Shown: positions 1-64,000 of the stretch, one piece after another | Numbering within the stretch: the first letter of the stretch is position 1 | How the letters are laid out: each line of letters opens with the position of its first letter | DNA from: Candidatus Shapirobacteria bacterium | GTDB lineage: Bacteria > Patescibacteriota > Microgenomatia > UBA12405 > BS750m-G30 | Direction: 5' to 3' | Length of the DNA stretch: 64,000 bases | NCBI GenBank assembly: GCA_043817235.1 | Contig: JBDRHA010000007.1 | Coordinates: 9,212-73,211 of the forward strand | The notes under the pieces: generated by a model | What the model was told of the DNA's origin: nothing | Databases searched by the model: none | Seen by the model: the letters and a program-made list of their open reading frames with translations, nothing else | Position numbers and translations under genes: made by a program

Positions 1-18
1 TTATACTATAAGTTATAT

Positions 19-582
19 ATGCGAAGTCCAGAAACAAATAAAGTTCTTGAATATTATGACCAAGTTTGGCTTGAGCGCTTTAAAAGGGGTCTTAACCCAA
101 TATCTCTTGCTATGCATTATGGCTTCTATGCTGAAGGTGCTCCTCGCTGTTCATTAGAAGAGCATAAATTAAGAATGAATGATGAAGTAATTAATAGGCT
201 TGGTCTAGGGAATTGGGAAGATACAAAGTCTGTCTTAGATGCTGGTTGCGGCATTGGCGGAACAGCAATATATTTTGCACAACATTACCCCGACACTAAT
301 GTTTGCGGAATAACATTATCTCATGAGCAGGCGTTGTTAGGGCATCAGTTAGTAGCTGCTAGATCGCTTGAAAAACAAGTTTCGATAATTACGGGCGATT
401 ATCACCATATCCCTGTCGGGACTAGTATGTTTCATGCCTCATATGCAATAGAAAGCTCTTGTCATGCAGATAAAGAAATATTTTTAAAAGAAATCGAAAG
501 AATACTTGTTCCGGGGGGGCGCCTAGTTATAGCTGATATTTGGTTAACCGATAAACCAATGGATACAGAACAGGAAAAATAA
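19..582 (+). CDS. Class I SAM-dependent methyltransferase, N-terminal part. It is probably frameshifted: the reading frame continues in another frame to 875.
   Basis: Motif I VLDAGCGIGGTAIYFA, motif II/III ITGDYHHIP and LVPGGRLVIAD. 187 aa is too short for the fold. Frame 0 is open from 555 to 875 and reads like the C-terminal half. There is an A5 run at 575-579. Confidence 0.6.
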   Translation: MRSPETNKVLEYYDQVWLERFKRGLNPISLAMHYGFYAEGAPRCSLEEHKLRMNDEVINRLGLGNWEDTKSVLDAGCGIGGTAIYFAQHYPDTNVCGITLSHEQALLGHQLVAARSLEKQVSIITGDYHHIPVGTSMFHASYAIESSCHADKEIFLKEIERILVPGGRLVIADIWLTDKPMDTEQEK

Positions 583-925
583 TTAAATCTGCTCTTAAGG
601 GCTTTGCTCTAGTAGATTTTTACCCTCTTGATTGGATTGAAACCATTGTTCCTGTAGGACTTAAAGTGGTTGAGGATGTTGATATTTCACGCAATGTGCT
701 TCCAGGTATGCTGAAGTCTAAGATTAGAGCAGAAAAAAAGCTGCATTCGTCGCGGGGATTGTTTCTTTCCCCAGAAACAAAAGGACATTTGAGTGCCTGT
801 AGTTATGCCTACGATCTTGTTCGGGAAGATATTGTCGCATATAGGATTGTTACTCTTGAAAAAACTAATCAGTAGTGACCATGTGAGAATGGCCCGTTAT
901 CAGTTTTATCTCTTTTGGCTTTCAA

Positions 926-1093
926 AAACTGCTTTTTTCCAGATAGCGAGAGCCCTAGAGCAAGTCAGAACACATTTTGCCTCCCCTTAGCTTTAGCTCC
1001 GCGCTCAAGCTTGATTGTGGGTGATCAAGCTTTCGCGCTCCGCCTTTTTGTCTTTTTCTGCGCGATTTTTCTCGCTTTATTAAAGCGAGCTAT
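926..1093. repeat. Dispersed repeat family, copy A. It has the aaaactgcttttttccagatagtgagagccctagagcaagtcagaacacattttgcctcccc core, an aagcttgat/atcaagctt hairpin, and a terminal ctcgcttta/taaagcgag hairpin followed by a T-run.
   Basis: Near-identical to the segments at 2331-2493 and 3078-3272, and in inverse orientation to 14391-14600. Confidence 0.75.
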
Positions 1094-2243
1094 ATTTCTT
1101 TTTTAATTTACAATATAAATACAAGACCGAAAGAGAAGCTGGTTGTAAGAGAAGAAGAGCTTTGGTTGGACCTATTTTATCGGCAAAAAGACCAAGAAGC
1201 AAAGAGACTGCGGAAAAAGTAAGGCTTCCAAAAAGGGAATTAAGTGAGCCCATGGTTGCTCTTTGTTCTGAGCTAAACTCTTTTTGAAGTAAATTATTTT
1301 TAGCGGTCATTGATACTCCATGAAAAAAAGAAGTAGTAGACATTAGGGCTGGAGAAATTATTGTCGGGAATCCTAAAGAAAGGATGTTTATTATAACTCC
1401 GTAGACTTTCTTGTATATTAGAATGTTTAGCTCTGTAAACTTGTTAATTAGTTTACCGCTAAAGTAATAACTTAGAGCTGAGCCTATGTGGGACAGGGCT
1501 TTGGAAATACCAATGGCCCAAAGGGGCCAGAGAGTATTTACAAAGGCCGAGCGGAACTGATACGAACTTTCCCCTAAGGCGTAATCTAAAATTGAAGCCA
1601 GGCTTAAGTGGCGAAGTTTAGCGTTTTTACTGAAGTTTTTAAGAGCTTCTTTTATATGGGCAAAAACATTGGCTGTTTCTTGAATTTTAATTTTTGGTTC
1701 AATCGTAAAAATGCTTATTCCTAAACAGGTAAGCTGAGAAAGCACAGAAAGCCAAAGGACTAAAGAGAAAGACCAGTGGGCGATAACTGTCCCAATGATT
1801 GCTGAAATTGCCAAGGCGACTTGGAACATGGAATCAACCTTGCCAGAAAAAACATGATACTCGGCTTCTTGTTGAGTTTCGGCTAGAGTATCGTAAAGGA
1901 GGGCGTCATTATTGCCAGAATAAAAAGAGCGAGATAATCCTTCTAAAATTGCGCCTAAGATTAGAAAAAAGTAAGAACCGCCTAGAGCGTAAAAGACTAA
2001 GCCAAGGGCACTAAAAAGAGCGCCCAGAATTAAAGTCTTTCTCCGGCCAATCAAATCGGAGAAAATACCTGTGGGTACTTCAAAAATTGCAGCTGAAAGC
2101 ATTATGATTGAAAAAACACTCATTCCTAAAACGTAAGAGCCCGATACTTGAGAAAAGTAAATTATGGCTACTGGAGCGTATAGTTTAAAATCAGTAAAAA
2201 AGTTAAACCAAGTTAATAACTTGATGTTTTTCTGACTACTCAT
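1080..2243 (-). CDS. MFS-type transporter (12 predicted TM helices).
   Basis: 387 aa, hydrophobic throughout, with a GRR(K/R)-like loop (DLIGRRKTLILG) typical of MFS. Confidence 0.65.
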   Translation of the reverse strand: MSSQKNIKLLTWFNFFTDFKLYAPVAIIYFSQVSGSYVLGMSVFSIIMLSAAIFEVPTGIFSDLIGRRKTLILGALFSALGLVFYALGGSYFFLILGAILEGLSRSFYSGNNDALLYDTLAETQQEAEYHVFSGKVDSMFQVALAISAIIGTVIAHWSFSLVLWLSVLSQLTCLGISIFTIEPKIKIQETANVFAHIKEALKNFSKNAKLRHLSLASILDYALGESSYQFRSAFVNTLWPLWAIGISKALSHIGSALSYYFSGKLINKFTELNILIYKKVYGVIINILSLGFPTIISPALMSTTSFFHGVSMTAKNNLLQKEFSSEQRATMGSLNSLFGSLTFSAVSLLLGLFADKIGPTKALLLLQPASLSVLYLYCKLKKKYSSL

Positions 2244-2330
2244 GGGTCTATTGTACCGTTTTGGACTGGAGAAATAAAAAGCACTAGCAATTTAGAAACT
2301 TAATCTTGTGTTAAAAGAAGAAAGCCAAGC

Positions 2331-2493
2331 CCCAGCAAGTTCTTGCAATTAGTGAGAGCCCTAGAGCAAGTCAGAACACATTTTGCCTCCCCAAATCTTT
2401 AGCTCCGCGCTCAAGCTTGATGTGGGTGATCAAGCTTTCGCGCTCCGCCTTTTTGTTTTTTTCTGCGCGATTTTTCTCGCCCCTTGGGCGAGT
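2331..2493. repeat. Dispersed repeat family, copy B.
   Basis: Same core as copy A. The terminal hairpin here is ctcgccc/gggcgag (compensatory change) followed by TTTTGG. TATAAT at 2499-2504 abuts the downstream gene start. Confidence 0.75.
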
Positions 2494-2511
2494 TTTGGTA
2501 TAATTTTATTA

Positions 2512-3030
2512 ATGCGAAATCCTAAAAGAAGCCAGCTTATTGAAGAAGCAATAAAATTCTTAGTATTTAAGATTGATAAATCAGGCGATAACCCTAAACC
2601 AGTTGTTTTGCATAGCATTAGGGTAGGCCTGTATCTTGATGATTGTGGCTACAACAAAGAAGTAGTAATAGCCGGCGTTCTTCATGATTTACTTGAAGAC
2701 TCTGAAACAATACCCGAGGAAATTAAAGACAAATTTGGTCAAAAAGTAACTAGTTTGGTTCAGGCTTGTAGTTTTGATAAACAACTAAAAGATAAAAAGA
2801 AAAGATATTTTCAATCTTTTGAACGTTGCTTAAAGGCAGGAAGACCCGCCTTGCTTATTAAAGCAGCTGATTTTTTAGAAAATAGCTATTATTACCAGTT
2901 TGCTGAAGGTAGAGAGCTGAAACTTTGGTTGCTAGAGAAACTTAAACATTTTTTAGATCATAGCGAAAAAATAATTGGCAAAGAAACTGTTTGGCAAGAA
3001 TTGGGCGAGCAGCATAAAATACTTACCTAA
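2512..3030 (+). CDS. HD-domain phosphohydrolase, RelA/SpoT-type (small alarmone hydrolase-like).
   Basis: HSIRVG ... AGVLHDLLEDSE matches the (p)ppGpp hydrolase HD motif. The N-terminal extension of the ORF-track model (2383) is repeat-encoded. Confidence 0.55.
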   Translation: MRNPKRSQLIEEAIKFLVFKIDKSGDNPKPVVLHSIRVGLYLDDCGYNKEVVIAGVLHDLLEDSETIPEEIKDKFGQKVTSLVQACSFDKQLKDKKKRYFQSFERCLKAGRPALLIKAADFLENSYYYQFAEGRELKLWLLEKLKHFLDHSEKIIGKETVWQELGEQHKILT

Positions 3031-3077
3031 TTAAAAGAGCCGCATTGACCTCTACCCTTATGAGTGTATTAATCAAA

Positions 3078-3272
3078 GAAGCACCCAGCAAGTTCTTACA
3101 ATTAGTGAGAGTCCTAGAGCAAGTCAGAACACATTTTGCCTCCCCAAATCTTTAGCTCCGCGCTCAAGCTTGATTGTGGGTGATCAAGCTTTCGCGCTCC
3201 GCCTTTTTGTTTTTCTCCAACTTGCAGTTGGAGTTTTGGTTTTGCGCGATTTTTCTGGCTCAGGCGAGCCAG
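3078..3272. repeat. Dispersed repeat family, copy C. It carries an extra inserted palindrome, ctccaacttgcagttggag.
   Basis: Same core. The terminal hairpin variant is ctggctc/gagccag. Confidence 0.75.
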
Positions 3273-3422
3273 TAATATAGTTCGACATATAGAACAAAGT
3301 AATCAGTAACCCAATCTAATAGAATTAAATACTTTGTGTATGTTTTGAAACCTTAGGAAATATTTTTAAAATCATCATTCTATACGAGAAAATCGGAATG
3401 GCCCATGTTATAATAATAGTCT

Positions 3423-4040
3423 ATGACAGCCATTAAACCAGAACCTTTTAGAATCAAGATGGTTGAATCCATCAAGATTCCTTCACGAGAACAACGAGAG
3501 AAATTAATAACCCAAGCTGGATATAATGTCTTCAAACTAAAAATTGACGATATCTTTATTGATCTGCTAACTGATAGCGGCACTAGTGCTATGAGTGATA
3601 ATCAATGGGCAGCTATGTTTAAAACTAAACAGTCTTATGCTGGCACTAATAGTTTTTACCAATTAAGAAAGATAGTTTCAAGGGTATTTGGTTTCAAATA
3701 TTTTTTACCTGTTCACCAAGGTCGTCCCGGCGAACACATTCTCTTTTCCTCCCTTGTTAAGCCTGGAGACTTTGTTCCCAATAATTCTCATTTTGATACT
3801 ACTTATGCCAATGTTAAATTAGCCAATGGTCATCCTCGTGATTTTGTTATTAAAGAAGCTTATCAAGCAAGAAATAGCCTTTCTTTTAAGGGCAATATGG
3901 ATATAAACAAACTTGAGAATTTTGTGGCCAAAAACAAGTCTAAAATTTCTTTAATTATGACGACCATTACAAATAATACCGTGAGATATAAAGTTTATAA
4001 GAAAATATATGCCACATGGATCTGGAGAGGTAAGAACTGA
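3423..4040 (+). pseudogene. tnaA: Truncated tryptophanase/tyrosine phenol-lyase (beta-eliminating lyase). Only the N-terminal ~190 aa are present.
   Basis: EPFRIKMVE, AGYNVFKL, DLLTDSGTSAMSDNQWAAM, QGRPGEHILF and MTTITNN match the TnaA/TPL N-terminus. The protein diverges after TITNN. About 250 aa of the C-terminus, including the PLP lysine region, are missing. Confidence 0.6.
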
Positions 4041-4303
4041 TTGTAATATTGGTTCGGCTAAACCTGGGAATTTAGTTTTAATTCCTAATAAAAAAGCGCT
4101 TTTCAAAATGGTGAGATATTTTGGATTTGAAGACTTAATGGAGGTAATTCCCCACCGGTTTTCTAGCCTTCCTTATAAAGGAAATTATCGAGTTTGTTTT
4201 TTTGCTCTTCGGCGGAGTGAAAAGGGCTTTTTCCCAATTTCTGAAACTCAACGTGCGCTAGACAGGGATTAATGGTGATTATTAATTGAAAATAAGATAA
4301 TAT

Positions 4304-5371
4304 ATGGGTAAAATAGAAAAAGAGATGGTAGAGGGATCACAGGAAATGAAAGAAAGAAAAAGCAGTAGCGAAGTTTTTATCACAGGCATTAGGCCAACTA
4401 GTGAAGATTTGCATGTAGGTAATTATCTAGGTGCAGTGAGAGATCTTGTCGAGCTTCAAAGAGAAGGTCGACCACTTCTTGTTTTTGTAGCTGATTTACA
4501 CGCAATGACAACTCATGAACCTAAGGAAGTTTATGAAAATACACGAAATATCCTGATTAACTATTTAGCTGCTGGAGTTGATCCAGAATTGTGCCATTTT
4601 TATATTCAATCTAGTTTTAGAGATCAAGTTTTAGAACTGGAAATGCAGCTTTCTCGGTTTTTTTCTGTGGCTGAGGCAATGAGGGTTCCTACCCTTAAAG
4701 ATAAAGTTGATGACCCCAAAAAGGCAAGTTTGTTTTTGCTTCGCTATCCGACTTTAATGGCCGCTGATATTCTAGGAATGAGGGCGGAAAAAGTACCTGT
4801 TGGGGAAGATCAAGTTGCTCATGTAGAAGTTTCTAGAGTATTAGCCAGAAGATTTAATAAGAGATACGGAAATATTTTTCCCTTACCAGAAGCTTTTGCA
4901 ACAGAGCCACTTAGGTTGTCTTCCCTAGATGGTCGAGGGAAAATGAGCAAATCAAATCCCAAGGGAGCGGTTTCTTTAAACGATTCAGAAGCTGATATTA
5001 GAAAAAAGATAAAAAGGGCAGTTACTGAAGTGCTGGAGGGAAAGCCAGAGCAAATGAGCCCACAAGTGACAGGCCTTTTTACCATGGGGAGAGAATTAAG
5101 ACCAAATTCTGAAGAAATAGAGGCATTGTCGCAGATGGAAGACTCATATTGGCAAGGCGACTTACAATTTTCACAGTTAAAAACAATTGTTGCGGAAATT
5201 ACCGCTAGGTTTGTTGGCGAATTCCAGCTAGAGAAAAAAAGATGGGAAGAAAAACCTGAGCTGGTTGAGGAAATACTAGAAGGAGGAACGGAAGTGGCTA
5301 GGCAGAGAATTAGTGAAACAATGGAATTGGTTCATGGAGCAATTGGAACTAGTTTGAAGTTAGGCTCCTGA
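4304..5371 (+). CDS. trpS: Tryptophan--tRNA ligase.
   Basis: GIRPTSEDLHVGNYLGAV is a HIGH-like motif. VADLHAMTT is present. The KMSKS motif is literally present. Confidence 0.9.
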   Translation: MGKIEKEMVEGSQEMKERKSSSEVFITGIRPTSEDLHVGNYLGAVRDLVELQREGRPLLVFVADLHAMTTHEPKEVYENTRNILINYLAAGVDPELCHFYIQSSFRDQVLELEMQLSRFFSVAEAMRVPTLKDKVDDPKKASLFLLRYPTLMAADILGMRAEKVPVGEDQVAHVEVSRVLARRFNKRYGNIFPLPEAFATEPLRLSSLDGRGKMSKSNPKGAVSLNDSEADIRKKIKRAVTEVLEGKPEQMSPQVTGLFTMGRELRPNSEEIEALSQMEDSYWQGDLQFSQLKTIVAEITARFVGEFQLEKKRWEEKPELVEEILEGGTEVARQRISETMELVHGAIGTSLKLGS

Positions 5372-5395
5372 CCTTTTAAATTTCATCTTGAATGA

Positions 5396-6064
5396 ATGAA
5401 TGAATCACCCCGTGTTGTTTTTAATTTTAGGAATGGTTATTTAAAGATTCCCCAGCAAGCCTACTTTTTAATTGTAAATAAAAAAGGAATAATTTTTGAT
5501 ATGGATGGCACATTGATCGATATGGAAAGAGCTAATTATGAGATGTACAGGAAAACAATAAGTAAAATTTATCAGCTTAATATTTCTCTATCTGATTGGA
5601 ACAAAATATTTAAAGGTCGGAGACCCCAAGATTCAGTTGTGGATTTTTTAAAAGATAAAGGGGTTGAGGAGAAGTTCAATTTTAAGAAATTTAAGCAAGT
5701 TGCAACCCCAATAAAAAGAAACATTATTTTTTCCGAATTAAACAATCATGTCAAAATCCTTGCTGGGGCTAGTAAATTTTTGAAACATCTAGCAGAAGAT
5801 AAAAAAAAGAAGTTGGCTCTAGTTACCTCAACCGCAGCTGTTTTTGTTAAACCAATTTTAATTCAATTTAAAATTGCTAAATACTTTGACCTAATCCTGA
5901 CCGGAGAATCGGTGAGTAAGGGTAAACCCAATCCTGAGATTTATCTTAAAGCACTTCAGGCTCTAGATCTTCTTAGTTCGGATTGCTTGGTTTTTGAAGA
6001 TTCGGAATCAGGCATCAAGGCAGCTTTAACAGCAGGAATTGACTGTGTTAAGGTTATCACTTAA
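5396..6064 (+). CDS. HAD-IA family hydrolase (phosphatase / beta-phosphoglucomutase-like).
   Basis: DMDGTLID motif I, a SGKP-type K motif (SKGKPNPE), and FEDSESGIKAA motif IV. Confidence 0.6.
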   Translation: MNESPRVVFNFRNGYLKIPQQAYFLIVNKKGIIFDMDGTLIDMERANYEMYRKTISKIYQLNISLSDWNKIFKGRRPQDSVVDFLKDKGVEEKFNFKKFKQVATPIKRNIIFSELNNHVKILAGASKFLKHLAEDKKKKLALVTSTAAVFVKPILIQFKIAKYFDLILTGESVSKGKPNPEIYLKALQALDLLSSDCLVFEDSESGIKAALTAGIDCVKVIT

Positions 6065-6124
6065 CGTTATCAAGTTGTTCTTATTATTTTTTAAAGATAT
6101 TAACCAATATTTTATAAGCTTAAA

Positions 6125-6532
6125 ATGAATATCTATCTTGATATTGACGGGGTAATTTTAGCAAACGACCTGCAGCCGGCTAGACATGCCAAAAAGTTTA
6201 TTAAATTCTTAACAGATAACTTTGATGTTTATTGGCTTACTACTCATTGCAAAGGGGATGCTGATTATACGGTTAATCATATTGCTCGGTTTTTTGATAT
6301 AGAAACAATTGGGATGTTAAAGAAAATAAAACCAACCAATTGGGAAACGGCTAAAACCGAAGCCATTGATTTTAGTAAACCTTTTTTCTGGTTTGATGAT
6401 GATCTTTTTGATTTTGAAAGAAAAGATTTAGAAAAGCATAATGCCCTAAAGGGCTGGATCGAGGTTGATTTTAGCAAGAACCTGGATCAGCTTTTGGAGT
6501 TTATAGAGTTTCTAAAAGATTTTATTTCTTAA
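6125..6532 (+). CDS. HAD-like small hydrolase (hypothetical).
   Basis: IYLDIDGVI is a DxDGV motif. Confidence 0.35.
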   Translation: MNIYLDIDGVILANDLQPARHAKKFIKFLTDNFDVYWLTTHCKGDADYTVNHIARFFDIETIGMLKKIKPTNWETAKTEAIDFSKPFFWFDDDLFDFERKDLEKHNALKGWIEVDFSKNLDQLLEFIEFLKDFIS

Positions 6533-6578
6533 CTCGAAAGAGATTTGACATCTTTGCCTTTTTGTTAATATCAAAACT

Positions 6579-7382
6579 CTAGTAGTTTGCTGACTTGAAG
6601 GCCCTAATAAGTTCATTATTTAACTTTTCTCTATGTGAAAGTATTTTATTTTTTAAGTTTATTAGTTTTCTATTTTTAGCAATTGTTAAATATAGTTTTT
6701 CCAAGCGATTAGGCTTTTTGGGCAGATCTAATATTTCTAGAATTCTTGTTTTATTTATTCCTAAATCTTTTGAAAATAATCTAGCTCTGACATATACAAG
6801 ATCTCTTGAATCATTAAACCGATTGATACCTGATTCGTAATTCTTTTTCCTTATTAGGCTTCTAAGAAGATCGTCGAAGTCTTCAGTTGTTAGACATGCT
6901 ATTTTATAAAAACTAATTGCACTTTCAAGGGCAGATATTGTTGGGTGTTTTCTTATAGACTTTTTTATTAGAAATATGTTTTTCTCAAATAGTTTATATG
7001 TGTCAAATAAAGAATTGATTTCGGATCCTAGCAGGTTTTTTGTTGGTCCAGCAATAACAAGTGGAATTTTTCCTCGTGCTTCTAGCTCCATAATAGAACC
7101 CATTAATTTGTTTGCATGAAAAACCGCATCTTCCTTGTTTTTGCCCCTTTTCCCTTGCTCTTCTATAAATATTAAGAAGAACCCAACAATAGTTCCTGTA
7201 AATGCACCAGCTATTATTTCTGAGATTAAGCTTTCTATAAAAGAAGTTGGAATTTTATATAGATAGGTATTTATTAGCATACCCAGGCAAAGCAATGTAG
7301 TGCAAGTACATAAAAAGCCAATTATGAATTTGACTTGGCTAGAAGCATAGTTTAATCTTTTTCTCCAGTAACCGAACCTCAT
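6579..7382 (-). CDS. Hypothetical membrane protein.
   Basis: The shorter start (MRFGYW) is chosen to avoid a 60-nt divergent overlap with 7460. There are two TM segments. No recognisable domain. Confidence 0.3.
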   Translation of the reverse strand: MRFGYWRKRLNYASSQVKFIIGFLCTCTTLLCLGMLINTYLYKIPTSFIESLISEIIAGAFTGTIVGFFLIFIEEQGKRGKNKEDAVFHANKLMGSIMELEARGKIPLVIAGPTKNLLGSEINSLFDTYKLFEKNIFLIKKSIRKHPTISALESAISFYKIACLTTEDFDDLLRSLIRKKNYESGINRFNDSRDLVYVRARLFSKDLGINKTRILEILDLPKKPNRLEKLYLTIAKNRKLINLKNKILSHREKLNNELIRAFKSANY

Positions 7383-7459
7383 GTTACTTATTATACTAGT
7401 TTCGTGTTCCTCGCATAAAAAATAAGGCAAAAATATCCCTTTTATTCTATACTTAACTC

Positions 7460-8113
7460 GTGAGGTTAAAAAGGTTAGGAATAGCAGCATTGGTTGTTTT
7501 AGTTCCTGGTTTTTTAGCAACGGCGGTTGTTTTTACTAAAAATAGGCAAGTGGGGGATCGGGTGGCAGAAGTTATTGATGGAGATACTTTTAAGCTAGAA
7601 AACAAGCAAACTATTCGCCTTGCTTCCATTGATGCTCCGGAAGTGGATAAATGCTTAGGTCAAGAATCAAAAAAAGCTTTGTCTAAACTAATATCAGGAA
7701 AAAGAGTAATTCTTCTTGAGCCATATGCTGATAACTATGGTCGAATAATTGCGATGGTTGTTAGTGGGGGCCAAATTGTTAATGAAGTAATGGTCAGAAA
7801 TGGGTATGCCATTGATACTTACGATAACTTTTCAGCCAAAAAAGCCCTACAAGAAGCTAATGATTATGCTCGGGAAAAAAGCTTAGGGATTTTTAGTGAA
7901 AAATGTTCTCAGACTGTTCCTCCGGATCCGGACTGTGTGATTAAAGGGAATCATGATCAGCGTCAGGATCGTCCTTTGTATTCTTATCCCGGCTGTACTA
8001 ATTATAATCGGACTGTGATAGATATTTGGAAAGACGATGAGTGGTTTTGTACGGAGGCCCAAGCAATTAAAGCAGGATATGCTCGCTCCGGAGATTGCCA
8101 AAGTGATTTTTGA
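7460..8113 (+). CDS. Secreted thermonuclease (staphylococcal nuclease / SNase family).
   Basis: There is a signal peptide. VIDGDTFKL ... IRLASIDAPE and later YGR matches the SNase motifs. Confidence 0.7.
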   Translation: MRLKRLGIAALVVLVPGFLATAVVFTKNRQVGDRVAEVIDGDTFKLENKQTIRLASIDAPEVDKCLGQESKKALSKLISGKRVILLEPYADNYGRIIAMVVSGGQIVNEVMVRNGYAIDTYDNFSAKKALQEANDYAREKSLGIFSEKCSQTVPPDPDCVIKGNHDQRQDRPLYSYPGCTNYNRTVIDIWKDDEWFCTEAQAIKAGYARSGDCQSDF

Positions 8114-8140
8114 CAGGCCAACATTAAATTTCAAAAGAAT

Positions 8141-9328
8141 TTAATCTTTTCCAGAATCAAGCTGAAGGGTTGTAATTTCTGGCAAAGATTTACCAACAAC
8201 TCCTTGCAAGTCACCATACATTCCTGCTGTATGGTCAATCATTTTTCTCAGTTGTTTTTCTTGCTTAGCCCATTTGATTTGAGATAATCTTTTTTCTTTT
8301 TCTATCCCTTCTTGAAATTCTCCAAACGTTTCGAGTATTGCTTCGATTCTATGGCTAAACTCTACGCTGGTAATATATTGATAGAGAGTTTCCATTTTTT
8401 GATTTTTCCCAATGCTTGCTTGTTGTTTGTGATAGAGATTGACTAAATTAAATCGCAAAGTTAATGCAAGAGGGACTATCATTTTTCTTGTGGTTATCCA
8501 TATGCCCTTATTGTAAACATATGTTTTAATGTTCTCTGGTGGTTCAGCAACTACAAGAATTGCTAGATGTGCCTTTGCTTGACGCTGATCTTCTTTAAGT
8601 TTATTAATCCAAGTATTTTGCCAGCGAGCATTTTTTAATTCCCAAAGAATAGTGCCGCAGTTTCTCCCCCTTTTATCTATTACTTCCTGAGTTACGTCGG
8701 CGCCTCTTTGACCCTTTTTGACCTCAGTAATATTATCAAGCGGAAATTCTCTTTTCAGTATTTCTTCTAGTTCAAGTTCCAGAGCCTCCCCCTGAGTTTG
8801 TTGAGAACCCTGTTGCAATTTGCGCCTAAGTTCCTCATTTGCTTTGAGAGCAGCTCTAAGCTGTTCTGCTTTTTCTTTATCTTTTAGTTCGTGTTTTTCC
8901 TGGGCTTCTTTAAGGGCATTTTCTCTGATCTTATCTCTTTCTTCATCCAACTGGCGCTGTTTCTCGAGTTCAAACTTTCGCTTTGCTCCTTCCAAATCGC
9001 GTTTTTCTTTTCTGATTTTGAGCTCTTGTTCCTCGGCCTGCTCTGCTCGTTTTTTCAACTCTGATATCTGACTTTCTTTGTCTTTTAGTTCTTTGGCCAC
9101 ACCCTCTTGGGCTTCTTTCTTTGCCTTCTCGGCCGCTTGTATCTTGACATTTTCGATTTCTTCTTTTTTAGACTTCGATATTTCCTCTTTCTCGAGCTTC
9201 AGTTGTTCAACTTCTTTCTGGTGTTTCAACTGTGCTTCTCTAAGAAGCCTTTCTTCTAGCTCATGCTTATAAGCATCTGTTGGTTCAAACAGTTTATTAC
9301 AGTGAGGGCATTTAATTTGTGTGTTCAT
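8141..9328 (-). CDS. DUF2130-family protein. It has an N-terminal Zn-ribbon, a long K/E coiled coil and a conserved C-terminal domain.
   Basis: IKCPHCNKLFEP at the N-terminus, followed by ~150 aa of charged coiled coil. The last gene of the operon, separated by 10 nt from the OLD-family gene. Confidence 0.5.
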   Translation of the reverse strand: MNTQIKCPHCNKLFEPTDAYKHELEERLLREAQLKHQKEVEQLKLEKEEISKSKKEEIENVKIQAAEKAKKEAQEGVAKELKDKESQISELKKRAEQAEEQELKIRKEKRDLEGAKRKFELEKQRQLDEERDKIRENALKEAQEKHELKDKEKAEQLRAALKANEELRRKLQQGSQQTQGEALELELEEILKREFPLDNITEVKKGQRGADVTQEVIDKRGRNCGTILWELKNARWQNTWINKLKEDQRQAKAHLAILVVAEPPENIKTYVYNKGIWITTRKMIVPLALTLRFNLVNLYHKQQASIGKNQKMETLYQYITSVEFSHRIEAILETFGEFQEGIEKEKRLSQIKWAKQEKQLRKMIDHTAGMYGDLQGVVGKSLPEITTLQLDSGKD

Positions 9329-9338
9329 AAGCTAATAT

Positions 9339-18184: not shown

Positions 18185-19834
18185 TTATAGTTTAACCTTG
18201 TTACCCTTAGAATCACGAATGGTGGCCTTAATTTTAGACCCTTGCTTGGGATAATTCTTCAAAAACTCTTGATTCTCACTCACCAGATACAGAGTAAAGT
18301 ATTCGTTTCCACCTTTTCGCTTTAAATCTATACCTTTTAGCAAGCCTTCTCTCCTCAACTTGCGAACAGAGGATGGATGAACACCTCTATTGGAAGTAAT
18401 TTCCCATTTATCAAACCACTCAGCCTTATTGTCATACTTACTGCGTTTGAATGGAGGGATCACTCCTTTTGTGATGTTTCTCCTACAATCAGCACAACGC
18501 AAACCATCGAGGTTCCACCAAATCTCATTTCCGTAATGGCTCTCCCCGCAAATTCCACAAGAGTAAGGCCCCTCACTGGCTTCTAAGAAAAAACCATCTG
18601 GCTCTATTTTCAGTCTTCGTTTTCTAATGTTTTCAATGCCATCCATTTCACCCATAAGTCTGGCAAGTTGTACGAGATTATTCGAAGCATGCTTCTGTCT
18701 CTTTTCATCACTAATCTTAGATTTTGGTTTAATAGGCTCTTTCTTTTTCCCTGCTAGTTTGAGCATATCTTCTTCACGCTCATGGCCCTTTAATCGTCCT
18801 TCAAGGTATCCGAGTCTATAACTGACACTGTTAGACAACAAACGCCAGTTTGTGTCACCCAGGGCATCTTTTAGGAGCCTCTCTAACTCTGAAACACTAA
18901 CTTTATCCCTTCTAGAAGAATCGTTATCTTGAACAGTAAAAGGAACAACTACGTATTGGCCAATTTCTGGTTTTTCAAGGGAGAGTTTTGAATACTTAGC
19001 TTTCTTTAAAGAATCAGCCAGTAGTTTTTCCAGGTCATTAATATTTGTCTTTTTAAGCTGTAGCGATCTCTCATAAACAGGATCTTCATGCTTTTGCATT
19101 TCTTCATCGTGTACGGCATTGGCAACTTCCATCGCTTCAATTAGCTCAATATACTCTTGGCCTTCTTTTTCAGATAAGCAAAACTTTTTGCGATACTTTT
19201 CAAGTAACTCCTTATCAGCTTTTTCTTCAGCCTTACGTCTGGCGTCTTCTTTGTTTAAATCCTTGACTTCAACATTTTTATATTTACAACCAGTGCATTT
19301 GGTTGTCGTGGTTATAACTTGTCCTTTGCGTTTGTAGGTAGTTTTTAGATCCTTACCACATTTTAGACATGGACTTGGTTTGTTTTTCCTTATCTTGCCA
19401 TTCTCATCGGCACCCAACCGCTTCTTGCATTTAGGACATTCAAAAATAAAGTGGACTTTCATTGGTTTATCCTCAGGCCAATCTTCAAGATGCTTAAAAT
19501 CCTCTGCCGTCATTTCAATTTTGCATTTGGGGCACAGGATCTTTGGAGGAGGGGTGTTATCTATCTTGTCTTGCCTGACTCTATCTTTTTCAATCCACTC
19601 ACTGATAGTTTCAGACTTCCGACGATATTCTTCACCCTTTTTAATCATTAGCTCACGATTCAGATAGTGATTAAATCCTTTCTCTACTTCTTCAGGAGGA
19701 ATCTTCTTTAGTTTGGGGTCTGCATCTTTTTTCTTATATAAATCTTGCCAGAATTTAACTATTTTTAAACAAGCCTTTATGGTGAAAAGATCATAGAGGT
19801 TAACATAATACTGCTCACTGTTTAAGTATTTCAT
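18185..19834 (-). CDS. Multi-zinc-ribbon protein (several CPxC...CxxC pairs), hypothetical.
   Basis: CPKCKIEM...CPKCKK, CLKCGK...CTGCK, CGICGES...CADC. Charged coiled segments. 549 aa. Confidence 0.4.
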   Translation of the reverse strand: MKYLNSEQYYVNLYDLFTIKACLKIVKFWQDLYKKKDADPKLKKIPPEEVEKGFNHYLNRELMIKKGEEYRRKSETISEWIEKDRVRQDKIDNTPPPKILCPKCKIEMTAEDFKHLEDWPEDKPMKVHFIFECPKCKKRLGADENGKIRKNKPSPCLKCGKDLKTTYKRKGQVITTTTKCTGCKYKNVEVKDLNKEDARRKAEEKADKELLEKYRKKFCLSEKEGQEYIELIEAMEVANAVHDEEMQKHEDPVYERSLQLKKTNINDLEKLLADSLKKAKYSKLSLEKPEIGQYVVVPFTVQDNDSSRRDKVSVSELERLLKDALGDTNWRLLSNSVSYRLGYLEGRLKGHEREEDMLKLAGKKKEPIKPKSKISDEKRQKHASNNLVQLARLMGEMDGIENIRKRRLKIEPDGFFLEASEGPYSCGICGESHYGNEIWWNLDGLRCADCRRNITKGVIPPFKRSKYDNKAEWFDKWEITSNRGVHPSSVRKLRREGLLKGIDLKRKGGNEYFTLYLVSENQEFLKNYPKQGSKIKATIRDSKGNKVKL

Positions 19835-20564
19835 ATTTTTTTAGATCCTTGCCAAATTTCCACATTCCTTTTAGTGCTGCCTTGTGACAATTTCTTATTT
19901 TCTCTCCACTTCCACACAAGCATCTACTATGTCCCTTAATCCAATTTCCTTTATCAAATCTCTCGGCGATAGAACCCCATTCACCTGACTGTCTTAAACG
20001 TTTTAGCATTTGCTCAACATCGGACTTGTTGGGAATCTTTTGTTCGTTATACCACTCAAATATACCTACAATTCCGTGGGCATATTCGCCCCATGGCCAT
20101 TTTCCAAACTTTTGAAAATAGGTTTGAGCATAAAAAAACGGAATAACCAATTGGTTTATGAAAATCTTAAAATCAAAGCCGTTGGGGAAATATTCTTTTT
20201 CCTTACCCACTACATACAAACAGGCAGACCCATCAAAGCTAAAATGAAGGTCATATATCGGTAGTGACTTTTGTTTAGCCACTTCAATAAGTCTCGATCC
20301 TTCGGCATAAACCTTTGGCAGATCTGAAGATATTGATTTTGGAACTACGATTTTAATACCATACCGATCTTCAATTAAGACTCCTTTGCCTTTATAGTTC
20401 TTAGGGGGAAATACAAGGAAATGGTTCTCAACAGGCTCATAGATCATTTCAAATTCTAATCCACCTGATATTACTACAGAGCTTGGGTTTTCCTCAATCT
20501 TTAATAGGGGGTGTTCTCCAGATAGCCATCCTTTATCCTCAGGAGTAAGCTTGAGGTTAAACAT
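19815..20564 (-). CDS. Hypothetical protein with a C-terminal SEC-C metal-binding motif.
   Basis: CLCGSGEKIRNCHK at the C-terminus. The alternative start is MFNLKL, which overlaps the upstream gene by 8 nt. Confidence 0.4.
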   Translation of the reverse strand: MFNLKLTPEDKGWLSGEHPLLKIEENPSSVVISGGLEFEMIYEPVENHFLVFPPKNYKGKGVLIEDRYGIKIVVPKSISSDLPKVYAEGSRLIEVAKQKSLPIYDLHFSFDGSACLYVVGKEKEYFPNGFDFKIFINQLVIPFFYAQTYFQKFGKWPWGEYAHGIVGIFEWYNEQKIPNKSDVEQMLKRLRQSGEWGSIAERFDKGNWIKGHSRCLCGSGEKIRNCHKAALKGMWKFGKDLKKYEILKQ

Positions 20565-21615
20565 TGCACCATGGTTTGGATGGGGAGCTTCCGACATATG
20601 TAGATCTAGTTACCGGCTCATTTTTCTTTGTCCCTCGATCATCAACAGAAAAAATCTTTTTCCATTCTGTTATGGCGGCTCGATCATTACTATCTTCTTC
20701 TAACTGCACTGCCTTACCTGAAATTCTATAAAGACTGTCTAGCTCATCCTTAATTAGCTGTTTGACATCCGAACTCATCTCTTCTAAATAGTCATCAACC
20801 ATGTTTTCTTCGTTGGCTGGATCTTCTAGTACAGGGTCATCAAAATAGTCTGAGGCAACAGAGAAAAACTTATTTAAACCCTCTGCATAGGAATTAATCT
20901 TGCTGTCACCAAGAATTTTGGCGGCCAATAACTCAAGATGGAACGACCTGACTTTAGTTGGTTTTTCGTTAAGCCTTTGACGCTTAACGAATTTTATTAA
21001 TCTGGCGACTTTCTTAAAGCGTTTTTTACTATTAACAGCCGTGTCCTCGTTAATTTGGTTGATATATTCAAAATGAACTTTAGGGTTACTTACGATATAA
21101 GTTCCATCATTCCCATCCTCTATATCAGGGATCAAGTAGGCTTCTTGGTCGTCTGTTTCAAAAGCCGGTATCACATCAATGCTAAAGGTTTCACTGTAGA
21201 TTACAGTGACTGAATGGCGTTGTTCTTTAACTTCAATGTCATCATTTTCCTCAAATATTTTTATCAGGGTAGATTTTAACTTTTGAATTAAAGCCGTAGG
21301 AGTTATCAGTTGGTCTAGTTCTTCATCTTGGTATTCACCGCTATCCAAAACCAGGAAAAGATCCACATCTTTTGGTGGTCGGATCATCGTATGACGTCTA
21401 TACGAGCCAGTTAAGAAGTAAGAAGGCTTATTTTCTTCATCTTCTGTTGGCAGTATTTTTAACTCATTTTTGAGGGAATCAACGAGATCCTTGTATGTAC
21501 TTGTCACTAAGCAAATATCGCAATTAGGGTCTGATCCCGCACACTCTCCTTCGCAAATTTTGTTTAAATTTACTTCCGAAGTTAAAAAGTCGTCAAAAAA
21601 TTCTTCTACTGTCAT
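20557..21615 (-). CDS. Pol-beta superfamily nucleotidyltransferase, CD-NTase/SMODS-like.
   Basis: The FLTGSYRRHTMIRPPKDVDLFLVLD GS-x9-13-DxD motif, plus a third acidic residue (SIDVIP), followed by a helical C-terminal domain. Confidence 0.5.
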   Translation of the reverse strand: MTVEEFFDDFLTSEVNLNKICEGECAGSDPNCDICLVTSTYKDLVDSLKNELKILPTEDEENKPSYFLTGSYRRHTMIRPPKDVDLFLVLDSGEYQDEELDQLITPTALIQKLKSTLIKIFEENDDIEVKEQRHSVTVIYSETFSIDVIPAFETDDQEAYLIPDIEDGNDGTYIVSNPKVHFEYINQINEDTAVNSKKRFKKVARLIKFVKRQRLNEKPTKVRSFHLELLAAKILGDSKINSYAEGLNKFFSVASDYFDDPVLEDPANEENMVDDYLEEMSSDVKQLIKDELDSLYRISGKAVQLEEDSNDRAAITEWKKIFSVDDRGTKKNEPVTRSTYVGSSPSKPWCNV

Positions 21616-22130
21616 ATGGTCCTTTCATTTGGATAAGTGGATAGCATTGTAAACACATCACTTGTTAGTCGTAGTGGAGTATTGCAAACAGAGTAGTAAG
21701 GATAAGTATTTAGCTTTTTCCATTGTTTTGGTTTTAACGCCGCATTATCTCCAAAGGTATAAATAAGGATAGGGATCTTTTGTGCCACAGATTTGTCAAA
21801 AATTGAGTCAAAATTCTCCATCTTTTCATCACATCCTAAAATGACCAGGCTGTGGTTGGAAATTCTTACAGTGTCCCTAAAATCACCTGTTGGCTTTTCA
21901 ACATTGAATAACCCACTTTTTGACAATAGGTTGTATTCCATCTCCATGTTCTTTGTTGCATTTCCCGGCGGGAAGAAAATCTTAATCGGTCTTTTCAGAT
22001 TGTTATTAATTATTTTCTCTCTCTTATAAAAAAGTTTGAAATACGATACGGCGGCGACAATACCTATGACTGCCGATGTTCCGATCAAAACCAGCCAATG
22101 AATCAAACTTAAAGTGCCTAATACTTCCAT
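21612..22130 (-). CDS. Single-pass membrane protein with a cytoplasmic alpha/beta domain, hypothetical.
   Basis: N-terminal TM helix LVLIGTSAVIGIVAAV. It overlaps the NTase start by 4 nt. Confidence 0.3.
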   Translation of the reverse strand: MEVLGTLSLIHWLVLIGTSAVIGIVAAVSYFKLFYKREKIINNNLKRPIKIFFPPGNATKNMEMEYNLLSKSGLFNVEKPTGDFRDTVRISNHSLVILGCDEKMENFDSIFDKSVAQKIPILIYTFGDNAALKPKQWKKLNTYPYYSVCNTPLRLTSDVFTMLSTYPNERTI

Positions 22131-22131
22131 A

Positions 22132-22755
22132 TTATTTGTTTCCTTTCTTAATTACATCTATAGCAACCCCTTGGACAGAGAAGTTTTCAAGTAAAATAAT
22201 TGGTTTATTCTTCGGATTAGTTGACTCCGGCTGAAGTCGAACATAACCATCTTCGGGGATAATCTTTTTAATGGTTGCCTCATCTCCGACAAGAACAACC
22301 ACGCGACTACCAGAATCGGCCGTTTGTTGTTTTTGGACCAGAACAAAGTCTCCATCGTCAATTGCCTTGCCAGAAACCCTGGTGGCGTTCATGCTATCTC
22401 CCACTGCGCGTAAGAAAAAGTAGTCATTTGGTGACCCTCCGATTTTGGAAGCATCATATGAGATGTAAGCTTCAACATTCTCTGTGGCTAGAAATGGGAC
22501 CCCACAGGCTACATTACCCACTAGGGGAATTTGAACTTTGTCAGATGAGTCAGGCAAAGATAGACCACGAGCATTTTTTAAGTAACCCTTTTCTTTAAGG
22601 GCATCTGTGTGTCGCTGGACAGAACTTACACTGGATAGACCAAGAAGTACTCGAAGCTCTTCAAGCGTAGGCATCACACCATTTTTACTGACCTGATCTT
22701 TAATCAGAGAGAGTACCGTTTTTTGTTTTGAGGTTAAGGGCTTCTTCATACGCAT
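22132..22755 (-). CDS. lexA: LexA-like transcriptional repressor (HTH plus S24 peptidase).
   Basis: VQRHTDALKEKGYL is the HTH. GDSM is the catalytic Ser. The downstream KK is the Lys dyad. The first gene of the 8-gene co-directional cluster. Confidence 0.75.
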   Translation of the reverse strand: MRMKKPLTSKQKTVLSLIKDQVSKNGVMPTLEELRVLLGLSSVSSVQRHTDALKEKGYLKNARGLSLPDSSDKVQIPLVGNVACGVPFLATENVEAYISYDASKIGGSPNDYFFLRAVGDSMNATRVSGKAIDDGDFVLVQKQQTADSGSRVVVLVGDEATIKKIIPEDGYVRLQPESTNPKNKPIILLENFSVQGVAIDVIKKGNK

Positions 22756-22886
22756 AATTCTACTCTAACTAGCGTAATTATGCAATAGCTATTTGTTCCA
22801 TAAAGTCTGTCAAGGGGGAATTTTCTTTGGATTCTTATACGGCACCAACGCCAATTAGACCGTAATACCGGCATAATTAGAGTTAC

Positions 22887-22921
22887 CCCATTGACAACCA
22901 CCCCCCTTATTGTCAACGGGG
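22887..22921. promoter_or_regulatory. Palindrome ccccattgacaa-N11-ttgtcaacgggg in the divergent lexA / ParB-methylase intergenic region. It is a candidate operator or bidirectional -35 element.
   Basis: 11/12 bp inverted repeat. Each arm contains TTGACA. Confidence 0.3.
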
Positions 22922-22956
22922 TTCTCAAAAAATCTCATGGTAAATTCATATTAATT

Positions 22957-24282
22957 ATGAAAAATAAACACATCCAAACAGTCGAAGTTCCCGTCAGCGA
23001 TTTAATTCCTGCAGACTATAATCCCCGAAAGTGGAGCGATAAGGCTGTTAAAGATTTAAAAGAAAGCATTAGTCGTTTTGGATTTGTAACTCCTATTGTT
23101 GCAAATTCTGCTCCTGAAAGAAAAAACCGTGTGATAGGGGGACATTTTAGGATAAAAATAGCAAAAGACTTGGGAATAATAAAAATTCCTGTCGTTTATA
23201 TAAACATCCCTGATATTGAGAAGGAGAAAGAACTCAATCTGCGTTTAAACAAAAACACAGGAGAATTTGATTGGGATTTACTCGCTAACTTTGACGAGTC
23301 ATTCCTTTCTGATATTGGTTTTTCCAGCGGAGAGCTTGATGACATCTTTGATATCGATACTCCAGAAGAATTTAACCTTAAAAAAGAGCTGGAGAAACTC
23401 GACATTAAAAAGATCAATACCAAAAAAGGAGATGTTTATGTATTGGGTGAAAGTCGTCTGATGTGTGGGGATTCTACCATCGAAAAAGACATGCAAAAAC
23501 TGATGAACAACCAAAAAGTGGATATGTGTTTTACAGATCCTCCTTACATTTTAGATTACCTTCATGGCAAGAAAAAACACGGCAAACCGATTACCGGATT
23601 TGGGGCAAAAAGAGATAGGCGATATTTAGAAACTGATGTACTACCTCCAGATTTTACGGAAAAGTGGATGGCAAATATCGCTAAAGTCCAAAACGAACAT
23701 TTCAGCATCATTGTCTATGAAAATTGGAAAAATCTTCGAACCATTTGGGGTGAGATGGAAAAATACTGGAAAATTAAGAACATGATCGTTTGGCATTTGC
23801 CAAATCGTCACCAAGGATTCTCAGCAAAGTACAAGTTCTTCAGCAAACACGATATCGCTATGGTTGGCGCCACTCCAGATAAAAACATTCCGTTCAATTT
23901 GAAGGGTGAAACGGATAGCTTACAAGAAGAATATGAAACAGCCTTATTTGCTATTTCCGGGAAACCTCACTGGGAGGGTTATAGGAAAGGCAAGAGAAAC
24001 CAACCAACGGACCACATCGAACATGTTGCTTCTGATGAAAAACAGTCAGGTCAAGGAGTTGTTTTTGGTACCAAGCCAGTAGAAATATTAATTCCATACA
24101 TCAAGGTTTTAACAAAGCGTGGTGATTTGATAATAGAACCATTTGGTGGAAGTGGTAGTACTTTGATTGCCGCCACCAAGATGAAGCGACGATGCTACAT
24201 CATGGAAAAATCACCCGTGTATACGGAAGTAATAATTAAGCGTTGGGAAAAATTAACAGGACAAATAGCTAAAAAACTATGA
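22957..24282 (+). CDS. ParB-like nuclease domain fused to a DNA methyltransferase (phage-type DNA modification methylase).
   Basis: ParB N-terminus IVANSAPERKNRVIGGHFR. The MTase motif is DPPY (CFTDPPYIL). The C-terminus is GGSGST. Confidence 0.7.
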   Translation: MKNKHIQTVEVPVSDLIPADYNPRKWSDKAVKDLKESISRFGFVTPIVANSAPERKNRVIGGHFRIKIAKDLGIIKIPVVYINIPDIEKEKELNLRLNKNTGEFDWDLLANFDESFLSDIGFSSGELDDIFDIDTPEEFNLKKELEKLDIKKINTKKGDVYVLGESRLMCGDSTIEKDMQKLMNNQKVDMCFTDPPYILDYLHGKKKHGKPITGFGAKRDRRYLETDVLPPDFTEKWMANIAKVQNEHFSIIVYENWKNLRTIWGEMEKYWKIKNMIVWHLPNRHQGFSAKYKFFSKHDIAMVGATPDKNIPFNLKGETDSLQEEYETALFAISGKPHWEGYRKGKRNQPTDHIEHVASDEKQSGQGVVFGTKPVEILIPYIKVLTKRGDLIIEPFGGSGSTLIAATKMKRRCYIMEKSPVYTEVIIKRWEKLTGQIAKKL

Positions 24283-24686
24283 ACAAAACAATTGCAAAAC
24301 GTCAAACCAAAAACAAAGAGCTAATACTTAAACAGCTCAAGAAAACACCAATAGTACAAATTGCTTGCGAAAGAGTTGGAATTGGCAGGGCCACATATTA
24401 CAGATGGCGAAAAGATGATTCTAAATTTACTAAAGCTAGTGACAAAGCATTACTTGACGGAAACTTGCTCGTCAATGATATGGCCGAGTCACAATTGATG
24501 AGTGCTATTAAAGACAAAAATATGACGGCTATTATTTTTTGGCTCAAACATCACCATCCTGCATACCTTACTAGGTTAGAAATTACTTCAACCAACAAAA
24601 CTGAAGAGGCACTTAATCCCGAACAGCACCAAGCTGTAAAGAAAGCATTGCTGATGGCTGGTGTTGTCCCCCAAGCAAATGAATAA
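24279..24686 (+). CDS. Terminase small subunit-like HTH protein.
   Basis: The HTH is GIGRATYYRWRK. Its position is immediately upstream of, and overlapping, the large terminase. Confidence 0.4.
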   Translation: MNKTIAKRQTKNKELILKQLKKTPIVQIACERVGIGRATYYRWRKDDSKFTKASDKALLDGNLLVNDMAESQLMSAIKDKNMTAIIFWLKHHHPAYLTRLEITSTNKTEEALNPEQHQAVKKALLMAGVVPQANE

Positions 24687-26208
24687 GCAATTTTTTACAA
24701 AATTATCAACTAATCGGAAATTTCGTAGACAATCAGCATACTCAAGTCATTTCTTATTCTTTCACTTGTATATGAATGAGTATGTCAAATATCCAACGGC
24801 ACAATTTCAAAAAACAATTTTCCAAATAACGGAGAAGGCCTTAATCAAAGAATTTTTTCTGATGGCTTTTCGTGGTTCAGGAAAATCGACAATTCTAACC
24901 ATGTCTTACCCCATTTGGGCAATAGTTGGTGTTCAGCAAAAAAAGTTTGTTTTAATCATTAGTCGAACTCAAAATCAAAGCAACGCTTTGTTTTATCATG
25001 TCCGCAGAGAACTCGAAAGCAACTTGCTTCTTAAAAACGACTTTGGTCCGTTTATGAAGAAAAATTATGATTGGAGTTCCAACACTCTGGAGATTCCAAA
25101 GTATGGCGCTCGTATCACCTGCGCTTCTGTAGGAGAAAGTATTCGCGGAATCAGACATGGATCATTTCGTCCGGATCTCATTATTCTCGACGATGTGGAA
25201 GATAAATTCTCAGTCAGGACATTTGATGGCAGGGAAAAAACGCGCCAATGGTATTCCAGTGAGATAAGGCCTTTGGGCGATTTTGGTACTCGAATAATCG
25301 CTGTGGGTACCATGCTTCATGACGATTCACTCATGATGAAATTAAAGGATTATGACGATAATATTGGAATGCACAGTGTGTTTTTGAGATATCCCCTAAT
25401 AGATGAAAACGATAAGATTGCTTGGCCTGAGAAATTTACCAGAGAAAGCATTGAAGAATTAAAAACAAGTATGTTACACCCTAATGCATTTGATCAAGAG
25501 TATCTTCTTTTGAGCGTTCCAGAGGATAATCAGATTATCAAGCGAGAGTGGATCAGATACTACGATAAACCTCTGCCCAATGAACACATACCGCAACCCA
25601 GAATGATTCTGATGGCTATCGACCTTGCGATCAAAAAAGGCGATGGCAGAGATTACACCTCAATAGTCCCTATGTATGTAACTGGGTATGATAAAAACCT
25701 GCGAGTTTATATGCTTCCATACATTGTAAACAAACAATTGGATTTTCCGGAAACTGTAACTGAGGTTTTAAAACTCAACGCAAAACTCCAAAAGATATTT
25801 AACATACCTCCAAAGATTTATGTTGAAAGTGTTGGATACCAAGATTCTCTCGTACAGCAGTTATTTACAGTAGAAAAAATAGCAGCAGAACCTGTTAATG
25901 TTGGACGATTAAGCAAGCCAGAAAGATTGAGCATTGTTTCACCTTATGTAGAGGCTGGTAAGGTTTTCTTTTATTCAGGCATGGATGGAATGATAAGCCA
26001 GTTATTAAATATCTTCTCAACCAAACACGACGATATGGCAGATGCTTTCACTATGGGATTGAGTCAAGTTATCAAAACAGATAGACCATATTATCAATTA
26101 AACGAGCCAGCTAAACCAACACGACACTGGCATACGTGCCCGATTACAGGAGAATACCGCAACTTCTCTGTACCCATCATGTCTGGATTGCTAAATAAAG
26201 AGTTCTAA
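24679..26208 (+). CDS. Phage terminase large subunit.
   Basis: Walker A AFRGSGKST. ILDDVED is Walker B-like. The C-terminal region is nuclease-like. Confidence 0.7.
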   Translation: MNKQFFTKLSTNRKFRRQSAYSSHFLFFHLYMNEYVKYPTAQFQKTIFQITEKALIKEFFLMAFRGSGKSTILTMSYPIWAIVGVQQKKFVLIISRTQNQSNALFYHVRRELESNLLLKNDFGPFMKKNYDWSSNTLEIPKYGARITCASVGESIRGIRHGSFRPDLIILDDVEDKFSVRTFDGREKTRQWYSSEIRPLGDFGTRIIAVGTMLHDDSLMMKLKDYDDNIGMHSVFLRYPLIDENDKIAWPEKFTRESIEELKTSMLHPNAFDQEYLLLSVPEDNQIIKREWIRYYDKPLPNEHIPQPRMILMAIDLAIKKGDGRDYTSIVPMYVTGYDKNLRVYMLPYIVNKQLDFPETVTEVLKLNAKLQKIFNIPPKIYVESVGYQDSLVQQLFTVEKIAAEPVNVGRLSKPERLSIVSPYVEAGKVFFYSGMDGMISQLLNIFSTKHDDMADAFTMGLSQVIKTDRPYYQLNEPAKPTRHWHTCPITGEYRNFSVPIMSGLLNKEF

Positions 26209-26228
26209 TTACTACATTTTGAACGCTA

Positions 26229-26284
26229 ACTTGCACTTAGCAAAAAAACAAGTGTATTTCCAGGCTAAATGCTAACTGTGGCTA
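26229..26284. promoter_or_regulatory. Two copies of the dyad motif GCTAAC-N5-(G/C)TTAGC. They are candidate operators upstream of the XRE regulator gene.
   Basis: gctaacttgcacttagc and gctaactgtggctaag. The same dyad recurs twice at 32331-32384. Confidence 0.4.
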
Positions 26285-26321
26285 AGTGGACTATCTACCC
26301 AGCTACTTTGACAATATATGC

Positions 26322-26531
26322 ATGAGAAAAAATGCTAAGTTGCCAAGGGTGTTGGGCAAGAAAATCCAAAAACGCAGAAAAGAGATGGGGTTCACCCAAG
26401 AAGATGTTGCCGATAAGGCAGGTATTAGTCGCGCGTATATGGGGTACATAGAGCAAGGAAGGAATGCTCCTTCACTAGAAATCCTTGAGAAAATTGCTCG
26501 TATTTTGAAAATCTCCATCAATATTCCCTAG
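26322..26531 (+). CDS. XRE-family HTH transcriptional regulator.
   Basis: MGFTQEDVADKAGISRAYMGYIEQGRNAPSLEILEKIARIL. Confidence 0.6.
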   Translation: MRKNAKLPRVLGKKIQKRRKEMGFTQEDVADKAGISRAYMGYIEQGRNAPSLEILEKIARILKISINIP

Positions 26532-26763
26532 GGGGTACGGTCTATTAGAGCCATGCAAATCGTGCTGCGAACCGTGGACAGAGTTCGGACTTCAAATATT
26601 GGTATACAAAAGCCATTCTATGTTCCTAACTATGCCCATTTAGAATAAAAAATGCTCTAAGATTCCAATAATTCTCTCCTCATTAACGCTACCCTAACGA
26701 AAGGGTATTGTGTTCCTTTAACTTTTACTAGCTTTTTTAGTTCGTCAGAGGCATCTCTCATCC

Positions 26764-26792
26764 TTGACAAAGAAACCATACGGGAATACTAT
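26764..26792 (+). promoter_or_regulatory. Candidate sigma70 promoter TTGACA-17-TACTAT upstream of the arsR-like gene.
   Basis: Direct reading of the sequence. Confidence 0.35.
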
Positions 26793-26794
26793 AT

Positions 26795-27103
26795 ATGAAT
26801 ATGGGTTCATATAACTGTTGCCTTCCAGATAAAAAGGAGTTCAAGAAAATAGTGTCTTTATCGTCGCTTTTAAAGATTGTTGCAGAAGAAAATAGATTAA
26901 AGCTGCTTTGCATTCTTAAGAGCGAGGAACATTGCGTGTGTGAAATTCTGGAACATTTAGATATGTCTCAGAGCTTAATATCTCACCATTTAGCTGATTT
27001 AAGAAGGGTAGGATTGGTTATTGATAAGAAGCGTGGGCAGAGAGTTTATTATCGGCTGACCAAGGTAGGTAAAAAAGTTATGTCATTTTTAGGAGAACTA
27101 TGA
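26795..27103 (+). CDS. ArsR/SmtB-family metalloregulator.
   Basis: LKLLCILKSEEHCVCEILEHL...SHHLADLRRVGLV. The start may instead be the GTG at 26852. Confidence 0.7.
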   Translation: MNMGSYNCCLPDKKEFKKIVSLSSLLKIVAEENRLKLLCILKSEEHCVCEILEHLDMSQSLISHHLADLRRVGLVIDKKRGQRVYYRLTKVGKKVMSFLGEL

Positions 27104-27402
27104 GTGAAAGAGAACAAGATGTTTTAGCGAATTATCCAGCCAGTCTTGAGGAAGAGGACAGACTGTTTTTGCAGATGACTGTTCAAGATGATGATTTGGA
27201 TGAGGCTGTTAGGTTGGTTGATAAATATGGACTTGAAGTTGGAGAAGACACAACACCACTAGGTTTATGCCAAAAATGGCTACGAGATCTTAGAGGATCT
27301 GAAAAACACCATTGCCAAAACATTCTTGACTTACATAGTCAGGGTAAATCTATAGGAGGAATGCAAGCATTAGCAACATCAGTTAGAAAGGAGGCACAAT
27401 GA
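27100..27402 (+). CDS. Hypothetical protein.
   Basis: 100 aa. Acidic. Translationally coupled to its neighbours. Confidence 0.3.
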   Translation: MSEREQDVLANYPASLEEEDRLFLQMTVQDDDLDEAVRLVDKYGLEVGEDTTPLGLCQKWLRDLRGSEKHHCQNILDLHSQGKSIGGMQALATSVRKEAQ

Positions 27403-27653
27403 AAATCCAAGTTTTAGGTTCAGGTTGTCCGACCTGTAAAAAACTCTATGAAATAACCAAACAGGCAGTCGAAGAAACAGGATTAAAAGAAGAAGTTGAA
27501 TATCTTATTGGACAAGAAGGTCTTCAGAAAATGATGGATATGGGGGTTATGTCTAGCCCTGTGCTGGCAATAAATGGCAAGTCAGTAATGACTGGTTTTG
27601 TAGATGATGTAGAAAAAATTAAAAAACTTATTCTGGAGGCAAAAGAAAAGTAA
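27399..27653 (+). CDS. Small thioredoxin-fold protein (redox-active disulfide protein 2-like).
   Basis: CPTC near the N-terminus. 84 aa. This is the type that commonly accompanies ars-like permeases. Confidence 0.55.
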   Translation: MKIQVLGSGCPTCKKLYEITKQAVEETGLKEEVEYLIGQEGLQKMMDMGVMSSPVLAINGKSVMTGFVDDVEKIKKLILEAKEK

Positions 27654-27656
27654 GCT

Positions 27657-28814
27657 ATGAATCTTGTTAAAATCATCAAAAAAAACTGGGTTTTGGGTCT
27701 CTTAGGTGGCGCTTACCTAGTAATTTACCTTTGGCAAAACCAAATAGGCGGTTTTTTAGCCCAAGAATCAATACAAGCTCTTATTGGCGGGGCTATCTAT
27801 CAAGGCTGGCTAGGTTTGGTTGATTATTTATCTGCTCATGTACTATTTTGTCTGGTGCCTGCTTTTTTTATCGCTGGTGCTATTAATAGCCTCATTGACT
27901 CGCAGTCAATCTTAAAATATTTAAGTGGTAAAACTAAAAAATGGCTGGCTTACTTAATTGCTGTTACTGCTGGTTTTTTAATTGAAGTCTGCTCGTGTAC
28001 TATTTTGCCCTTGTTTGCTGGTATCTGGAAAAAAGGAGCTGGTTTAGGTATTGCCATTACTCTTCTCTATGCTGGCCCGGCATTCAATATTGTTACCATT
28101 CTTTTTACTGGTCAAAGAATCGGTTGGGAATTTAGTATTGTCAGATTTATTCTTTCAGTTGTATTTGCTATTTTGGTTGGTTTGATAATGGAGTTTGTCT
28201 TTGGCAATGGCAGAGAAGACGGAAGCCTTCAAGTGACAACTCAAGACACAAATAAGCTTAAAGGTGCTAAAAATGTCTGGTTTTGGGGAACAATGCTGGC
28301 AATATTGGTTGTTGGTACTGCTCCTATCAGTAGTAATTTAAGATACACTTTAATATTCCCTTTGGTGTTTCTTCAGTTGATAATGACTTTTTCCTGGCTG
28401 TCCAAAGAAAAAAGAGGCGCTTGGTGGGATGAAACAATTAAATTTGTCAGCCAGATTGTTCCTTTGCTTTTGGTGGGTGTGTTTTTTGCCGCTACCATCA
28501 CTCACCTTATCCCTAAAGAACAGTTTCAAGCGCTAGCCAGTCAGAATAATTTATTAACCAATTTCATTGCCGTCATGTTTGGGACTTTAGCTTATTTCCC
28601 CGCTTTAGTGGAGGTGCCTATTGCTGAAAACTTTATGAAGCTGGGAATGAACAAGGGGCCTTTAATGGCGTATATGCTGGCTGACCCGGTGCTTTCTTTG
28701 CAAGGACTATTGGTTATTAGAAAGTTAATCGGTACTAAAAAAATGTTAGTCTATGTGGTTTCAATCGTAGTCTTAACAACTCTAGCTGGTTATTTTTACG
28801 GCTTTGTAGGTTAA
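27657..28814 (+). CDS. Permease with a conserved CxC motif (DUF318/ArsP-like).
   Basis: Multi-TM. EVCSCTILPLFAG. Confidence 0.5.
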   Translation: MNLVKIIKKNWVLGLLGGAYLVIYLWQNQIGGFLAQESIQALIGGAIYQGWLGLVDYLSAHVLFCLVPAFFIAGAINSLIDSQSILKYLSGKTKKWLAYLIAVTAGFLIEVCSCTILPLFAGIWKKGAGLGIAITLLYAGPAFNIVTILFTGQRIGWEFSIVRFILSVVFAILVGLIMEFVFGNGREDGSLQVTTQDTNKLKGAKNVWFWGTMLAILVVGTAPISSNLRYTLIFPLVFLQLIMTFSWLSKEKRGAWWDETIKFVSQIVPLLLVGVFFAATITHLIPKEQFQALASQNNLLTNFIAVMFGTLAYFPALVEVPIAENFMKLGMNKGPLMAYMLADPVLSLQGLLVIRKLIGTKKMLVYVVSIVVLTTLAGYFYGFVG

Positions 28815-29339
28815 ATGAATATGAATAAAAAGACCATTATTTCTATTGGCGCAATCTTATTAACAATCATTTTGCTTTTTAGTTTCAAAAACTCATCTAA
28901 TAAAGAAGTTAAAAGTTCTTCTGCGTTAAGCCAAACTTCACCTGTTTCAATCGAGTCTCAAGAAGAAAATAATTCCTCTTTAGTGAGTCAACAAGCACTA
29001 CCTGCTGACAAAATTGAAGTTATTCATTTCCATGGCACTCATCAATGCTGGTCTTGTATTACTGTTGGTGAGTATGCCCTCCAAACGATTAAAGATAAAT
29101 TCCCAGAAGAATATCAATCAGGAAAAATAGTCTTCAAGGACATAAATGGTGAGTTGCCAGAAAACAAAGAGATTGTCATCAAATATCAAGCTCGTGGTTC
29201 CTCATTGTTTATTAATGCCATTAGAGGTGAAAAAGACAATATTTCAGAGGATACAACTGTTTGGCGATTGATTAGTGATGAGGATGGATTTGTTACTTAT
29301 CTAGAGAAAAAGATTAATAAGTTACTGGGAGATGTTTAG
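28815..29339 (+). CDS. Membrane-anchored CxxC protein, hypothetical.
   Basis: An N-terminal TM anchor. HGTHQCWSC. Confidence 0.3.
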   Translation: MNMNKKTIISIGAILLTIILLFSFKNSSNKEVKSSSALSQTSPVSIESQEENNSSLVSQQALPADKIEVIHFHGTHQCWSCITVGEYALQTIKDKFPEEYQSGKIVFKDINGELPENKEIVIKYQARGSSLFINAIRGEKDNISEDTTVWRLISDEDGFVTYLEKKINKLLGDV

Positions 29340-29657
29340 ATGAACAATAATAAGACCAAGAGTTGGAATGGAATTCCTCGGGAAAAGATCAACTGGCATC
29401 CAACTATTGATAAAACAAAATGTATCCAGTGTTTATCCTGTGTGGCCTTTTGTAAACAAGGCGTATATACCGAAGAGGATGGTCAACCCAAAGTTGTTAA
29501 TCCACTTAATTGTGTGGTGGGTTGTACTGGTTGTCAGAAAACTTGTCCAGTAAAGGCAATAAGCCATCCATTCAAAGAATATTTACTTAAATTGACAGGG
29601 CAGTCAAATATTGAGGCTGGTTGTAGTTCTGCAACAAAATCTTGCTGTACAAAATAA
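29340..29657 (+). CDS. 4Fe-4S dicluster ferredoxin-like protein.
   Basis: CIQCLSCVAFC and CVVGCTGCQKTCP. Confidence 0.55.
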   Translation: MNNNKTKSWNGIPREKINWHPTIDKTKCIQCLSCVAFCKQGVYTEEDGQPKVVNPLNCVVGCTGCQKTCPVKAISHPFKEYLLKLTGQSNIEAGCSSATKSCCTK

Positions 29658-29658
29658 T

Positions 29659-30381
29659 ATGAACGCTATAAACCAAATAATAGATGCTTATAACATACCA
29701 ATCCTGACAGCTTTTTTGGTAGGTATTCTCACCTCAATTAGTCCTTGTCCGTTAGCGACTAATATTACTGCCATTGCCTTTATTTCCAAGGACATTAAAA
29801 CCCCTAAACATACTCTCCTGAATGGTCTGTTTTATACCCTTGGTCGGGGCATCAGCTACACGGTATTATCAGCCCTCATATACCTGGGGTTATCTTCCTT
29901 TCAGATCTCCAGAATCTTTCAGGGATGGGGTGACAAGGTACTGGGACCAATCCTCATCCTGATTGGTCTGGTTATGCTTGACGTCATTAAACTGAACTTC
30001 AAAACACAGAGTGAGCAGGTGGAAAAACTGAAAGTGTGGTTATCAACCAAGGGCTATTTGGGAGCCTTACTGCTAGGCATGCTATTTGCTCTAGCCTTTT
30101 GTCCTTACAGCGGAGTGTTGTTCTTTGGAGTCCTAATCCCGCTTATTATGAAATCAACCGAGGGTGTGCTTTTGGCTCCTCTATTTGCTTTAGGGACGGG
30201 GCTACCGGTCATTGTCTTCTCCTTTATCATTGCTTTCAGTATGCAGAAAATGAGTCAAGCGTTTGCGATTGTTTCAAAAGTGGAGAAAGCCACTCGCATT
30301 GTAGTGGCAAGTACTTTTATCTTAGTCGGACTCTATTACACCCAATACTTGATAAAATATTTAATAGATACCGTTTTATGA
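29659..30381 (+). CDS. ccdA: CcdA/DsbD-family transmembrane thiol-disulfide transporter.
   Basis: SPCPL in TM1 and a second Cys in CPYSG. Six TM helices. Confidence 0.6.
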   Translation: MNAINQIIDAYNIPILTAFLVGILTSISPCPLATNITAIAFISKDIKTPKHTLLNGLFYTLGRGISYTVLSALIYLGLSSFQISRIFQGWGDKVLGPILILIGLVMLDVIKLNFKTQSEQVEKLKVWLSTKGYLGALLLGMLFALAFCPYSGVLFFGVLIPLIMKSTEGVLLAPLFALGTGLPVIVFSFIIAFSMQKMSQAFAIVSKVEKATRIVVASTFILVGLYYTQYLIKYLIDTVL

Positions 30382-30854
30382 AACAAACAGCAATTACCGG
30401 CATAATTATTATCGTTATCGTAGGACTACTATCTATTATTGTCTGGGGAAGCAGGAGTAATCAAGCAGTTTCAACTGAACCAACACAAAACGAACAGGCG
30501 TCTGTCAGTGAATCTCCAATTACTGTTGCCTCTGATGCACTCATTTTCTTTTACGGTAACACATGCCCGCATTGTGAAGACGTCGAGGAGTGGATGACTG
30601 AAAACAAAATTGAGGAAAAGATTCAGATTGTGAAGAAAGAAGTCTACGATAATCACGCCAATTCCTTGGAATTGACTCAGGCAGCTAAAAGCTGCAGCCT
30701 ACCGACTGACAGCATTGGCGTGCCATTTTTGTACACACCAGAGGGAGAATGTTCGATCGGGACTCCGGATATCACAGCCTATTTAATAAGCCAAGTCAAG
30801 GCATTAGAGCAAAGTTCTGATACCAATGAATCAGGAGAAAGGAGTCAGGAATGA
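30378..30854 (+). CDS. Membrane-anchored thioredoxin/glutaredoxin-like oxidoreductase.
   Basis: An N-terminal TM helix. CPHC active site (YGNTCPHCEDV). Confidence 0.5.
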   Translation: MKQTAITGIIIIVIVGLLSIIVWGSRSNQAVSTEPTQNEQASVSESPITVASDALIFFYGNTCPHCEDVEEWMTENKIEEKIQIVKKEVYDNHANSLELTQAAKSCSLPTDSIGVPFLYTPEGECSIGTPDITAYLISQVKALEQSSDTNESGERSQE

Positions 30855-31351
30855 GTATCTTTATGGCCTTGTTGTTTTTATTGGTCTTAGCTTTTCCCAC
30901 ACCAGCCCATGCCGTCTGTCCAGTTTGTACGGTGGCGGTAGCAGGAGGATTGGGTATCTCCCGGTGGTTGGGTATTGATGATGCCGTGACCGGAGTTTGG
31001 ATTGGTGGGTTGATTCTGTCCAGCGGCTTATGGTTGGCTGACTGGATAGGTAAGAAAGGTTGGAGAGTGCCGTTTAAAGAGTTGATATCCATAATCCTTT
31101 TTTACCTGTTTGTGATTCCACCCTTGTACTGGGCAAAGATGATTGGTTTGCCTGGTAACAACCTTTGGGGGGTCGATAAAATTGTTCTGGGTACAATAAT
31201 TGGCTCAATTCTATTTATGTGTGGAGTATGGTTGGACAAATGGTTTAGAACTACCAATGAAGGGAAGGTCTACGTCTATTACCAGAAAGTCATTGCTCCA
31301 ATGTTTTTACTGACACTTGGGAGCTTTGTCTTGTATTTAATTACCAATTAA
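30851..31351 (+). CDS. Membrane protein, hypothetical (CPVC motif after the signal sequence).
   Basis: Hydrophobic. 166 aa. Confidence 0.3.
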   Translation: MSIFMALLFLLVLAFPTPAHAVCPVCTVAVAGGLGISRWLGIDDAVTGVWIGGLILSSGLWLADWIGKKGWRVPFKELISIILFYLFVIPPLYWAKMIGLPGNNLWGVDKIVLGTIIGSILFMCGVWLDKWFRTTNEGKVYVYYQKVIAPMFLLTLGSFVLYLITN

Positions 31352-31356
31352 AGGAG

Positions 31357-31926
31357 GTGAAAACTATGAAAAACAACAAACCAGTTCAGCCTGATATCAA
31401 CGAATTTATGGACAAGGTTAAAAAGATGGAGAAGGGCGAAAAACTTGACCTTTCATCTGATGAAGACTTGTCAGTCGCCATCATGAATCTAATTTCGTTG
31501 GAGGAGCATTTCTTTTTCACCTATAACAAAACTGGTGATGCCAAATATCTTGACCTTCTGAACGAGATTCGTGAGATGCGGAAAAGCTCTCTCAAACGAA
31601 TTATCAAGGACTACGAAGGTGAAGTTTGGTGCATCAGCAAACATCTGCTGGCAGCTTCGATGCGATTTATGGAAGTCGGAACCAAGGCCTTAACCAAGGG
31701 TGATAAAGGCGATGCTGAGGATATGTTCCAAAAGTCCTATCAGCTGTATAGCTTGTTCTGGGGGTTAAACCTGGGTTTGGTTAAAACCGATGACGTTAAA
31801 CAAACCAATTCTCAAGAAGTTGCTTTTGTTAGCGATGATCCCAAACCAAAGCAAATAGGCTCAACCAGTCTCTTTGCCAAACTCGGGGAGGTAGTAAAGA
31901 AAGCGATTGATTGCTGCAAAGAATAA
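31357..31926 (+). CDS. Hypothetical protein.
   Basis: An ORF with an upstream AGGAGG RBS (aaaggaggtgaaaact ATG). Confidence 0.35.
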   Translation: MKTMKNNKPVQPDINEFMDKVKKMEKGEKLDLSSDEDLSVAIMNLISLEEHFFFTYNKTGDAKYLDLLNEIREMRKSSLKRIIKDYEGEVWCISKHLLAASMRFMEVGTKALTKGDKGDAEDMFQKSYQLYSLFWGLNLGLVKTDDVKQTNSQEVAFVSDDPKPKQIGSTSLFAKLGEVVKKAIDCCKE

Positions 31927-32330
31927 GTTTTTGATATTTCTACATACTTTCAGGGATATTAAGCATGATTTTCGCAACAGGCATAAGAAGCGAATGCTTA
32001 ACGGTTTACCTGTGATTTTCACTCAAATTATAACTTTTAGTCATCTAGCTAAGTGGCAGTACTACGCCTAAGAGAGTACGGTCATAAAGAACCTTGCGAA
32101 TCGTGCTAGGGCAAAGTTTTAAAGCTAGACTTCCGAAAACCCTTGCGGTACCTTGACCGCAGTGAAAAGAGAAAAAACCAAGAATCCATACATTCTGCTT
32201 CTCAAAAGGTGCGAAAACTATTTTTACAAATACCTCCTAACCCACGACAAAATCTACATTGATCGCTTTTTTTCCACCAGTAAACGACTAAAGAACAAGC
32301 TAAGGAGAGAATAATATGATGGTTTATTGT

Positions 32331-32384
32331 GCTAACTGTTGCTTAGCAAGTAGGTTGATAATATAATCGTGTTACGCTAACCCA
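32331..32384. promoter_or_regulatory. Two more copies of the GCTAAC-N5-GTTAGC dyad (one of them perfect) upstream of 32417.
   Basis: gctaactgttgcttagc and gctaacccacagttagc. Confidence 0.4.
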
Positions 32385-32416
32385 CAGTTAGCATGGTTAA
32401 GTAATAAACAAACACG

Positions 32417-33007
32417 ATGAAAGCCAAACTAGGCGCGATTAATGTAAAACGCAAAAGCGGAGCTGAACTCTTTCTTCAAGATAATGGAAATTTAAACTTT
32501 TCATTACTTGATTATTGGCAATGGGCCAATTCTGATTTAATCAATAACACCACCAGAGGGATATTGGCAGAATTCATCGTAGCCAGCGCCCTTGGAATAA
32601 CTAAAGGAGTCAGAAAAGAGTGGGATTCCTTTGACTTAAAATACAAAAATCTCAAGATCGAAATAAAATCCTCGGCATACATCCAAAGTTGGCATCAATC
32701 AAAATACTCAAACCTAACATTTGGAATACAACCCACTCTTGCTTGGAACCCAGATACAAACAAATATAGCCAGGTAACCACAAGACAGTCAGACATCTAT
32801 GTTTTTTGTGTGCTAAGCAGTAAAAACAAAAGAACAGTAAATCCACTAAATCTTGACCAATGGGACTTTTATATAATCCAGACAAAAGTGCTAAATGACA
32901 AAAAAAGGAATCAGAAAGCGATTTCCCTTTCCAGCCTGGTGAGATTAAATCCCAATAAAGCCAAATTCAATGATATTAAAAAGAACATAGATGTATTAAC
33001 AAAATGA
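32417..33007 (+). CDS. Hypothetical protein, possibly PD-(D/E)XK nuclease-like.
   Basis: D...EIK pattern (FDLKYKNLKIEIKSS). Otherwise unrecognised. Confidence 0.3.
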   Translation: MKAKLGAINVKRKSGAELFLQDNGNLNFSLLDYWQWANSDLINNTTRGILAEFIVASALGITKGVRKEWDSFDLKYKNLKIEIKSSAYIQSWHQSKYSNLTFGIQPTLAWNPDTNKYSQVTTRQSDIYVFCVLSSKNKRTVNPLNLDQWDFYIIQTKVLNDKKRNQKAISLSSLVRLNPNKAKFNDIKKNIDVLTK

Positions 33008-33063
33008 TAATACTCGACTGTAGGGTGTAATCATGTTCGTCGTCACAACGGTTTACTTTTAAA

Positions 33064-33092
33064 TTGAAATTTCTTCACGATTTTTGTATGAT
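33064..33092 (+). promoter_or_regulatory. Candidate sigma70 promoter TTGAAA-17-TATGAT upstream of the HTH/RM genes.
   Basis: Direct reading of the sequence. Confidence 0.35.
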
Positions 33093-33103
33093 ATTGATAT
33101 AAA

Positions 33104-33286
33104 ATGGTAAGTAAGTTTATGGAAGAACTGCTAACTCTTAAAGAAACAGCTCAAATCCTCAAAGTCCACCCAAACACACTAAGACTGTGGGACAATAATG
33201 GCGTGCTTAAAGCAGTGCGGATTGGAGTGAAAAAGATAAGAAAATACAGAAAAAAAGATATTGAAAACTTTATAAACAAAAAATAG
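33104..33286 (+). CDS. Excisionase/MerR-like HTH DNA-binding protein.
   Basis: LLTLKETAQILKVHPNTLRLWDNNGVLKAVRIG. Confidence 0.5.
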   Translation: MVSKFMEELLTLKETAQILKVHPNTLRLWDNNGVLKAVRIGVKKIRKYRKKDIENFINKK

Positions 33287-33288
33287 TC

Positions 33289-34878
33289 ATGACAAAAACT
33301 GATAAAAAATTACACGAAAAGCTATGGGCATCTGCTCAACAACTTAGAGCAAATAGCAGTCTCAAACTTAACGAAATATCAGAACCTATTCTTGGGCTTA
33401 TTTTTTTGAAATTTGCAGATGTTCGATTTCAAAAAGCAAAAAAAGATGTTGAAGCTGAGCGATCTAATGTATTACGAGATTCAGGCTCTTCAAGAGTCAG
33501 ACCTTTAGCTCCCGAAGACTTCAAAGCAAAGGGCATCCTGTATGTTCCCGAGGCATCTGGATACAAGTACTTAATGTCTCTTCCAGAAAATGAAAATATT
33601 GGAAAGGCTATAAACAAGGCCATGGAAGAAATTGAAGAAGCAAACAAAGACCTAGCTGGTGTGCTTCCACAAAATTACACATCACTTGTTAAAAATGCCA
33701 ATAAAAATAATAAGCTACTTTTAACGCTACTTAAAAGTTTTAATCAAATACCTGACGATATAAAAGGAGATGCTTTTGGTGGGATTTACGAATTTTTCTT
33801 AGGACAATTTGCCCTAGCAGAAGGTAGAAATGGAGGAGAATTTTTTACTGCACAACCAATTGTAAAATTACTGGTTGAAGTGATAGAGCCCTATAAAGGT
33901 AGGATTTACGATCCAGCGTGTGGTAGTGGTGGAATGTTTGTGCAATCTGCAAATTTTGTGCAACGACACAAAGATTACAACTCTCAAGTAATGGATAAAA
34001 TAACCATTTATGGTCAGGAAAAAACATCCAGCACAGTCAACATTGCCAAAATGAATCTAGCCATCCATGGGCTCTCTGGAAAGATTGTGCAAGCTAACTC
34101 TTATTACGAGAATCCATTTAACAGCACTGGTAGATTTGATTTTGTGCTGGCTAATCCTCCTTTTAATGTTAGTGGAGTTGATAAAAATAAACAAATCGTT
34201 ATTGATCCCAAAAAGATCGAGGGAGATAGGCGTTTTGAGCTAGGATTACCCCTAACTCAAAAAGGTGATGTTACTAATGCCAATTACCTTTGGGCTCAAG
34301 TATTTGCTAATTCTTTAAATAGCAAAGGTCGAGCTGGTTTTATTATGGCTAACTCAGCCAGCGATGCTAATTATGCTGAAAAAGACATCAGAATAAAGTT
34401 AATCGAAGAGGATCTGGTAGACGTAATGATTGCTGTAGGGTCAAACATGTTTTTGAATGTCACACTTTCCTGCACTCTCTGGTTTTTTGATAAAGATAAA
34501 AAGAATTCCAGTAGAAAAGGAAAAACCTTATTTATAAATGCCCAAGACATTTACACCCCAATCGATCGGGCACATAATACTTGGACTGAAGAACAAATTA
34601 AGGGAATCGCTGACATAGTTAAAAGATATCGAGGAGAAACGGGCTTCGGTAAATATGAGGACATTAAGGGTAGGTGCAAGGTGGCTAGCCTTGAAGAAAT
34701 CAAAGCAAATAATTATTCTCTCAACTCCGGAAGGTATGTAGAAATAAAGGAAAAAGATGTAGATAATGTGGATTTTGAAACTCGGATGAAAGAGTTGATG
34801 AGCGAGTTTACTATCCTAACTCAAAAAGCGCATAAATTGGAAGATAAAATCTCTAAAGACTGGAAAAAAATATTATGA
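33289..34878 (+). CDS. hsdM: Type I restriction-modification system, methyltransferase subunit.
   Basis: GEFFTAQ is motif X. DPACGSGG is motif I. LANPPFN is motif IV. Confidence 0.9.
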   Translation: MTKTDKKLHEKLWASAQQLRANSSLKLNEISEPILGLIFLKFADVRFQKAKKDVEAERSNVLRDSGSSRVRPLAPEDFKAKGILYVPEASGYKYLMSLPENENIGKAINKAMEEIEEANKDLAGVLPQNYTSLVKNANKNNKLLLTLLKSFNQIPDDIKGDAFGGIYEFFLGQFALAEGRNGGEFFTAQPIVKLLVEVIEPYKGRIYDPACGSGGMFVQSANFVQRHKDYNSQVMDKITIYGQEKTSSTVNIAKMNLAIHGLSGKIVQANSYYENPFNSTGRFDFVLANPPFNVSGVDKNKQIVIDPKKIEGDRRFELGLPLTQKGDVTNANYLWAQVFANSLNSKGRAGFIMANSASDANYAEKDIRIKLIEEDLVDVMIAVGSNMFLNVTLSCTLWFFDKDKKNSSRKGKTLFINAQDIYTPIDRAHNTWTEEQIKGIADIVKRYRGETGFGKYEDIKGRCKVASLEEIKANNYSLNSGRYVEIKEKDVDNVDFETRMKELMSEFTILTQKAHKLEDKISKDWKKIL

Positions 34879-36107
34879 ATGGATGGAACAAAGTATCGCT
34901 ATCTGAATTAGGAAAGGTTTCAAGAGGGAAATCAAAACATCGTCCGCGAAATGATCCTAAGCTATATGGTGGAAACTACCCCTTTATCCAAACTGCAGAC
35001 GTCAAAAATGCTAATTTTTATATAGATAGTTATTCTCAAACATACAACGAGTACGGATTGAAACAAAGCAAGCTTTGGGATAAGGATACTCTTTGTATAA
35101 CAATCGCTGCTAACATTGCCGAGTCAGCACTTTTAAATTTCCCCGCTTGTTTCCCCGATAGCATAGTCGGATTTCTCCCACAAGAAGGAAAATCTGATGT
35201 TCGATATGTCAAATACATGTTGGATAACTACAAATCTGAGTTTCAAAAGAGGTCAAAAGGGGCTACTCAGGATAACCTAAGTGTTAGTAAAATTAACTCC
35301 CTTAAAATGTCAGTTCCTCCCCATTCTTATCAAGTTCAAATTGCAGATATAATTTCCACCTACGATACCCTTATCGACAATAATCAAAAACGCATTAAAA
35401 TTTTAGAAGAAATGGCTCAAAGGTTATACACAGAGTGGTTTGTAAAGTTTAAGTTTCCAGAGCATGAAAAAGTAAAAATGGTTGATAGTAGTACTAAGCA
35501 TGGAAAGATCCCTGAGAGGTGGGAGGTAAAGAAGCTAGCTAATCTGATTAATCCTCAATATGGTCTTACAACTTCAACAGTTACCATAGAGAGAAGTTAC
35601 AAATTCCTCAGGGGAACAGATATAAATAAAAACAGTTATATAGATTGGCGGTTTGTGCCTTATTGTGACGTGTCCGAAGAAAAGATGAATAAATACAAGA
35701 TAAGTGTTGGAGATGTATTTATTATTAGGATGGCAGATCCAGGAAAAATTGGGATATGTGAGACAAATGTAAACGCAATATTTGCTTCGTACCTTATGAG
35801 ATTAAATATTGGAAAGTCTCTCACTCCTTATTATCTTTATTATTTTTTAAAATCAGATAAATATCAGAACTTCATACTTGGGAGCAGTACGGGAACGACT
35901 CGCAAAAGTATCAATTCAAAACAAGTGGCAAACATAGAAATTGTAATCCCTAGTGATAAAATCATGTCTAAATTTGAAGAAAACATTTCGCTTTTAAGAA
36001 GTCAGCTAACTAGTTTACTAAGTAGTATTGGAGTTTTTTCCCGGATGAGAGATTTACTTATAGAAAATTTAATTACTGGGAAAAGAGTCTTGAAAGAAGA
36101 AATATGA
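34875..36107 (+). CDS. hsdS: Type I RM specificity subunit (two TRDs).
   Basis: Its position overlaps the hsdM stop. There are conserved coiled repeats between the two target-recognition domains. Confidence 0.8.
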   Translation: MNGWNKVSLSELGKVSRGKSKHRPRNDPKLYGGNYPFIQTADVKNANFYIDSYSQTYNEYGLKQSKLWDKDTLCITIAANIAESALLNFPACFPDSIVGFLPQEGKSDVRYVKYMLDNYKSEFQKRSKGATQDNLSVSKINSLKMSVPPHSYQVQIADIISTYDTLIDNNQKRIKILEEMAQRLYTEWFVKFKFPEHEKVKMVDSSTKHGKIPERWEVKKLANLINPQYGLTTSTVTIERSYKFLRGTDINKNSYIDWRFVPYCDVSEEKMNKYKISVGDVFIIRMADPGKIGICETNVNAIFASYLMRLNIGKSLTPYYLYYFLKSDKYQNFILGSSTGTTRKSINSKQVANIEIVIPSDKIMSKFEENISLLRSQLTSLLSSIGVFSRMRDLLIENLITGKRVLKEEI

Positions 36108-37186
36108 ATAAAAGCACATACTTTGACTTAACGAATCAAGATATTGAAAATCTCAGAATTGAGAGAGTTGACAACTTTGATTGTGAGCTGAAAGACGATA
36201 GTCAAATTTACGATGGATTTATTATTGCAAAAAGCCCAACTGGAAGTGTTCTGACAGTCTGTGATTCTAGTTTTCATAAATCAGACACTGATGATAAATA
36301 TCAACCACGCTTAATATTTAGAAAATCTAATGAAAATTTTGAAAACAAAACTACTAGATCTGACGCAACACATATTAGAATTCCTTTTCTCACAGGTCAA
36401 GACGGCTATCGAGAATTCTGGAAGATGATTTCATTCTTATACAGGTTTAAAGACCTAATTGATGTAGGTCATTTTGAAGACAGCTTTCAAGTAGTGGTCA
36501 CAGATCAAAACAGTGCTCATTATATTTCTGAACTTTTAGAGAAAGGTTACTCCAAAGGTGTATGGCAAGCTTTAGTTGAAGTAGATCCGGATTTAGCCAC
36601 TAAGCTTTCTTTGTCTAGAATTTATGAATCTAGAAAATCAGTAATAGAAGAAATGAAAACTAAAATTAGCCAAGATGAAAATGAAGAATACTGGCAAAAG
36701 TTACTAGCAAAAAATAGGTGGATTTTTGGAAATAGCTATATAGGAATTATAGGCGAGAGAAGAACTAACATATCCTCAACACTAGACCATCCTCTCATTA
36801 CTGAAGATGGTTATCTTGAAATAGTTGAAATCAAAAAACCAAGTTTCTCATTCTGGAAGCTAAAAACAAACGGAGAACAATATTTATATAGAGATAAATA
36901 CTTAGTTCCTCACCAAGAATTGCAAAATGCGATAACACAAGGTTCGAATTATATATTTGAAACTGAGAAGGAAATGGACAGAAAATCATGGGCAGAAAGC
37001 CATGATGGAATATATCCACTAAAACCAAAGTGTTTAATTATTCATGGCAGATCAAACGACTGGGGGGATAACGAGTCTCAATCTTACAGATTACTAAATG
37101 ACAGGCTTCATGGAGTATCAATAATCACTTTTGACCATTTGATTTTAAGGGCAAAACAAACTTTAGAACTATTTAAACCAGAATAA
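36104..37186 (+). CDS. Shedu/DUF4263-like protein with a C-terminal PD-(D/E)XK nuclease domain, embedded between hsdS and hsdR.
   Basis: C-terminal HPLITEDGYLEIVEIKKP is a D...E-x-K motif. The N-terminal domain is unrelated to RM subunits. Both junctions overlap the neighbouring genes. Confidence 0.45.
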   Translation: MNKSTYFDLTNQDIENLRIERVDNFDCELKDDSQIYDGFIIAKSPTGSVLTVCDSSFHKSDTDDKYQPRLIFRKSNENFENKTTRSDATHIRIPFLTGQDGYREFWKMISFLYRFKDLIDVGHFEDSFQVVVTDQNSAHYISELLEKGYSKGVWQALVEVDPDLATKLSLSRIYESRKSVIEEMKTKISQDENEEYWQKLLAKNRWIFGNSYIGIIGERRTNISSTLDHPLITEDGYLEIVEIKKPSFSFWKLKTNGEQYLYRDKYLVPHQELQNAITQGSNYIFETEKEMDRKSWAESHDGIYPLKPKCLIIHGRSNDWGDNESQSYRLLNDRLHGVSIITFDHLILRAKQTLELFKPE

Positions 37187-37190
37187 TAAT

Positions 37191-40100
37191 ATGAATAAAT
37201 TTACAGAAGACAACTTAGTTGAAAAAACAGTAATAAGTTTGATTGAGGAGTTGTGGAAAAATCCTAATTGTCATATCAACGCCTTTACTGATAAGGAAGA
37301 TAAAAAACTTGGCAGGGAAAATCGTGGCGAGGTTCTACTCCCCTCTTCTCTGCGATCTTCATTAGAAAAACTCAATCCCAACATCCCACCAGAAACTATT
37401 GAAGAAGCAATAGCTGAGATATCACGAGATCGCTCAACTCTTTCTTTGATTAAGGCTAATCAAGAAATTTACAGTGTTCTTAAAGACGGTTTAAACATTA
37501 ATGTTAAACAGTCTGATGATAGTTTTAAAACCGAAACTATCAAATTCTTAGATTTTGAAAACCCAGAAAATAATCACTTTCAAATAGTATCTCAAATGTG
37601 GATTGTGGGAGATATTTATACAAAACGACCTGATGTAATTCTATTTGTGAATGGCATTCCATTAATTTTATTTGAGCTTAAGGCTTCTCACAAAAATCTG
37701 TCAAACGCTCTTAGGCAAAATATCCACCCATACATAGAGACAATACCCAAGCTTTTTTGGTACAACATGGGCATTGTCTTATCTAATGGTATCGAAAACA
37801 AAATAGGCTCATTTACTTCCCATTATGAGTTCTATAATGATTGGAAAAAGGTTGAGAGTGAAGATGACAAATCTAAAACAGATCTACGTACACTTGTTTT
37901 TGGAGTTTGCAATAAAACAAGACTTTTAGATATTTTTGAAAATTATTGTTTGTTTGATGAGTCAAAAGGAGAGATTAAAAAAATAGTTCCTCGGTACTTT
38001 CAGTATTACGGTGTTACCAAAGCATTTGAGAATGTAAAAAATAGGATTGATCTTGATGGTAGACTAGGAGTTTTTTGGCATACTCAAGGATCCGGGAAAT
38101 CTTATTCGATGGTTTGGTTGTCCCAAAAAGTTTTGAGAAAACTTCAAGGCAACTTTACTTTTGTTGTTGTGACCGACAGAACTCAATTAGATGGACAAGC
38201 TTATGGAAACTTTGCCAATGTAGGGGCTGTATATGAAAAAGAGGTAAGAGCTACCAGTATTCACAATCTACACGAACTCTTGCAGGAAGATCATCGACAA
38301 ATATTTACCACTATTCAAAAATTTCAACACATTAAAGGTAGTATCTCTGATCGTAATGACATCATTGTCATGACAGATGAGGCGCATCGTTCCCAATACG
38401 ATCACTTTGCTTTAAATATGAGAAAGGCTCTACCGAACGCTTCGTTTATTGGTTTTACAGGCACTCCCCTTATGGCTAAGGGTGAAGAAAAAACTAGAGA
38501 GGCTTTTGGAGATTATGTTTCTGTTTATAATTTTGGTCAGTCTATTGAAGATAAGGCTACTGTGCCATTGTTTTATGAAAACAGAGTACCTTTCTTAAAA
38601 AATGTTAACGAAAACCTAGATAAAGATCTAGAAAAGGTTATTGAATTTTATGACCTAAATGAAGATGCAGAAGATAAACTTGAAAAGGAATTTTCAACCT
38701 TTTATCACATAGTAACTAGAGAAGATCGTCTTAACGCCATCGCTCGTGATATTGTTCAACATTTTGTTAGCCGAGGGTATGACGGAAAAGCTATGGTTGT
38801 AAGTGTAGATAAAAAAACTGCTATTAGAATGCATGCCAAAGTTCAGAATGAATGGAAACGATATTTAGGCAAGTTGAGATTGGAGTTGGGGAAAACAACC
38901 GACGAACTAGAAAAAACAAAAATTCTTGAAAAGCTGGAAAAACACGAAGATGTTGATATGGCTGTAGTTGTAAGCCAAAGTCAAAGTGAAATCGAAGATA
39001 TGGCAGAGTTTGAAATTGACATGAAGCCAATTCGAGCAAGAATAAAAAATGAAAATCTTGAAAAAAAATTCAAAAAAGCAGAGAGCAACTTGAGAATTGT
39101 GTTTGTTTGTGCCATGTGGATGACGGGCTTTGATGTTCCCAATCTCTCAACGCTATATCTTGATAGACCATTGAAAAATCATACACTTATGCAAACTATT
39201 GCCAGAGCAAATAGGGTTTACCCAGACAAAAAAAATGGTGTAATCGTTGATTACATTGGTGTTTTCAAGAATTTGGAAAAAGCTTTAGCTTTGTATGCAT
39301 CAACTGGAGTAAGTGATGACGAAGTTGTCAGAGATAAAAAAGAGTTATTAGAAGAACTCAAAGAAGTGGTTAAACTTACAGAGACTATAACAGTTGAAAG
39401 GGGCATTAATATTAGGACACTTCTAGAAGTAGATGGAGAAGAAAAACTCAAGCTTCTCAATAATTATACAGATGTTGTTTTAGCCGATGAAAAATATAAG
39501 AGAAAACTATTAACCATAGCTAGTGAGTTGAATAGTACCTACAAATCAGTTTTGCCCAACCCAGACGCAGAACAATACTATAATTTTGTAACTGCTGTAA
39601 AAGTTTTATCCTCAAGAGTTAGAGATATTGGTTCCCACAGTGTAGACGTATCTCAGGTTAAGCGAGATTTAGAAGAACTTCTCGACCGATCAATTCAAAC
39701 TGGGGAGTACGTGATCCCTCAACATAAAAAGATAAAAGACCTAAGTCAGTTAGACGCAAATGCCTTAAGAGATTATTTTAAGGAGCTAGAAAACAAAAAC
39801 ATTCAGGTCGAAGAGATGAAGGCAGAGCTCAAAGATAAAATTGAGGAAATGATTAGAAGAAACAAGAAAAGGACTCAATTCATGGATCGTCTTAATTCTT
39901 TGCTGAATGAGTACAATAGTGGTGCCCACGATATAGATAAACTATTTGACGATTTAGTAAAATTAGCAAAAGACCTCACGAATGAAGAGCAGCGCTCTAT
40001 AAAAGAAAATCTATCTGAGGATGAACTAGCAATTTTTGATTTACTATTGAAAGAAAAATTGGAGAATAAAGAAATTGATCAAGTTAGGAAAACAGCTAGA

Positions 40101-40328
40101 ACTTTACTAAAAAAACTTCAGGAGGAGAAACTGGTACTTGATTGGAGAGAAAAAGAATCTACACGGGCAGGTGTTAAAAATACTATTTTCGATATAGTTT
40201 ACAATTCTCTTCCAGAGCCAACATATACAGAACAGGAATGTGAGGCAAAAGGATCAGAGGTCTATAATTTCGTATTTGAGAGATATGGAACTTTTAATCA
40301 CCAACAAGCTCAGATCTATGCGCAATAA
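37191..40328 (+). CDS. hsdR: Type I restriction enzyme R subunit.
   Basis: N-terminal PD-(D/E)XK. Helicase motifs QGSGKS, DEAHRSQ and GFTGTPL. Confidence 0.9.
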   Translation: MNKFTEDNLVEKTVISLIEELWKNPNCHINAFTDKEDKKLGRENRGEVLLPSSLRSSLEKLNPNIPPETIEEAIAEISRDRSTLSLIKANQEIYSVLKDGLNINVKQSDDSFKTETIKFLDFENPENNHFQIVSQMWIVGDIYTKRPDVILFVNGIPLILFELKASHKNLSNALRQNIHPYIETIPKLFWYNMGIVLSNGIENKIGSFTSHYEFYNDWKKVESEDDKSKTDLRTLVFGVCNKTRLLDIFENYCLFDESKGEIKKIVPRYFQYYGVTKAFENVKNRIDLDGRLGVFWHTQGSGKSYSMVWLSQKVLRKLQGNFTFVVVTDRTQLDGQAYGNFANVGAVYEKEVRATSIHNLHELLQEDHRQIFTTIQKFQHIKGSISDRNDIIVMTDEAHRSQYDHFALNMRKALPNASFIGFTGTPLMAKGEEKTREAFGDYVSVYNFGQSIEDKATVPLFYENRVPFLKNVNENLDKDLEKVIEFYDLNEDAEDKLEKEFSTFYHIVTREDRLNAIARDIVQHFVSRGYDGKAMVVSVDKKTAIRMHAKVQNEWKRYLGKLRLELGKTTDELEKTKILEKLEKHEDVDMAVVVSQSQSEIEDMAEFEIDMKPIRARIKNENLEKKFKKAESNLRIVFVCAMWMTGFDVPNLSTLYLDRPLKNHTLMQTIARANRVYPDKKNGVIVDYIGVFKNLEKALALYASTGVSDDEVVRDKKELLEELKEVVKLTETITVERGINIRTLLEVDGEEKLKLLNNYTDVVLADEKYKRKLLTIASELNSTYKSVLPNPDAEQYYNFVTAVKVLSSRVRDIGSHSVDVSQVKRDLEELLDRSIQTGEYVIPQHKKIKDLSQLDANALRDYFKELENKNIQVEEMKAELKDKIEEMIRRNKKRTQFMDRLNSLLNEYNSGAHDIDKLFDDLVKLAKDLTNEEQRSIKENLSEDELAIFDLLLKEKLENKEIDQVRKTARTLLKKLQEEKLVLDWREKESTRAGVKNTIFDIVYNSLPEPTYTEQECEAKGSEVYNFVFERYGTFNHQQAQIYAQ

Positions 40329-40346
40329 TTACGAGCAAAATCTAGC

Positions 40347-41852
40347 ATGACTCTCTCCAAATCCGACTACATGCTATTTCTCCGCCACCCTGCTTGGTTG
40401 TGGCTGAAGAAATTTGAAAAACACAAACTACCCCCAACTGATGATAATTTGCAAGCCATATTTGATGCCGGACATGAATTTGAAGAATACGCTGAAAAGC
40501 TATTTCCTGATGGAGTAAAACTCGGGTTTAATAATTTTGACGAATATCGTTCATTGCCCGACAAAACGAAAAAAGCTCTGGACGACTGTGCTTCTACTAT
40601 TTTTCAAGGACGCTTTGAAGAGAATGGTTTAACTTGTATTGTGGATGTGCTTGAGTGTGTTGAGGGGAATACTTTTGATTTGATCGAAATTAAAAGTAGC
40701 ACAAGAGCAAAACCAGAACATAATTATGACTTAGCTTTTCAAGCAATCGTCTTAGAAAAATCAGGACTTAAAATCCGAAATATCTTCGTAATTCACGCAA
40801 ACAAGGAATATTCCCGAAATGGTGACATTGAATCTGAGAAACTCACGATAAAGACTGATGTGACCGAGAATGTAAAAGCCTTGATTGATTTAACAAAAAA
40901 GCAGATTAAAAAAGCATTTAAGGTATTAGCTGTAAAAGAAATGCCGGATATTTCTCCACGCCTTGTTAATCAAGCTGGAGTTACTGGAGTGCAATGGTTT
41001 GCAGAATGGCTAGAAGTATACAAGAGTTTGAAATCCAATCTTGATCCCTACAGTATATATTTCTTGAGTTTCCCGAATGCAGATCAAATTGGCCAACTAG
41101 AGGATGTAGGAATTAAACAGTTAGCAGATGTTCCCGAAAAGTTAGCATTGCGTCCCAAACAAGTGACACAAATCCAAACCACCAGAGACAACAAAAGAAT
41201 TATTGATAAAGAGAAAATAAGAGAGTTTTTAAGCACTTTTAAGTTCCCGCTGTATTTTCTCGATTACGAGACATTTTCTTCTGTGATACCTGCTTTTGAT
41301 GGCTGTCAACCCTACAAAGACTACCCATTTCAGTATTCACTCCATGTTTTGGATACTCCCGAATCTGAGATACGCCACGTTGAATACCTACACCAGGAGA
41401 ATTCAAATCCCATACCAGGGCTAATTAAAAAACTAAAGGTAGATATTGGTAAAAAGGGTACAATTCTCACTTGGAATATGAGCTACGAGAAAGGATGTAA
41501 TGATAGAATGGCAGGACTTTATCCTAAATACAAAGAATTTTTAGACTGCCTGAACGAGCATATCCATGACTTGATGATTCCATTTTCAGAAATGTGGTTT
41601 GTGGACAAAGATTTCTTTGGCAGCGCTTCAATAAAAAATGTCATGCCAGTACTTGCTCCTGAACTTAGTTATAAAGAATTGGGTATTTCAGATGGTCTAT
41701 TTGCCAGAAGGATGTGGACACAGACAGTTTTAGAGGGCAAGAATCAAAGCGAGCGGAAAAGAATCATGGCGGATTTGAGCAAATACTGTACTTTGGACAC
41801 TTTTGCAATGGTAAGAATATTAGAAGAATTGCAAAAAATCATAAAAACTTAG
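40347..41852 (+). CDS. DUF2779-like protein: an N-terminal PD-(D/E)XK nuclease-like domain plus a C-terminal RNase H-like (DEDD-type) domain.
   Basis: The N-terminus LSKSDYMLFLRHPAWLWL is the DUF2779-type start. IDVLE...LIEIKSS. YFLDYETFS is an exonuclease motif I-like. Confidence 0.45.
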   Translation: MTLSKSDYMLFLRHPAWLWLKKFEKHKLPPTDDNLQAIFDAGHEFEEYAEKLFPDGVKLGFNNFDEYRSLPDKTKKALDDCASTIFQGRFEENGLTCIVDVLECVEGNTFDLIEIKSSTRAKPEHNYDLAFQAIVLEKSGLKIRNIFVIHANKEYSRNGDIESEKLTIKTDVTENVKALIDLTKKQIKKAFKVLAVKEMPDISPRLVNQAGVTGVQWFAEWLEVYKSLKSNLDPYSIYFLSFPNADQIGQLEDVGIKQLADVPEKLALRPKQVTQIQTTRDNKRIIDKEKIREFLSTFKFPLYFLDYETFSSVIPAFDGCQPYKDYPFQYSLHVLDTPESEIRHVEYLHQENSNPIPGLIKKLKVDIGKKGTILTWNMSYEKGCNDRMAGLYPKYKEFLDCLNEHIHDLMIPFSEMWFVDKDFFGSASIKNVMPVLAPELSYKELGISDGLFARRMWTQTVLEGKNQSERKRIMADLSKYCTLDTFAMVRILEELQKIIKT

Positions 41853-41915
41853 TCCTGTTTTAGCCTAGCAATGAGACTCTTCTAAGCCTGGACTTCTTAA
41901 CCCCTTCCCGGTACC

Positions 41916-43268
41916 TTGTACCCTGAAATGGGAACATACAACCAAAATCAACAAAAAGAGCTTCCAAAAATCAAATACTGTCTTTATGCCCGCAAATCTT
42001 CCGAATCAGATGAGCGCCAAGCCATGTCAATTGGTTCTCAGATTGAAGAAATGAAAACACTGGCAAAACGAGATAATCTCAAAATTAAGGAGATAAAGCA
42101 AGAAAGCCACTCGGCCAAGAATTCTGGCTCCAGACCCGTCTTTACCCAACTACTCCAAGAGATAAGACAAAAGAAGTTTAACGGCATACTTACCTGGGCT
42201 CCGGATAGATTAAGTAGAAATGCAGGTGACTTAGGATCGGTAGTAGATCTAATGGATCAAGGAAAACTTATAAAAATCCAAACATACTCGCAAAGTTTCA
42301 GCAATAGTCCAAATGAAAAATTCTTACTAATGATTCTCTGTTCTCAGGCAAAGCTAGAGAACGATAACAAGGGCGTAAACGTTCAAAGAGGACTCAGGAC
42401 TAAGTGTGCCATGGGCTGGCGTCCTAGCATCGCTCCACTAGGCTACTTAAACCAAAAAGGTGATGGTCACGTCGATGAATTGATTATTCTTGACTTGGAA
42501 CGATCATCTTTTGTCACTCAAATGTTCAAAAGAGTTGCTAATCAAGGCCATAGCGGAAGAGCATTAAAAAACTGGCTAGATAGAATTGGATTTGAAACTA
42601 GAAATGGAAATAAAATCCCATTGAGTAAAGTATATTCAACTCTCAAGAATCCATTCTATTACGGTGAGTTTGAATTCCCCGTGGGCAGTGGCACATGGTA
42701 CAAGGGCAAACACAAACCACTCATTACAAAAGAAATCTTCGATAAAGTTCAAGCTATTCTTCAGACTGTTCCCAAGGGATATAAAAATAAAGTCTTTCCA
42801 TTTAAGAAAATCTTCAAATGTGGAAGTTGTGGTGGAAATGTAACAGCTGAAGAAAAGTACAGGAAACTAAAACATGGTGGTTGTACAAAACACATTTACT
42901 ACCACTGTGGCAGATCTATCGATTATCAATGCGATGAGCCATACATTACTGAAGCTAACTTAATTAAACAACTCATAGCCAATATCGATAAAATGAAGTT
43001 CAACTACGCTGGAATAACCAGAAAAATCCAGCAAGACATTGAAAGATATCACAAACTAAAAACACAGGTACTTCATCAGGAATTTATTGACGGTAATTTA
43101 ACTGAATTCAACAATGTTCCCAAAACTGTTGCTGACAAAAATAAAATGACCAAAAACTACGTACTCCACATTCTCAAAGTAGGCACAGCAGAAGAAAGAC
43201 AAGAAGCTCTGTCGTTTATCAAAACAAAGTTCATTCTGTCAAAAAGAACGATAATAATACAGAAATAA
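41916..43268 (+). CDS. Large serine recombinase (integrase-type).
   Basis: The YARKSSESDERQAMSIGSQ catalytic region. A recombinase domain. A C-terminal Cys cluster CGSCGG...HCG. Confidence 0.8.
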   Translation: MYPEMGTYNQNQQKELPKIKYCLYARKSSESDERQAMSIGSQIEEMKTLAKRDNLKIKEIKQESHSAKNSGSRPVFTQLLQEIRQKKFNGILTWAPDRLSRNAGDLGSVVDLMDQGKLIKIQTYSQSFSNSPNEKFLLMILCSQAKLENDNKGVNVQRGLRTKCAMGWRPSIAPLGYLNQKGDGHVDELIILDLERSSFVTQMFKRVANQGHSGRALKNWLDRIGFETRNGNKIPLSKVYSTLKNPFYYGEFEFPVGSGTWYKGKHKPLITKEIFDKVQAILQTVPKGYKNKVFPFKKIFKCGSCGGNVTAEEKYRKLKHGGCTKHIYYHCGRSIDYQCDEPYITEANLIKQLIANIDKMKFNYAGITRKIQQDIERYHKLKTQVLHQEFIDGNLTEFNNVPKTVADKNKMTKNYVLHILKVGTAEERQEALSFIKTKFILSKRTIIIQK

Positions 43269-43445
43269 CAGCGTCATTTAGGAGTGGCGTACTTCTCGTG
43301 GTTTAAAAAGTAAGTTTTTACTGAAACTTAAACCATACATTACAGGATCTAAAACGACACTTCGAGCAAACTGAAGAAAAATTAGCAAGCAACATCGGGC
43401 TTTTTGGCGCAGGCGTACGGGTCGCCCTGAACCTGGCGATACTTG

Positions 43446-43518
43446 TGACCCCACGGGGAATCGAACCCCGGTTTCCAGGATGAGAACCTGGTGTCCTAGG
43501 CCGCTAGACGATGGGGCC
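43446..43518 (-). tRNA. tRNA-Glu (anticodon CTC).
   Basis: Manual fold. GGCCCCA acceptor. D-arm GTCTAGCGGCCTAGGAC. Anticodon stem CCAGG/CCTGG with loop TTCTCAT. T-arm GGTTCGATTCC. CCA is not encoded. Confidence 0.75.
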
Positions 43519-43559
43519 AAAAAATAGCTAAATTATCTAATCCTATTATTTTACCAAAT

Positions 43560-44882
43560 TTAGCTTAGGAGAGTTTGTTTTCTGTGTAAAGATTTATAGT
43601 ACTTTTGGGCAAAGCGGTGGGATTCATCGCGGATTTGCTGGAGTAGTTTTAAAACTTCGGAGTCTTTTTTTAGCTTGATTGCCCGAAAAGATTTTAATTG
43701 ACCGTTTTCCAGCCGAGGGGCAATAATTAACTCCTGCTTTTTGGCCAAGCCCAAAATAGCGATTTGATCTTGGAGATTTTTTTCTTTGAGAGCGGCAAAA
43801 GCGGCCGCTGCTTGGGGTTTACCGCCGTCCACTAAAATTAATTGCGGATAAAGCCACTCCTGATGCTTAAGCCGACGGGTAATAATTTGTTTTATAGCCG
43901 CCGCGTCATTTTGAGTAGCCTGAAATATTTTTATATTAAATTTCCGGTAAAGTGATTTTTCCGGCTGAGCATTTAAAAAAGCTACCATAGACCCGACTAT
44001 AATATCTTTTCCCAAACTAGAAACATCATAACCCTCTATTTTGGTTAAAGTAAGCGGGTCAACTCTTTCGTGTTTTATAATTAACTCCCTTAGTGATTCT
44101 AGGGTTGACTTGGAACTAATTTCTTCGCGGGGAACTCTTTTCCAGCCTTGAGTGATATAAGCAATAGAGCTTATTTTGTCCCGCAAAATTTTTGCTTTTT
44201 CGAATTTATTCTTTTTGGATTCACGGCGCATTTCTTTTTCCAGGCTCTTTATCAAGGTTTTGGTTTGGCCGGATAAAAACTTTTTTATTCGGGTAATATT
44301 TTGGCGATATTCAGGTGAATTTAAATTTTCTATCCCCGGGCATAAATTTAAGTGAGAATAAAAGCATTGTTTTTTAGGAAGCGTTTTGCAAGAGCAGAAG
44401 GGGAAGATTCGGCGAATAATTTTTAAGACTTCGCGGGCGGTGTTGCCGGAAGGAAAAGGACCATAGAAACTATCTATTTTTTCATTTAAATCAACACGTC
44501 GCACAATATTAAGGCGGGGAAAAGGGGAGAGGAAGACGGCAATATATAAATATCTTTTGCCGTCTTTGTGCTGGATATTATACTGGGGCTGGTGCTCCCG
44601 GATTAATTTCGCTTCCAGCAATAAAGCTTCAATTTCTGAATTAACAATTAAATAGTCTAGGGAGTTTATTTGGGATACAAGTTTTTGAGTTTTTTGATCT
44701 TGGGTCCGCCAGCTGGCGGATTTAAGAAAATAACTTTTGACCCGGACTTTGAGGCTTAAGGCTTTGCCAATATAAATAATTTCGCCTGATTTGTTTTTAA
44801 AATAATATATCCCAGGTTTATTAGGAATTTCTTTGAGTTTTTCTTTTAAGTTATCTTTATCCACGCCCTCAAATGATATCAT
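43560..44882 (-). CDS. uvrC: Excinuclease ABC subunit C. It is a short form lacking the C-terminal (HhH)2 domain.
   Basis: GIY-YIG: PGIYYFKNKSGEIIYIGKA. Cys-rich region. RNase H-like domain: EGYDVSSLGKDIIVGSMVAF, LVDGGKPQ. It ends right after the DESHRFA helix. Confidence 0.8.
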   Translation of the reverse strand: MISFEGVDKDNLKEKLKEIPNKPGIYYFKNKSGEIIYIGKALSLKVRVKSYFLKSASWRTQDQKTQKLVSQINSLDYLIVNSEIEALLLEAKLIREHQPQYNIQHKDGKRYLYIAVFLSPFPRLNIVRRVDLNEKIDSFYGPFPSGNTAREVLKIIRRIFPFCSCKTLPKKQCFYSHLNLCPGIENLNSPEYRQNITRIKKFLSGQTKTLIKSLEKEMRRESKKNKFEKAKILRDKISSIAYITQGWKRVPREEISSKSTLESLRELIIKHERVDPLTLTKIEGYDVSSLGKDIIVGSMVAFLNAQPEKSLYRKFNIKIFQATQNDAAAIKQIITRRLKHQEWLYPQLILVDGGKPQAAAAFAALKEKNLQDQIAILGLAKKQELIIAPRLENGQLKSFRAIKLKKDSEVLKLLQQIRDESHRFAQKYYKSLHRKQTLLS

Positions 44883-44991
44883 GCCTAAAAGAGATACAGC
44901 CGCACCCGGTTCCCAAAGAAGATCTAAGATCAAGATTCCTAAGCAATGGAATCAGGCTTTGATTTCCTTCGAGGACCGGGTGCTTTCGAGC

Positions 44992-45489
44992 CTAGATTCG
45001 AGGATCAGCGCACTTAGTCCAGCGCTTGCCTTCTTGCCTCTCAAACCACATGGCGAATGAAAATAGATTGCTCGCATATTCTGGCGAATCTACTTCTGGA
45101 GCCCAAAAAGCGGCCAGCCGAGGACAGTCCAGGTCCGTTCCCCGCCAGACCACTTGGGGCTCTTCCTTGACCCCTTGGTAGTAGAATTGGAGAACCAGCC
45201 GAAAGATTGGTGGTTCTCCGTTTAGCTGCCGAAAATAGGCAGCTCTGGTTGTCCAGTGTCTAGCCTGGGAACCCTGTGCAACTTCAAAGAGCAGAGCTTC
45301 TCTATAAGACAAAACGGAAGCTCTAGCGGGGGCAGAGTCGCTCCATACAGGATATCCATTCCGACTCAAAAGCAATCTTTCGTCGGCCGCGTTAAAAGAT
45401 ATTTCGCGGCCATCCTCGGTAACTATGAATCCTCTCTTCTGGTGCGGAGAGTAGAAATTGACCCACCCTCTTTGAAGCCCCATTAGCAT
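44992..45489 (-). CDS. Hypothetical protein with an N-terminal cold-shock-like domain.
   Basis: GWVNFYSPHQKRGFIVTEDGREISF resembles the CSD RNP motifs. The local GC (~50%) is higher than the neighbours. Confidence 0.3.
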   Translation of the reverse strand: MLMGLQRGWVNFYSPHQKRGFIVTEDGREISFNAADERLLLSRNGYPVWSDSAPARASVLSYREALLFEVAQGSQARHWTTRAAYFRQLNGEPPIFRLVLQFYYQGVKEEPQVVWRGTDLDCPRLAAFWAPEVDSPEYASNLFSFAMWFERQEGKRWTKCADPRI

Positions 45490-45578
45490 CCTCCTTTTGT
45501 ATTATTGTATTATCTAGGCTTTTTGCGGCTGTTAAAGAACAGCCCATTATTGCAGACTATATTTTGAGGCGCAAGAGG

Positions 45579-48254
45579 CTATGCAGCTTTTTTCAGATAT
45601 TTGCCGGTCCAGGAATTTTTATTATCTTTAATCTTTCCCGGTTGGCCTTGGTCAATTAGCCGGCCGCCTTTTTCTCCACCTTCCGGCCCTAAGTCAATCA
45701 GCCAATCAGCATTTTTAATCACATCTAAATTATGCTCTATAATAATAACTGAGCTGTCTCTTTCAACCAGTTTATTAATTACTTTTAAAAGCTTTTCAAT
45801 GTCTGCAAAGTGAAGGCCCGTGGTCGGCTCATCAAGCAAATAAAGAGTACGATCACGGCTGGTCTTAATCAGCTCCCGGGCAAGCTTTAATCTTTGTGAT
45901 TCGCCGCCGGATAAAGTAGGAGAGGGCTGGCCTAATTCCAAATAATCCAGGCCGATTTCCTGAAGGACTTTTAATTTTTTAGTGATTTTGGCAAAAGAAC
46001 TAAAGAAGTCTAGGGCTTCGCCAATTGTTAACTTTAAGATTTCGTGGATATTCTTTTCGTTATAATCGACCTCTAAAGTTTCTTCTTTAAATCGCGTGCC
46101 CCGGCATTCTTCGCATTCCACCCAAATATCAGACAAAAACTGCATTTCAATCCGATTTAGCCCTTGGCCGCGGCAAGCCTCGCATCGGCCGCCCTCGACA
46201 TTAAATGAAAAATGGCTGGGGGTTAAACCCCGCAATCTTGCTTCCGTAGTTTGGGCCAGAAGCCCCCTAACGTCGGTAAAAACGCTCGTATAGGTGGCCG
46301 GATTGCTCCGGGAAGTGCGGCCGATCGGTGATTGATCTACCAAAAGAACTTGATTTATATAGTTTGTGCCGCTAATTTTTTGGTACTTGCCCTGCCTTTG
46401 CGATGTTTGAGGGTCAAGCGCTTTTTTGACGGCCGGGTAAAGCGTATCGTGGATTAAAGTAGATTTTCCTGATCCGGAAACTCCGGTAACGCAGACAAAT
46501 CTTTTTAAGGGAAACTTAACTTCAAGATTTTTTAAATTATGGAGAGTACAGCCGGAAATAGTTAAAAACTGACTGCTTTTTTTCCGATGTCCTCCTTGGC
46601 CTACTCTTTTTTTGCCTGATAAATATCGGCCGGTTAACGAATTTTTATCTTTCTTAATTTGGGCAGGAGTGCCGCTGGCCGTAATTTTGCCTCCGTTTTT
46701 ACCGGCCCCGGGGCCAAAGTCAATAATATAATCAGCTTCATTTAAGATTTCCTGGTCATGCTCCACTACTACCACAGTATTCCCTAGATCCCGAAGTTTT
46801 TTTAGAGTATTAATCAGTCTTTGGGTGTCTCTTTGATGCAAGCCAACCGTCGGCTCATCTAAAACATAAAGCACGCCTGTCAAACCACTGCCGATTTGAG
46901 AGCCTAAGCGAATTCTTTGGGCTTCACCGACCGATAAAGTGGAAGCAGTACGGTCCAGAGTTAGGTAGTCCACACCCACGGAAATTAAAAAGTTCAGCCG
47001 AGATAAAATTTCCCGAAAAAGAGATTGAACGATTTGTTTTTCCCGCAAAGAAGTAATCTGCCGGCGATAGCTTGTCAGCCAGTTATAAAGCTTATCTAAA
47101 GGGAGAGAAGCTAGTTGAGCAATTGATTGATTGTTAATAGTTACTCCTAAAGCATTTTGGTTAAGCCGGGTGCCCAGACAAAGAGCACATTGTTCTTTTA
47201 TCATTAATTTTTCTATCTCGCTGCGGATGGTGTCTGAGCTGGTGTTATAATACTGTTGCCGAAGCTGGGAAACTCGCCAGGGGGAGACCCGGGAAGTATC
47301 AATTTTCATTTTAACACCCAGGCCGTTGCACTCTGGGCAAGCGCCTTGAGGAGCATTAAAAGAAAATAAACGTGGCTCTATTTCCGGCAAAGAAATATTG
47401 CAGTCCGGGCAGGCGAATTTTTGAGAATAAATAAAATCTTGCATAGCTCTGGGCTTTTCCGGTATGTTAAAAGATTTATCTAAAATTTCTGATAAAATTA
47501 CTAGCCCGTCGGAGGCTTCTAATGATATTTCTACTGCGTCTAAAATTCTTTGCTTATAGGTTTCGGGTAAAAAGCTTTTTTTCGTAGGGCTTAATCTGTC
47601 CACAACTATTTCAATATTATGGCGATTGGTCTTAAGAAGAAGAATTTTTTCGTTTAAATTAATGATTTTGCCATCCACTCGAACTTGCTCAAAGCCTTTT
47701 TTGCGTAAGTTAGCAAAGAGCTTAGAAAATTCACCGCGCTTATCGCGAACAACCGGAGAGAGAATCATGAATCGGGCCACTTGCTTTTCGGCGAGCTTAG
47801 TTTTTATTTGATCCATAATCTGATTAGTAATTGATACTGAAGTTTGGCGCTCAATTTGGCGGTTGCATCGCGGGCAGTGGGGCAAACCAATGCGGGCAAA
47901 CAGTATCCGAAAGTAATCAAGGATTTCCGTAACTGTGCCGACAGTGGAGCGGGGGTTGTGCGACAGGCCATGCTGGTCAATAGCAATCGCCGGCGCAATG
48001 CCCTCAATTGTGTCTGCTTCCGGCTTTTTCATCATGCCCAAGAATTGGCGGGCGTAGGAAGACAAGCTTTCGACATAGCGGCGCTGGCCTTCGGCATAAA
48101 GAGTATCCATGGCCAAAGAGGATTTGCCTGAGCCGGAAACGCCGGACAAAACCACGAGTTTATTTTTCGGGATCTTAACCGTAATATTTTTTAAATTATG
48201 GACTCGTGCGCCCTTAATAATGATTTGATCTTCGGCTTTTCTTCGGGTTTCCAT
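45579..48254 (-). CDS. uvrA: Excinuclease ABC subunit A.
   Basis: Two ABC modules ([22 protein letters not shown]). Zn fingers. Confidence 0.95.
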
Positions 48255-48296
48255 GAAAGATCATTCTAGCACGTTGTGTCAAGAAGAAAAAGAAGG

Positions 48297-48324
48297 TTGA
48301 CATGTATTACGAAAGTAGTATAAT
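48297..48324 (+). promoter_or_regulatory. Consensus sigma70 promoter TTGACA-16-TATAAT. It would give a leaderless transcript starting near the antitoxin ATG.
   Basis: Direct reading of the sequence. The -10 box ends 6 nt before the ATG at 48331. Confidence 0.45.
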
Positions 48325-48330
48325 CATATT

Positions 48331-48609
48331 ATGAATAAAGTAGTCTTGCAAATACCGGTTTCTAAAACTCTAAGGCTAGAGGCAGAAAAAGTCGCCTTAG
48401 CCCAGGGTTTTTCTTCTTTACAAGAGATAGTCAGAGTTTTTATGGCAAAATTAGCTAGCCAGTCTTTAGATGTTTCCTTTACCAGGGTTTTTCCTCTCTC
48501 TTCCAGGGCAGAAAAGAAGTATGGAAAAATAGATCGGGATTTTGCTAAAGGAAAGGATGTTTATTTAGCCAAAAATCCGGACCAGCTATTAAAAATGCTC
48601 AAAGAGTAA
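48331..48609 (+). CDS. Antitoxin (RelB/DinJ-like) of a type II TA pair.
   Basis: A 92-aa ORF whose stop overlaps the start of the RelE-like toxin. Confidence 0.5.
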   Translation: MNKVVLQIPVSKTLRLEAEKVALAQGFSSLQEIVRVFMAKLASQSLDVSFTRVFPLSSRAEKKYGKIDRDFAKGKDVYLAKNPDQLLKMLKE

Positions 48610-48872
48610 TGCAGATAGTTTTTCACCGCAACTTTAAAAAGAGTTTTAAGAAAAGAATTCAGGGAAATCGAAAATTAGAATTAAAATTTAAACAAAGATT
48701 AGTGTTATATCTTAAGGACCCTAATAGTCCTCTTTTAAAAGTCCATCGTTTAAAAGGGGTAAAAAGAGAATATTGGTCCTTTTCGGTTACTGGTGATATT
48801 AGAGTTATTTTTAAAATGGACGGTCAAATATTAAGGCTTTATGATGTTGGGACTCATAATCAGGTTTACTAG
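48609..48872 (+). CDS. RelE/YafQ-family toxin.
   Basis: HRLKGVKREYWSFSVTGDIRVIFKMDGQILRLYDVGTHNQVY is the typical YafQ/RelE C-terminal signature. Confidence 0.65.
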   Translation: MQIVFHRNFKKSFKKRIQGNRKLELKFKQRLVLYLKDPNSPLLKVHRLKGVKREYWSFSVTGDIRVIFKMDGQILRLYDVGTHNQVY

Positions 48873-48900
48873 TAGTGGGTAAACAGGCTATAATTCACTG

Positions 48901-51900
48901 ATGCTTAGCCATATTTCCCAAAAGATAAAAAAATTTGGCTGGGGGAAGTTTATTTTAGCCCTTGTGCTTATAATAATTATTTTAGTTAATTTTAAACCTG
49001 GCTATTTTATTTTAGGAAACGATAATTATTCACCGGAGCTGAATCCAAAGTTATCGCTCTCTCGTTATTTGCTTAACCCGGCTTGGCGAGGCTACCGGGC
49101 TTTAGGTGTTGCTTCAGACGCTGATCAGGCGGATGTTTATCGGGCAGCTCTTTATTTTCTTTTATCTCCAATATTTCCCGGCTGGCTGCTCTCGCAAATC
49201 TTTATTTTTAGTGCTTTTTTTGTCAGTAGCTGGGCTGCGGCCTGCTTCAGTCTTGAGCTGGTTAAAAATAAATTAAAGAAAAACGAAAAACAGCTATTGT
49301 TTCTTTTTTCCGGATTAGCCAATCTGGTCACGCTTTTAACGATCTGGATGTTTTTTTCGCCCTTAATTCCTTTTATGTCGGCTTTCGCTTTTTTGCCTTT
49401 AGTTTTATGGCGGCTTTTACTCTTAATTCGAAAATTTAATTTAAAAAATAGTTTACTTTTTTTGGGAGCTACAGCAATTTTCAGCACCTGCTCTATTGTC
49501 CCGACTACTTTTTTAGTTTGTTTGGCCGTAATCGCCTATTTTTTACTAGTTTATTATTTTCTGGAAAAGCCAAAAATTGCCAATAAAAAACTGTTAGCCA
49601 GGCTTTTTCTGGCCTTTGGAATACTAGTTATTTTTCAGCTTCCTTGGATTTTGTCATTTGGTGCCTATTTAAAAACCAATACTCAGGCTTTGCAGGAATC
49701 TTATATCAATCGCATCTTAACCCCAAACCTGGTAGAACACGAAGCAAGAGTGGGGAATGCGAAGAATGTTCTTCGATATTATGCCGCCTGGATAGAAGAA
49801 GTAAACGATAATGGTTCAAGTGTTTATCCCTTTCGCTCTTGGTATCAGGAAAATATTGTTGCTCAATTTACTAGCTATTTGCCTATTATTTTAGCTTTTT
49901 TAGGAGTGACCCTTTTGTTTGGTTATCGGCAATTTGGCTATTTTTTAATTATTTTTCTTGCTTTATCCGGCTGGTTTTTACTTAAAGGAATTAATCCTCC
50001 TTTTGGTTTTGTTTTTTCTTTTCTGCAAGACAGTATTCCTCTTTTTAAGCAAGTTTTTCGCTGGCAGAGCTCTAAGCTCTGGGCGCTTTTATCAACTACC
50101 TTGCCGTTGTTGGCTGGGTTGGGAATTATTTTTATTAACCGGCTCAAAAGAATTAAGCATTCTCTAAAAATTGCTATTTTCGCTCTGATTGCTCTTTTAG
50201 AAATAGTTTATATTTTTCCTCTTTTTATAGGAAAAATGATCCAATCAGAAAATTATGTGCGTATTCCCCAAGATTATTATTCTTTGGCTGAATTTTTAAA
50301 AGAAAATGACTCTCAATCGCGAATTTATTTAGCTCCGGAAGCCAATACTTTATATTTTCGCCAATACAGCTGGGGCTTTTGGGGGTCAAGTTTTTTAAAT
50401 TATTTATTGCCTAACCCGATTTTAGAAAAGGCGATGACTACCGGGTCCACGGAGAGCGAGGACGCGCAAAAAGTATTAGAAGAAAATTATTATTCGAAAG
50501 ACCCGCTGTCATTTGTAAGCGCTTTGTCCCGTTATAACACTTCCCTGGTTCTTTCCGATAAAAGCGCGGCGAGGATGAAAAATGGATATGAATATGATTG
50601 GATTGCTCACAAAATAATGACCGAAGAAAATCAGTATTTAGAGAAAATTTGGGAAAGCGGGAATTTATCTCTTTTTAGGGTTAAAAATGATCCTTCTTCG
50701 GAAAGCTTAAAAAGCTTTCCGGTTATTTCCGGCCATAACTGGCGCCAGCTAAATAATATTTTAGCTTTTTCCAATGAGGCTCATTCTTATTATTCACAAG
50801 AAGATAAGCCGGGAGTAATTTATCCCTTGGCTTTGTCTTTTAGCCAAACAGAGTTTGGCGAGAACGAAATTAGCTTTCTTTCTTCTTATTTAACCAAGAG
50901 CGCAAACTATTCTTTTTCGCTTGCCCCTGAAGAAATTAGTAATTTGCCGGTAAAAATTAGCAAAAGAAGCAACGGCTCATTATCTTTTTTTCCTTCTTTT
51001 CCTATTCTGCGAGTGAACGGCAAGTCAGTTTTTAATGCTGATTTTGGCGAAATTGAAATTAATCCAAGGGTGCCGGCTGATTTTGTTTCTCTGAATAACT
51101 ATGTTTTTGATTTTCGCGATTTCAGCCAAGAAAAAGTCAGCGAAGTTAAATTTGGTGATTTGGATAACGCAAAAAATACTCTAGTGTTAGCTTGGTCGGC
51201 TAGCTCGCCTTTAGCTTCCAAGCTAAATATAGCAAAAAATTTGCGGCCTAATTTTATTCCGGAAAAAGATTCAATAGTAGAAATGGAAATTTCTATTCAA
51301 GCCGATCAGGAGGCACAGGCGAATCTTTGCGTTTGGTCAGAGCTGAGGCTTAAGTGCTTGCACCCTAATATTTCTAAAATCTTAGAGAAAGGGGAGCAAA
51401 GAATTAAAATACTGGTTCCTGAGGTTATTTTTGGCAATGAAAAAATAACGATTTTCTTGGAGCCAGCAACAGTCAAAGAAGAAAATCTTTTTTCTCTTGA
51501 GAGCGTGGCAATTTGGCTTTACCAAAAAAATAACCGGCTTCTTTTTCCAAGATTTAATTATAATAATGTTTCGATTTTTTCCCAAATTAATCTTAAGCAA
51601 AATGACTTATTTGAGGTTGTAATGCCTCGGATCTATGGTCAAAATCAATTTCAGCTTTCCCCTTGGGCTGGATTTTTACCTGAGTTTTCTCTTACCGGCT
51701 GTGATAAAGAAAACGGGATAATTGAAGAGCTTGGTGATGGCCTAAGAGTTTATACGGATAATTGCTATGGAAGCGTCTTTGAAAAGCTTCTTCGGTTTAA
51801 TCCCAATTTAGGTTTGGCAGCTTTAATTTATCAAGGAGAAAATTATTCAGGAATACCTTTAGACGTAGGGATCAAAAGCGATAAAGGAGGATATTATTTT

Positions 51901-52398
51901 TTGCGCAACCGCTTATTTCCTCAAGGGGATACTAGCAGGAGAGAATACGTTTCTCTTCCCCAAGAAACTAGATCATATATTTTAGATTTATTTTCTTTTG
52001 CTACTGGACCTCACCCGAGCTTAAGTAGAATGGATAATTTGGCTTTTCAATTTATTCCCAAAGCCTGGCTGGAGTGGAAATTAATTCCGGCTGACCTAGA
52101 AGAGCTGTCTTTTATACCGATTAATAATTTAATTATTAATAACAATGGATCAGAGAAGAAAATATTTAGCCTAAGCCAAGCTGTTTCTCCTTCTTGGAAA
52201 CTAAAAAATAGCTCAGGAGAAAGTATTAGGATTAATGGCTGGGAGCAAGGCTGGATTTTTTCCGAGCCAATAGAAACTAAAATTGTTTTTGGGCCGGATA
52301 AATTAGCTTATTTTGGCTATACTATTTTGGTGGTCAGCCTTATTCTCTTGCTTTGGCAGTTAGCCAGGAAAAAGAAGGCAGAACAAGAGCGGGCTTAA
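48901..52398 (+). CDS. Large polytopic membrane protein, GT-C-type glycosyltransferase-like (AftD/DUF3367/YfhO-like).
   Basis: About 14 N-terminal TM helices. The N-terminal loop GNDNYSPELNP...WRGYRALGV resembles arabinofuranosyltransferase-family loops. A large C-terminal soluble region. 1165 aa. Confidence 0.4.
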   Translation: MLSHISQKIKKFGWGKFILALVLIIIILVNFKPGYFILGNDNYSPELNPKLSLSRYLLNPAWRGYRALGVASDADQADVYRAALYFLLSPIFPGWLLSQIFIFSAFFVSSWAAACFSLELVKNKLKKNEKQLLFLFSGLANLVTLLTIWMFFSPLIPFMSAFAFLPLVLWRLLLLIRKFNLKNSLLFLGATAIFSTCSIVPTTFLVCLAVIAYFLLVYYFLEKPKIANKKLLARLFLAFGILVIFQLPWILSFGAYLKTNTQALQESYINRILTPNLVEHEARVGNAKNVLRYYAAWIEEVNDNGSSVYPFRSWYQENIVAQFTSYLPIILAFLGVTLLFGYRQFGYFLIIFLALSGWFLLKGINPPFGFVFSFLQDSIPLFKQVFRWQSSKLWALLSTTLPLLAGLGIIFINRLKRIKHSLKIAIFALIALLEIVYIFPLFIGKMIQSENYVRIPQDYYSLAEFLKENDSQSRIYLAPEANTLYFRQYSWGFWGSSFLNYLLPNPILEKAMTTGSTESEDAQKVLEENYYSKDPLSFVSALSRYNTSLVLSDKSAARMKNGYEYDWIAHKIMTEENQYLEKIWESGNLSLFRVKNDPSSESLKSFPVISGHNWRQLNNILAFSNEAHSYYSQEDKPGVIYPLALSFSQTEFGENEISFLSSYLTKSANYSFSLAPEEISNLPVKISKRSNGSLSFFPSFPILRVNGKSVFNADFGEIEINPRVPADFVSLNNYVFDFRDFSQEKVSEVKFGDLDNAKNTLVLAWSASSPLASKLNIAKNLRPNFIPEKDSIVEMEISIQADQEAQANLCVWSELRLKCLHPNISKILEKGEQRIKILVPEVIFGNEKITIFLEPATVKEENLFSLESVAIWLYQKNNRLLFPRFNYNNVSIFSQINLKQNDLFEVVMPRIYGQNQFQLSPWAGFLPEFSLTGCDKENGIIEELGDGLRVYTDNCYGSVFEKLLRFNPNLGLAALIYQGENYSGIPLDVGIKSDKGGYYFLRNRLFPQGDTSRREYVSLPQETRSYILDLFSFATGPHPSLSRMDNLAFQFIPKAWLEWKLIPADLEELSFIPINNLIINNNGSEKKIFSLSQAVSPSWKLKNSSGESIRINGWEQGWIFSEPIETKIVFGPDKLAYFGYTILVVSLILLLWQLARKKKAEQERA

Positions 52399-53227
52399 TT
52401 TGAATATATCTTAACCATTCAAAAGTTTTAACTATTATTTGACTGGGAATAAGGAAAACAAAACCAGTTTCAACCAGCGCTAAGGCGACGCGCAAAACAC
52501 TAGGCCGATAGCCTTGATTAATAATTCCATCAATTCGGTTTTTTAAGGCCATAAAGTATACTTTTTTTGAATTTTTATGAGTTAAAGAAGTATTGATTTG
52601 CCGGTATTTAAAAATCACCTCGTCAACATTGCTAAAAGAGCCTTCTTTTAAGAGCTTAAAGTAAATATTAATATCATCATTCGGGCAAAGCTTGGTGTCG
52701 TACCGGTATTTGCGCATCGCCTCTCCTCTGGCCATTAACAGCGGCGGCTGGATAGGCATAAAATTGGCTAATGTTTGATAGCATTGATTAGAGTCAGTAG
52801 GGAAATTCTTTTCCGCAATTACTTGGCCGTTGCCATTGATAATTTCTTCCTGTCCGCCGACGGCTACTAGATTTTTATTCTTTTCTAAGAGCTCAACTTG
52901 CTTTTCAAAGCGGGTAGGCAAAGAAATATCATCCGCATCCATGCGGGCAATATATTGGCCTTGAGCAATGTTTATAGCTTTGTTTAAAGACCGAGTCATG
53001 CCTAAATTTTTCTTATTGGTCAAAATAATTATTCGTTTATCCTTTTTGGCGTATTGAGCCAAAATTTTACCCGAGTTATCAGTTGAGCCGTCATTAATAC
53101 AAATTAGCTCAAAATTCCCAACTGTTTGGGATAAAATGCTGTTTATTGCCCCAGCTAAATATTTTTCAGCATTATAAATGGGCATTAGAACAGAAATTAG
53201 AACCGATTTTTTCGCTTTTTTGATCAT
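52340..53227 (-). CDS. Family 2 glycosyltransferase.
   Basis: ISVLMPIYNAEKYL, DGSTDNS, and the ARMDADD DXD motif. Confidence 0.75.
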   Translation of the reverse strand: MIKKAKKSVLISVLMPIYNAEKYLAGAINSILSQTVGNFELICINDGSTDNSGKILAQYAKKDKRIIILTNKKNLGMTRSLNKAINIAQGQYIARMDADDISLPTRFEKQVELLEKNKNLVAVGGQEEIINGNGQVIAEKNFPTDSNQCYQTLANFMPIQPPLLMARGEAMRKYRYDTKLCPNDDINIYFKLLKEGSFSNVDEVIFKYRQINTSLTHKNSKKVYFMALKNRIDGIINQGYRPSVLRVALALVETGFVFLIPSQIIVKTFEWLRYIQIKPALVLPSFSWLTAKARE

Positions 53228-53280
53228 TTTTAAATTAAAATTCTCTTTTGAAGGCAAAAAGTTTTGTTTTCAAAAGGGAA

Positions 53281-53352
53281 CCGGGCAGCGAGCAGATGTG
53301 TCTCTCAAAAGAGAGAGGGAGACTGTGAAGTCTCGCACATCTGTCGCTGCCC
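53281..53352 (-). terminator. Long hairpin (17-bp stem gggcagcgagcagatgtg / cacatctgtcgctgccc). It is a candidate intrinsic terminator of the GC-rich lipoprotein gene.
   Basis: A near-perfect inverted repeat with a ~35-nt loop. T-rich tract downstream on the minus strand. Confidence 0.4.
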
Positions 53353-53389
53353 TAGTTCCGGGTTAGTTACCTCCTTTCTTCAGAAAGGC

Positions 53390-53968
53390 TTACTCCTCCA
53401 CCAGTGCGGCGCGGAAACCAGCGCTCGGATGCGCAGGCATCCGGAAGACGTAGTGCCCAGGCCCGAAGGTCTGAGTGAAGTCGCAATCGCTCCAGGCGAA
53501 AGCGACCGTGCCATCTTCCCGATGCAGGCTGCCGACGCAGGCCTGGACGATGAACCTGTCCTGGCGGGAAAAACGAAATTCTCCGCCGTTGGCCTTGATC
53601 TCGACCAGGAATTGCCCGTTCTCTCCGAACTGGCAAATATCCTGGTCGGACCAGCCTAGCCACTGGTAGATACGATCCTCGACAATTTGCCAAGGTCCGC
53701 ATTCTACATAGACAGTGCTACTAGCCCCTGTCGTTTTTTCCGTCGGCTCGGCGGCAGCCGGTGCTTGCGCAACGGCGACTGGTGTCGCTGTCGGCGGCAC
53801 TGGCGTGGCTGTCGGCCTTGGCGTTTCCGTTGCGGGTGCAGCGGCGACGGTAGTCGCCTCTGGCGTGACATCCTCTGGCGCGGGCGGCATGAAGGTGTTT
53901 TCGCACCCCACCAGCCCGCTCGCCAGAGCGAAAAGAACGACTGTGAAACCCAAAGCTTTTCGAAGCAT
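53390..53968 (-). CDS. Lipoprotein (signal peptide with LVGC lipobox) carrying a Pro/Thr/Ala-rich linker. It lies inside the high-GC island.
   Basis: MLRKALGFTVVLFALASGLVGC. A PT-rich linker. A globular C-terminal domain. Confidence 0.5.
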   Translation of the reverse strand: MLRKALGFTVVLFALASGLVGCENTFMPPAPEDVTPEATTVAAAPATETPRPTATPVPPTATPVAVAQAPAAAEPTEKTTGASSTVYVECGPWQIVEDRIYQWLGWSDQDICQFGENGQFLVEIKANGGEFRFSRQDRFIVQACVGSLHREDGTVAFAWSDCDFTQTFGPGHYVFRMPAHPSAGFRAALVEE

Positions 53969-53969
53969 G

Positions 53970-54821
53970 CTATACCTCCAAGGCTCTTTCTGAATACTCG
54001 CTCCTTGCGGAATCGAGTACGGTCATTGTGGCTGTGCAGGCCACGACGACCAGACAAGCCCAAATCGCAACGGGAAATTGCCATACCCCATTGGAAAGGG
54101 CAGGAAAAACCAGAAGAAGCATGCCTGCTATCCCAGCCAAAAGGCCAGGAAGCCAGTATGCAAGGAGACCTTTGGCGATTCGGAGCATCTTCGCCCCATC
54201 CAAGGAGTCTTCTTTTTTCCAGTCTTTCACGAAAACAGCCGACCGCCAGACGGCGACTGTGAGAATCGCCACTGCTGCGAAGAGCAGTGCTATTCCTACG
54301 CGCTGCTTCGTCACTTCGGGTGCAACCATCCTTGCGAACAGTTGCGTGAGGCCATAGATCGCGGCTCCCAAGCCGATGGCCAAAGCCAATCGGCTCAGGT
54401 AAGTATAGATACTTAGTTTCATTTCTCTTTCTCCTTTTCTGGTTCTGGCTTCTTCTGCGGCTGCCGCAAGTGCGGCATCGAGTTCCCGACGAAGTCGCTC
54501 GAGGGCTTGGAGGGCTGCATCTCTCTCGATTTGCAACCTTTCGGCCCCTCTTTCGGCTCTTATCGCCCTGTCGTGGGCGATTTGAGTCGAGAGGTTCGCC
54601 TCCTCGAGTTTTTGCTGGAGTTCTGAAACTTCCAGCTCCAGTGACTCGATCCGCGCCTCCTTTTCCGCCGCCCGCCTCCTGCGAGTTCGGGCGCCCTTTT
54701 GTGCAGGAGTTAATGCTTCCTGCGCTTCGGTCTCCGCCTGATTTTTTTCCTCCTGGGCGGAGAGATTCTTGGTTTTTCCCGAATCCGACGTTTCTTCTTG
54801 AATGCTACGACTCTTTCCCAC
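53970..54821 (-). CDS. Coiled-coil plus 4-TM membrane protein, hypothetical. It lies inside the high-GC island.
   Basis: N-terminal Arg/Glu-rich coiled coil, then four hydrophobic helices. Confidence 0.4.
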   Translation of the reverse strand: MGKSRSIQEETSDSGKTKNLSAQEEKNQAETEAQEALTPAQKGARTRRRRAAEKEARIESLELEVSELQQKLEEANLSTQIAHDRAIRAERGAERLQIERDAALQALERLRRELDAALAAAAEEARTRKGEREMKLSIYTYLSRLALAIGLGAAIYGLTQLFARMVAPEVTKQRVGIALLFAAVAILTVAVWRSAVFVKDWKKEDSLDGAKMLRIAKGLLAYWLPGLLAGIAGMLLLVFPALSNGVWQFPVAIWACLVVVACTATMTVLDSARSEYSERALEV

Positions 54822-55040
54822 ATCGTTCCTCCTGCGATCTATTTATTAACAGTCGGAACCCCGACTGATTGTTTTTAAACCCGGAACTGTTAAAGTGCGA
54901 CAATGAGTTTGCTTTAGCCAGCTATTGGCTAAGTAAACTCAAAGTCACTTATTGAGACTCATCTAGCTGAAAGCAAATCATCAGCTTGACTCTCAACTTC
55001 TGATAGTCTCAAGAGTTTTTTTAGAATAGGAATATAATTT

Positions 55041-55673
55041 TTAACTTAAGATTTCGCCGCGGCCAAATTTTCGGGCCAAGAGTCCGAAAGAAGCAGTGCC
55101 AAGGCCCAAAATTGTTCCTAAAGCCAGGTTTATTCCCGCTTCAGGAAGCTCTTTAGCCTCAGCTTGTAAATAGAATTCCGCTGTGTCTTCATCCGCCTCG
55201 CCAGTATTGCTTTCCGCCCGAACGCGGTTGATAACCGGAAGGCTGCCGCTTATAGGTAGCTCATCCGGTTTAATAACCTGGCCTCTAAATTTAAATTCTT
55301 TTTCTTCATTAGGAGACAAACTGTCTATTTCCCAGTTGATTTGGTGATTATCTTCGTCAAAACTTTGGCCGCCAAAAATATAATTAACAGATCCAGGAAG
55401 ATAATCCACAATTTTGATTTCTTGTAGATCATTACTGCCGGTGTTTTTGACAATCACTTTAAAGTCAATTAGCTCATTGCCGGAAAAGGCATATTCATTT
55501 AAGGAAAGATTGTCATACCAGCTAGTCCAAGAAACTGGTTTAAGTTTTTTATCAACCAGAATTTTTCGGGAAATCTCAGTTTCTCCATAAATATAGTCGG
55601 CCTCGGCCTTTTTTGCACTAAGCGAAAGGCCGGCAACCAACAATAAAGAAAAGATAAATAGTTTTTTAATCAT
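55041..55673 (-). CDS. Cell-wall-anchored surface protein with an LPxTG-like sorting signal (LPEAG).
   Basis: An N-terminal signal peptide. C-terminal LPEAG, then a hydrophobic stretch, then an RKFGRGE tail. Confidence 0.55.
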   Translation of the reverse strand: MIKKLFIFSLLLVAGLSLSAKKAEADYIYGETEISRKILVDKKLKPVSWTSWYDNLSLNEYAFSGNELIDFKVIVKNTGSNDLQEIKIVDYLPGSVNYIFGGQSFDEDNHQINWEIDSLSPNEEKEFKFRGQVIKPDELPISGSLPVINRVRAESNTGEADEDTAEFYLQAEAKELPEAGINLALGTILGLGTASFGLLARKFGRGEILS

Positions 55674-55773
55674 TGCCCGTGTAGACTTTATAACTTTGGA
55701 TAATATATCACACTATAGGGCTTGTTGTCAAGTAATTATTGACAGACGATTTTGATCTTTATAGAATGAGAGC

Positions 55774-56004
55774 ATGTTAACTAAACCAGATTTGGATGAA
55801 ATCGAAAAAATTGTAGAAAAGAAATTTGAAGAAAAGTTTGCTTATCTTCCAACTAAAGATGAATTTTATGAAAGCATAGACCAGGTGATGGGAACGTTGA
55901 ATAAAATTCAAGAAGAAATGGCAGGGATGAGCTCTACCTACGAAAATCACGAAGAAAGAATTACGACATTAGAAGATCTTCACCCAGAACTTACCCCTGA
56001 ATGA
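55774..56004 (+). CDS. Small hypothetical protein.
   Basis: A 76-aa ORF. Acidic. Confidence 0.25.
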   Translation: MLTKPDLDEIEKIVEKKFEEKFAYLPTKDEFYESIDQVMGTLNKIQEEMAGMSSTYENHEERITTLEDLHPELTPE

Positions 56005-56066
56005 AGCCTCTGCGCAGCTTGCTTGCGCAGTTTCTTCTTTTGCTCGCTTCGCGAGGATTATAACTC

Positions 56067-56531
56067 TCATCCTCGGAGCAAGCTCCGAGGTTTTCCCGCT
56101 CGCAAAATAAACTTCCAAACTTGGGCGGCAAAATCTTTTAGATCCTTCAAGTCTTCTTTATAGTCTTTAAATAATTGAGAAAAATCTAAGCTTGTATAAC
56201 GATGAATTGCAATATTCCGGAAACCAACGGCATTACTTAATCTATTTGCTAATTTTTGGCTGATAATTTTATTTTGGGCCAAAACATTAAAAGAGCTCTT
56301 GCTTGTTTCCGGAGTGTCTAATTTAAGACCTGATATTAAATGAGTAGCAGTATCAATGGCCAGCTCTACTCCTTGAACGAGCCGAAAAGTAAGCAAGTCC
56401 TGTAAATCTATTTCTTTTTCTAGGCTTTCGCCTCCGAAGTCCATATTTTCAATTCTAATAATTATCTCTTCTAGCTGATTTAACTTTTTAGTAATTAATT
56501 TTTTATCGATGGCCATAGGTGTTTTGTTCAA
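56067..56531 (-). CDS. hepT: HepT-like HEPN toxin (DUF86).
   Basis: RNIAIHRY is an Rx4HxY HEPN motif. Confidence 0.65.
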   Translation of the reverse strand: MNKTPMAIDKKLITKKLNQLEEIIIRIENMDFGGESLEKEIDLQDLLTFRLVQGVELAIDTATHLISGLKLDTPETSKSSFNVLAQNKIISQKLANRLSNAVGFRNIAIHRYTSLDFSQLFKDYKEDLKDLKDFAAQVWKFILRAGKPRSLLRG

Positions 56532-56895
56532 AGCTTTTGTTTAAATATTCTTCAAATATTTTTTGCCGATATTCGTCGTCAAAATATAGCCTCATAATTC
56601 GAGATTCTAGGCTTTGGTGAGAATTCTTCTTTTTTTCGTACAGCAATTTTCCTTCCTTGATTATTTGAAAAAGCAACAGGGGCGAGGTATTTTGAAGATC
56701 AACAATGACCGGATCTAGTTTTTCTACCGGGAAATAGCTGGCCAAAAAATTAATTATTTTTCTTAATGGCGCATTATTTTTATCTAAGATAATTACGGCC
56801 ACGTCTAGGTCGCTGTCTTGCCGCTGTTGTTTGCGTGCACTTGAGCCAAATAAATAGACAGCTAAAATCGGCAAATTTGTCTGCATCTTCTTCAT
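56503..56895 (-). CDS. mntA: MNT-type nucleotidyltransferase antitoxin.
   Basis: LFGSSARKQQRQDSDLDVAV. It overlaps hepT. Confidence 0.7.
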   Translation of the reverse strand: MKKMQTNLPILAVYLFGSSARKQQRQDSDLDVAVIILDKNNAPLRKIINFLASYFPVEKLDPVIVDLQNTSPLLLFQIIKEGKLLYEKKKNSHQSLESRIMRLYFDDEYRQKIFEEYLNKSFEQNTYGHR

Positions 56896-56943
56896 AATCT
56901 AATTCTAGCATAAGAAAAAAGAAAAGTGCTAGAATGGTTTTTA

Positions 56944-58482
56944 ATGTTGACCAAGGTTTTATCTGCCGCGCATTTTGGACTTAAAACTATTCCGATTGAA
57001 GTCGAGGTCAATATTGCTAAAAAAGGTTTTCCCGGATTTAATATTATTGGTCTTCCCAATAAAGCGGTAGAGGAAGCAAAAGAACGGGTAAAAACCGCTT
57101 TAGCCAACTGCGGTTTTGATTTTCCTCAGGCGAAAGTAATTGTTAATCTGGCCCCGGCTGATATTCCCAAAGAAGGATCTTGCTATGACTTGCCGATTGC
57201 TTTGGGAATTTTGGCTTGCATGGGTGAAGTAGTTTTACCTCAGGAGCGATGCTTTTTGTTTGGCGAGCTTTCTTTAGACGCCACCTTGCGTCATACCCGG
57301 GGCGCTTTTTTGCTAGCTGTGGCGGCCAAAGAAAGAGGAGTGAAAAATCTTTTTCTGCCTTGCGATTCAGCCAATGAGGCGGTCGTGGTAAAAGGTATTA
57401 ATGTTTATCCGGTCAAAAGTTTGCAGGATTTGATTTTTCATTTTAAGAAAATGGTTTTAATAAAAAGGCTGAAGTTTTCTTCACCAGAGGTTATTTTAGA
57501 AGAGGCAAAGGCGGAGTTTGATTTAAGTGAAATTATGGGTCAGGAGCAGGCGAAACGCGCTTTAGAAATTGCCGCCGCTGGCGGCCATAATCTCTTTTTG
57601 CAAGGCCCGCCTGGAGCCGGAAAAACTATGCTCGCCCGCGCTTTACCCGGAATATTGCCTGGGCTTAATGAGGAAGAAAGCTTGGAAGTGACTAAAATTT
57701 ACTCGGTAACCGGCAACATCCCTCCGGGCGGCTCTTTAATTACCGCTCGGCCTTTTCGGGTTTCTCATCATACTACTTCCCGGGTGGGTTTAATCGGTGG
57801 CGGCAGCCAGCCCCGGCCCGGAGAAATTTCTTTGGCTCATCATGGGGTTCTTTTTTTGGACGAATTGCCTGAATTTCCCCGATCTGTTCTAGAATCTTTA
57901 CGCCAGCCGCTAGAAGACGGAGTAGTTAACGTTTCCCGAGCGGCCGGAAGTGCCCAATTTCCGGCGCAATTCATGCTCATTGCCGCGGCTAACCCTTGCC
58001 CGTGCGGCTTTTTAGGTGACTTAAAAAAGGTTTGCCGTTGTTCACCGCGCCAGATTAACCGTTATCAAAGTAAGCTTTCCGGCCCCTTAATGGACAGGAT
58101 AGATTTGCATCTTAATGTTCCGGCCGTCAAGGTTGAAAAGCTAATTAGTGATAGAAAAGAGAGCAATAATCTCGAAAAATCTTTGGCGGTCAGAAAAAGG
58201 GTGGCCTCCGCCAGGGGAGTGCAAAATAAGCGCTTTGTTAAGATTAAAGGTCTTTTTGTGAATGCAAATATGAAAAATAAACAGGTTAATGAATTTTGCC
58301 CTTTAAGCTTAGGTGTTCAGCGGCTTTTAAAATCAGCAGTAGCGAATTATCGGTTATCAGCTCGGGCTTATTTTCGGTTGATTAAAATTTCGCGCACGAT
58401 TGCTGATTTGGCTGGAGACAAGGAGATCACGGAGGCCCATCTGGCCGAAAGTTTGCAATATAGGATGAGAATTGAAGTGTGA
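56944..58482 (+). CDS. comM: YifB/ComM-family Mg-chelatase-like AAA+ ATPase.
   Basis: The N-terminal Lon-like domain. GPPGAGKT. The C-terminal domain. Confidence 0.85.
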   Translation: MLTKVLSAAHFGLKTIPIEVEVNIAKKGFPGFNIIGLPNKAVEEAKERVKTALANCGFDFPQAKVIVNLAPADIPKEGSCYDLPIALGILACMGEVVLPQERCFLFGELSLDATLRHTRGAFLLAVAAKERGVKNLFLPCDSANEAVVVKGINVYPVKSLQDLIFHFKKMVLIKRLKFSSPEVILEEAKAEFDLSEIMGQEQAKRALEIAAAGGHNLFLQGPPGAGKTMLARALPGILPGLNEEESLEVTKIYSVTGNIPPGGSLITARPFRVSHHTTSRVGLIGGGSQPRPGEISLAHHGVLFLDELPEFPRSVLESLRQPLEDGVVNVSRAAGSAQFPAQFMLIAAANPCPCGFLGDLKKVCRCSPRQINRYQSKLSGPLMDRIDLHLNVPAVKVEKLISDRKESNNLEKSLAVRKRVASARGVQNKRFVKIKGLFVNANMKNKQVNEFCPLSLGVQRLLKSAVANYRLSARAYFRLIKISRTIADLAGDKEITEAHLAESLQYRMRIEV

Positions 58483-58850
58483 AGCAGTTTAATTATCAAA
58501 AAGGAAAATTAGGCGAAGAGGCGGCTAAAAATTATTTAATTAAAAAGGGATATAAAATTTTAGAGTCTAATTTTTCCACCCGCTTTGGGGAAATTGATCT
58601 TATTGCTCTTAAAAATAAAGTTCTTATTTTTGTGGAGGTAAAAGCCAAAGAAGGTGAAAATTTTGGCCTACCCGAGGAAATGATTAACTCTCACAAGATT
58701 TTCCAAATTAAAAGAATGGCAGAAGTTTATTTACAGCAAAATCAAGATTTGGCAGCCAAATATCCCTTGTGGCGCTTGGACGCGGTTTGCCTGGTTTATA
58801 ATGCCGAAGGCGAAATAGATCGGATAAATCATTATGAAAGCTTGGAATAA
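58479..58850 (+). CDS. yraN: YraN-family (UPF0102) endonuclease.
   Basis: GEEAAKNYLIKKGYKILESNFSTRFGEIDLIAL...VEVKAK. Confidence 0.75.
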   Translation: MKQFNYQKGKLGEEAAKNYLIKKGYKILESNFSTRFGEIDLIALKNKVLIFVEVKAKEGENFGLPEEMINSHKIFQIKRMAEVYLQQNQDLAAKYPLWRLDAVCLVYNAEGEIDRINHYESLE

Positions 58851-59709
58851 GTATCCAATAAAAGCAGTATCATTAAAAGATCAAGAATTTCCTTCATTAT
58901 TAAAGAAAATTCCTAATCCGCCCAAGAAAATATATTATCGCGGAAATTTAAAAAAAGATATTTTTCAAAAATCTTTGTCGGTAGTCGGTTCGCGGCGAAT
59001 GAGCCAGGCTGGTAAATTAGCGGCAGAGCAGATAATTGCACCACTAGCGACAGCCGGTGTGGCTATTGTTTCCGGTTTTATGTATGGAATAGATACTGTT
59101 GCTCATCAGATATGCCTGGAATCAGGCGGGGTGACGATTGCGGTTTTGGGCAATGGCCTGGACATTGTTTATCCGCCGGAAAACGATAGTTTATATTCCC
59201 AGATTCTTAATAATAATGGCGCGGTAATTTCTGAGTACCCGGCTCAAACTAAGCCACGGCTTTGGACTTACCCGGCCCGCAATCGGATTATTGCTGGCCT
59301 TAGCTCTTTGGGGGTATTAGTGATAGAAGCGGGAGAAAACAGCGGTTCTTTGATTACCGTTAAGGAAGCGATTAAGCAAAAAAAGAAAGTATGGGCTGTT
59401 CCTGGGCTAATTACCACGACTGCTTCAGCAGGAACAAATCAGCTTATTCAGTCAGGAAAAGCGAAAATGGTTTTGGGAGCTGAGGATATTTTAGGTGAAA
59501 AGAAAAAAAGTGAATCAAAAGAAGAGAAAAATCTTGATCCTTTGGAAAAAGAGATTTTAGAAAGTCTAAAAAGAGAACCTCTTGATCTTAATCAGCTATC
59601 CAGGCTAATAAATAAGGACGTGGCTTTGCTTAGCCAGATTATTTCTTTGATGTCTTTAAAAGGATTAATTTCTGAAATCGGCGGCCAGTATTATATATCC
59701 AGCTCTTGA
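58834..59709 (+). CDS. dprA: DNA processing protein DprA (Smf).
   Basis: VVGSRRMSQAG...IVSGFMYGIDT...RNRIIAGLS Rossmann-like DprA core. Confidence 0.85.
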   Translation: MKAWNKYPIKAVSLKDQEFPSLLKKIPNPPKKIYYRGNLKKDIFQKSLSVVGSRRMSQAGKLAAEQIIAPLATAGVAIVSGFMYGIDTVAHQICLESGGVTIAVLGNGLDIVYPPENDSLYSQILNNNGAVISEYPAQTKPRLWTYPARNRIIAGLSSLGVLVIEAGENSGSLITVKEAIKQKKKVWAVPGLITTTASAGTNQLIQSGKAKMVLGAEDILGEKKKSESKEEKNLDPLEKEILESLKREPLDLNQLSRLINKDVALLSQIISLMSLKGLISEIGGQYYISSS

Positions 59710-59740
59710 TAATCTTTTTTTGATTATTTAAAATGATTTA

Positions 59741-60022
59741 ATGAAGGCCAAAAAAGTTAGTGACTTTTCTTTTCGAAAGATTATTAAAGAAGAATTGGAA
59801 CCAGTAAAATCGGAATTAAATCTAATTAAAGCTAATACTCGCTTGGCTGATTCCCAAATTGTAAGAGTAACTGGGAAAATAGATTCTTTAGAAACCATGG
59901 TAAGCAAAGATAGCCTTATGCTTAAGGAAATATCCAAAAACATTAAAGTAATAGTCAACTTCTTTGATAAAGAGCACCTTAAATTGCGAAGAAGGATTAA
60001 GCGAGTGGAAGAGCGGGATTAA
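59741..60022 (+). CDS. Small coiled-coil hypothetical protein.
   Basis: A 93-aa ORF. Confidence 0.25.
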   Translation: MKAKKVSDFSFRKIIKEELEPVKSELNLIKANTRLADSQIVRVTGKIDSLETMVSKDSLMLKEISKNIKVIVNFFDKEHLKLRRRIKRVEERD

Positions 60023-60693
60023 ATCGGTTCGGCAAAGACCAATAATCTATGCCAGGTGGTCCCCGGCGGGTAGCAAGTTTGGAGTAAAAGTACTTCCCGA
60101 TCTTCGGAATAATTTAAGTATTCTTTATCTTCCGATCGGGCAATAATTTTATCAAATACCTTATATCTATAGTGCTGGCCGTTAAAAAACAGAACTACAA
60201 GATCCTCTTTTTCCAGCTCATTTAAAAGAAAAAATACCGCGTTATAGCGCACCACATTAAAAGGAGCATTGGTAGAATGAGCAAAAAGATAAATAGTCCG
60301 GTTTTGATCAGGAAAGCCAGAGCCGGCGGCGTGAGCTACTCCCTTTTTTAAAACTTCTAAATAATTTTCTTTATTTACAAAGTCAGTATTAATATAGACC
60401 TTGGAGGAAGCTTTAAGTTTAGGGATAAAAAGATAAAAATCTTCATAATCAGTAGGGGGAGCGAAAGTCTCTTCGTTCATGCTCGGCCCAAACTTATAGT
60501 TAAAGTAAGCCTTTATTAAAGGCGTATAAAGAAAAAAAAGGCCTATTATTCCGGCTAAAAATAAGCTGCTGCCAATGCCAAAAATAAAAGAACACAAGGG
60601 GGTGGGGTTGTAAAAAAGCGTATTTTTTCGCCCGGGTTTTGGCCTGATTGTTTTGGCCGAAAGCCGGGGCTGGAAGAAAGATTTTAGGCTCAT
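60019..60693 (-). CDS. Sortase (transpeptidase).
   Basis: An N-terminal TM anchor. LFAHS (His). LLLQTCYP (TLxTC Cys). A conserved Arg downstream. Confidence 0.7.
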   Translation of the reverse strand: MSLKSFFQPRLSAKTIRPKPGRKNTLFYNPTPLCSFIFGIGSSLFLAGIIGLFFLYTPLIKAYFNYKFGPSMNEETFAPPTDYEDFYLFIPKLKASSKVYINTDFVNKENYLEVLKKGVAHAAGSGFPDQNRTIYLFAHSTNAPFNVVRYNAVFFLLNELEKEDLVVLFFNGQHYRYKVFDKIIARSEDKEYLNYSEDREVLLLQTCYPPGTTWHRLLVFAEPI

Positions 60694-60726
60694 TGCAATT
60701 ATTATAGCAATATTTTTAGGCCGCAC

Positions 60727-60764
60727 ACCCGGTGTGGTTCGGGTCACACCGGGTGTGTGATTCT
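60727..60764. promoter_or_regulatory. Perfect 13-bp-arm palindrome cacacccggtgtg-N8-cacaccgggtgtg in the divergent sortase/uvrB intergenic region. It is a candidate operator (SOS-type?).
   Basis: Direct reading of the sequence. Confidence 0.35.
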
Positions 60765-60840
60765 CTTAAGATTCCTCGACTTCGCTCGGAATGACGGTGA
60801 TATCCTTGCATGTGCAAGATTGATGTTAAAATATCCAGAC

Positions 60841-62823
60841 ATGAAATTTAAAGTCAAAGCCGATTTTCAACCTACCGGCGACCAGCCGCAGGCAATTTCC
60901 CAACTAAGCGAAGGGATAAAAAGGGACTTTCCTCATCAGGTTCTGCTGGGGGTGACGGGCAGCGGCAAGACTTTTTCTATTGCCAAAGTAATAGAAAAAG
61001 TACAAAAGCCTACATTAATTATCTCCCACAACAAAACTTTGGCGGCCCAGCTTTATCAGGAATACAAAGAGTTTTTCCCTCAAAATGCTGTTTCTTATTT
61101 TGTTTCTTATTATGATTACTACCAGCCGGAAGCTTATGTTCCCCAAACCGATACTTATATTGCGAAAGAAGTAAATATTAACGAAGAAATTGATAAATTA
61201 AGATTGCAAGCGACAGCGAATATTTTTTCCCGGAAAGATGTTATCGTGGTAGCTTCGGTTTCCTGTATTTATAACTTGGGCGAGCCGGAACAATATCAAA
61301 AAAGAATCTTAGATCTTAAAGTTGGAAATAAAATAAAAAAAGAAGATTTTCTTTATTCTTTGGTTAGTCTTTACTATACTCGCTCCCGGCTGGAATTTAG
61401 CCGCGGTCTTTTTCGTCTAAGAGGAGAAGCGGTAGAGATTTATCCTTCCTATGCCGACCAAATAGTAAGAATAGTTTGGCAGGAAAATAAAATAATTAAA
61501 ATAGTCTTAAGAGATGTTTTTTCTAATAAAGAAGAAGCTATTGAGCAGTATTTCTTATATCCGGCCAAGCATTTTTTAGCCGACGAAAAAACAATGAAGA
61601 GCGCCTTTGCTCAAATTCGAGAAGATCTGAAAATTAGGCTTGAACAGCTAGAAAAGCAGAGTAAGCTGTTGGAGGCTAACCGTCTTAAACAGCGAGTGAC
61701 TTATGATTTGGAAATGATTAAAGAAGTTGGCTATGTGAACGGCATTGAGAATTATTCCCGTTATTTTGATAAGCGCTTGCCCGGAGACCCGCCTGCCTCT
61801 TTGCTGGAATACTTTAAATATGAATATGGAAATGATTACCTGGTGGTTGTTGATGAATCACATATGACAGTCCCACAGCTAAGAGGAATGTATCGGGGAG
61901 ATCGGGCCAGGAAGCAAACTTTGATTGACTTTGGTTTTCGCCTTCCTTCTTGTTTGGATAACCGGCCCTTGCAATTTCCGGAAATTTTATCTCGTTTGCC
62001 GCAAACCGTCTATGTTTCGGCTACGCCGGATGAATGGGAAATAGAAAAAAGCGACCATCGGGTGGCAGAGCAGCTTATTCGGCCGACGGGCTTAGTGGAC
62101 CCGGAAGTGGAAATTAGATCTACAGATAGCCAGGTTCAGGACCTAATTAAAGAAATTTTAAAAAGAAAAGAAAAAGGAGAGCGAGTTTTAGTAACCACTC
62201 TTACCAAAAAAATGGCCGAAGCCTTAAGCGAGCATTTAGCTAATGTTAAAAATACTAAAAAAAGAATTCGGGTCCACTACTTGCATGCGGATATTGATAC
62301 TTTAAAAAGAAGCGATATTTTGGCTGATTTAAGATCTGGCCGCTATGATGTATTGGTAGGGATTAATTTACTGCGGGAGGGCTTGGATTTGCCGGAAGTG
62401 TCTTTGGTGGTGATTATGGATGCTGACAAACAAGGTTTTTTGCGCTCTCGGGTAAGCTTGATTCAAACAATGGGCAGAGCGGCGCGGCATGCGGCCGGCA
62501 GGGTAATCTTATATGCGGATGAGGAAACAGTGTCTATAAAGAAAGCCTTGGCTGAAGTTGGCCGCCGGAGAAGAGCTCAGCTGGAATATAATAAAAAGCA
62601 TAATATAACGCCGCAAAGCATTATTAAACCAATAAGGGAAAGGCTGGTAGAGAAAAAAGAAGAAGAAAAAATGGATTGGGGAGGCTTAACCCCCGGGGAA
62701 GCAAAGAAGTTAGTAAGAAAACTGGCCAAGGAAATGCGCCAGGAGGCGAAGCTTTTGGATTTTGAAAAAGCGGCCAAATTACGCGATGAGATTGAAAGAA
62801 TAAAAGGACGATTCGATTTGTGA
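60841..62823 (+). CDS. uvrB: Excinuclease ABC subunit B.
   Basis: FQPTGDQPQAI, GVTGSGKT, DESH, and the C-terminal UVR domain. The 84-nt extension in the ORF-track model is repeat-encoded (RFLDFARNDG). Confidence 0.95.
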   Translation: MKFKVKADFQPTGDQPQAISQLSEGIKRDFPHQVLLGVTGSGKTFSIAKVIEKVQKPTLIISHNKTLAAQLYQEYKEFFPQNAVSYFVSYYDYYQPEAYVPQTDTYIAKEVNINEEIDKLRLQATANIFSRKDVIVVASVSCIYNLGEPEQYQKRILDLKVGNKIKKEDFLYSLVSLYYTRSRLEFSRGLFRLRGEAVEIYPSYADQIVRIVWQENKIIKIVLRDVFSNKEEAIEQYFLYPAKHFLADEKTMKSAFAQIREDLKIRLEQLEKQSKLLEANRLKQRVTYDLEMIKEVGYVNGIENYSRYFDKRLPGDPPASLLEYFKYEYGNDYLVVVDESHMTVPQLRGMYRGDRARKQTLIDFGFRLPSCLDNRPLQFPEILSRLPQTVYVSATPDEWEIEKSDHRVAEQLIRPTGLVDPEVEIRSTDSQVQDLIKEILKRKEKGERVLVTTLTKKMAEALSEHLANVKNTKKRIRVHYLHADIDTLKRSDILADLRSGRYDVLVGINLLREGLDLPEVSLVVIMDADKQGFLRSRVSLIQTMGRAARHAAGRVILYADEETVSIKKALAEVGRRRRAQLEYNKKHNITPQSIIKPIRERLVEKKEEEKMDWGGLTPGEAKKLVRKLAKEMRQEAKLLDFEKAAKLRDEIERIKGRFDL

Positions 62824-62840
62824 GCAACTGGTTATTTGGT

Positions 62841-62940
62841 CATTCCGAGCGACCCCGCAGCTGCGGAAGAAGTCGAGGAATCTTTTGGAATTTAGGGAAT
62901 ATTTATGCCAAAGATCCCTCGGCTTCGCTCGGGATGACCT
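62841..62940. repeat. Two copies of the short hairpin repeat gattcctcg..tcgctcggaatgac, one inverted with an embedded ccgcagctgcgg palindrome and one direct. They are related to the copy at 60771-60797.
   Basis: Direct comparison of the three sites. Confidence 0.55.
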
Positions 62941-62960
62941 TAAGTGGGCGCCGTGTTTAC

Positions 62961-62989
62961 TTGACAAAGATTTTAAGTTCTCATATAAT
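62961..62989 (+). promoter_or_regulatory. Consensus sigma70 promoter TTGACA-17-TATAAT upstream of greA.
   Basis: Direct reading of the sequence. Confidence 0.5.
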
Positions 62990-63089
62990 CTAAAGAGCTT
63001 AAGAACGACGATGAATAATTATAGTTATATTTTAGTCTCCAGAATTTTTCTTAAATTCCGAAAAATATAGGACGGGGAAAGAGTAATTT

Positions 63090-63116
63090 TTTATTTACCC
63101 CCGCAGCTGCGGGTTT
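63090..63116 (+). terminator. Intrinsic terminator-like hairpin cccgcagctgcggg followed by TTTTTTATTTT, located in the greA leader.
   Basis: A perfect 7-bp GC-rich stem plus a U-tract, 12 nt before the greA ATG. Confidence 0.45.
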
Positions 63117-63127
63117 TTTATTTTAAA

Positions 63128-63586
63128 ATGAACAACAAAGTATTGACAAAATCTGGTTTTATTAAGGCTCAAGACAAGCTAAAAAAGCTTAATGAGGAAA
63201 GAAAGCGGCTGGTAGCCGAACTTGACGGCGCGCGCGATGATGGCGATTGGTCGGAAAACAGCGCTTTAGAATCTTTAACCAATCAAGTTCAGGTTTTAGA
63301 AAATCAAATTATTGAAACAGAACAGCTGCTGGAAAGTGCCAAAGTGGTAAGCCCGAGCACCAATGGCCAAGGCATTGGCTTAGGTTCAAAAGTGAGGCTT
63401 AGGGCCAATGGCAGTGAAAAAGCGCTGGAAATTGTTTCCGACGGGCAGGCTGATCCCCTAAAGGGGCAAATTTCACCCAGTTCTCCTTTGGCTCAATCTT
63501 TAATTGGCAAAAAGGCAGGGGAACAGGTGGCGGTAAGCACCCCTTCCGGAAAAGTTATTTATAATATTTTATCTATAGGCAATTAG
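63128..63586 (+). CDS. greA: Transcription elongation factor GreA.
   Basis: An N-terminal coiled coil with the DDGDWSENSA acidic tip region. A C-terminal FKBP-like domain. Confidence 0.85.
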   Translation: MNNKVLTKSGFIKAQDKLKKLNEERKRLVAELDGARDDGDWSENSALESLTNQVQVLENQIIETEQLLESAKVVSPSTNGQGIGLGSKVRLRANGSEKALEIVSDGQADPLKGQISPSSPLAQSLIGKKAGEQVAVSTPSGKVIYNILSIGN

Positions 63587-63601
63587 TGTTATCATAAGTT
63601 T

Positions 63602-64000
63602 ATGGCCCAAAAAAGGTTAGCTGAAATCCGTAAAGAAAGAATAAAAAAGCTAAGAGAACTGCGCGATTTTGGAATCAATCCTTATCCTTCTTTTTATCCT
63701 AAAAAATATTCTTGCCTTGAGGCTGGAAAAAGGCTGGGAAAGAGTGCTCAAGCCGCCGGAAGAGTAAAAGCTATTAGAAGGCATGGGCAGATCACTTTTG
63801 CGGATTTAATGGACGAAAGTGGTCAAATTCAGCTCTGGTTTCAGCAAGACTTGCTAAAGAGGAGCTATTCTTTGGTTGATCTTTTAGATGTCGGGGATTT
63901 TTTGGGAGCCAGGGGTCAAGTTGTAAAAACCAAGGCGGGAGAAATAAGCCTGGAAGTGGAGAGCTTTGAAATTTTAGCTAAGACACTTAAGTCCTTGCCG
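63602..64000 (+). CDS. lysS: Lysine--tRNA ligase (class II), N-terminal anticodon-binding OB domain. It is partial and runs off the window.
   Basis: RLAEIRKERIKKLRELRDFGINPYP, followed by AGRV...RRHGQITFADLMDESGQIQLW. Confidence 0.6.
   Translation, partial: MAQKRLAEIRKERIKKLRELRDFGINPYPSFYPKKYSCLEAGKRLGKSAQAAGRVKAIRRHGQITFADLMDESGQIQLWFQQDLLKRSYSLVDLLDVGDFLGARGQVVKTKAGEISLEVESFEILAKTLKSLP

Follow-up and report, generated by a model that had tools for sequence, protein, structure and literature searches.

Repeats in a gene array of a Shapirobacteria genome appear to derive from the 3′ end of a large serine recombinase gene

We analysed the repeats that punctuate a short gene array in a Candidatus Shapirobacteria genome, within a stretch of 64,000 nucleotides (the window). 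Judging from sequence comparison, these repeats are copies of structured DNA from a large serine recombinase (LSR) gene that is common among Patescibacteria (CPR), where this DNA normally occupies the 3′ terminus of the gene and the sequence immediately after it; the repeat is no RNA gene in its own right. In its 5′ part, the repeat corresponds to the last ~12 codons of an LSR ORF (tail LVxxxEQ(I/V)RTxF, then a stop codon), preceded by a 25–35 nt relic of the recombinase gene; perfect palindromes in series and an inverted 17-nt copy of part of the recombinase coding sequence make up the 3′ part. We think it probable that each repeat combines two pieces of an LSR element's crossover site, the recombinase-distal arm and a short relic of the recombinase-proximal one, the three copies of the array (A–C) being junctions between tandem units. 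What resembles a cassette array would then most likely be a series of small mobile units that lack a recombinase and are linked at the LSR crossover site.

Recombinase codons and copied segments in the repeats

The initial annotation had described three direct copies with a highly similar core and one inverse copy, and all four were recovered. A repeat finder returned three direct copies (934–1058, 2340–2464 and 3093–3217) and the inverse one (14441–14500), and an nhmmer profile run over the 64 kb detected exactly four (899–1112, 2309–2511 and 3054–3295 on the + strand; 14408–14601 on the − strand), called A–D here (Table 1). Across the shared module A, B and C are 93–96% identical, and D is 86–91% identical to them. 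The repeat is not an assembly duplication, as related copies are also present in two further records, L001 (three copies) and L002 (two); in L001, the copies at 4060–4196 and 5109–5153 are partial. Near-identical copies are rare: scans with exact 20-mers of the core found one record among GTDB genomes and one among JGI metagenomes, and zero in IMG/VR. A six-frame translation of the repeat had no match at E ≤ 10 among 5.8 billion proteins, a search in which tails this short are undetectable.

Table 1. Repeat copies, cargo units and recombinase-gene features in the window. A slash marks the junction between relic and module; a′ and b′ are the copies, within the repeats, of recombinase-gene segments a and b.
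Feature	Position	Strand	Details
Unit 1	19..875	+	Frameshifted SAM-methyltransferase gene, 19-582 plus 666-875 (Pfam)
Copy A (type 1 module)	924..1089	+	Relic of recombinase 3′ end 924-948; junction GCG/AG at 948/949; tail codons up to TAG 988-990; central hairpin 1007-1032; a′ (inverted) 1053-1069; terminal hairpin 1071-1089, its loop containing the stop codon of the MFS gene
Unit 2	1080..2243	-	MFS transporter gene (Pfam)
Copy B (type 1)	2321..2492	+	Second-allele recombinase relic (…SKFLQLV) 2321-2354; junction GTG/AG at 2354/2355; tail up to TAG 2400-2402; central hairpin 2413-2437; a′ 2458-2474; terminal hairpin 2476-2492, then TTTT and TATAAT
Unit 3	2512..3030	+	HD-domain protein gene (Pfam)
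Copy C (type 1)	3075..3273	+	Recombinase relic 3075-3107; junction 3107/3108; tail up to TAG 3153-3155; central hairpin 3166-3191; inserted palindrome 3215-3233; a′ variant 3240-3254; terminal hairpin 3256-3273
Unit 4	3423..3983	+	Truncated beta-eliminating lyase gene (tnaA-like); Pfam fragment 3423-4040
Copy D (type 2 module)	14374..14617	-	Flanked by 17-nt perfect inverted repeats AAATTTTTGCGTTTCTA, 14374-14390 and 14601-14617; recombinase 3′-end relic 14560-14486; tail/core 14485-14441, then middle motif; b′ (direct copy of recombinase segment ENIGSN) 14409-14390; no central hairpin
Recombinase gene	14630..16018	+	Degenerate large serine recombinase, 462 aa, lacking 53 catalytic-domain residues
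Recombinase-gene coding palindromes	H1 15769-15787; H2 15812-15835		
Recombinase-gene segments	a 15788-15804; b 15835-15854		
Recombinase 3′-end arm	15907-15977		Inverted relative to 14478-14548

The conserved 60-nt core is not structural and turned out to be the 3′ coding end of a recombinase ORF, with a codon-like pattern of substitutions. Read in the frame that continues the relic, A–C encode …(KTAFFQIA / SKFLQLV)RALEQVRTHFASP(NL) followed by a stop codon. Tails of the …LVNVFEQIRTHFK type are found in 6 of the 120 best homologues of the window recombinase, and most other tails among these 120 run into reverse-complemented tRNA T-arms (GIEP, GFEP). Over 10 tails, the IRTxF codons show 63, 18 and 83 differences at positions 1, 2 and 3, respectively, and codon differences are synonymous in 85 cases versus 50 non-synonymous. 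We had also considered the core as a tRNA-like or tmRNA-like target, given TTCGAAC in relatives, and rejected this as the main reading in view of the codon-like substitutions and a null ARAGORN result. As proposed earlier, the repeat supplies spurious N-termini, the peptide GDQAFALRLFVFFCAIFLA being encoded by it in ORFs 915–1106 and 2383–3030.

The 3′ part of the repeat also leads back to the recombinase gene. Segment a has exact inverted copies in A and B (0.03 expected by chance), and segment b a direct or inverted copy in D and in two related contigs (L005 and L006). The distal motif matches the cognate recombinase gene at 23 of 23 positions in L004 and 26 of 27 in L020. The relic in A is of the resident recombinase's allele and those in B and C are of another, which argues for independent origins.

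Breakpoint and inversion in related elements

The recombinase encoded next to D has the Pfam domains Resolvase, Recombinase and Zn_ribbon_recom. The inverse copy had been read as one end of a recombinase unit, and D indeed abuts the gene at 14630. A link of the repeat to site-specific recombination was likewise upheld: D adjoins the recombinase, and in contigs L004–L008 the module comes after the recombinase stop codon. Within the window, the recombinase ORF diverges from A–D at GTGAG (~15972), past which it continues into a fragment resembling a tRNA 3′ end, with weak likeness to tRNA-Glu. The inverted repeats formed by the 3′-end arm and its counterpart in D are present, in the single orientation seen. 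Since 53 catalytic-domain residues are missing, this recombinase is unlikely to act on the repeat sites today, and the array may thus be a fossil. A search for relatives of the recombinase in viral contigs found none.

In intact relatives the module is either joined to the 3′ end of the recombinase gene or, where tRNA-Glu is fused to the recombinase instead, located at the other extremity of a 3.5-kb element; the breakpoint is the identical nucleotide each time (GTG/A). Downstream of the intact recombinases of L004–L008 we found the tail, a GC-rich hairpin of unrelated sequence and then the distal motif. L023 is 99.96% identical to L020 from the first base of the module (L023 412, corresponding to L020 7972), and its left flank is unrelated. 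In a type 2 copy the first module base also directly follows the recombinase 3′ end, and at a live recombinase 3′ end tRNA-Glu takes the place of the module. The partners meeting at GTG/A in L020 and L023 are thus recombinase and module, recombinase and tRNA-Glu, ORF574 and module, and unrelated flank and module. Judging only from where homology breaks off, the recombinase would cut at GTG/A.

The relatives also differ by an inversion. The ~1.45-kb recombinase body lies in opposite orientations in L020 and L021, the aligned remainder being 99.99–100% identical, and contigs L004, L005 and L008 start within an inverted copy of the recombinase 3′ end. The short contigs L004–L008 have no terminal overlap, and for the window's own family we recovered neither an empty site nor a circular junction nor a full set of attB/attP/attL/attR. 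A further candidate, in which a palindrome over the FFLK codons was the crossover and D a mini-element in a palindromic target, was set aside; homologous recombination within the ~100-nt inverted repeats fits equally.

We propose that the recombinase ORF of this family spans the crossover point (…GTG/A…), beyond which a module of ~100–170 nt would code for the last ~12 protein residues (LVxxxEQ[IV]RTxF and stop). Downstream of this tail would come two to four perfect palindromes as well as the copied recombinase segment, which is a in inverted orientation for type 1 modules and b in direct orientation for type 2. Where an element adjoins a tRNA gene, the recombinase ORF would instead be joined to the 3′ end of the tRNA, with the module at the opposite end of the element. 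A, B and C would then each consist of a recombinase-side half-site of 25–35 nt, the crossover and the module, as expected between neighbours in tandem integrated elements, whose units may have shrunk to single cargo genes without a recombinase or may have been so from the start. D would be the type 2 form, inverted just upstream of the recombinase and offering the gene an alternative 3′ end; the gene body would thus lie between inverted copies of its own 3′ end and could, in relatives, flip. The units presumably arrived one by one. Canonical serine integrases recombine attP with attB and do not use an occupied site, so tandem accretion would require non-canonical behaviour or another route.

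It is also possible, if unlikely, that the repeats are scars only. At least three full recombinase elements would once have stood here, their recombinase genes having been lost by ordinary deletion and homologous recombination between the repeated 3′ ends; the repeats would be functionless now and the hairpins leftovers of terminator regions. The 53-residue deletion in the resident recombinase, damage to two of the four cargo genes, half modules and mismatched or missing hairpins in some copies elsewhere, and an illegitimate deletion junction at the end of the array all agree with such decay. Decay combined with ordinary recombination would likewise account for the ragged left edges of the relics (25–35 nt) and for the partial copies in L001. 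However, instead of being scattered over the 1.5-kb gene, the left edges cluster within ~45 nt of the crossover in five independent cases, A–C retain their high identity and perfect palindromes, and the breakpoint in L020/L023 is exact to the base.

Palindromes of the repeats

Single-strand folds of the copies had z scores of −2.7 to −4.2 against shuffled sequences; they recovered the central hairpin (AAGCTTGAT/ATCAAGCTT) and consisted of three or four separate perfect hairpins and an unpaired 60-nt coding tail. The folds agreed with the hairpins as initially described, namely the central one, the extra palindrome in C and a terminal hairpin different in each copy; D does lack the central hairpin. 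Compensatory change in the stems, also proposed there, held in so far as hairpin positions are fixed and their sequences vary; in the terminal hairpin, compensation amounts to very few events. Between A and B/L002a two inner pairs differ (TT/AA versus CC/GG), C pairs in a shifted register, and one L001 copy has no terminal hairpin. In the palindromes of the recombinase gene, every variable pair was changed on both sides, with zero one-sided changes (that is, no G–U type intermediates). Such two-sided changes fit DNA palindromes better than RNA stems. The earlier suggestion of an RNA found no support: one-sided changes are absent, and Rfam gave no match at the gathering score over the whole window and only chance-level matches (E ≥ 0.58) at E ≤ 10 within 850–3350. 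The palindromes may be protein-binding or cruciform DNA sites, and perhaps also terminators.

A cis-regulatory or small-RNA module (a terminator plus promoter, or an sRNA) could have spread as a MITE/REP-like intergenic repeat, its likeness to the recombinase 3′ end marking merely the place of first origin. On the + strand of each copy a hairpin is followed by a T-run, promoter-like sequences come after copy B (the TATAAT reported there was confirmed) and after the second copy of L001, in L001 a partial copy separates convergent genes, and D has its 17-nt perfect terminal inverted repeats. In a simple terminator scan of the + strand, the hairpins of A and B and the insert of C passed; the T-run of the central hairpin begins after a gap of 12 nt. 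The number of terminator-like sites in the region (5), however, did not exceed that in shuffled sequences (2.8 ± 1.6), and the Rfam result and stem changes described above speak against an RNA. Moreover, the 5′ part evolves like coding sequence, the MFS gene runs antiparallel to the copies flanking it, terminal inverted repeats are missing from A–C, and visual inspection of D showed no obvious target-site duplication. The 64 kb contain only four copies, and the 20-mer occurs in only two other records. Altogether, we consider a spreading regulatory repeat quite improbable.

The layout, direct repeats with hairpins between single genes, had also been compared with attC-punctuated arrays, and by itself would suit folded single-stranded attC-type sites served by a tyrosine integrase. 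The resemblance is limited to this layout. The 49 window ORFs scanned gave zero Phage_integrase (tyrosine recombinase) matches, the scan covering the DNA from position 1 onwards. Rather than one imperfect R″–L″/L′–R′ palindrome, the repeat has several perfect ones, each separate, and a coding tail; one cassette is reversed, and in relatives the repeats are continuous with serine recombinase genes. An integron-like origin is thus extremely unlikely.

The array and known systems

That the copies separate single-gene units in strain-specific DNA was supported by the Pfam assignments (methyltransferase, MFS, HD and lyase fragment; Table 1). The cargo proteins are singletons at 90% identity, the HD-domain protein being unique at this level in a collection of 15 billion proteins. 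Alignment with close relatives of the genome indicates that the array is missing from them: they match window positions 3983–6212 at 89% nucleotide identity, their intact methyltransferase gene adjoining TrpRS, and have no match to positions 1–3982. At ~3983 the lyase gene is fused to a 3′ fragment (3983–4272) of the methyltransferase gene that is intact in the relatives. This fusion is a deletion junction that ends the array at the right, where there is no clean empty site; the left end lies beyond the window start. The array is not adjacent to a tRNA gene. The window as a whole contains a 37-kb defence island, a tRNA-Glu(CTC) and two LSR genes.

The array is probably a new form of tandem island accretion and not an integron. 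Integrons, where the tyrosine recombinase IntI acts on folded single-stranded attC sites, share with it single-gene units between structured repeats with sequence-variable stems; the array has neither the tyrosine integrase nor the attC architecture. In tandem prophages (polylysogens) the order is attL–prophage–attP–prophage–attR, each inner junction joining a right end to the next left end. Composite SCCmec islands are punctuated by direct repeats that stem from the rlmH 3′ end; SCC elements rely on large serine recombinases (CcrAB), and some of their units have no recombinase. The array resembles both in its inner element-to-element junctions and in repeats taken from the 3′ end of a gene. 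Unlike in SCCmec, however, the repeated gene end is that of the recombinase itself and not of a host gene, and the repeat is ~10 times longer than SCC direct repeats and highly structured.

In the tycheposons of Prochlorococcus, islands grow by successive site-specific integrations at tRNA genes, older decayed elements being pushed inward, where repeats derived from att sites, integrase fragments and units with cargo alone are left; there the repeat is a partial tRNA and the integrases are nearly all tyrosine recombinases (bioRxiv 10.1101/2020.12.28.424599). In contrast, the window repeat is a non-tRNA module of 140–190 nt with recombinase C-terminal codons and several palindromes, and the units are single genes in an array that does not adjoin a tRNA gene.

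Serine invertases (Hin/Gin/Cin/Min) and intragenic invertons switch the 3′ end of a gene by flipping DNA that lies between inverted repeats. The inversion polymorphism between L020 and L021 recalls such switches, except that here it is the LSR gene body that flips, and the gene's own 3′ end, in duplicate, supplies the alternatives. To our knowledge, no case of an LSR gene body flipping between its own duplicated 3′ ends has been described, and our literature search for such an architecture found no description. A more far-reaching possibility, which we put forward tentatively and regard as unlikely, is a serine-recombinase cassette system of Patescibacteria. In such a system, single genes with a minimal recombinase-side half-site and a structured distal module of ~150 nt would be excised and re-inserted in trans on double-stranded sites, in functional analogy to integrons. 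The system would be coupled to a self-flipping recombinase gene whose coding sequence also serves as a series of palindromic DNA sites, preserved by compensatory substitutions.

How CPR/Patescibacteria, with their tiny genomes, acquire genes is little described. The recombinase family is very large (at least 4,752 proteins at E ≤ 1e-20 among the first 8,000 candidates) and appears to build variable and defence islands in these bacteria. An ORF spanning the crossover, with a structured module at the other end, would offer a practical way of delimiting elements in metagenomes, and would explain many odd recombinase C-termini that run into tRNAs as well as spurious module-derived ORFs. If the recombinase-less units are still mobile, they would represent a second, mechanistically different cassette system, and serine integrases with long structured sites may be of interest to genome engineers.

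The coding half of the repeat

Both a repeat finder and an nhmmer profile built from the copies recovered the repeat family proposed in the initial annotation: three direct copies (A, B and C) and one inverse, partial copy (D), exactly four in the window according to the profile. The shared module is 93–96% identical among A, B and C, and 86–91% identical between D and these three.

Positions of the repeat copies and of the features discussed with them (window coordinates unless a locus is named)
Feature	Position	Strand	Basis
Copy A	899-1112	+	nhmmer profile match
Copy B	2309-2511	+	nhmmer profile match
Copy C	3054-3295	+	nhmmer profile match
Copy D	14408-14601	-	nhmmer profile match
GGGGAGG-ATG mini-ORF	960-990, 2370-2392, 3123-3145	-	sequence
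GGGGAGG-ATG mini-ORF	14449-14479	+	sequence
Resident recombinase gene	14630-16018	+	
H1-H2 palindromes	15769-15835; L003-L008; L020		alignment
Type 1 module members	A-C; L002; L004; L020 7972-8113		
Type 2 module members	D; L005; L006; L020 9363-9652		
Third class of recombinase tail	L020 980-1106		
MFS gene adjoining type 1 module	1080-2243; L020 8286-9365; L023 597-1805		
Second LSR gene	41916-43518 region		
tRNA-Glu(CTC)	43445-43518	-	
Defence island	~6200-43400		

The resident recombinase has an identical counterpart among the proteins of a Candidatus Shapirobacteria MAG. Its family, a very large one in Patescibacteria, consists of large serine recombinases (LSRs) of typically ~510 aa; the resident protein has Resolvase, Recombinase and zinc-ribbon domains (Pfam) and lacks 53 catalytic-domain residues. 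Among its 120 best homologues, the majority of C-termini read into reverse-complemented tRNA T-arms (…LV TP.GIEP…, GFEPPTS), indicating that reading frames of this family run over the attachment junction and into a tRNA gene, and a minority have tails like …LVNVFEQIRTHFK. In the frame of the recombinase relic (the leftover of a recombinase 3′ end), copy A reads …KTAFFQIARALEQVRTHFASP and B and C read …SKFLQLVR(A/V)LEQVRTHFASPNL, each followed by a stop codon; D gives the same reading, interrupted by one missing T. Judged by these reading frames, the 5′ half of the repeat is the 3′ end of a recombinase gene with the minority-type tail.

Across ten tails, drawn from the window and from seven loci elsewhere, the differences within the IRTxF block fall at codon positions 1, 2 and 3 in numbers of 63, 18 and 83, and 85 codon differences are synonymous as against 50 non-synonymous (Thr ACT/ACG/ACC/ACA and Arg CGA/AGA are synonymous examples). 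By this mainly third-position pattern, the conserved 60-nt core is coding sequence and not a structural element. The relic upstream of the tail is ~25 nt long in A and has the allele of the resident recombinase (AAAACTGCTTTTTTCCAGATAG); in B and C it is ~33 nt long and has a different allele (GAAGCACCCAGCAAGTTCTTACAATTAG), so that at least two recombinase lineages contributed.

Opposite the recombinase tail, the other strand of all copies has GGGGAGG and, after a spacer of 5 nt, an ATG that opens a 6-codon ORF (MCSDLL and stop), probably a by-product of the tail codons. A third class of C-terminal tail, …LV SQLSQNWNSLLTYFERVYYTLRRF…, occurs at locus L020 and in the proteins P0063, P0039, P0041 and P0091, and suggests another type of distal module.

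Distal motifs and palindromes

After intact recombinases with this tail (loci L004-L008), the stop codon leads into a perfect, GC-rich hairpin whose sequence is unrelated, and after it comes one of two distal motifs; the window copies share this layout. In type 1 modules, TTTTT(C)TGCGCG(CGCG)ATTTT precedes a terminal hairpin. This motif is the reverse complement of the recombinase coding segment KIA(R/Q)(A/K)K and tracks the cognate gene: window positions 15788-15804 match 1053-1069 and 2458-2474 at 17/17 nucleotides (chance expectation 0.03), and the motif matches its own recombinase segment at 23/23 in L004 and 26/27 in L020. In type 2 modules, the segment K(K/N)(V/I)GSN is copied in direct orientation, with an optional palindrome and then AGAAA(A)ACGCAAAAATTT after it; within the window, that final motif lies again close upstream of the recombinase ATG and provides the perfect 17-nt inverted repeats that flank D.

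Folded as DNA on either strand, the repeat (z-scores −2.7 to −4.2) forms a central hairpin and a stem TCGCGC/GCGCGA around a T-rich loop, as well as an extra palindrome in C and a terminal hairpin that is different in every copy; its loop in A contains the stop codon of the MFS gene. The same slots are filled by unrelated palindromes in different copies (CTCCAACT/AGTTGGAG in C, a relative of it in L002 and CCGCC/GGCGG in one copy of L001, the latter two being near-identical-copy records). Compensation in the terminal hairpin has thinner support than in the recombinase genes (below), amounting to two compensated pairs and one register shift among A–C, and some copies elsewhere have decayed. Three hairpins passed a simple terminator scan of the + strand, but the regional count of such sites is not above expectation.

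Two palindromes also lie at fixed codons of the recombinase genes, H1 at NCALQAQ and H2 at NCHDLSIMAK. Across nine genes, pairing is 95.8% for H1 and 95.6% for H2; in these few, related sequences three pairs of H1 and six of H2 have changed on both sides, and none on one side only. Not all of these exchanges are silent: L020 has C→S together with A→G, and the window has ALQA→AILA. The outer ends of both palindromes are TTGC…GCAA in most genes. The whole four-helix structure (30 pairs) scores above 500/500 shuffles and all slid controls. The repeat had been suggested to act as an RNA or as a cruciform site. Since compensation is exclusively Watson–Crick, the palindromes work in either orientation and Rfam has no match for the repeat, double-stranded or cruciform DNA sites are favoured over RNA.

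Probable crossover junction and orientation of the recombinase gene

Loci L020-L025 carry P0055, a recombinase relative fused to tRNA-Glu(CTC). There the live recombinase reads …TTTTTTGGTG↓ACCCC… into the tRNA (arrow, junction), an upstream inverted type 2 copy reads …TTTTTTGGTG↓AACGTTTTCGAAC… into the module, and a type 1 module lying 3.5 kb upstream comes after an unrelated ORF of 574 aa (…CACTATCTGTG↓AACG…). Starting with the first base of this type 1 module, L023 matches L020 at 99.96% identity; to the left of that base L023 is unrelated (…AAAAAATAGTG↓AACG…). At a single nucleotide, the module or the tRNA is thus joined to four different partners, and the simplest reading of these sequences is site-specific crossover at GTG↓A. 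The module would be the recombinase-distal arm, at the far end of a 3.5-kb element that adjoins tRNA-Glu and is ordered module, MFS gene, type 2 copy, small gene, recombinase; on excision, the recombinase would be joined again to its native tail. Neither a circle nor an empty site was seen. The window equivalent is GTGAG, beyond which the recombinase ORF runs into a weak tRNA-3′-end-like fragment and A–D run into the module.

An MFS transporter gene adjoins the type 1 module in the window and in the distant L020 and L023; the similarity between the window protein and the element proteins is remote (28% identity over 111 aa). The window has a second LSR gene, which codes for 450 aa with a complete Resolvase domain, 177 nt away from tRNA-Glu(CTC). 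Past its stop codon another frame reads …NIGLFGAGVRVALNLAILV↓TPRGIEP into the tRNA, and its 3′ DNA looks like a frameshifted family-type 3′ end.

The inverse copy does form one end of the recombinase unit, as initially annotated: D and the recombinase's own 3′ end are inverted repeats enclosing the gene body. Both recombinases of L020 show this layout (arms of 103 nt, 98% identity), and the L004, L005 and L008 contigs start within such an inverted 3′-end copy. L020 and L021 are assemblies from different samples that are elsewhere 99.99–100% identical over their aligned parts; between them (1-900 of each), a recombinase gene body of ~1.45 kb faces opposite ways, and one edge of this inversion falls at the repeat's inner end. 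The body can thus flip between two 3′ ends, and either the recombinase or homologous recombination may be the agent. The window shows one orientation only.

The gene array and known systems

Pfam recovered the four single-gene units that the copies had been said to separate, which encode a methyltransferase (frameshifted), an MFS transporter (opposite strand), an HD protein and a beta-eliminating lyase (truncated). Each of A–C consists of a recombinase-side relic, the junction and the module, a composition that would be expected where one element of a tandem series meets the next; each unit between them is one gene and has no recombinase. Close relatives (L009-L019) have 89% nucleotide identity to window 3983-6212, and in them TrpRS directly adjoins an intact methyltransferase gene of 321 aa. 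The window retains only the 3′ third of the methyltransferase gene, fused at ~3983 to a truncated tnaA-like lyase gene, in what by this comparison is an illegitimate deletion junction. Window 1-3982 has no match in L009-L019, which together with the fusion indicates that the array, whose left end lies beyond the window, is strain-specific DNA with its right end deleted. Its cargo proteins are singletons at 90% identity, and TrpRS relatives occur on many contigs. The near-identical family forms arrays elsewhere too: L001 has three copies within 8 kb, all on one strand (a full one, a left half and a right half), and in L002 one gene is flanked by two.

A 37-kb defence island lies between the HAD gene and tRNA-Glu/UvrC and encodes DUF2130, an OLD-family nuclease, a type ISP restriction-modification enzyme, DUF3800, a SMODS nucleotidyltransferase, a ParB-methylase, a type I R-M system with an inserted Shedu SduA gene, and DUF2779. 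In relatives, ~3-6 kb of unrelated DNA takes its place. Downstream of the HAD gene these relatives differ: L010 (13937-15533) carries six clustered tRNA genes, and L009 and L019 a MerR-led block of unknown genes.

Of the initial interpretation, the link between repeat and recombination site and the cassette-like layout stand, but the reading as an RNA finds no support and the analogy to integrons fails on mechanism. We found no tyrosine integrase in 49 scanned ORFs of the window and no attC architecture in the folds. Comparable cases include attP-type junctions of tandem prophages and composite SCC islands; literature searches turned up no account of the present architecture. The closest known process is tandem accretion as in tycheposons, where integrative elements with decayed integrases and repeated att-derived sequences accumulate in tandem (bioRxiv 10.1101/2020.12.28.424599). 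In contrast to such accretion, the repeat here is a long non-tRNA module that includes several palindromes and the recombinase's own C-terminal codons, each unit is a single gene, and the enzyme is an LSR whose gene is flanked by inverted copies of its own 3′ end. It seems unlikely that the units are still mobilisable cassettes; the repeats, on balance, are probably modules at the crossover-site junctions of tandemly arrayed LSR elements.

Follow-up and report, generated by a model that had tools for sequence, protein, structure and literature searches.

Repeated segments around two cargo modules in a Candidatus Shapirobacteria genome are probably control sequences of a CPR mobile-island family

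Introduction

Large serine recombinases of the phiC31/Bxb1 type use dissimilar attP/attB pairs; the attL and attR sites left by a serine integrase have little in common outside the central dinucleotide, and their half-site pairs are imperfect inverted repeats. Targeting of tRNA 3' ends is reportedly usual for tyrosine integrases (Islander paper). An integron has a tyrosine recombinase (IntI), an attI site and, downstream of each cassette, an attC site that folds into an imperfect hairpin, whereas a phage satellite of the PICI-like kind carries an integrase, a regulator and packaging-hijack genes, has no virion structural genes and is mobilised by a helper phage. The tycheposons of Prochlorococcus are cargo islands next to tRNA genes and grow by repeated integration, with partial tRNA repeats and mostly tyrosine recombinases in their arrays (bioRxiv 10.1101/2020.12.28.424599).

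The window analysed here is a stretch of 64,000 nucleotides from Candidatus Shapirobacteria (assembly GCA_043817235.1, contig JBDRHA010000007.1). A first-pass annotation had described three related direct repeats that delimit two accessory modules next to a serine integrase and a tRNA-Glu gene, and had explained them by tandem site-specific integrations, the same idea as the repeated integration of tycheposons. The element described below shares with prophages and islands of large serine recombinases (phiC31, Bxb1, TP901-1, A118 type) a Resolvase, Recombinase and Zn-ribbon enzyme at one element end, a conserved element-side arm that reaches the host junction and the lack of a long target repeat at the far end. 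It differs from them in its apparent target, a tRNA 3' end that is clade-specific (Glu/Lys, Ser or Gln), and in that the repeats of the first-pass annotation are, in the best reading, not att sites. Like a tycheposon, it has an integrase by a tRNA gene and variable defence and metabolic cargo, and a degraded second recombinase lies deeper in the island (14630-16018); unlike in tycheposons, there is no partial tRNA copy, and the repeats are gene-start motifs within one element.

The element also resembles phage satellites and PICIs: it is compact and integrated, carries an integrase, repressor-type regulators and terminase genes, and has no recognised structural genes among the proteins scanned. 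It differs in having both TerS and TerL, a ParB-methylase, a CPR host and a serine integrase; satellite membership, judged from gene content, would be only an analogy. As in an integron, accessory genes pile up directly 5' of the recombinase gene, with short repeats between units. Here, however, the enzyme is a serine recombinase co-oriented with its cargo, the repeat precedes a gene at a fixed distance from the start codon, no fold of the attC kind rises above shuffles, and most cargo blocks have no second copy of the repeat.

Results

The gene beside the last repeat encodes a protein of 446 aa in which PF00239, PF07508 and PF13408 all score above cutoff, as in large serine recombinases, and the serine motif YARKSSESDERQ is visible near the N-terminus of its translation (Table 1). 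The protein is 100% identical to a protein of a Candidatus Shapirobacteria MAG. The last repeat had been reported to abut the start of this gene; segment C does adjoin it, but the start is the ATG at 41928 and not the TTG at 41916. As previously noted, the tRNA-Glu gene follows the integrase; it lies on the minus strand.

Table 1. Features of the element and its cargo, with positions in the window.
Feature	Position	Strand	Basis or description
LexA/CI-like repressor	22132-22755	-	LexA_DNA_bind and Peptidase_S24 (Pfam), CI-like (PHROG); divergent from the backbone operon
ParB-N nuclease-like domain fused to N6/N4 DNA methylase, backbone gene 1	22891-24282	+	Pfam, PHROG
Small-terminase-like HTH protein, backbone gene 2	24279-24686	+	PHROG terminase small subunit; 38 matches, related loci
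Terminase large subunit-like, backbone gene 3	24661-26208	+	phrog_38, E 7.7e-80; 29 matches, related loci
XRE-family HTH regulator, backbone gene 4	26286-26531	+	Pfam HTH_3
Segment A	26527-26593	+	XRE stop codon, 40-nt left half (26527-26566), 20-nt spacer, GGACTTC (26587-26593)
Cargo module 1, ArsR-regulated redox/permease operon	26764-31926	+	Pfam; promoter scan
Segment B	32067-32161	+	Left half (32067-32107), then full motif
Segment B, first box	32125-32132		CTAGACTT
Segment B, second box	32145-32154		GCGGTACCTT
ORF1	32162-32314	+	Small conserved protein of ~50 aa, KRCE.YFYKYLLT.DK.YIDRFF.TSKR; GTG start 7 nt past second box
Cargo module 2 (defence)	32417-41852	+	Pfam; first gene encodes a 196-aa protein without assigned family
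HTH_17 (module 2)	33104-33286
HsdM (module 2)	33289-34878		N6_Mtase, HsdM_N
HsdS (module 2)	34875-36107		Methylase_S x2
Shedu SduA_C protein (module 2)	36104-37186
HsdR (module 2)	37191-40328		HSDR_N, SWI2_SNF2, T1RH-like_C
DUF2779/Cas4-like nuclease (module 2)	40347-41852
Segment C	41880-41927	+	Full motif before integrase; 10 nt from second box to ATG
Segment C, first box	41888-41895		CTGGACTT
Segment C, second box	41908-41917		CCGGTACCTT
Large serine recombinase (integrase)	41928-43268	+	Resolvase, Recombinase, Zn_ribbon_recom; phrog_95 integrase
Integrase-downstream arm	43269-43444	+	Conserved; ends exactly at tRNA 3' end
tRNA-Glu(CTC)	43445-43518	-	ARAGORN, Rfam; inferred integration target

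The arm between the integrase and the tRNA gene is conserved at 74-85% nucleotide identity in the loci L001-L008, and nhmmer matches it at E 5.5e-31; across the family it measures 110-177 nt and reaches up to the 3' end of an opposite-strand tRNA gene. The first downstream tRNA lies on the opposite strand in all 52 of the 52 loci that have one, within 300 nt in 18 of them, and its type tracks the clades and identity bands of the integrase, being Glu/Lys, then Ser, then Gln. As in tRNA-targeting islands, the integrase end of the element is thus found at a tRNA gene whose type is conserved with the lineage. In the locus L091, where UvrC is 74% identical, UvrC and tRNA-Glu are present with no integrase adjoining. 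A search of the window found neither the tRNA end nor the arm a second time, and hence no far-end direct repeat, as expected for a serine and not a tyrosine integrase. The conserved adjacency suggests that the recombinase would target a tRNA 3' end for insertion of the element, in this case that of tRNA-Glu(CTC), and that the arm would form the element's half of the junction with the chromosome, an attR-type end.

The backbone has the order ParB-methylase, TerS, TerL, XRE, (ORF1), integrase, tRNA, and its arrangement with the repressor recurs in the viral contig L295. Homologues of gene 1, whose true start is probably the ATG near 22957, lie upstream of the integrase (48 matches over 80 genome loci), and XRE homologues (86% identity in L004, 71-84% in metagenome loci) have the motif described below directly 3' of them. 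The proteins scanned in or beside the backbone included no recognisable capsid, portal or tail protein, and the left end of the element was looked for and not located; one integrative element would span from ~16-22 kb to 43.44 kb of the window. The layout (repressor)-ParB-methylase-TerS-TerL-XRE-(ORF1)-large serine recombinase-arm-tRNA would be that of a family widespread in CPR/Patescibacteria.

The two modules are accessory, bounded by the segments and placed beside the recombinase and tRNA-Glu, and their Pfam domains agree with the contents first assigned to them, redox/ars-like and type I restriction-modification (RM). Module 1 encodes ArsR, Thioredoxin_3, an ArsP_1 permease, Fer4, DsbD_2 and unknown proteins, and has a canonical promoter of its own, TTGACA-17-TACTAT, at 26764-26792; in L036/L025 the same redox operon separates the integrase from the tRNA arm, and in L082 and L084 it has other genomic contexts. 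Module 2 has HsdM, HsdS and HsdR together, as in type I RM systems. In close relatives the slot can be empty: the comparison proposed in the first-pass annotation found 16 close XRE homologues with one motif copy and no modules, the XRE stop codon being followed after 10-22 nt by one motif; the next gene is the integrase in 13 loci and ORF1 in 3. Since XRE, motif and integrase are contiguous in these close relatives, the modules are insertions into a cargo hotspot. In L004, XRE, motif and ORF1 are contiguous and metabolic genes fill the interval from ORF1 to the integrase motif, where L001 has a different type I RM system, and in at least 7 relatives, each with just one copy of the motif, this slot holds 6-9 kb of cargo. 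Cargo genes run in the same direction as the integrase. Both modules would be cargo in a variable slot from XRE/TerL to the integrase, the ArsR/redox operon with XRE on its left and the ORF1 promoter region on its right, the type I RM/Shedu block with ORF1 on its left and the promoter region of the integrase on its right.

All three repeats of the first-pass annotation exist close to where they had been placed, but their similarity is pairwise and concerns different halves of segment B: A resembles only the left part of B (32067-32186), and C (41880-41949) only the right part. The left halves of A (26527-26566) and B (32067-32107) are ~76% identical, with a local score of 33, above all 300 shuffles (17.3 +/- 2.3, maximum 29); 6 of 5936 random pairs of 200-nt segments from the window (~1e-3), true repeats among them, score at least 33. 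The distance from the stop codon to GACTTC is 56 nt in both A and B, which makes their homology much likelier than the score alone would. B (32117-32186) and C (41880-41949) align with a score of 34 (shuffles 17.3 +/- 2.3, maximum 27), and this alignment extends into the first codons of ORF1 and the integrase. Conversely, A and C score 16, not above shuffles (17.6 +/- 2.5), and the three-way alignment has a mean column identity of 64% with few invariant columns. The formal alignment thus bears out homology of A with B and of B with C, and gives nothing for A and C beyond GACTTC; among the blocks listed as shared, GACTTC is in all three segments, whereas 'tgc(g/a)aatcgtgct' is in A and B only and 'ccctt(g/c)cggtaccttg ... 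tgaaa' in B and C only. Segment A has the first box only, the second being absent or decayed (GGTATAC after a spacer ~6 nt shorter).

The right part of B and segment C are a conserved motif, CTAGACTT-N12-13-GCGGTACCTT, located 6-12 nt before start codons. It is present in 60 loci from CPR bacteria (the genome and XRE-derived metagenome set L001-L173), where it precedes this serine integrase and two small ORFs in loci with and without cargo; after removal of duplicates, 45 copies precede the integrase, 11 ORF1 and 10 the second small ORF. An ORF starts 0-29 nt downstream of 66 of the 70 distinct copies (median 8-10 nt from the second box), on the same strand, so that the motif lies just 5' of a gene, as a promoter does. 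A motif HMM built from the other loci only matches B at 32124-32158 (E 1.9e-8), C at 41885-41923 (E 2.9e-6) and nothing else over the 64 kb, segment A being undetected. Near-identical motifs to C precede the integrases of L001 and L005-L008. Among the motifs of other elements, B clusters with those before ORF1 and C with those before the integrase, and this separate grouping points to old paralogy and not to recent duplication by insertion. Arrays of motif-ORF1-motif-ORF2-integrase with 199-nt small-ORF units are also seen. ORF1 has tblastn matches in 7 genome loci, the 11 aligned homologues all have the motif upstream, and searches against Pfam and PHROG returned no family. The best reading of B-right and C is that they are copies of the family's 5' control region (promoter and/or leader), and not att sites.

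A and B-left are not a serine-recombinase att site either; by their sequence they appear to be paralogous copies of the junction of XRE stop codon, 56-nt spacer and first box, bracketing the redox operon. A left-half HMM matches A and B only, and the 40-nt left half was found in none of the other loci. Most likely the pair would have been left by two diverged sister elements that recombined, or by a duplicative insertion long ago; a search of the gaps beside the redox operon for integrase or backbone remnants, which would be direct evidence for the sister-element route, returned none.

Position and conservation suggest that the motif is probably the own promoter of ORF1 and the integrase. Sigma-70 promoters have -35 and -10 hexamers near TTGACA and TATAAT with a 16-18 nt spacer; the motif has a spacing of 16-17 nt and a T-A-...-T pattern, with 7 of 12 matches for TAGACT/TACCTT, under the scanner threshold. 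Boxes with the spacing of -35 and -10 elements would yield mRNAs that are leaderless or nearly so, a layout plausible in this genome, where 2 nt lie between the end of the canonical ArsR promoter and the ATG. In addition, a start-codon hairpin with its 5' arm from the end of the second box occurs in ~47% of motif copies and in 12-14% of controls (mean z -1.4 versus -0.14 and -0.32; p 0.003 and 0.0005). Because of these hairpins, the second-box end is expected to be transcribed in at least some RNAs, and a leader instead of a promoter is possible; in read-through transcripts the 3' part of the motif could pair with the first codons, hiding the start codon.

Discussion

The first-pass annotation took A, B and C for attL, hybrid and attR sites, left when the adjacent serine integrase inserted the redox and RM modules site-specifically, one after the other. 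The segments do delimit both modules, C adjoins the integrase, and relatives without modules have one motif copy where the window and L004 have two, around ORF1 and cargo. However, A and C are dissimilar, whereas B and C are alike to either side of any possible crossover (45-70 nt), as hybrid sites of a large serine recombinase should not be, and the motif has neither dyad symmetry nor inverted-repeat half-sites, none being reported there by the repeat finder. In dozens of chromosomal loci it is found within a conserved gene order and not at an element/host boundary, and the conserved host junction is at the tRNA, past the opposite end of the integrase gene. Moreover, the motif also precedes the 199-nt small-ORF units, the cargo-bearing loci with one copy number at least 7, and neither module has a recombinase of its own. 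With the motif at gene starts within a gene order and the junction at the tRNA, the tandem-integration mechanism is not borne out; found away from the boundary and without hybrid or inverted-repeat structure, the att assignment is largely refuted and keeps only a very slight probability. Alternatively, the motif might be an integron-like capture or docking site at which the recombinase or ORF1/ORF2 inserts promoter-led cassettes upstream of the integrase gene, ORF1, ORF2, the RM block and the redox operon having been added in turn and A, B and C being successive scars, the older ones decaying. The small-ORF arrays, the two copies around ORF1 and cargo in the window and L004, which also fit insertion at the motif, the likeness of A to a decayed copy, and the similar nucleotides of the first codons past B and C would agree with this. 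It is nevertheless highly improbable: many cargo blocks have no left copy, B and C are nearest to the ORF1 and integrase motifs of other elements, respectively, as old paralogues are, large serine recombinases join dissimilar attP/attB sites and this one already has a tRNA target, and an attC-like folded structure is absent.

For the left halves, the likeness of A and B might be due to chance, with only the B/C motif real and the redox operon without a flanking repeat. Many pairs of 28-34 nt at 71-76% identity were returned by the repeat finder in the same 22 kb, random window segments reach the observed score at ~1e-3, and the left half was found in no other locus. Against this, the canonical adjacency of XRE and motif predicted exactly this pair beforehand, both copies begin at a stop codon with GACTTC exactly 56 nt on, compared with 13-25 nt in relatives, and no shuffle equals their score, so that a chance likeness is quite unlikely. 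A stronger, though still rather unlikely, contender concerns how the motif works: it may be an RNA-only leader in which the GCGGUACCUU box pairs with the start region and controls translation of the integrase, ORF1 and ORF2, with transcription from a promoter upstream, e.g. TATAGT in the XRE-motif spacer, or by read-through from the co-oriented cargo. The enrichment of hairpins, whose arms vary by gene family and sequester the Shine-Dalgarno sequence in L020, L029 and L038, the co-orientation of integrase and cargo, and the poor sigma-70 match all favour a leader. Conversely, the hairpin is missing from about half of the copies, among them most of those in the tRNA-Ser clade and the one at ORF1 of the window; RNAalifold found no consensus structure or common register in the motif copies, an Rfam search gave no family for the motif, and single folds of A, B and C were no better than shuffles. 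Nor does a hairpin account for the first box CTAGACTT or for the fixed distance of 16-17 nt between the boxes, and the motif is kept whatever is upstream, which fits a self-contained promoter.

Taken as a whole, a tRNA-site element with a gene-start control motif and cargo in a slot is the best explanation of the locus, and it is somewhat more probable than not. The segments would then be control sequences of a widespread CPR mobile-island family, and not scars of successive integrations.

Results

Segments A, B and C are not one repeat family

The first-pass annotation described three related direct repeats delimiting two accessory modules. All three segments (A, B and C; see table) are present in the window, but only two of the three pairs aligned above the level of shuffled sequences. 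A (26527-26566) and B (32067-32107) shared ~76% identity with a local score of 33 (shuffles, 17.3 ± 2.3, maximum 29), and B (32117-32186) and C (41880-41949) scored 34 (shuffle maximum 27), whereas A versus C scored 16, within the shuffled range. GACTTC is the sole sequence common to all three. A single three-copy family was rejected because A and C are dissimilar; the alignments indicate that B is a composite, with a left half common to A (B-left) and a right half common to C (B-right).

Since ~1/1000 random 200-nt window pairs score 33 or more, the A/B match is only moderately strong by score alone. Both segments, however, open with a stop codon (TAG at 26529-26531; TAA at 32069-32071) followed exactly 56 nt later by GACTTC, suggesting that homology of A and B-left is a better reading than chance.

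Features of the window.
Feature	Position	Description
Segment A	26527-26593	look-alike segment
Segment B	32067-32161	look-alike segment, B-left and B-right
Segment C	41880-41927	look-alike segment
ArsR promoter	26764-26792	canonical promoter of module 1
Module 1	26.8-31.9 kb	ArsR-led operon: Thioredoxin_3, ArsP_1 permease, Fer4, DsbD_2, unknowns
ORF1	32162-32314	small protein gene
Module 2	32.4-41.9 kb	HTH_17 gene, HsdM, HsdS, Shedu SduA_C gene, HsdR, DUF2779/Cas4-like nuclease
Shedu (SduA_C) gene	36104-37186	nested in type I RM operon, flanked by hsdS and hsdR
Start-codon hairpins	32145-32180, 41908-41945	GCGGTACCTT box end with first codons
Integrase	41928-43268	large serine recombinase; then tRNA-Glu(CTC), minus strand, then UvrC, UvrA
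Arm	43269-43444	conserved stretch up to tRNA-Glu(CTC) 3' end
Second recombinase ORF	14630-16018 (+)	large serine recombinase
GC-rich repeats	925-1075, 2327-2480, 3079-3217, 14430-14568, 15881-15972	family of 80-140 nt
Defence-type run	8141-22130	DUF2130, OLD-family AAA_15+TOPRIM protein, type ISP restriction enzyme, DUF3800, SMODS (CBASS-like) nucleotidyltransferase
GC-rich segment	53260-54900	51-52% GC
DUF11 protein gene	55041-55673	adjoins GC-rich segment

A motif shared by B-right and C marks the starts of backbone genes

The sequence shared by B-right and C (the motif) was first traced in 80 genome loci carrying integrase relatives, in which CTAGACTT-N12-13-GCGGTACCTT recurs immediately 5' of the integrase start. 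When the 64-kb window was searched with an HMM built from other loci only, B (E 1.9e-8) and C (E 2.9e-6) were the sole matches; A was not among them. Across the genome loci and the XRE-derived metagenome loci (L001-L173), the motif was found in 60 loci; after deduplication, 45 copies precede integrase genes, 11 precede ORF1, which encodes a conserved ~50-aa protein, and 10 precede a second small ORF (ORF2), with the start codon a median of 8-10 nt downstream of the second box.

In the window, ORF1 comes after B and the integrase comes after C. The B spacer is closest to the ORF1 motifs of other elements (e.g. L027), and C is near-identical to the integrase motifs of three loci (L001, L007 and L008), indicating that B-right and C are old paralogues, each belonging to a different backbone gene. 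The cargo-bracketing repeats are here best read as paralogous control regions at gene starts within the backbone of the element itself.

The two modules are insertions into a conserved backbone

Homologues of the ParB-methylase, TerS, TerL and XRE genes lie 5' of the integrase, in an order kept in many loci, and compact forms consist of ParB-MTase/TerS/TerL/motif/integrase (e.g. L048, L045). In 16 among the closest metagenome XRE homologues, the XRE stop is followed after 10-22 nt by the motif and then by the integrase (13) or ORF1 (3), and another relative, L004, has the order XRE-motif-ORF1. Compared with these relatives, the window has an extra redox operon (module 1) between XRE and the ORF1 motif and an extra RM/Shedu block (module 2) between ORF1 and the integrase motif. 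The proposed accessory nature of both modules was thus borne out: they are true insertions, since the corresponding genes are contiguous in close relatives.

The slot holds other contents elsewhere, namely metabolic genes in L004 and a different type I RM system with an AAA_21 protein in L001, and at least seven loci carry 6-9 kb of cargo with a single motif copy. The redox operon itself is common in CPR bacteria, where it occurs next to housekeeping genes (L084) or near a recombinase remnant (L082); its flanks in other genomes (L036, L025, L082-L090) have no sequence in common. In L036 (3420-11333) and L025 (5180-8533), the same operon lies between the integrase stop and the arm/tRNA, so that elements of this family can hold cargo at a second place.

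The integrase probably joins the chromosome at a tRNA gene

The integrase is identical to a Candidatus Shapirobacteria MAG protein and has thousands of CPR relatives at >60% identity (one search returned >8000 relatives). The tRNA-Glu annotated after it was confirmed. The 176 nt past the integrase stop are 74-85% identical in relatives and end exactly at the tRNA 3' end. Wherever a tRNA gene follows the integrase (52/52 loci), the nearest one is encoded on the opposite strand (18 within 300 nt and 32 within 1 kb), and its type tracks the integrase clade: Glu at ≥69% identity (Lys in L006), Ser at 57-62% and Gln at 46-52%. These results indicate that the chromosomal junction of the integrase is the tRNA side of the gene, via the arm.

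A direct-repeat search for attL found neither the tRNA end nor the arm a second time within the window; the lack of a second tRNA-end copy is expected for a serine integrase. As an unoccupied site, a relative with a 74% identical UvrC (L091) has UvrC-tRNA-Glu without an adjoining integrase, but synteny with the window is lost on its far flank, so that it did not give the left border of the island; L093 stops at the tRNA. No conserved sequence was found 5' of the ParB-methylase across 18 loci, where the alignment was noise. Among excised or circular forms sought in IMG/VR, an arm 15-mer gave chance matches only and a 20-base pattern none, and neither a tRNA nor a terminal repeat was present on four viral contigs whose integrase relatives are 49-65% identical.

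In L006 (11392-11581, 21203-21277), the arm adjoins tRNA-Lys(TTT) and a tRNA-Glu(TTC) lies 10 kb off on the other strand, which suggests either a switch of target from one nearby tRNA to another or an inversion. Beside UvrC in L091 (1160-1500), a tRNA-like 5' piece (GGCCCCATCGTCC) and its matching 3' counterpart lie ~300 nt apart, with a complete tRNA-Glu(CTC) between them; repeated AGGACAGGTCGAC...GGTTCAA blocks are also present. This could be an odd split or intron-like arrangement.

Possible origin of segment A and B-left

The tandem integrations proposed earlier, with the segments as attL, hybrid and attR, are not supported: the motif-bearing segments are probably gene-start control regions, and the conserved host junction of the integrase is at the tRNA. 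A tandem-element junction would have been implied had A/B-left been a remnant of the arm; the two have only an 11-mer in common (nhmmer E 7.6, chance level), and the gaps at 26532-26794 and 31927-32161 contain no significant integrase, XRE or other backbone-gene remnants. The 40-nt left half occurs in A and B only: it was absent from the 80 genome loci by blastn, from JGI metagenomes by pattern search (0 matches) and from elsewhere in the 173 loci by HMM, was not found 5' of other ORF1 genes, and folds no better than shuffles.

A retains the spacer and first box without the second box, and is best seen as a putative truncated copy of the XRE/ORF1-promoter junction. Candidate sources of the A/B duplication are exchange between diverged sister elements and an old duplicative insertion. 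One genome carries two family elements, each at its own tRNA-Ser gene (L032 and L037, contig CAZIZX010000003.1); such co-resident sisters could exchange cargo via homologous recombination.

Possible action of the motif

The motif boxes lie 16-17 nt apart, a few bases ahead of the start codon. This -35/-10-like spacing and closeness to the start codon suggest that the motif may be a promoter for leaderless mRNAs, a layout plausible in this genome because the canonical ArsR promoter ends 2 nt ahead of its own ATG. Against a promoter, only 7/12 box positions agree with the sigma-70 consensus and a promoter scanner gave no flag.

The second-box end pairs with the first codons in a 5-8 bp start-codon hairpin in ~47% of distinct copies; control windows gave 12-14% (p 0.003 and 0.0005). 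Besides the two in the window, ~30 related loci have this hairpin, which encloses the integrase, ORF1 or ORF2 start; in L020, L029 and L038 the second box pairs with the Shine-Dalgarno sequence. The arm sequences vary by gene family, and the hairpins have no common register across copies and no Rfam match. A reading of segments A, B and C as structured RNAs gained no support: an Rfam gathering scan gave tRNA only, and their folds on both strands were no better than shuffles.

One scheme fits both the box layout and the hairpin. Transcripts starting at the motif would omit the hairpin 5' arm and be translated, and read-through transcripts from co-oriented cargo would fold, concealing the start codon.

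Other features of the window

Housekeeping genes (class I W/Y tRNA synthetase, HAD) stop near 6.1 kb, and a dense run of defence-type genes lies left of the backbone. The second recombinase ORF is 27% identical to the main integrase and, since an alignment gap takes out ~55 catalytic-domain residues, is probably a decayed older element. Three direct copies of the GC-rich repeats are 94-96% identical and inverted copies flank or overlap this ORF; the family may be a MITE-like element. The GC-rich segment (genome, ~38% GC) contains only overlapping ORFs on both strands and matched no Pfam or Rfam family.

Discussion

The first-pass observation as a whole was partly confirmed. With its tRNA target, serine integrase and cargo hotspot, the locus is typical of a kind of genomic island in CPR bacteria that has been little described; literature searches found no description of this element family, which is weak evidence of novelty. 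The analysis corrects a plausible misreading, in that cargo-bracketing repeats are not necessarily att sites, even beside an integrase. It also sketches a family of compact elements that is very abundant among CPR bacteria. Each unites a large serine recombinase that targets tRNAs and a ParB-methylase/TerS/TerL module, and the cargo slot is occupied by defence genes (type I RM, Shedu, Cas4-like nuclease) or by operons for metabolism. The genomes of CPR bacteria are tiny, and few ways in which they exchange genes are known. A clearly delimited carrier of defence and redox genes, whose target can be predicted (tRNA 3' ends) and whose control motif can be recognised, would therefore aid the annotation of CPR genomes and the mining of new serine integrases.

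Follow-up and report, generated by a model that had tools for sequence, protein, structure and literature searches.

A mosaic Shedu nuclease gene between hsdS and hsdR of a Type I restriction-modification operon in a Candidatus Shapirobacteria bacterium

Results

A 64,000-nucleotide stretch of DNA from a Candidatus Shapirobacteria bacterium (GCA_043817235.1, JBDRHA010000007.1:9212-73211; hereafter the window) carries a 360-amino-acid ORF between the hsdS and hsdR genes of a Type I restriction-modification (RM) operon. On balance, we consider it probable, though well short of certain, that this ORF encodes a working Shedu nuclease in a complete Type I RM operon within a mobile CPR defence island, where it would provide a second, autonomous DNA-targeting layer.

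Between 33104 and 43268, the + strand encodes in succession a 60-amino-acid HTH_17/MerR-like protein (33104..33286), the Type I methyltransferase subunit HsdM (33289..34878), the specificity subunit HsdS with two target-recognition regions (34875..36107), the 360-amino-acid ORF, referred to here as the insert (36104-37186), the restriction/translocase subunit HsdR (37191..40328), a DUF2779 protein (40347..41852) and a large serine recombinase (41916..43268). ORF calls confirmed the positions given in the original prediction, whose starting point at 33104 is the ATG of the 60-amino-acid HTH_17/MerR-like ORF that it had left unnamed. The first five genes, from HTH_17 through hsdM, hsdS and sduA to hsdR, are packed in this order with spacings of no more than 4 nt. 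Overlaps of at most 4 nt had been proposed all the way from hsdM to hsdR; the hsdM/hsdS and hsdS/insert junctions are indeed 4-nt ATGA overlaps, while 4 nt lie between the insert and hsdR. A further gap of 18 nt precedes the DUF2779 gene. No terminator-like site was found on the + strand from 33104 to 41258, and promoter-like matches in the region carry no weight because they are no commoner than in shuffled sequence.

The RM proteins could each be assigned with confidence. HsdM matches HsdM_N and N6_Mtase (1.7e-80) as well as the PADLOC MTase_I model (4e-182), contains an NPPF motif at residue 289, and scores far above the Pfam cut-offs, although below the narrow TIGR00497 equivalog cut-off. 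HsdS displays Methylase_S in two stretches (4.9e-29) and the PADLOC Specificity_I model (1.7e-87); compared with the syntenic locus of a second genome (L001), its segment 35533-36044 is not conserved, while the flanks are. HsdR comprises HSDR_N (2.5e-39), SWI2_SNF2 (8e-70), T1R_D3-like and T1RH-like_C domains, exceeds the TIGR00348 cut-off of 284.55 with 512 bits, and retains the GSGKS and DEAH motifs and the nuclease residues D148...E161-x-K163 in a reading frame that appears intact. Together, these features show a Type I RM system that is, as judged from the sequence of all three subunits, intact. The 60-amino-acid DNA-binding protein (Pfam HTH_17, 1.7e-10; MerR_1, 5e-08) is probably the regulator of the operon. 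A small HTH_17 gene also lies 5' of hsdM in L001, where nucleotide homology with the window begins at 33085, and 5' of the cargo in L040, and in L091 and L096 HsdM itself begins with a fused HTH_17 domain.

SduA_C (PF14082) is the sole Pfam family detected in the insert, at residues 192-347 (74 bits against a cut-off of 27, E 2e-20). All PADLOC matches are to SduA models, with E-values down to 2.6e-50, and phmmer retrieves the Shedu structures 8TI8, 8TI9 and 8PS4 at about 1e-5. The AF2 model of the insert (pLDDT 81) matches 8PS5, 8TI9 and 8TI8 in Foldseek searches with E-values of 1e-8 to 1e-6 and a probability of 1.0, the highest TMt, 0.72, being obtained against the nuclease domain of 8TI9. 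The predicted catalytic residues D228, E242, K244 and Q279 are present and correspond in an alignment to the LIEIK and TQ motifs of Bacillus cereus SduA; across 75 homologues, conservation of E242, K244 and Q279 is 90% or higher. The original prediction of a DUF4263/SduA-type PD-(D/E)XK nuclease is thus borne out, with one correction: the D228, E242, K244 core is there, while the motif given as EVEIKK in fact reads L-E-I-V-E242-I-K244-K. An identical protein is labeled by NCBI as a Shedu SduA domain protein. By these sequence and model-based measures, the insert is a genuine Shedu (SduA/DUF4263) nuclease with its putative catalytic residues in place. Two other identities were considered and rejected. 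A fragment of the HsdR N-terminus, which the original prediction had named as the outcome that would speak against it, is at odds with the Pfam, PADLOC and structural matches, which are all to Shedu, and a PrrC-like or RloC identity with the insert having neither ABC-ATPase nor anticodon-nuclease domains in Pfam or PADLOC.

The nuclease domain and its helical linker occupy residues 134-360 (36503..37186, + strand). They follow an N-terminal domain of 128 residues (36104..36487, + strand), which consists of a β-sheet followed by one helix and which we call NTD-X. Its AF2 model has a pLDDT of 85.9 and a pTM of 0.79, and the domain has no Pfam match at E<=0.1, no Foldseek match in the PDB or BFVD, and an hhalign probability of 0.1 against SduA_N-type domains. 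It therefore lies outside the described class of regulatory domains (e.g. SduA_N, PF21407), as had been anticipated when it was called unrelated to known domains. NTD-X occurs in only 75 representative clusters among 1.84 billion proteins, always at the N-terminus and solely as a fusion to Shedu nucleases. Homologues with an overall identity of about 32% reach about 50% in this domain, for which a sensor or regulatory role is presumed.

The two halves of the insert have different closest relatives. NTD-X is 51-69% identical to its counterparts in proteins whose nuclease domains share just 23-35% identity with that of the insert; the nuclease domain, in turn, is 62-79% identical to the nuclease modules of SduA_N-type Shedu proteins. 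The break in identity falls at about residue 129, inside a low-confidence linker (125-133), and shows the protein to be, by its sequence, a mosaic joined at about this position.

All relatives 77-80% identical to the insert have the order hsdM-hsdS-SduA-hsdR, so that the four-gene unit is conserved among them. Several independent relatives share 73-80% identity with the insert as a whole, and NTD-X is under stronger constraint than the rest. In a tally based on phmmer searches against our own panel of RM proteins, and in which the sequences are not phylogenetically independent, 38 of the 55 informative NTD-X clusters (69%) are placed in RM loci with RM genes on the same strand, in at least seven architectures. 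Type I loci account for 24 of these 38, and the partners overall include Type I, Type III, IIG/MmeI-like, IIS/AlwI, C5-MTase/NgoFVII, Type ISP and PLD-SNF2 systems. About 30% of the informative clusters have no RM gene detected nearby. Three of five sister Shedu proteins with a canonical SduA_N domain are likewise encoded between hsdS and hsdR; embedding is therefore not specific to NTD-X. Related loci hold other genes in their hsdS-hsdR and hsdM-hsdS gaps (RhuM, and ORFs of 319, 371 and about 200 amino acids), and L012, L049 and L051 contain split, presumably dead copies of the Shedu gene. DUF2779 genes are located within three genes of an NTD-X Shedu in six clusters, a PDDEXK_1 gene lies just downstream in L003, L018, L057 and L069, and a HARE-HTH/PDDEXK_5 protein in L039.

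The DUF2779 protein matches PF11074 with 126 bits against a cut-off of 23.3 (E 1.1e-36) and Cas_Cas4 marginally (8.6e-05; 23.1 against 22.7). Residues E114, K116, D306, E308, Y480 and D484 do not vary among 22 homologues, whose identities go down to 33%. The D306-x-E308 and Y480-x3-D484 motifs, read from the sequence alone, fit the DEDDh/y assignment in PMC13621843. Pfam, the invariant residues and the literature (PMC3985635, PMC13621843) thus agree with the earlier description of a PD-(D/E)XK nuclease joined to an RNase H-like (DEDD) exonuclease. Other members of the element family carry DUF2779 with no RM or Shedu gene adjoining (L038) and next to cargo without an adjacent Shedu (L040); the gene therefore resembles part of the element backbone. 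We conclude that DUF2779 probably belongs to the backbone of a CPR mobile element family, flanking the defence cargo, rather than being a partner of the RM system.

Finally, the right end of the island is formed by the serine recombinase, in which PF00239 (Resolvase), PF07508 (Recombinase) and PF13408 (Zn_ribbon_recom) all score above threshold. A tRNA-Glu(CTC) gene on the - strand (43445..43518; ARAGORN, Rfam) marks the border, beyond which the chromosomal genes uvrC and uvrA, identified by Pfam, are encountered. The cassette and its recombinase are syntenic in L001, with different flanks and again with tRNA-Glu nearby, and the segment 43339-43518 is 80% identical to the tRNA-Glu region near the L001 recombinase. 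This synteny agrees with the idea of an island delivered by a serine integrase. The idea holds less well in its details: a search for att sites found none, and the defence island is much larger than had been thought, extending over about 8-43 kb and including a second serine recombinase.

Discussion

If the reading that we favour is right, the insert would work much as the solved Shedu enzymes of B. cereus and E. coli do. By analogy with these, it may form a tetramer in which the N-terminal domain holds the PD-(D/E)XK nuclease off until a DNA feature associated with infection is met (free DNA ends and single-stranded DNA being the likeliest candidates), whereupon it would nick or cut DNA. Such a nuclease would be expressed and mobilised together with the RM system, cover phages that escape restriction, and might gain from the ends made by restriction. 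The hsdS-hsdR space would be a recurrent slot for accessory genes, in which the sensor domain could be exchanged through recombination in the linker between the domains. The occurrence of NTD-X with many RM types, and also with no RM gene detected nearby, favours independence from any one RM protein. The enzymes from which oligomer, trigger and substrate are taken are distant, with about 20% identity in the nuclease domain and unrelated N-terminal domains. That 69% of the informative clusters are embedded in RM loci, when the figure for all Shedu genes is about 11%, speaks for an association closer than chance proximity, and possibly for a functional dependence on restriction. Conservation of NTD-X far above that of the nuclease domain would also fit a conserved protein partner, as in KELShedu.

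Dependence on restriction is taken further in an alternative to which we give a small chance, namely that the Shedu protein and the DUF2779 or PDDEXK_1 exonucleases rely on the RM enzyme and shred phage DNA already cut by it, recognising double-strand ends or stalled complexes left by any restriction enzyme. For CPR bacteria with small genomes, this would be the counterpart of the post-restriction job of RecBCD in E. coli. The RM architectures that accompany the clade, seven or more in number, have only their product, broken DNA, in common, E. coli SduA is described as a free-end sensor in a review (PMC12409362), and Cas4/RecB-like end-processing nucleases (DUF2779, PDDEXK_1, PDDEXK_5) recur just downstream. 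However, the informative clusters without a detected RM neighbour (about 30%) do not fit a strict dependence, DUF2779 resembles element backbone in L038 and L040, and no resemblance could be detected between NTD-X and the domain with which E. coli SduA binds ends. It is similarly doubtful that the whole lineage is a general post-restriction module, with sensors that read the ends or stalled complexes of any restriction enzyme and a DUF2779 or RecB-like exonuclease at its side. Were it so, RM and Shedu would form a functionally coupled two-stage restriction system instead of two neighbours, and phage adaptation would be answered by swapping the sensor domain in place.

The position between hsdS and hsdR is also the classic one for an embedded guardian such as PrrC in EcoprrI (PMC12707154), and the RM complex might accordingly hold SduA inactive until a phage anti-restriction protein frees it as a suicidal DNase. 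Translational coupling to hsdS would favour co-assembly, and the KELB-KELA pair demonstrates that a β-sheet N-terminal domain of a Shedu protein can bind protein. Yet NTD-X, at about 50% identity, accompanies unrelated RM subunits (Types I, III, IIG, IIS, II and ISP) and also stands alone, so that a specific protein contact is unlikely; the unrelated SduA_N domain fills the same slot in sister loci, and the PrrC/RloC ABC-ATPase and anticodon-nuclease domains have no similarity in the insert. We thus regard a guardian role as improbable. Least of all do we expect the gene to be a selfish or decaying passenger that a permissive operon slot tolerates, with no contribution to defence. The assorted other inserts in the hsdS-hsdR and hsdM-hsdS gaps and the presumably dead split copies could be read in this way, but the reading frame and catalytic residues are preserved, the 73-80% identity to independent relatives is accompanied by the strongest constraint on the N-terminal domain, and anti-phage nuclease activity is established in the literature for members of the Shedu family (PMC12409362; bioRxiv 10.1101/2023.08.10.552793).

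The combination of a Shedu gene with a Type I operon can be placed among several known systems. The DUF2779 protein shares the predicted Cas4-like PD-(D/E)XK plus DEDD-type build and the conserved putative catalytic residues of MMSYN1_0389 (PMC13621843) and of the RNase H-like family F.17 (PMC3985635), for no member of which these two sources show a function; unlike the known PF11074 proteins, it borders a slot with variable defence cargo in a mobile element of CPR bacteria. KELShedu (bioRxiv 10.1101/2025.09.13.674623) also combines a DUF4263 nuclease with a β-sheet N-terminal domain, but its co-operonic partner KELA is a 12.6-kDa dsDNA-binding protein that has no equivalent at the window locus, where the neighbours are RM subunits and DUF2779. 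PrrC and RloC are likewise accessory defence genes inside a Type I hsd operon. PrrC, which lies within the Type IC EcoprrI locus and is activated when the T4 Stp protein inhibits the enzyme (PMC12707154), is an ABC-ATPase/tRNA anticodon nuclease silenced by the RM enzyme, whereas the insert, between hsdS and hsdR, is a predicted DNA-targeting PD-(D/E)XK Shedu from a clade that is not confined to a single type of RM system. B. cereus SduA (8TI8/8TI9) and E. coli SduA (8PS4/8PS5), the latter a sensor of free DNA ends according to a review (PMC12409362, citing Loeff et al.), have the same nuclease fold with alignable D...ExK and Q motifs. Their identity to the insert is only about 16-21%, their N-terminal domains are unrelated to NTD-X by sequence and Foldseek, and, unlike the insert, they are stand-alone single-gene systems.

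The closest precedent is the work of Gu, Li, Deep, Enustun, Zhang and Corbett (bioRxiv 10.1101/2023.08.10.552793; Mol Cell 2025), who locate 602 of 5,499 Shedu genes (~11%) within Type I-IV RM systems and propose that Shedu complements RM. The arrangement is the same, a single DUF4263 gene in RM operons with diverse, swappable N-terminal sensor domains, and the original prediction that a Shedu insert in an RM locus would be a different instance is accordingly superseded. Their account gives counts and examples only, and in the available text embedding is not tied to a given N-terminal domain or nuclease lineage, the hsdS-hsdR slot is not identified and domain swapping within it is not reported. 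Since Shedu genes inside RM loci, Type I included, are already documented, the locus in the window represents a well-preserved example rather than a new kind of system.

Operon organization and its Type I RM genes

The region spanning 33104-43268 on the forward strand comprises seven tightly spaced genes. A 60-aa HTH_17/MerR-like ORF (33104-33286) lies 2 nt upstream of hsdM (33289-34878), followed by hsdS (34875-36107), a 360-aa ORF (36104-37186, hereafter the insert), hsdR (37191-40328), and the genes of a 501-aa DUF2779 protein (40347-41852) and a 450-aa large serine recombinase (41916-43268). According to the original prediction, all genes from hsdM to hsdR overlap by 4 nt or less. This holds for the hsdM/hsdS and hsdS/insert junctions, where the 4-nt overlap is ATGA in both cases, but the insert and hsdR are separated by a 4-nt gap. 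A further 18 nt separate hsdR from the DUF2779 gene, and no terminator-like sites were found on the forward strand between 33104 and 41258.

HsdM contains the NPPF motif. HsdR displays GSGKS, DEAH and, for its nuclease, D...ExK, and it scores above the TIGR00348 cut-off. Judged from these motifs, the Type I RM system looks functional. We rejected a role of the insert as substitute for a dead HsdR nuclease, since the nuclease and ATPase motifs of HsdR are both intact. In two sister loci encoding Shedu proteins with the canonical N-terminal domain SduA_N (L091 and L096), HsdM begins with a fused HTH_17 domain. These fusions tie the small ORF at 33104 to the RM module and suggest a regulator of the operon rather than an excisionase.

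In nucleotide sequence, the cassette shares 72-74% identity with that of a syntenic second genome, L001, outside the hsdS recognition region. The distal part of hsdS (35533-36044) is the sole stretch of the cassette lacking nucleotide similarity to L001, consistent with a swapped target-recognition domain of other specificity.

The insert is a Shedu nuclease of mosaic build

The insert had been assigned to the DUF4263 (Shedu) type, and the searches bear this out. It matches Pfam SduA_C with 74 bits (cut-off 27) and nineteen SduA models of PADLOC (best 2.6e-50), and phmmer recovered the Shedu proteins from B. cereus and E. coli whose structures are solved. Its AlphaFold2 model (pLDDT 81) resembles these structures with a Foldseek probability of 1.0. 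D228, E242, K244 and Q279 are present, the latter three being nearly invariant among 75 homologues. The insert is thus a Shedu nuclease rather than a piece of HsdR or some other accessory protein of Type I systems. NCBI holds an identical protein, named Shedu SduA domain-containing, from a Candidatus Shapirobacteria MAG; an exact-sequence look-up of the window's own protein returned no record, and no NCBIfam model matched it.

The two parts of the protein have opposed identity patterns. Its N-terminal domain (residues 1-128) shares 51-69% identity with proteins that reach only 23-35% identity to the insert in the nuclease domain, while for the nuclease module (residues 134-360) identities of 62-79% were obtained with Shedu proteins carrying the unrelated SduA_N (PF21407), which indicates that sensor and effector have recombined. 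The junction is located around residues 126-130, within a low-confidence linker (125-133). In the P0014 comparison, a BLAST extension to residue 78 proved spurious, true homology starting at about residue 126-130.

Residues 1-128 are modeled as a roughly six-stranded β-sheet with a single helix after it (pLDDT 86, pTM 0.79). They gave no match in Pfam, nor with Foldseek against the PDB and the viral models of BFVD, and a profile comparison revealed no similarity to the SduA_N of the nearest relatives. An HMMER scan of 1.84 billion representative proteins located the domain in only 75 clusters, always at the N-terminus; in 37 of the 46 longer proteins bearing it, SduA_C was the only other domain. 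It is ~50% identical among homologues that are ~32% identical overall, with DxKYQPRLxFR and GxDGYREFW as conserved motifs. We consider it a compact domain family found only on Shedu, better conserved than the nuclease and lacking a Pfam model or structural match. A role in recognizing modified bases, like that of the PUA/EVE/SRA-like domains of Type 1E Shedu, was not supported, the best Foldseek hit in the PDB having an E-value of 0.22 and a TM-score of 0.35. A search of BFVD for a phage-encoded mimic of the domain gave no match.

Genomic contexts of the Shedu lineage

Motif-based scans for this N-terminal domain yielded 30 genome loci and 50 metagenome loci, whose hosts belong to CPR phyla, Proteobacteria, Bacteroidota, Ignavibacteriota, Aminicenantes and Actinobacteria. 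Neighbors were annotated with Pfam and with phmmer against a panel made from the Pfam results, and the loci were collapsed at 90% identity into 55 informative clusters. RM genes lay on the same strand within three genes in 38 of these clusters, whereas ~30% had no detected RM neighbor. Type I systems made up 24 of the 38, nearly always in the order hsdS-SduA-hsdR, and hsdM-hsdS-SduA-hsdR is kept in all close relatives (73-80% identical).

As a control, we inspected five sister proteins of the SduA_N type: three lie between a Type I hsdS and hsdR, and two stand alone. Embedding therefore belongs to the Shedu lineage and the slot, not to the new N-terminal domain, which weakens the notion of this domain as an RM-specific adaptor. 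The hsdS-hsdR gap emerges as a slot where Shedu sensor domains get swapped at the linker.

Other insertions were observed in these lineages. RhuM-family genes and unknown ORFs of 319 aa, 371 aa and ~200 aa occur inside hsd or mod/res operons (L008, L043, L044, L075, L078, L014), implying more than one accessory slot. A PDDEXK_1 (RecB/Cas4-like) gene of ~250 aa is found just after SduA or hsdR in L003, L018, L057 and L069, a placement resembling that of DUF2779 in the window; in L096, a few genes separate it from the hsdR upstream. In one Saccharibacteria lineage (L012, L049, L051), two ORFs of 186 and 104 aa together make up a Shedu gene bearing this N-terminal domain, which lies away from any RM locus and is probably a pseudogene.

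DUF2779 and the mobile element

The 501-aa protein matches PF11074 and, marginally, Cas4 in Pfam. The family has been assigned to the 3'-5' exonucleases among the RNase H-like proteins, its partner domain being DUF83/Cas4-like (PMC3985635), and described as a Cas4-like and DEDDh fusion (PMC13621843), in agreement with its predicted combination of PD-(D/E)XK nuclease and RNase H-like exonuclease. In CPR bacteria it is large and highly conserved. E114, K116, D306, E308, Y480 and D484 stay invariant down to 33% identity. Close homologues follow hsdR (L001, L039) or directly follow SduA at the end of other RM cargoes (L017, L021, L022, L024, L025, L058, L063); one comes after a cargo without adjacent Shedu (L040), and another has no RM beside it at all (L038). 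LexA-like repressor, ParB-N6_N4 methylase, two unknown genes, DUF2188 and HTH_17 accompany DUF2779 in such loci. The simplest reading is that DUF2779 is a backbone gene edging a variable slot for defense cargo; a functional link to Shedu is possible. In L040 (927-13092), the cargo preceding DUF2779 comprises HTH_17, a PLD-SNF2 helicase, an Eco57I-like methylase and a reverse transcriptase, and a different SduA_C gene (392 aa) lies close by on the opposite strand.

The same backbone, with genes for a LexA-like repressor and a ParB-N6_N4 methyltransferase plus two unknown ones of 135 and 515 aa, is present at 22132-26208 and is common to several CPR loci (L001, L018, L038, L040), so the element exceeds the span 33104-41852 originally described. 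Together with HTH_17 and DUF2779, it encloses differing defense cargoes, pointing to a CPR mobile-element family in which HTH_17 and DUF2779 genes flank the changeable part. A second large serine recombinase (14630-16018) precedes that at 41916 by ~27 kb, and the intervening region could represent a single composite mobile element or two separate ones. It includes a reverse-strand CBASS-like operon with a transmembrane effector (21612-22130), an oligonucleotide cyclase/SMODS (20557-21615), an E2-like protein (19815-20597) and an unannotated 549-aa gene (within 16829-22130), as well as a DUF3800 gene (16829-17596, reverse). A stretch of ~7 kb (26795-33007) with genes for an ArsR-like regulator, an ArsP-type permease, a 4Fe-4S ferredoxin, membrane proteins and a 196-aa protein without Pfam match is missing from the otherwise syntenic L001. 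A second defense cluster (8141-14293, reverse) consists of a Type IIG restriction-methyltransferase (11207-14293; PADLOC 7e-291), an OLD/GajA/AriA-like ATPase-nuclease of OLD/Gabija type (9339-11204) and a DUF2130 protein (8141-9328).

On the right, the island is bordered by tRNA-Glu(CTC) (43445-43518), beyond which lie uvrC and uvrA. L001 carries the same cassette and recombinase with tRNA-Glu nearby but different outer flanks, which supports the mobility implied by the proposed serine-integrase delivery; attachment-site repeats were not found. Direct repeats of the recombinase/tRNA junction did not go beyond chance 10-13-mers, a result that is uninformative for serine integrases, and megablast of the cassette against plasmids gave only a short hsdR match. 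Window positions 43339-43518 share 80% identity over 180 bp with L001 18476-18655, and the conserved stretch includes ~105 bp past the tRNA 3' end, a possible attachment-site region. UvrC (43560-44933, reverse) has 457 aa, with Pfam matches stopping at residue 442, and appears to lack its usual C-terminal helix-hairpin-helix domain. A segment at ~53260-54870 has 51-52% G+C in a 37% G+C genome and long ORFs on both strands, with no Pfam and no credible Rfam match.

Relation to known Shedu and RM systems

The best-supported reading of the locus is that Shedu forms a defense layer of its own, autonomous but expressed together with the RM system. By analogy with solved Shedu enzymes, the N-terminal domain would gate the nuclease, and the trigger would probably be a DNA feature. 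A guard relying on specific protein-protein contacts, as in PrrC, is unlikely, given that the same N-terminal domain accompanies unrelated RM enzymes and that a different one occupies the same slot. Shedu might otherwise depend on restriction products, which would account both for its association across RM types and for the recurrent end-processing nucleases; we regard such a dependence as rather improbable. If it held, it would show how layered defenses can cooperate in mechanism, beyond mere co-occurrence.

A Shedu insert in a Type I locus had been put forward as an instance different from PrrC/RloC. The arrangement is already known, however: Gu et al. count 602 of 5,499 Shedu genes in RM systems, Type I included, and 87 in BREX loci, and suggest that Shedu complements both kinds of system. 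In the accessible text of that study, we found neither a pattern specific to lineage and slot, nor the orphan N-terminal domain, nor domain swapping within the slot. Our locus represents a clean example, intact and with translational coupling, of an arrangement that has been reported but not studied.
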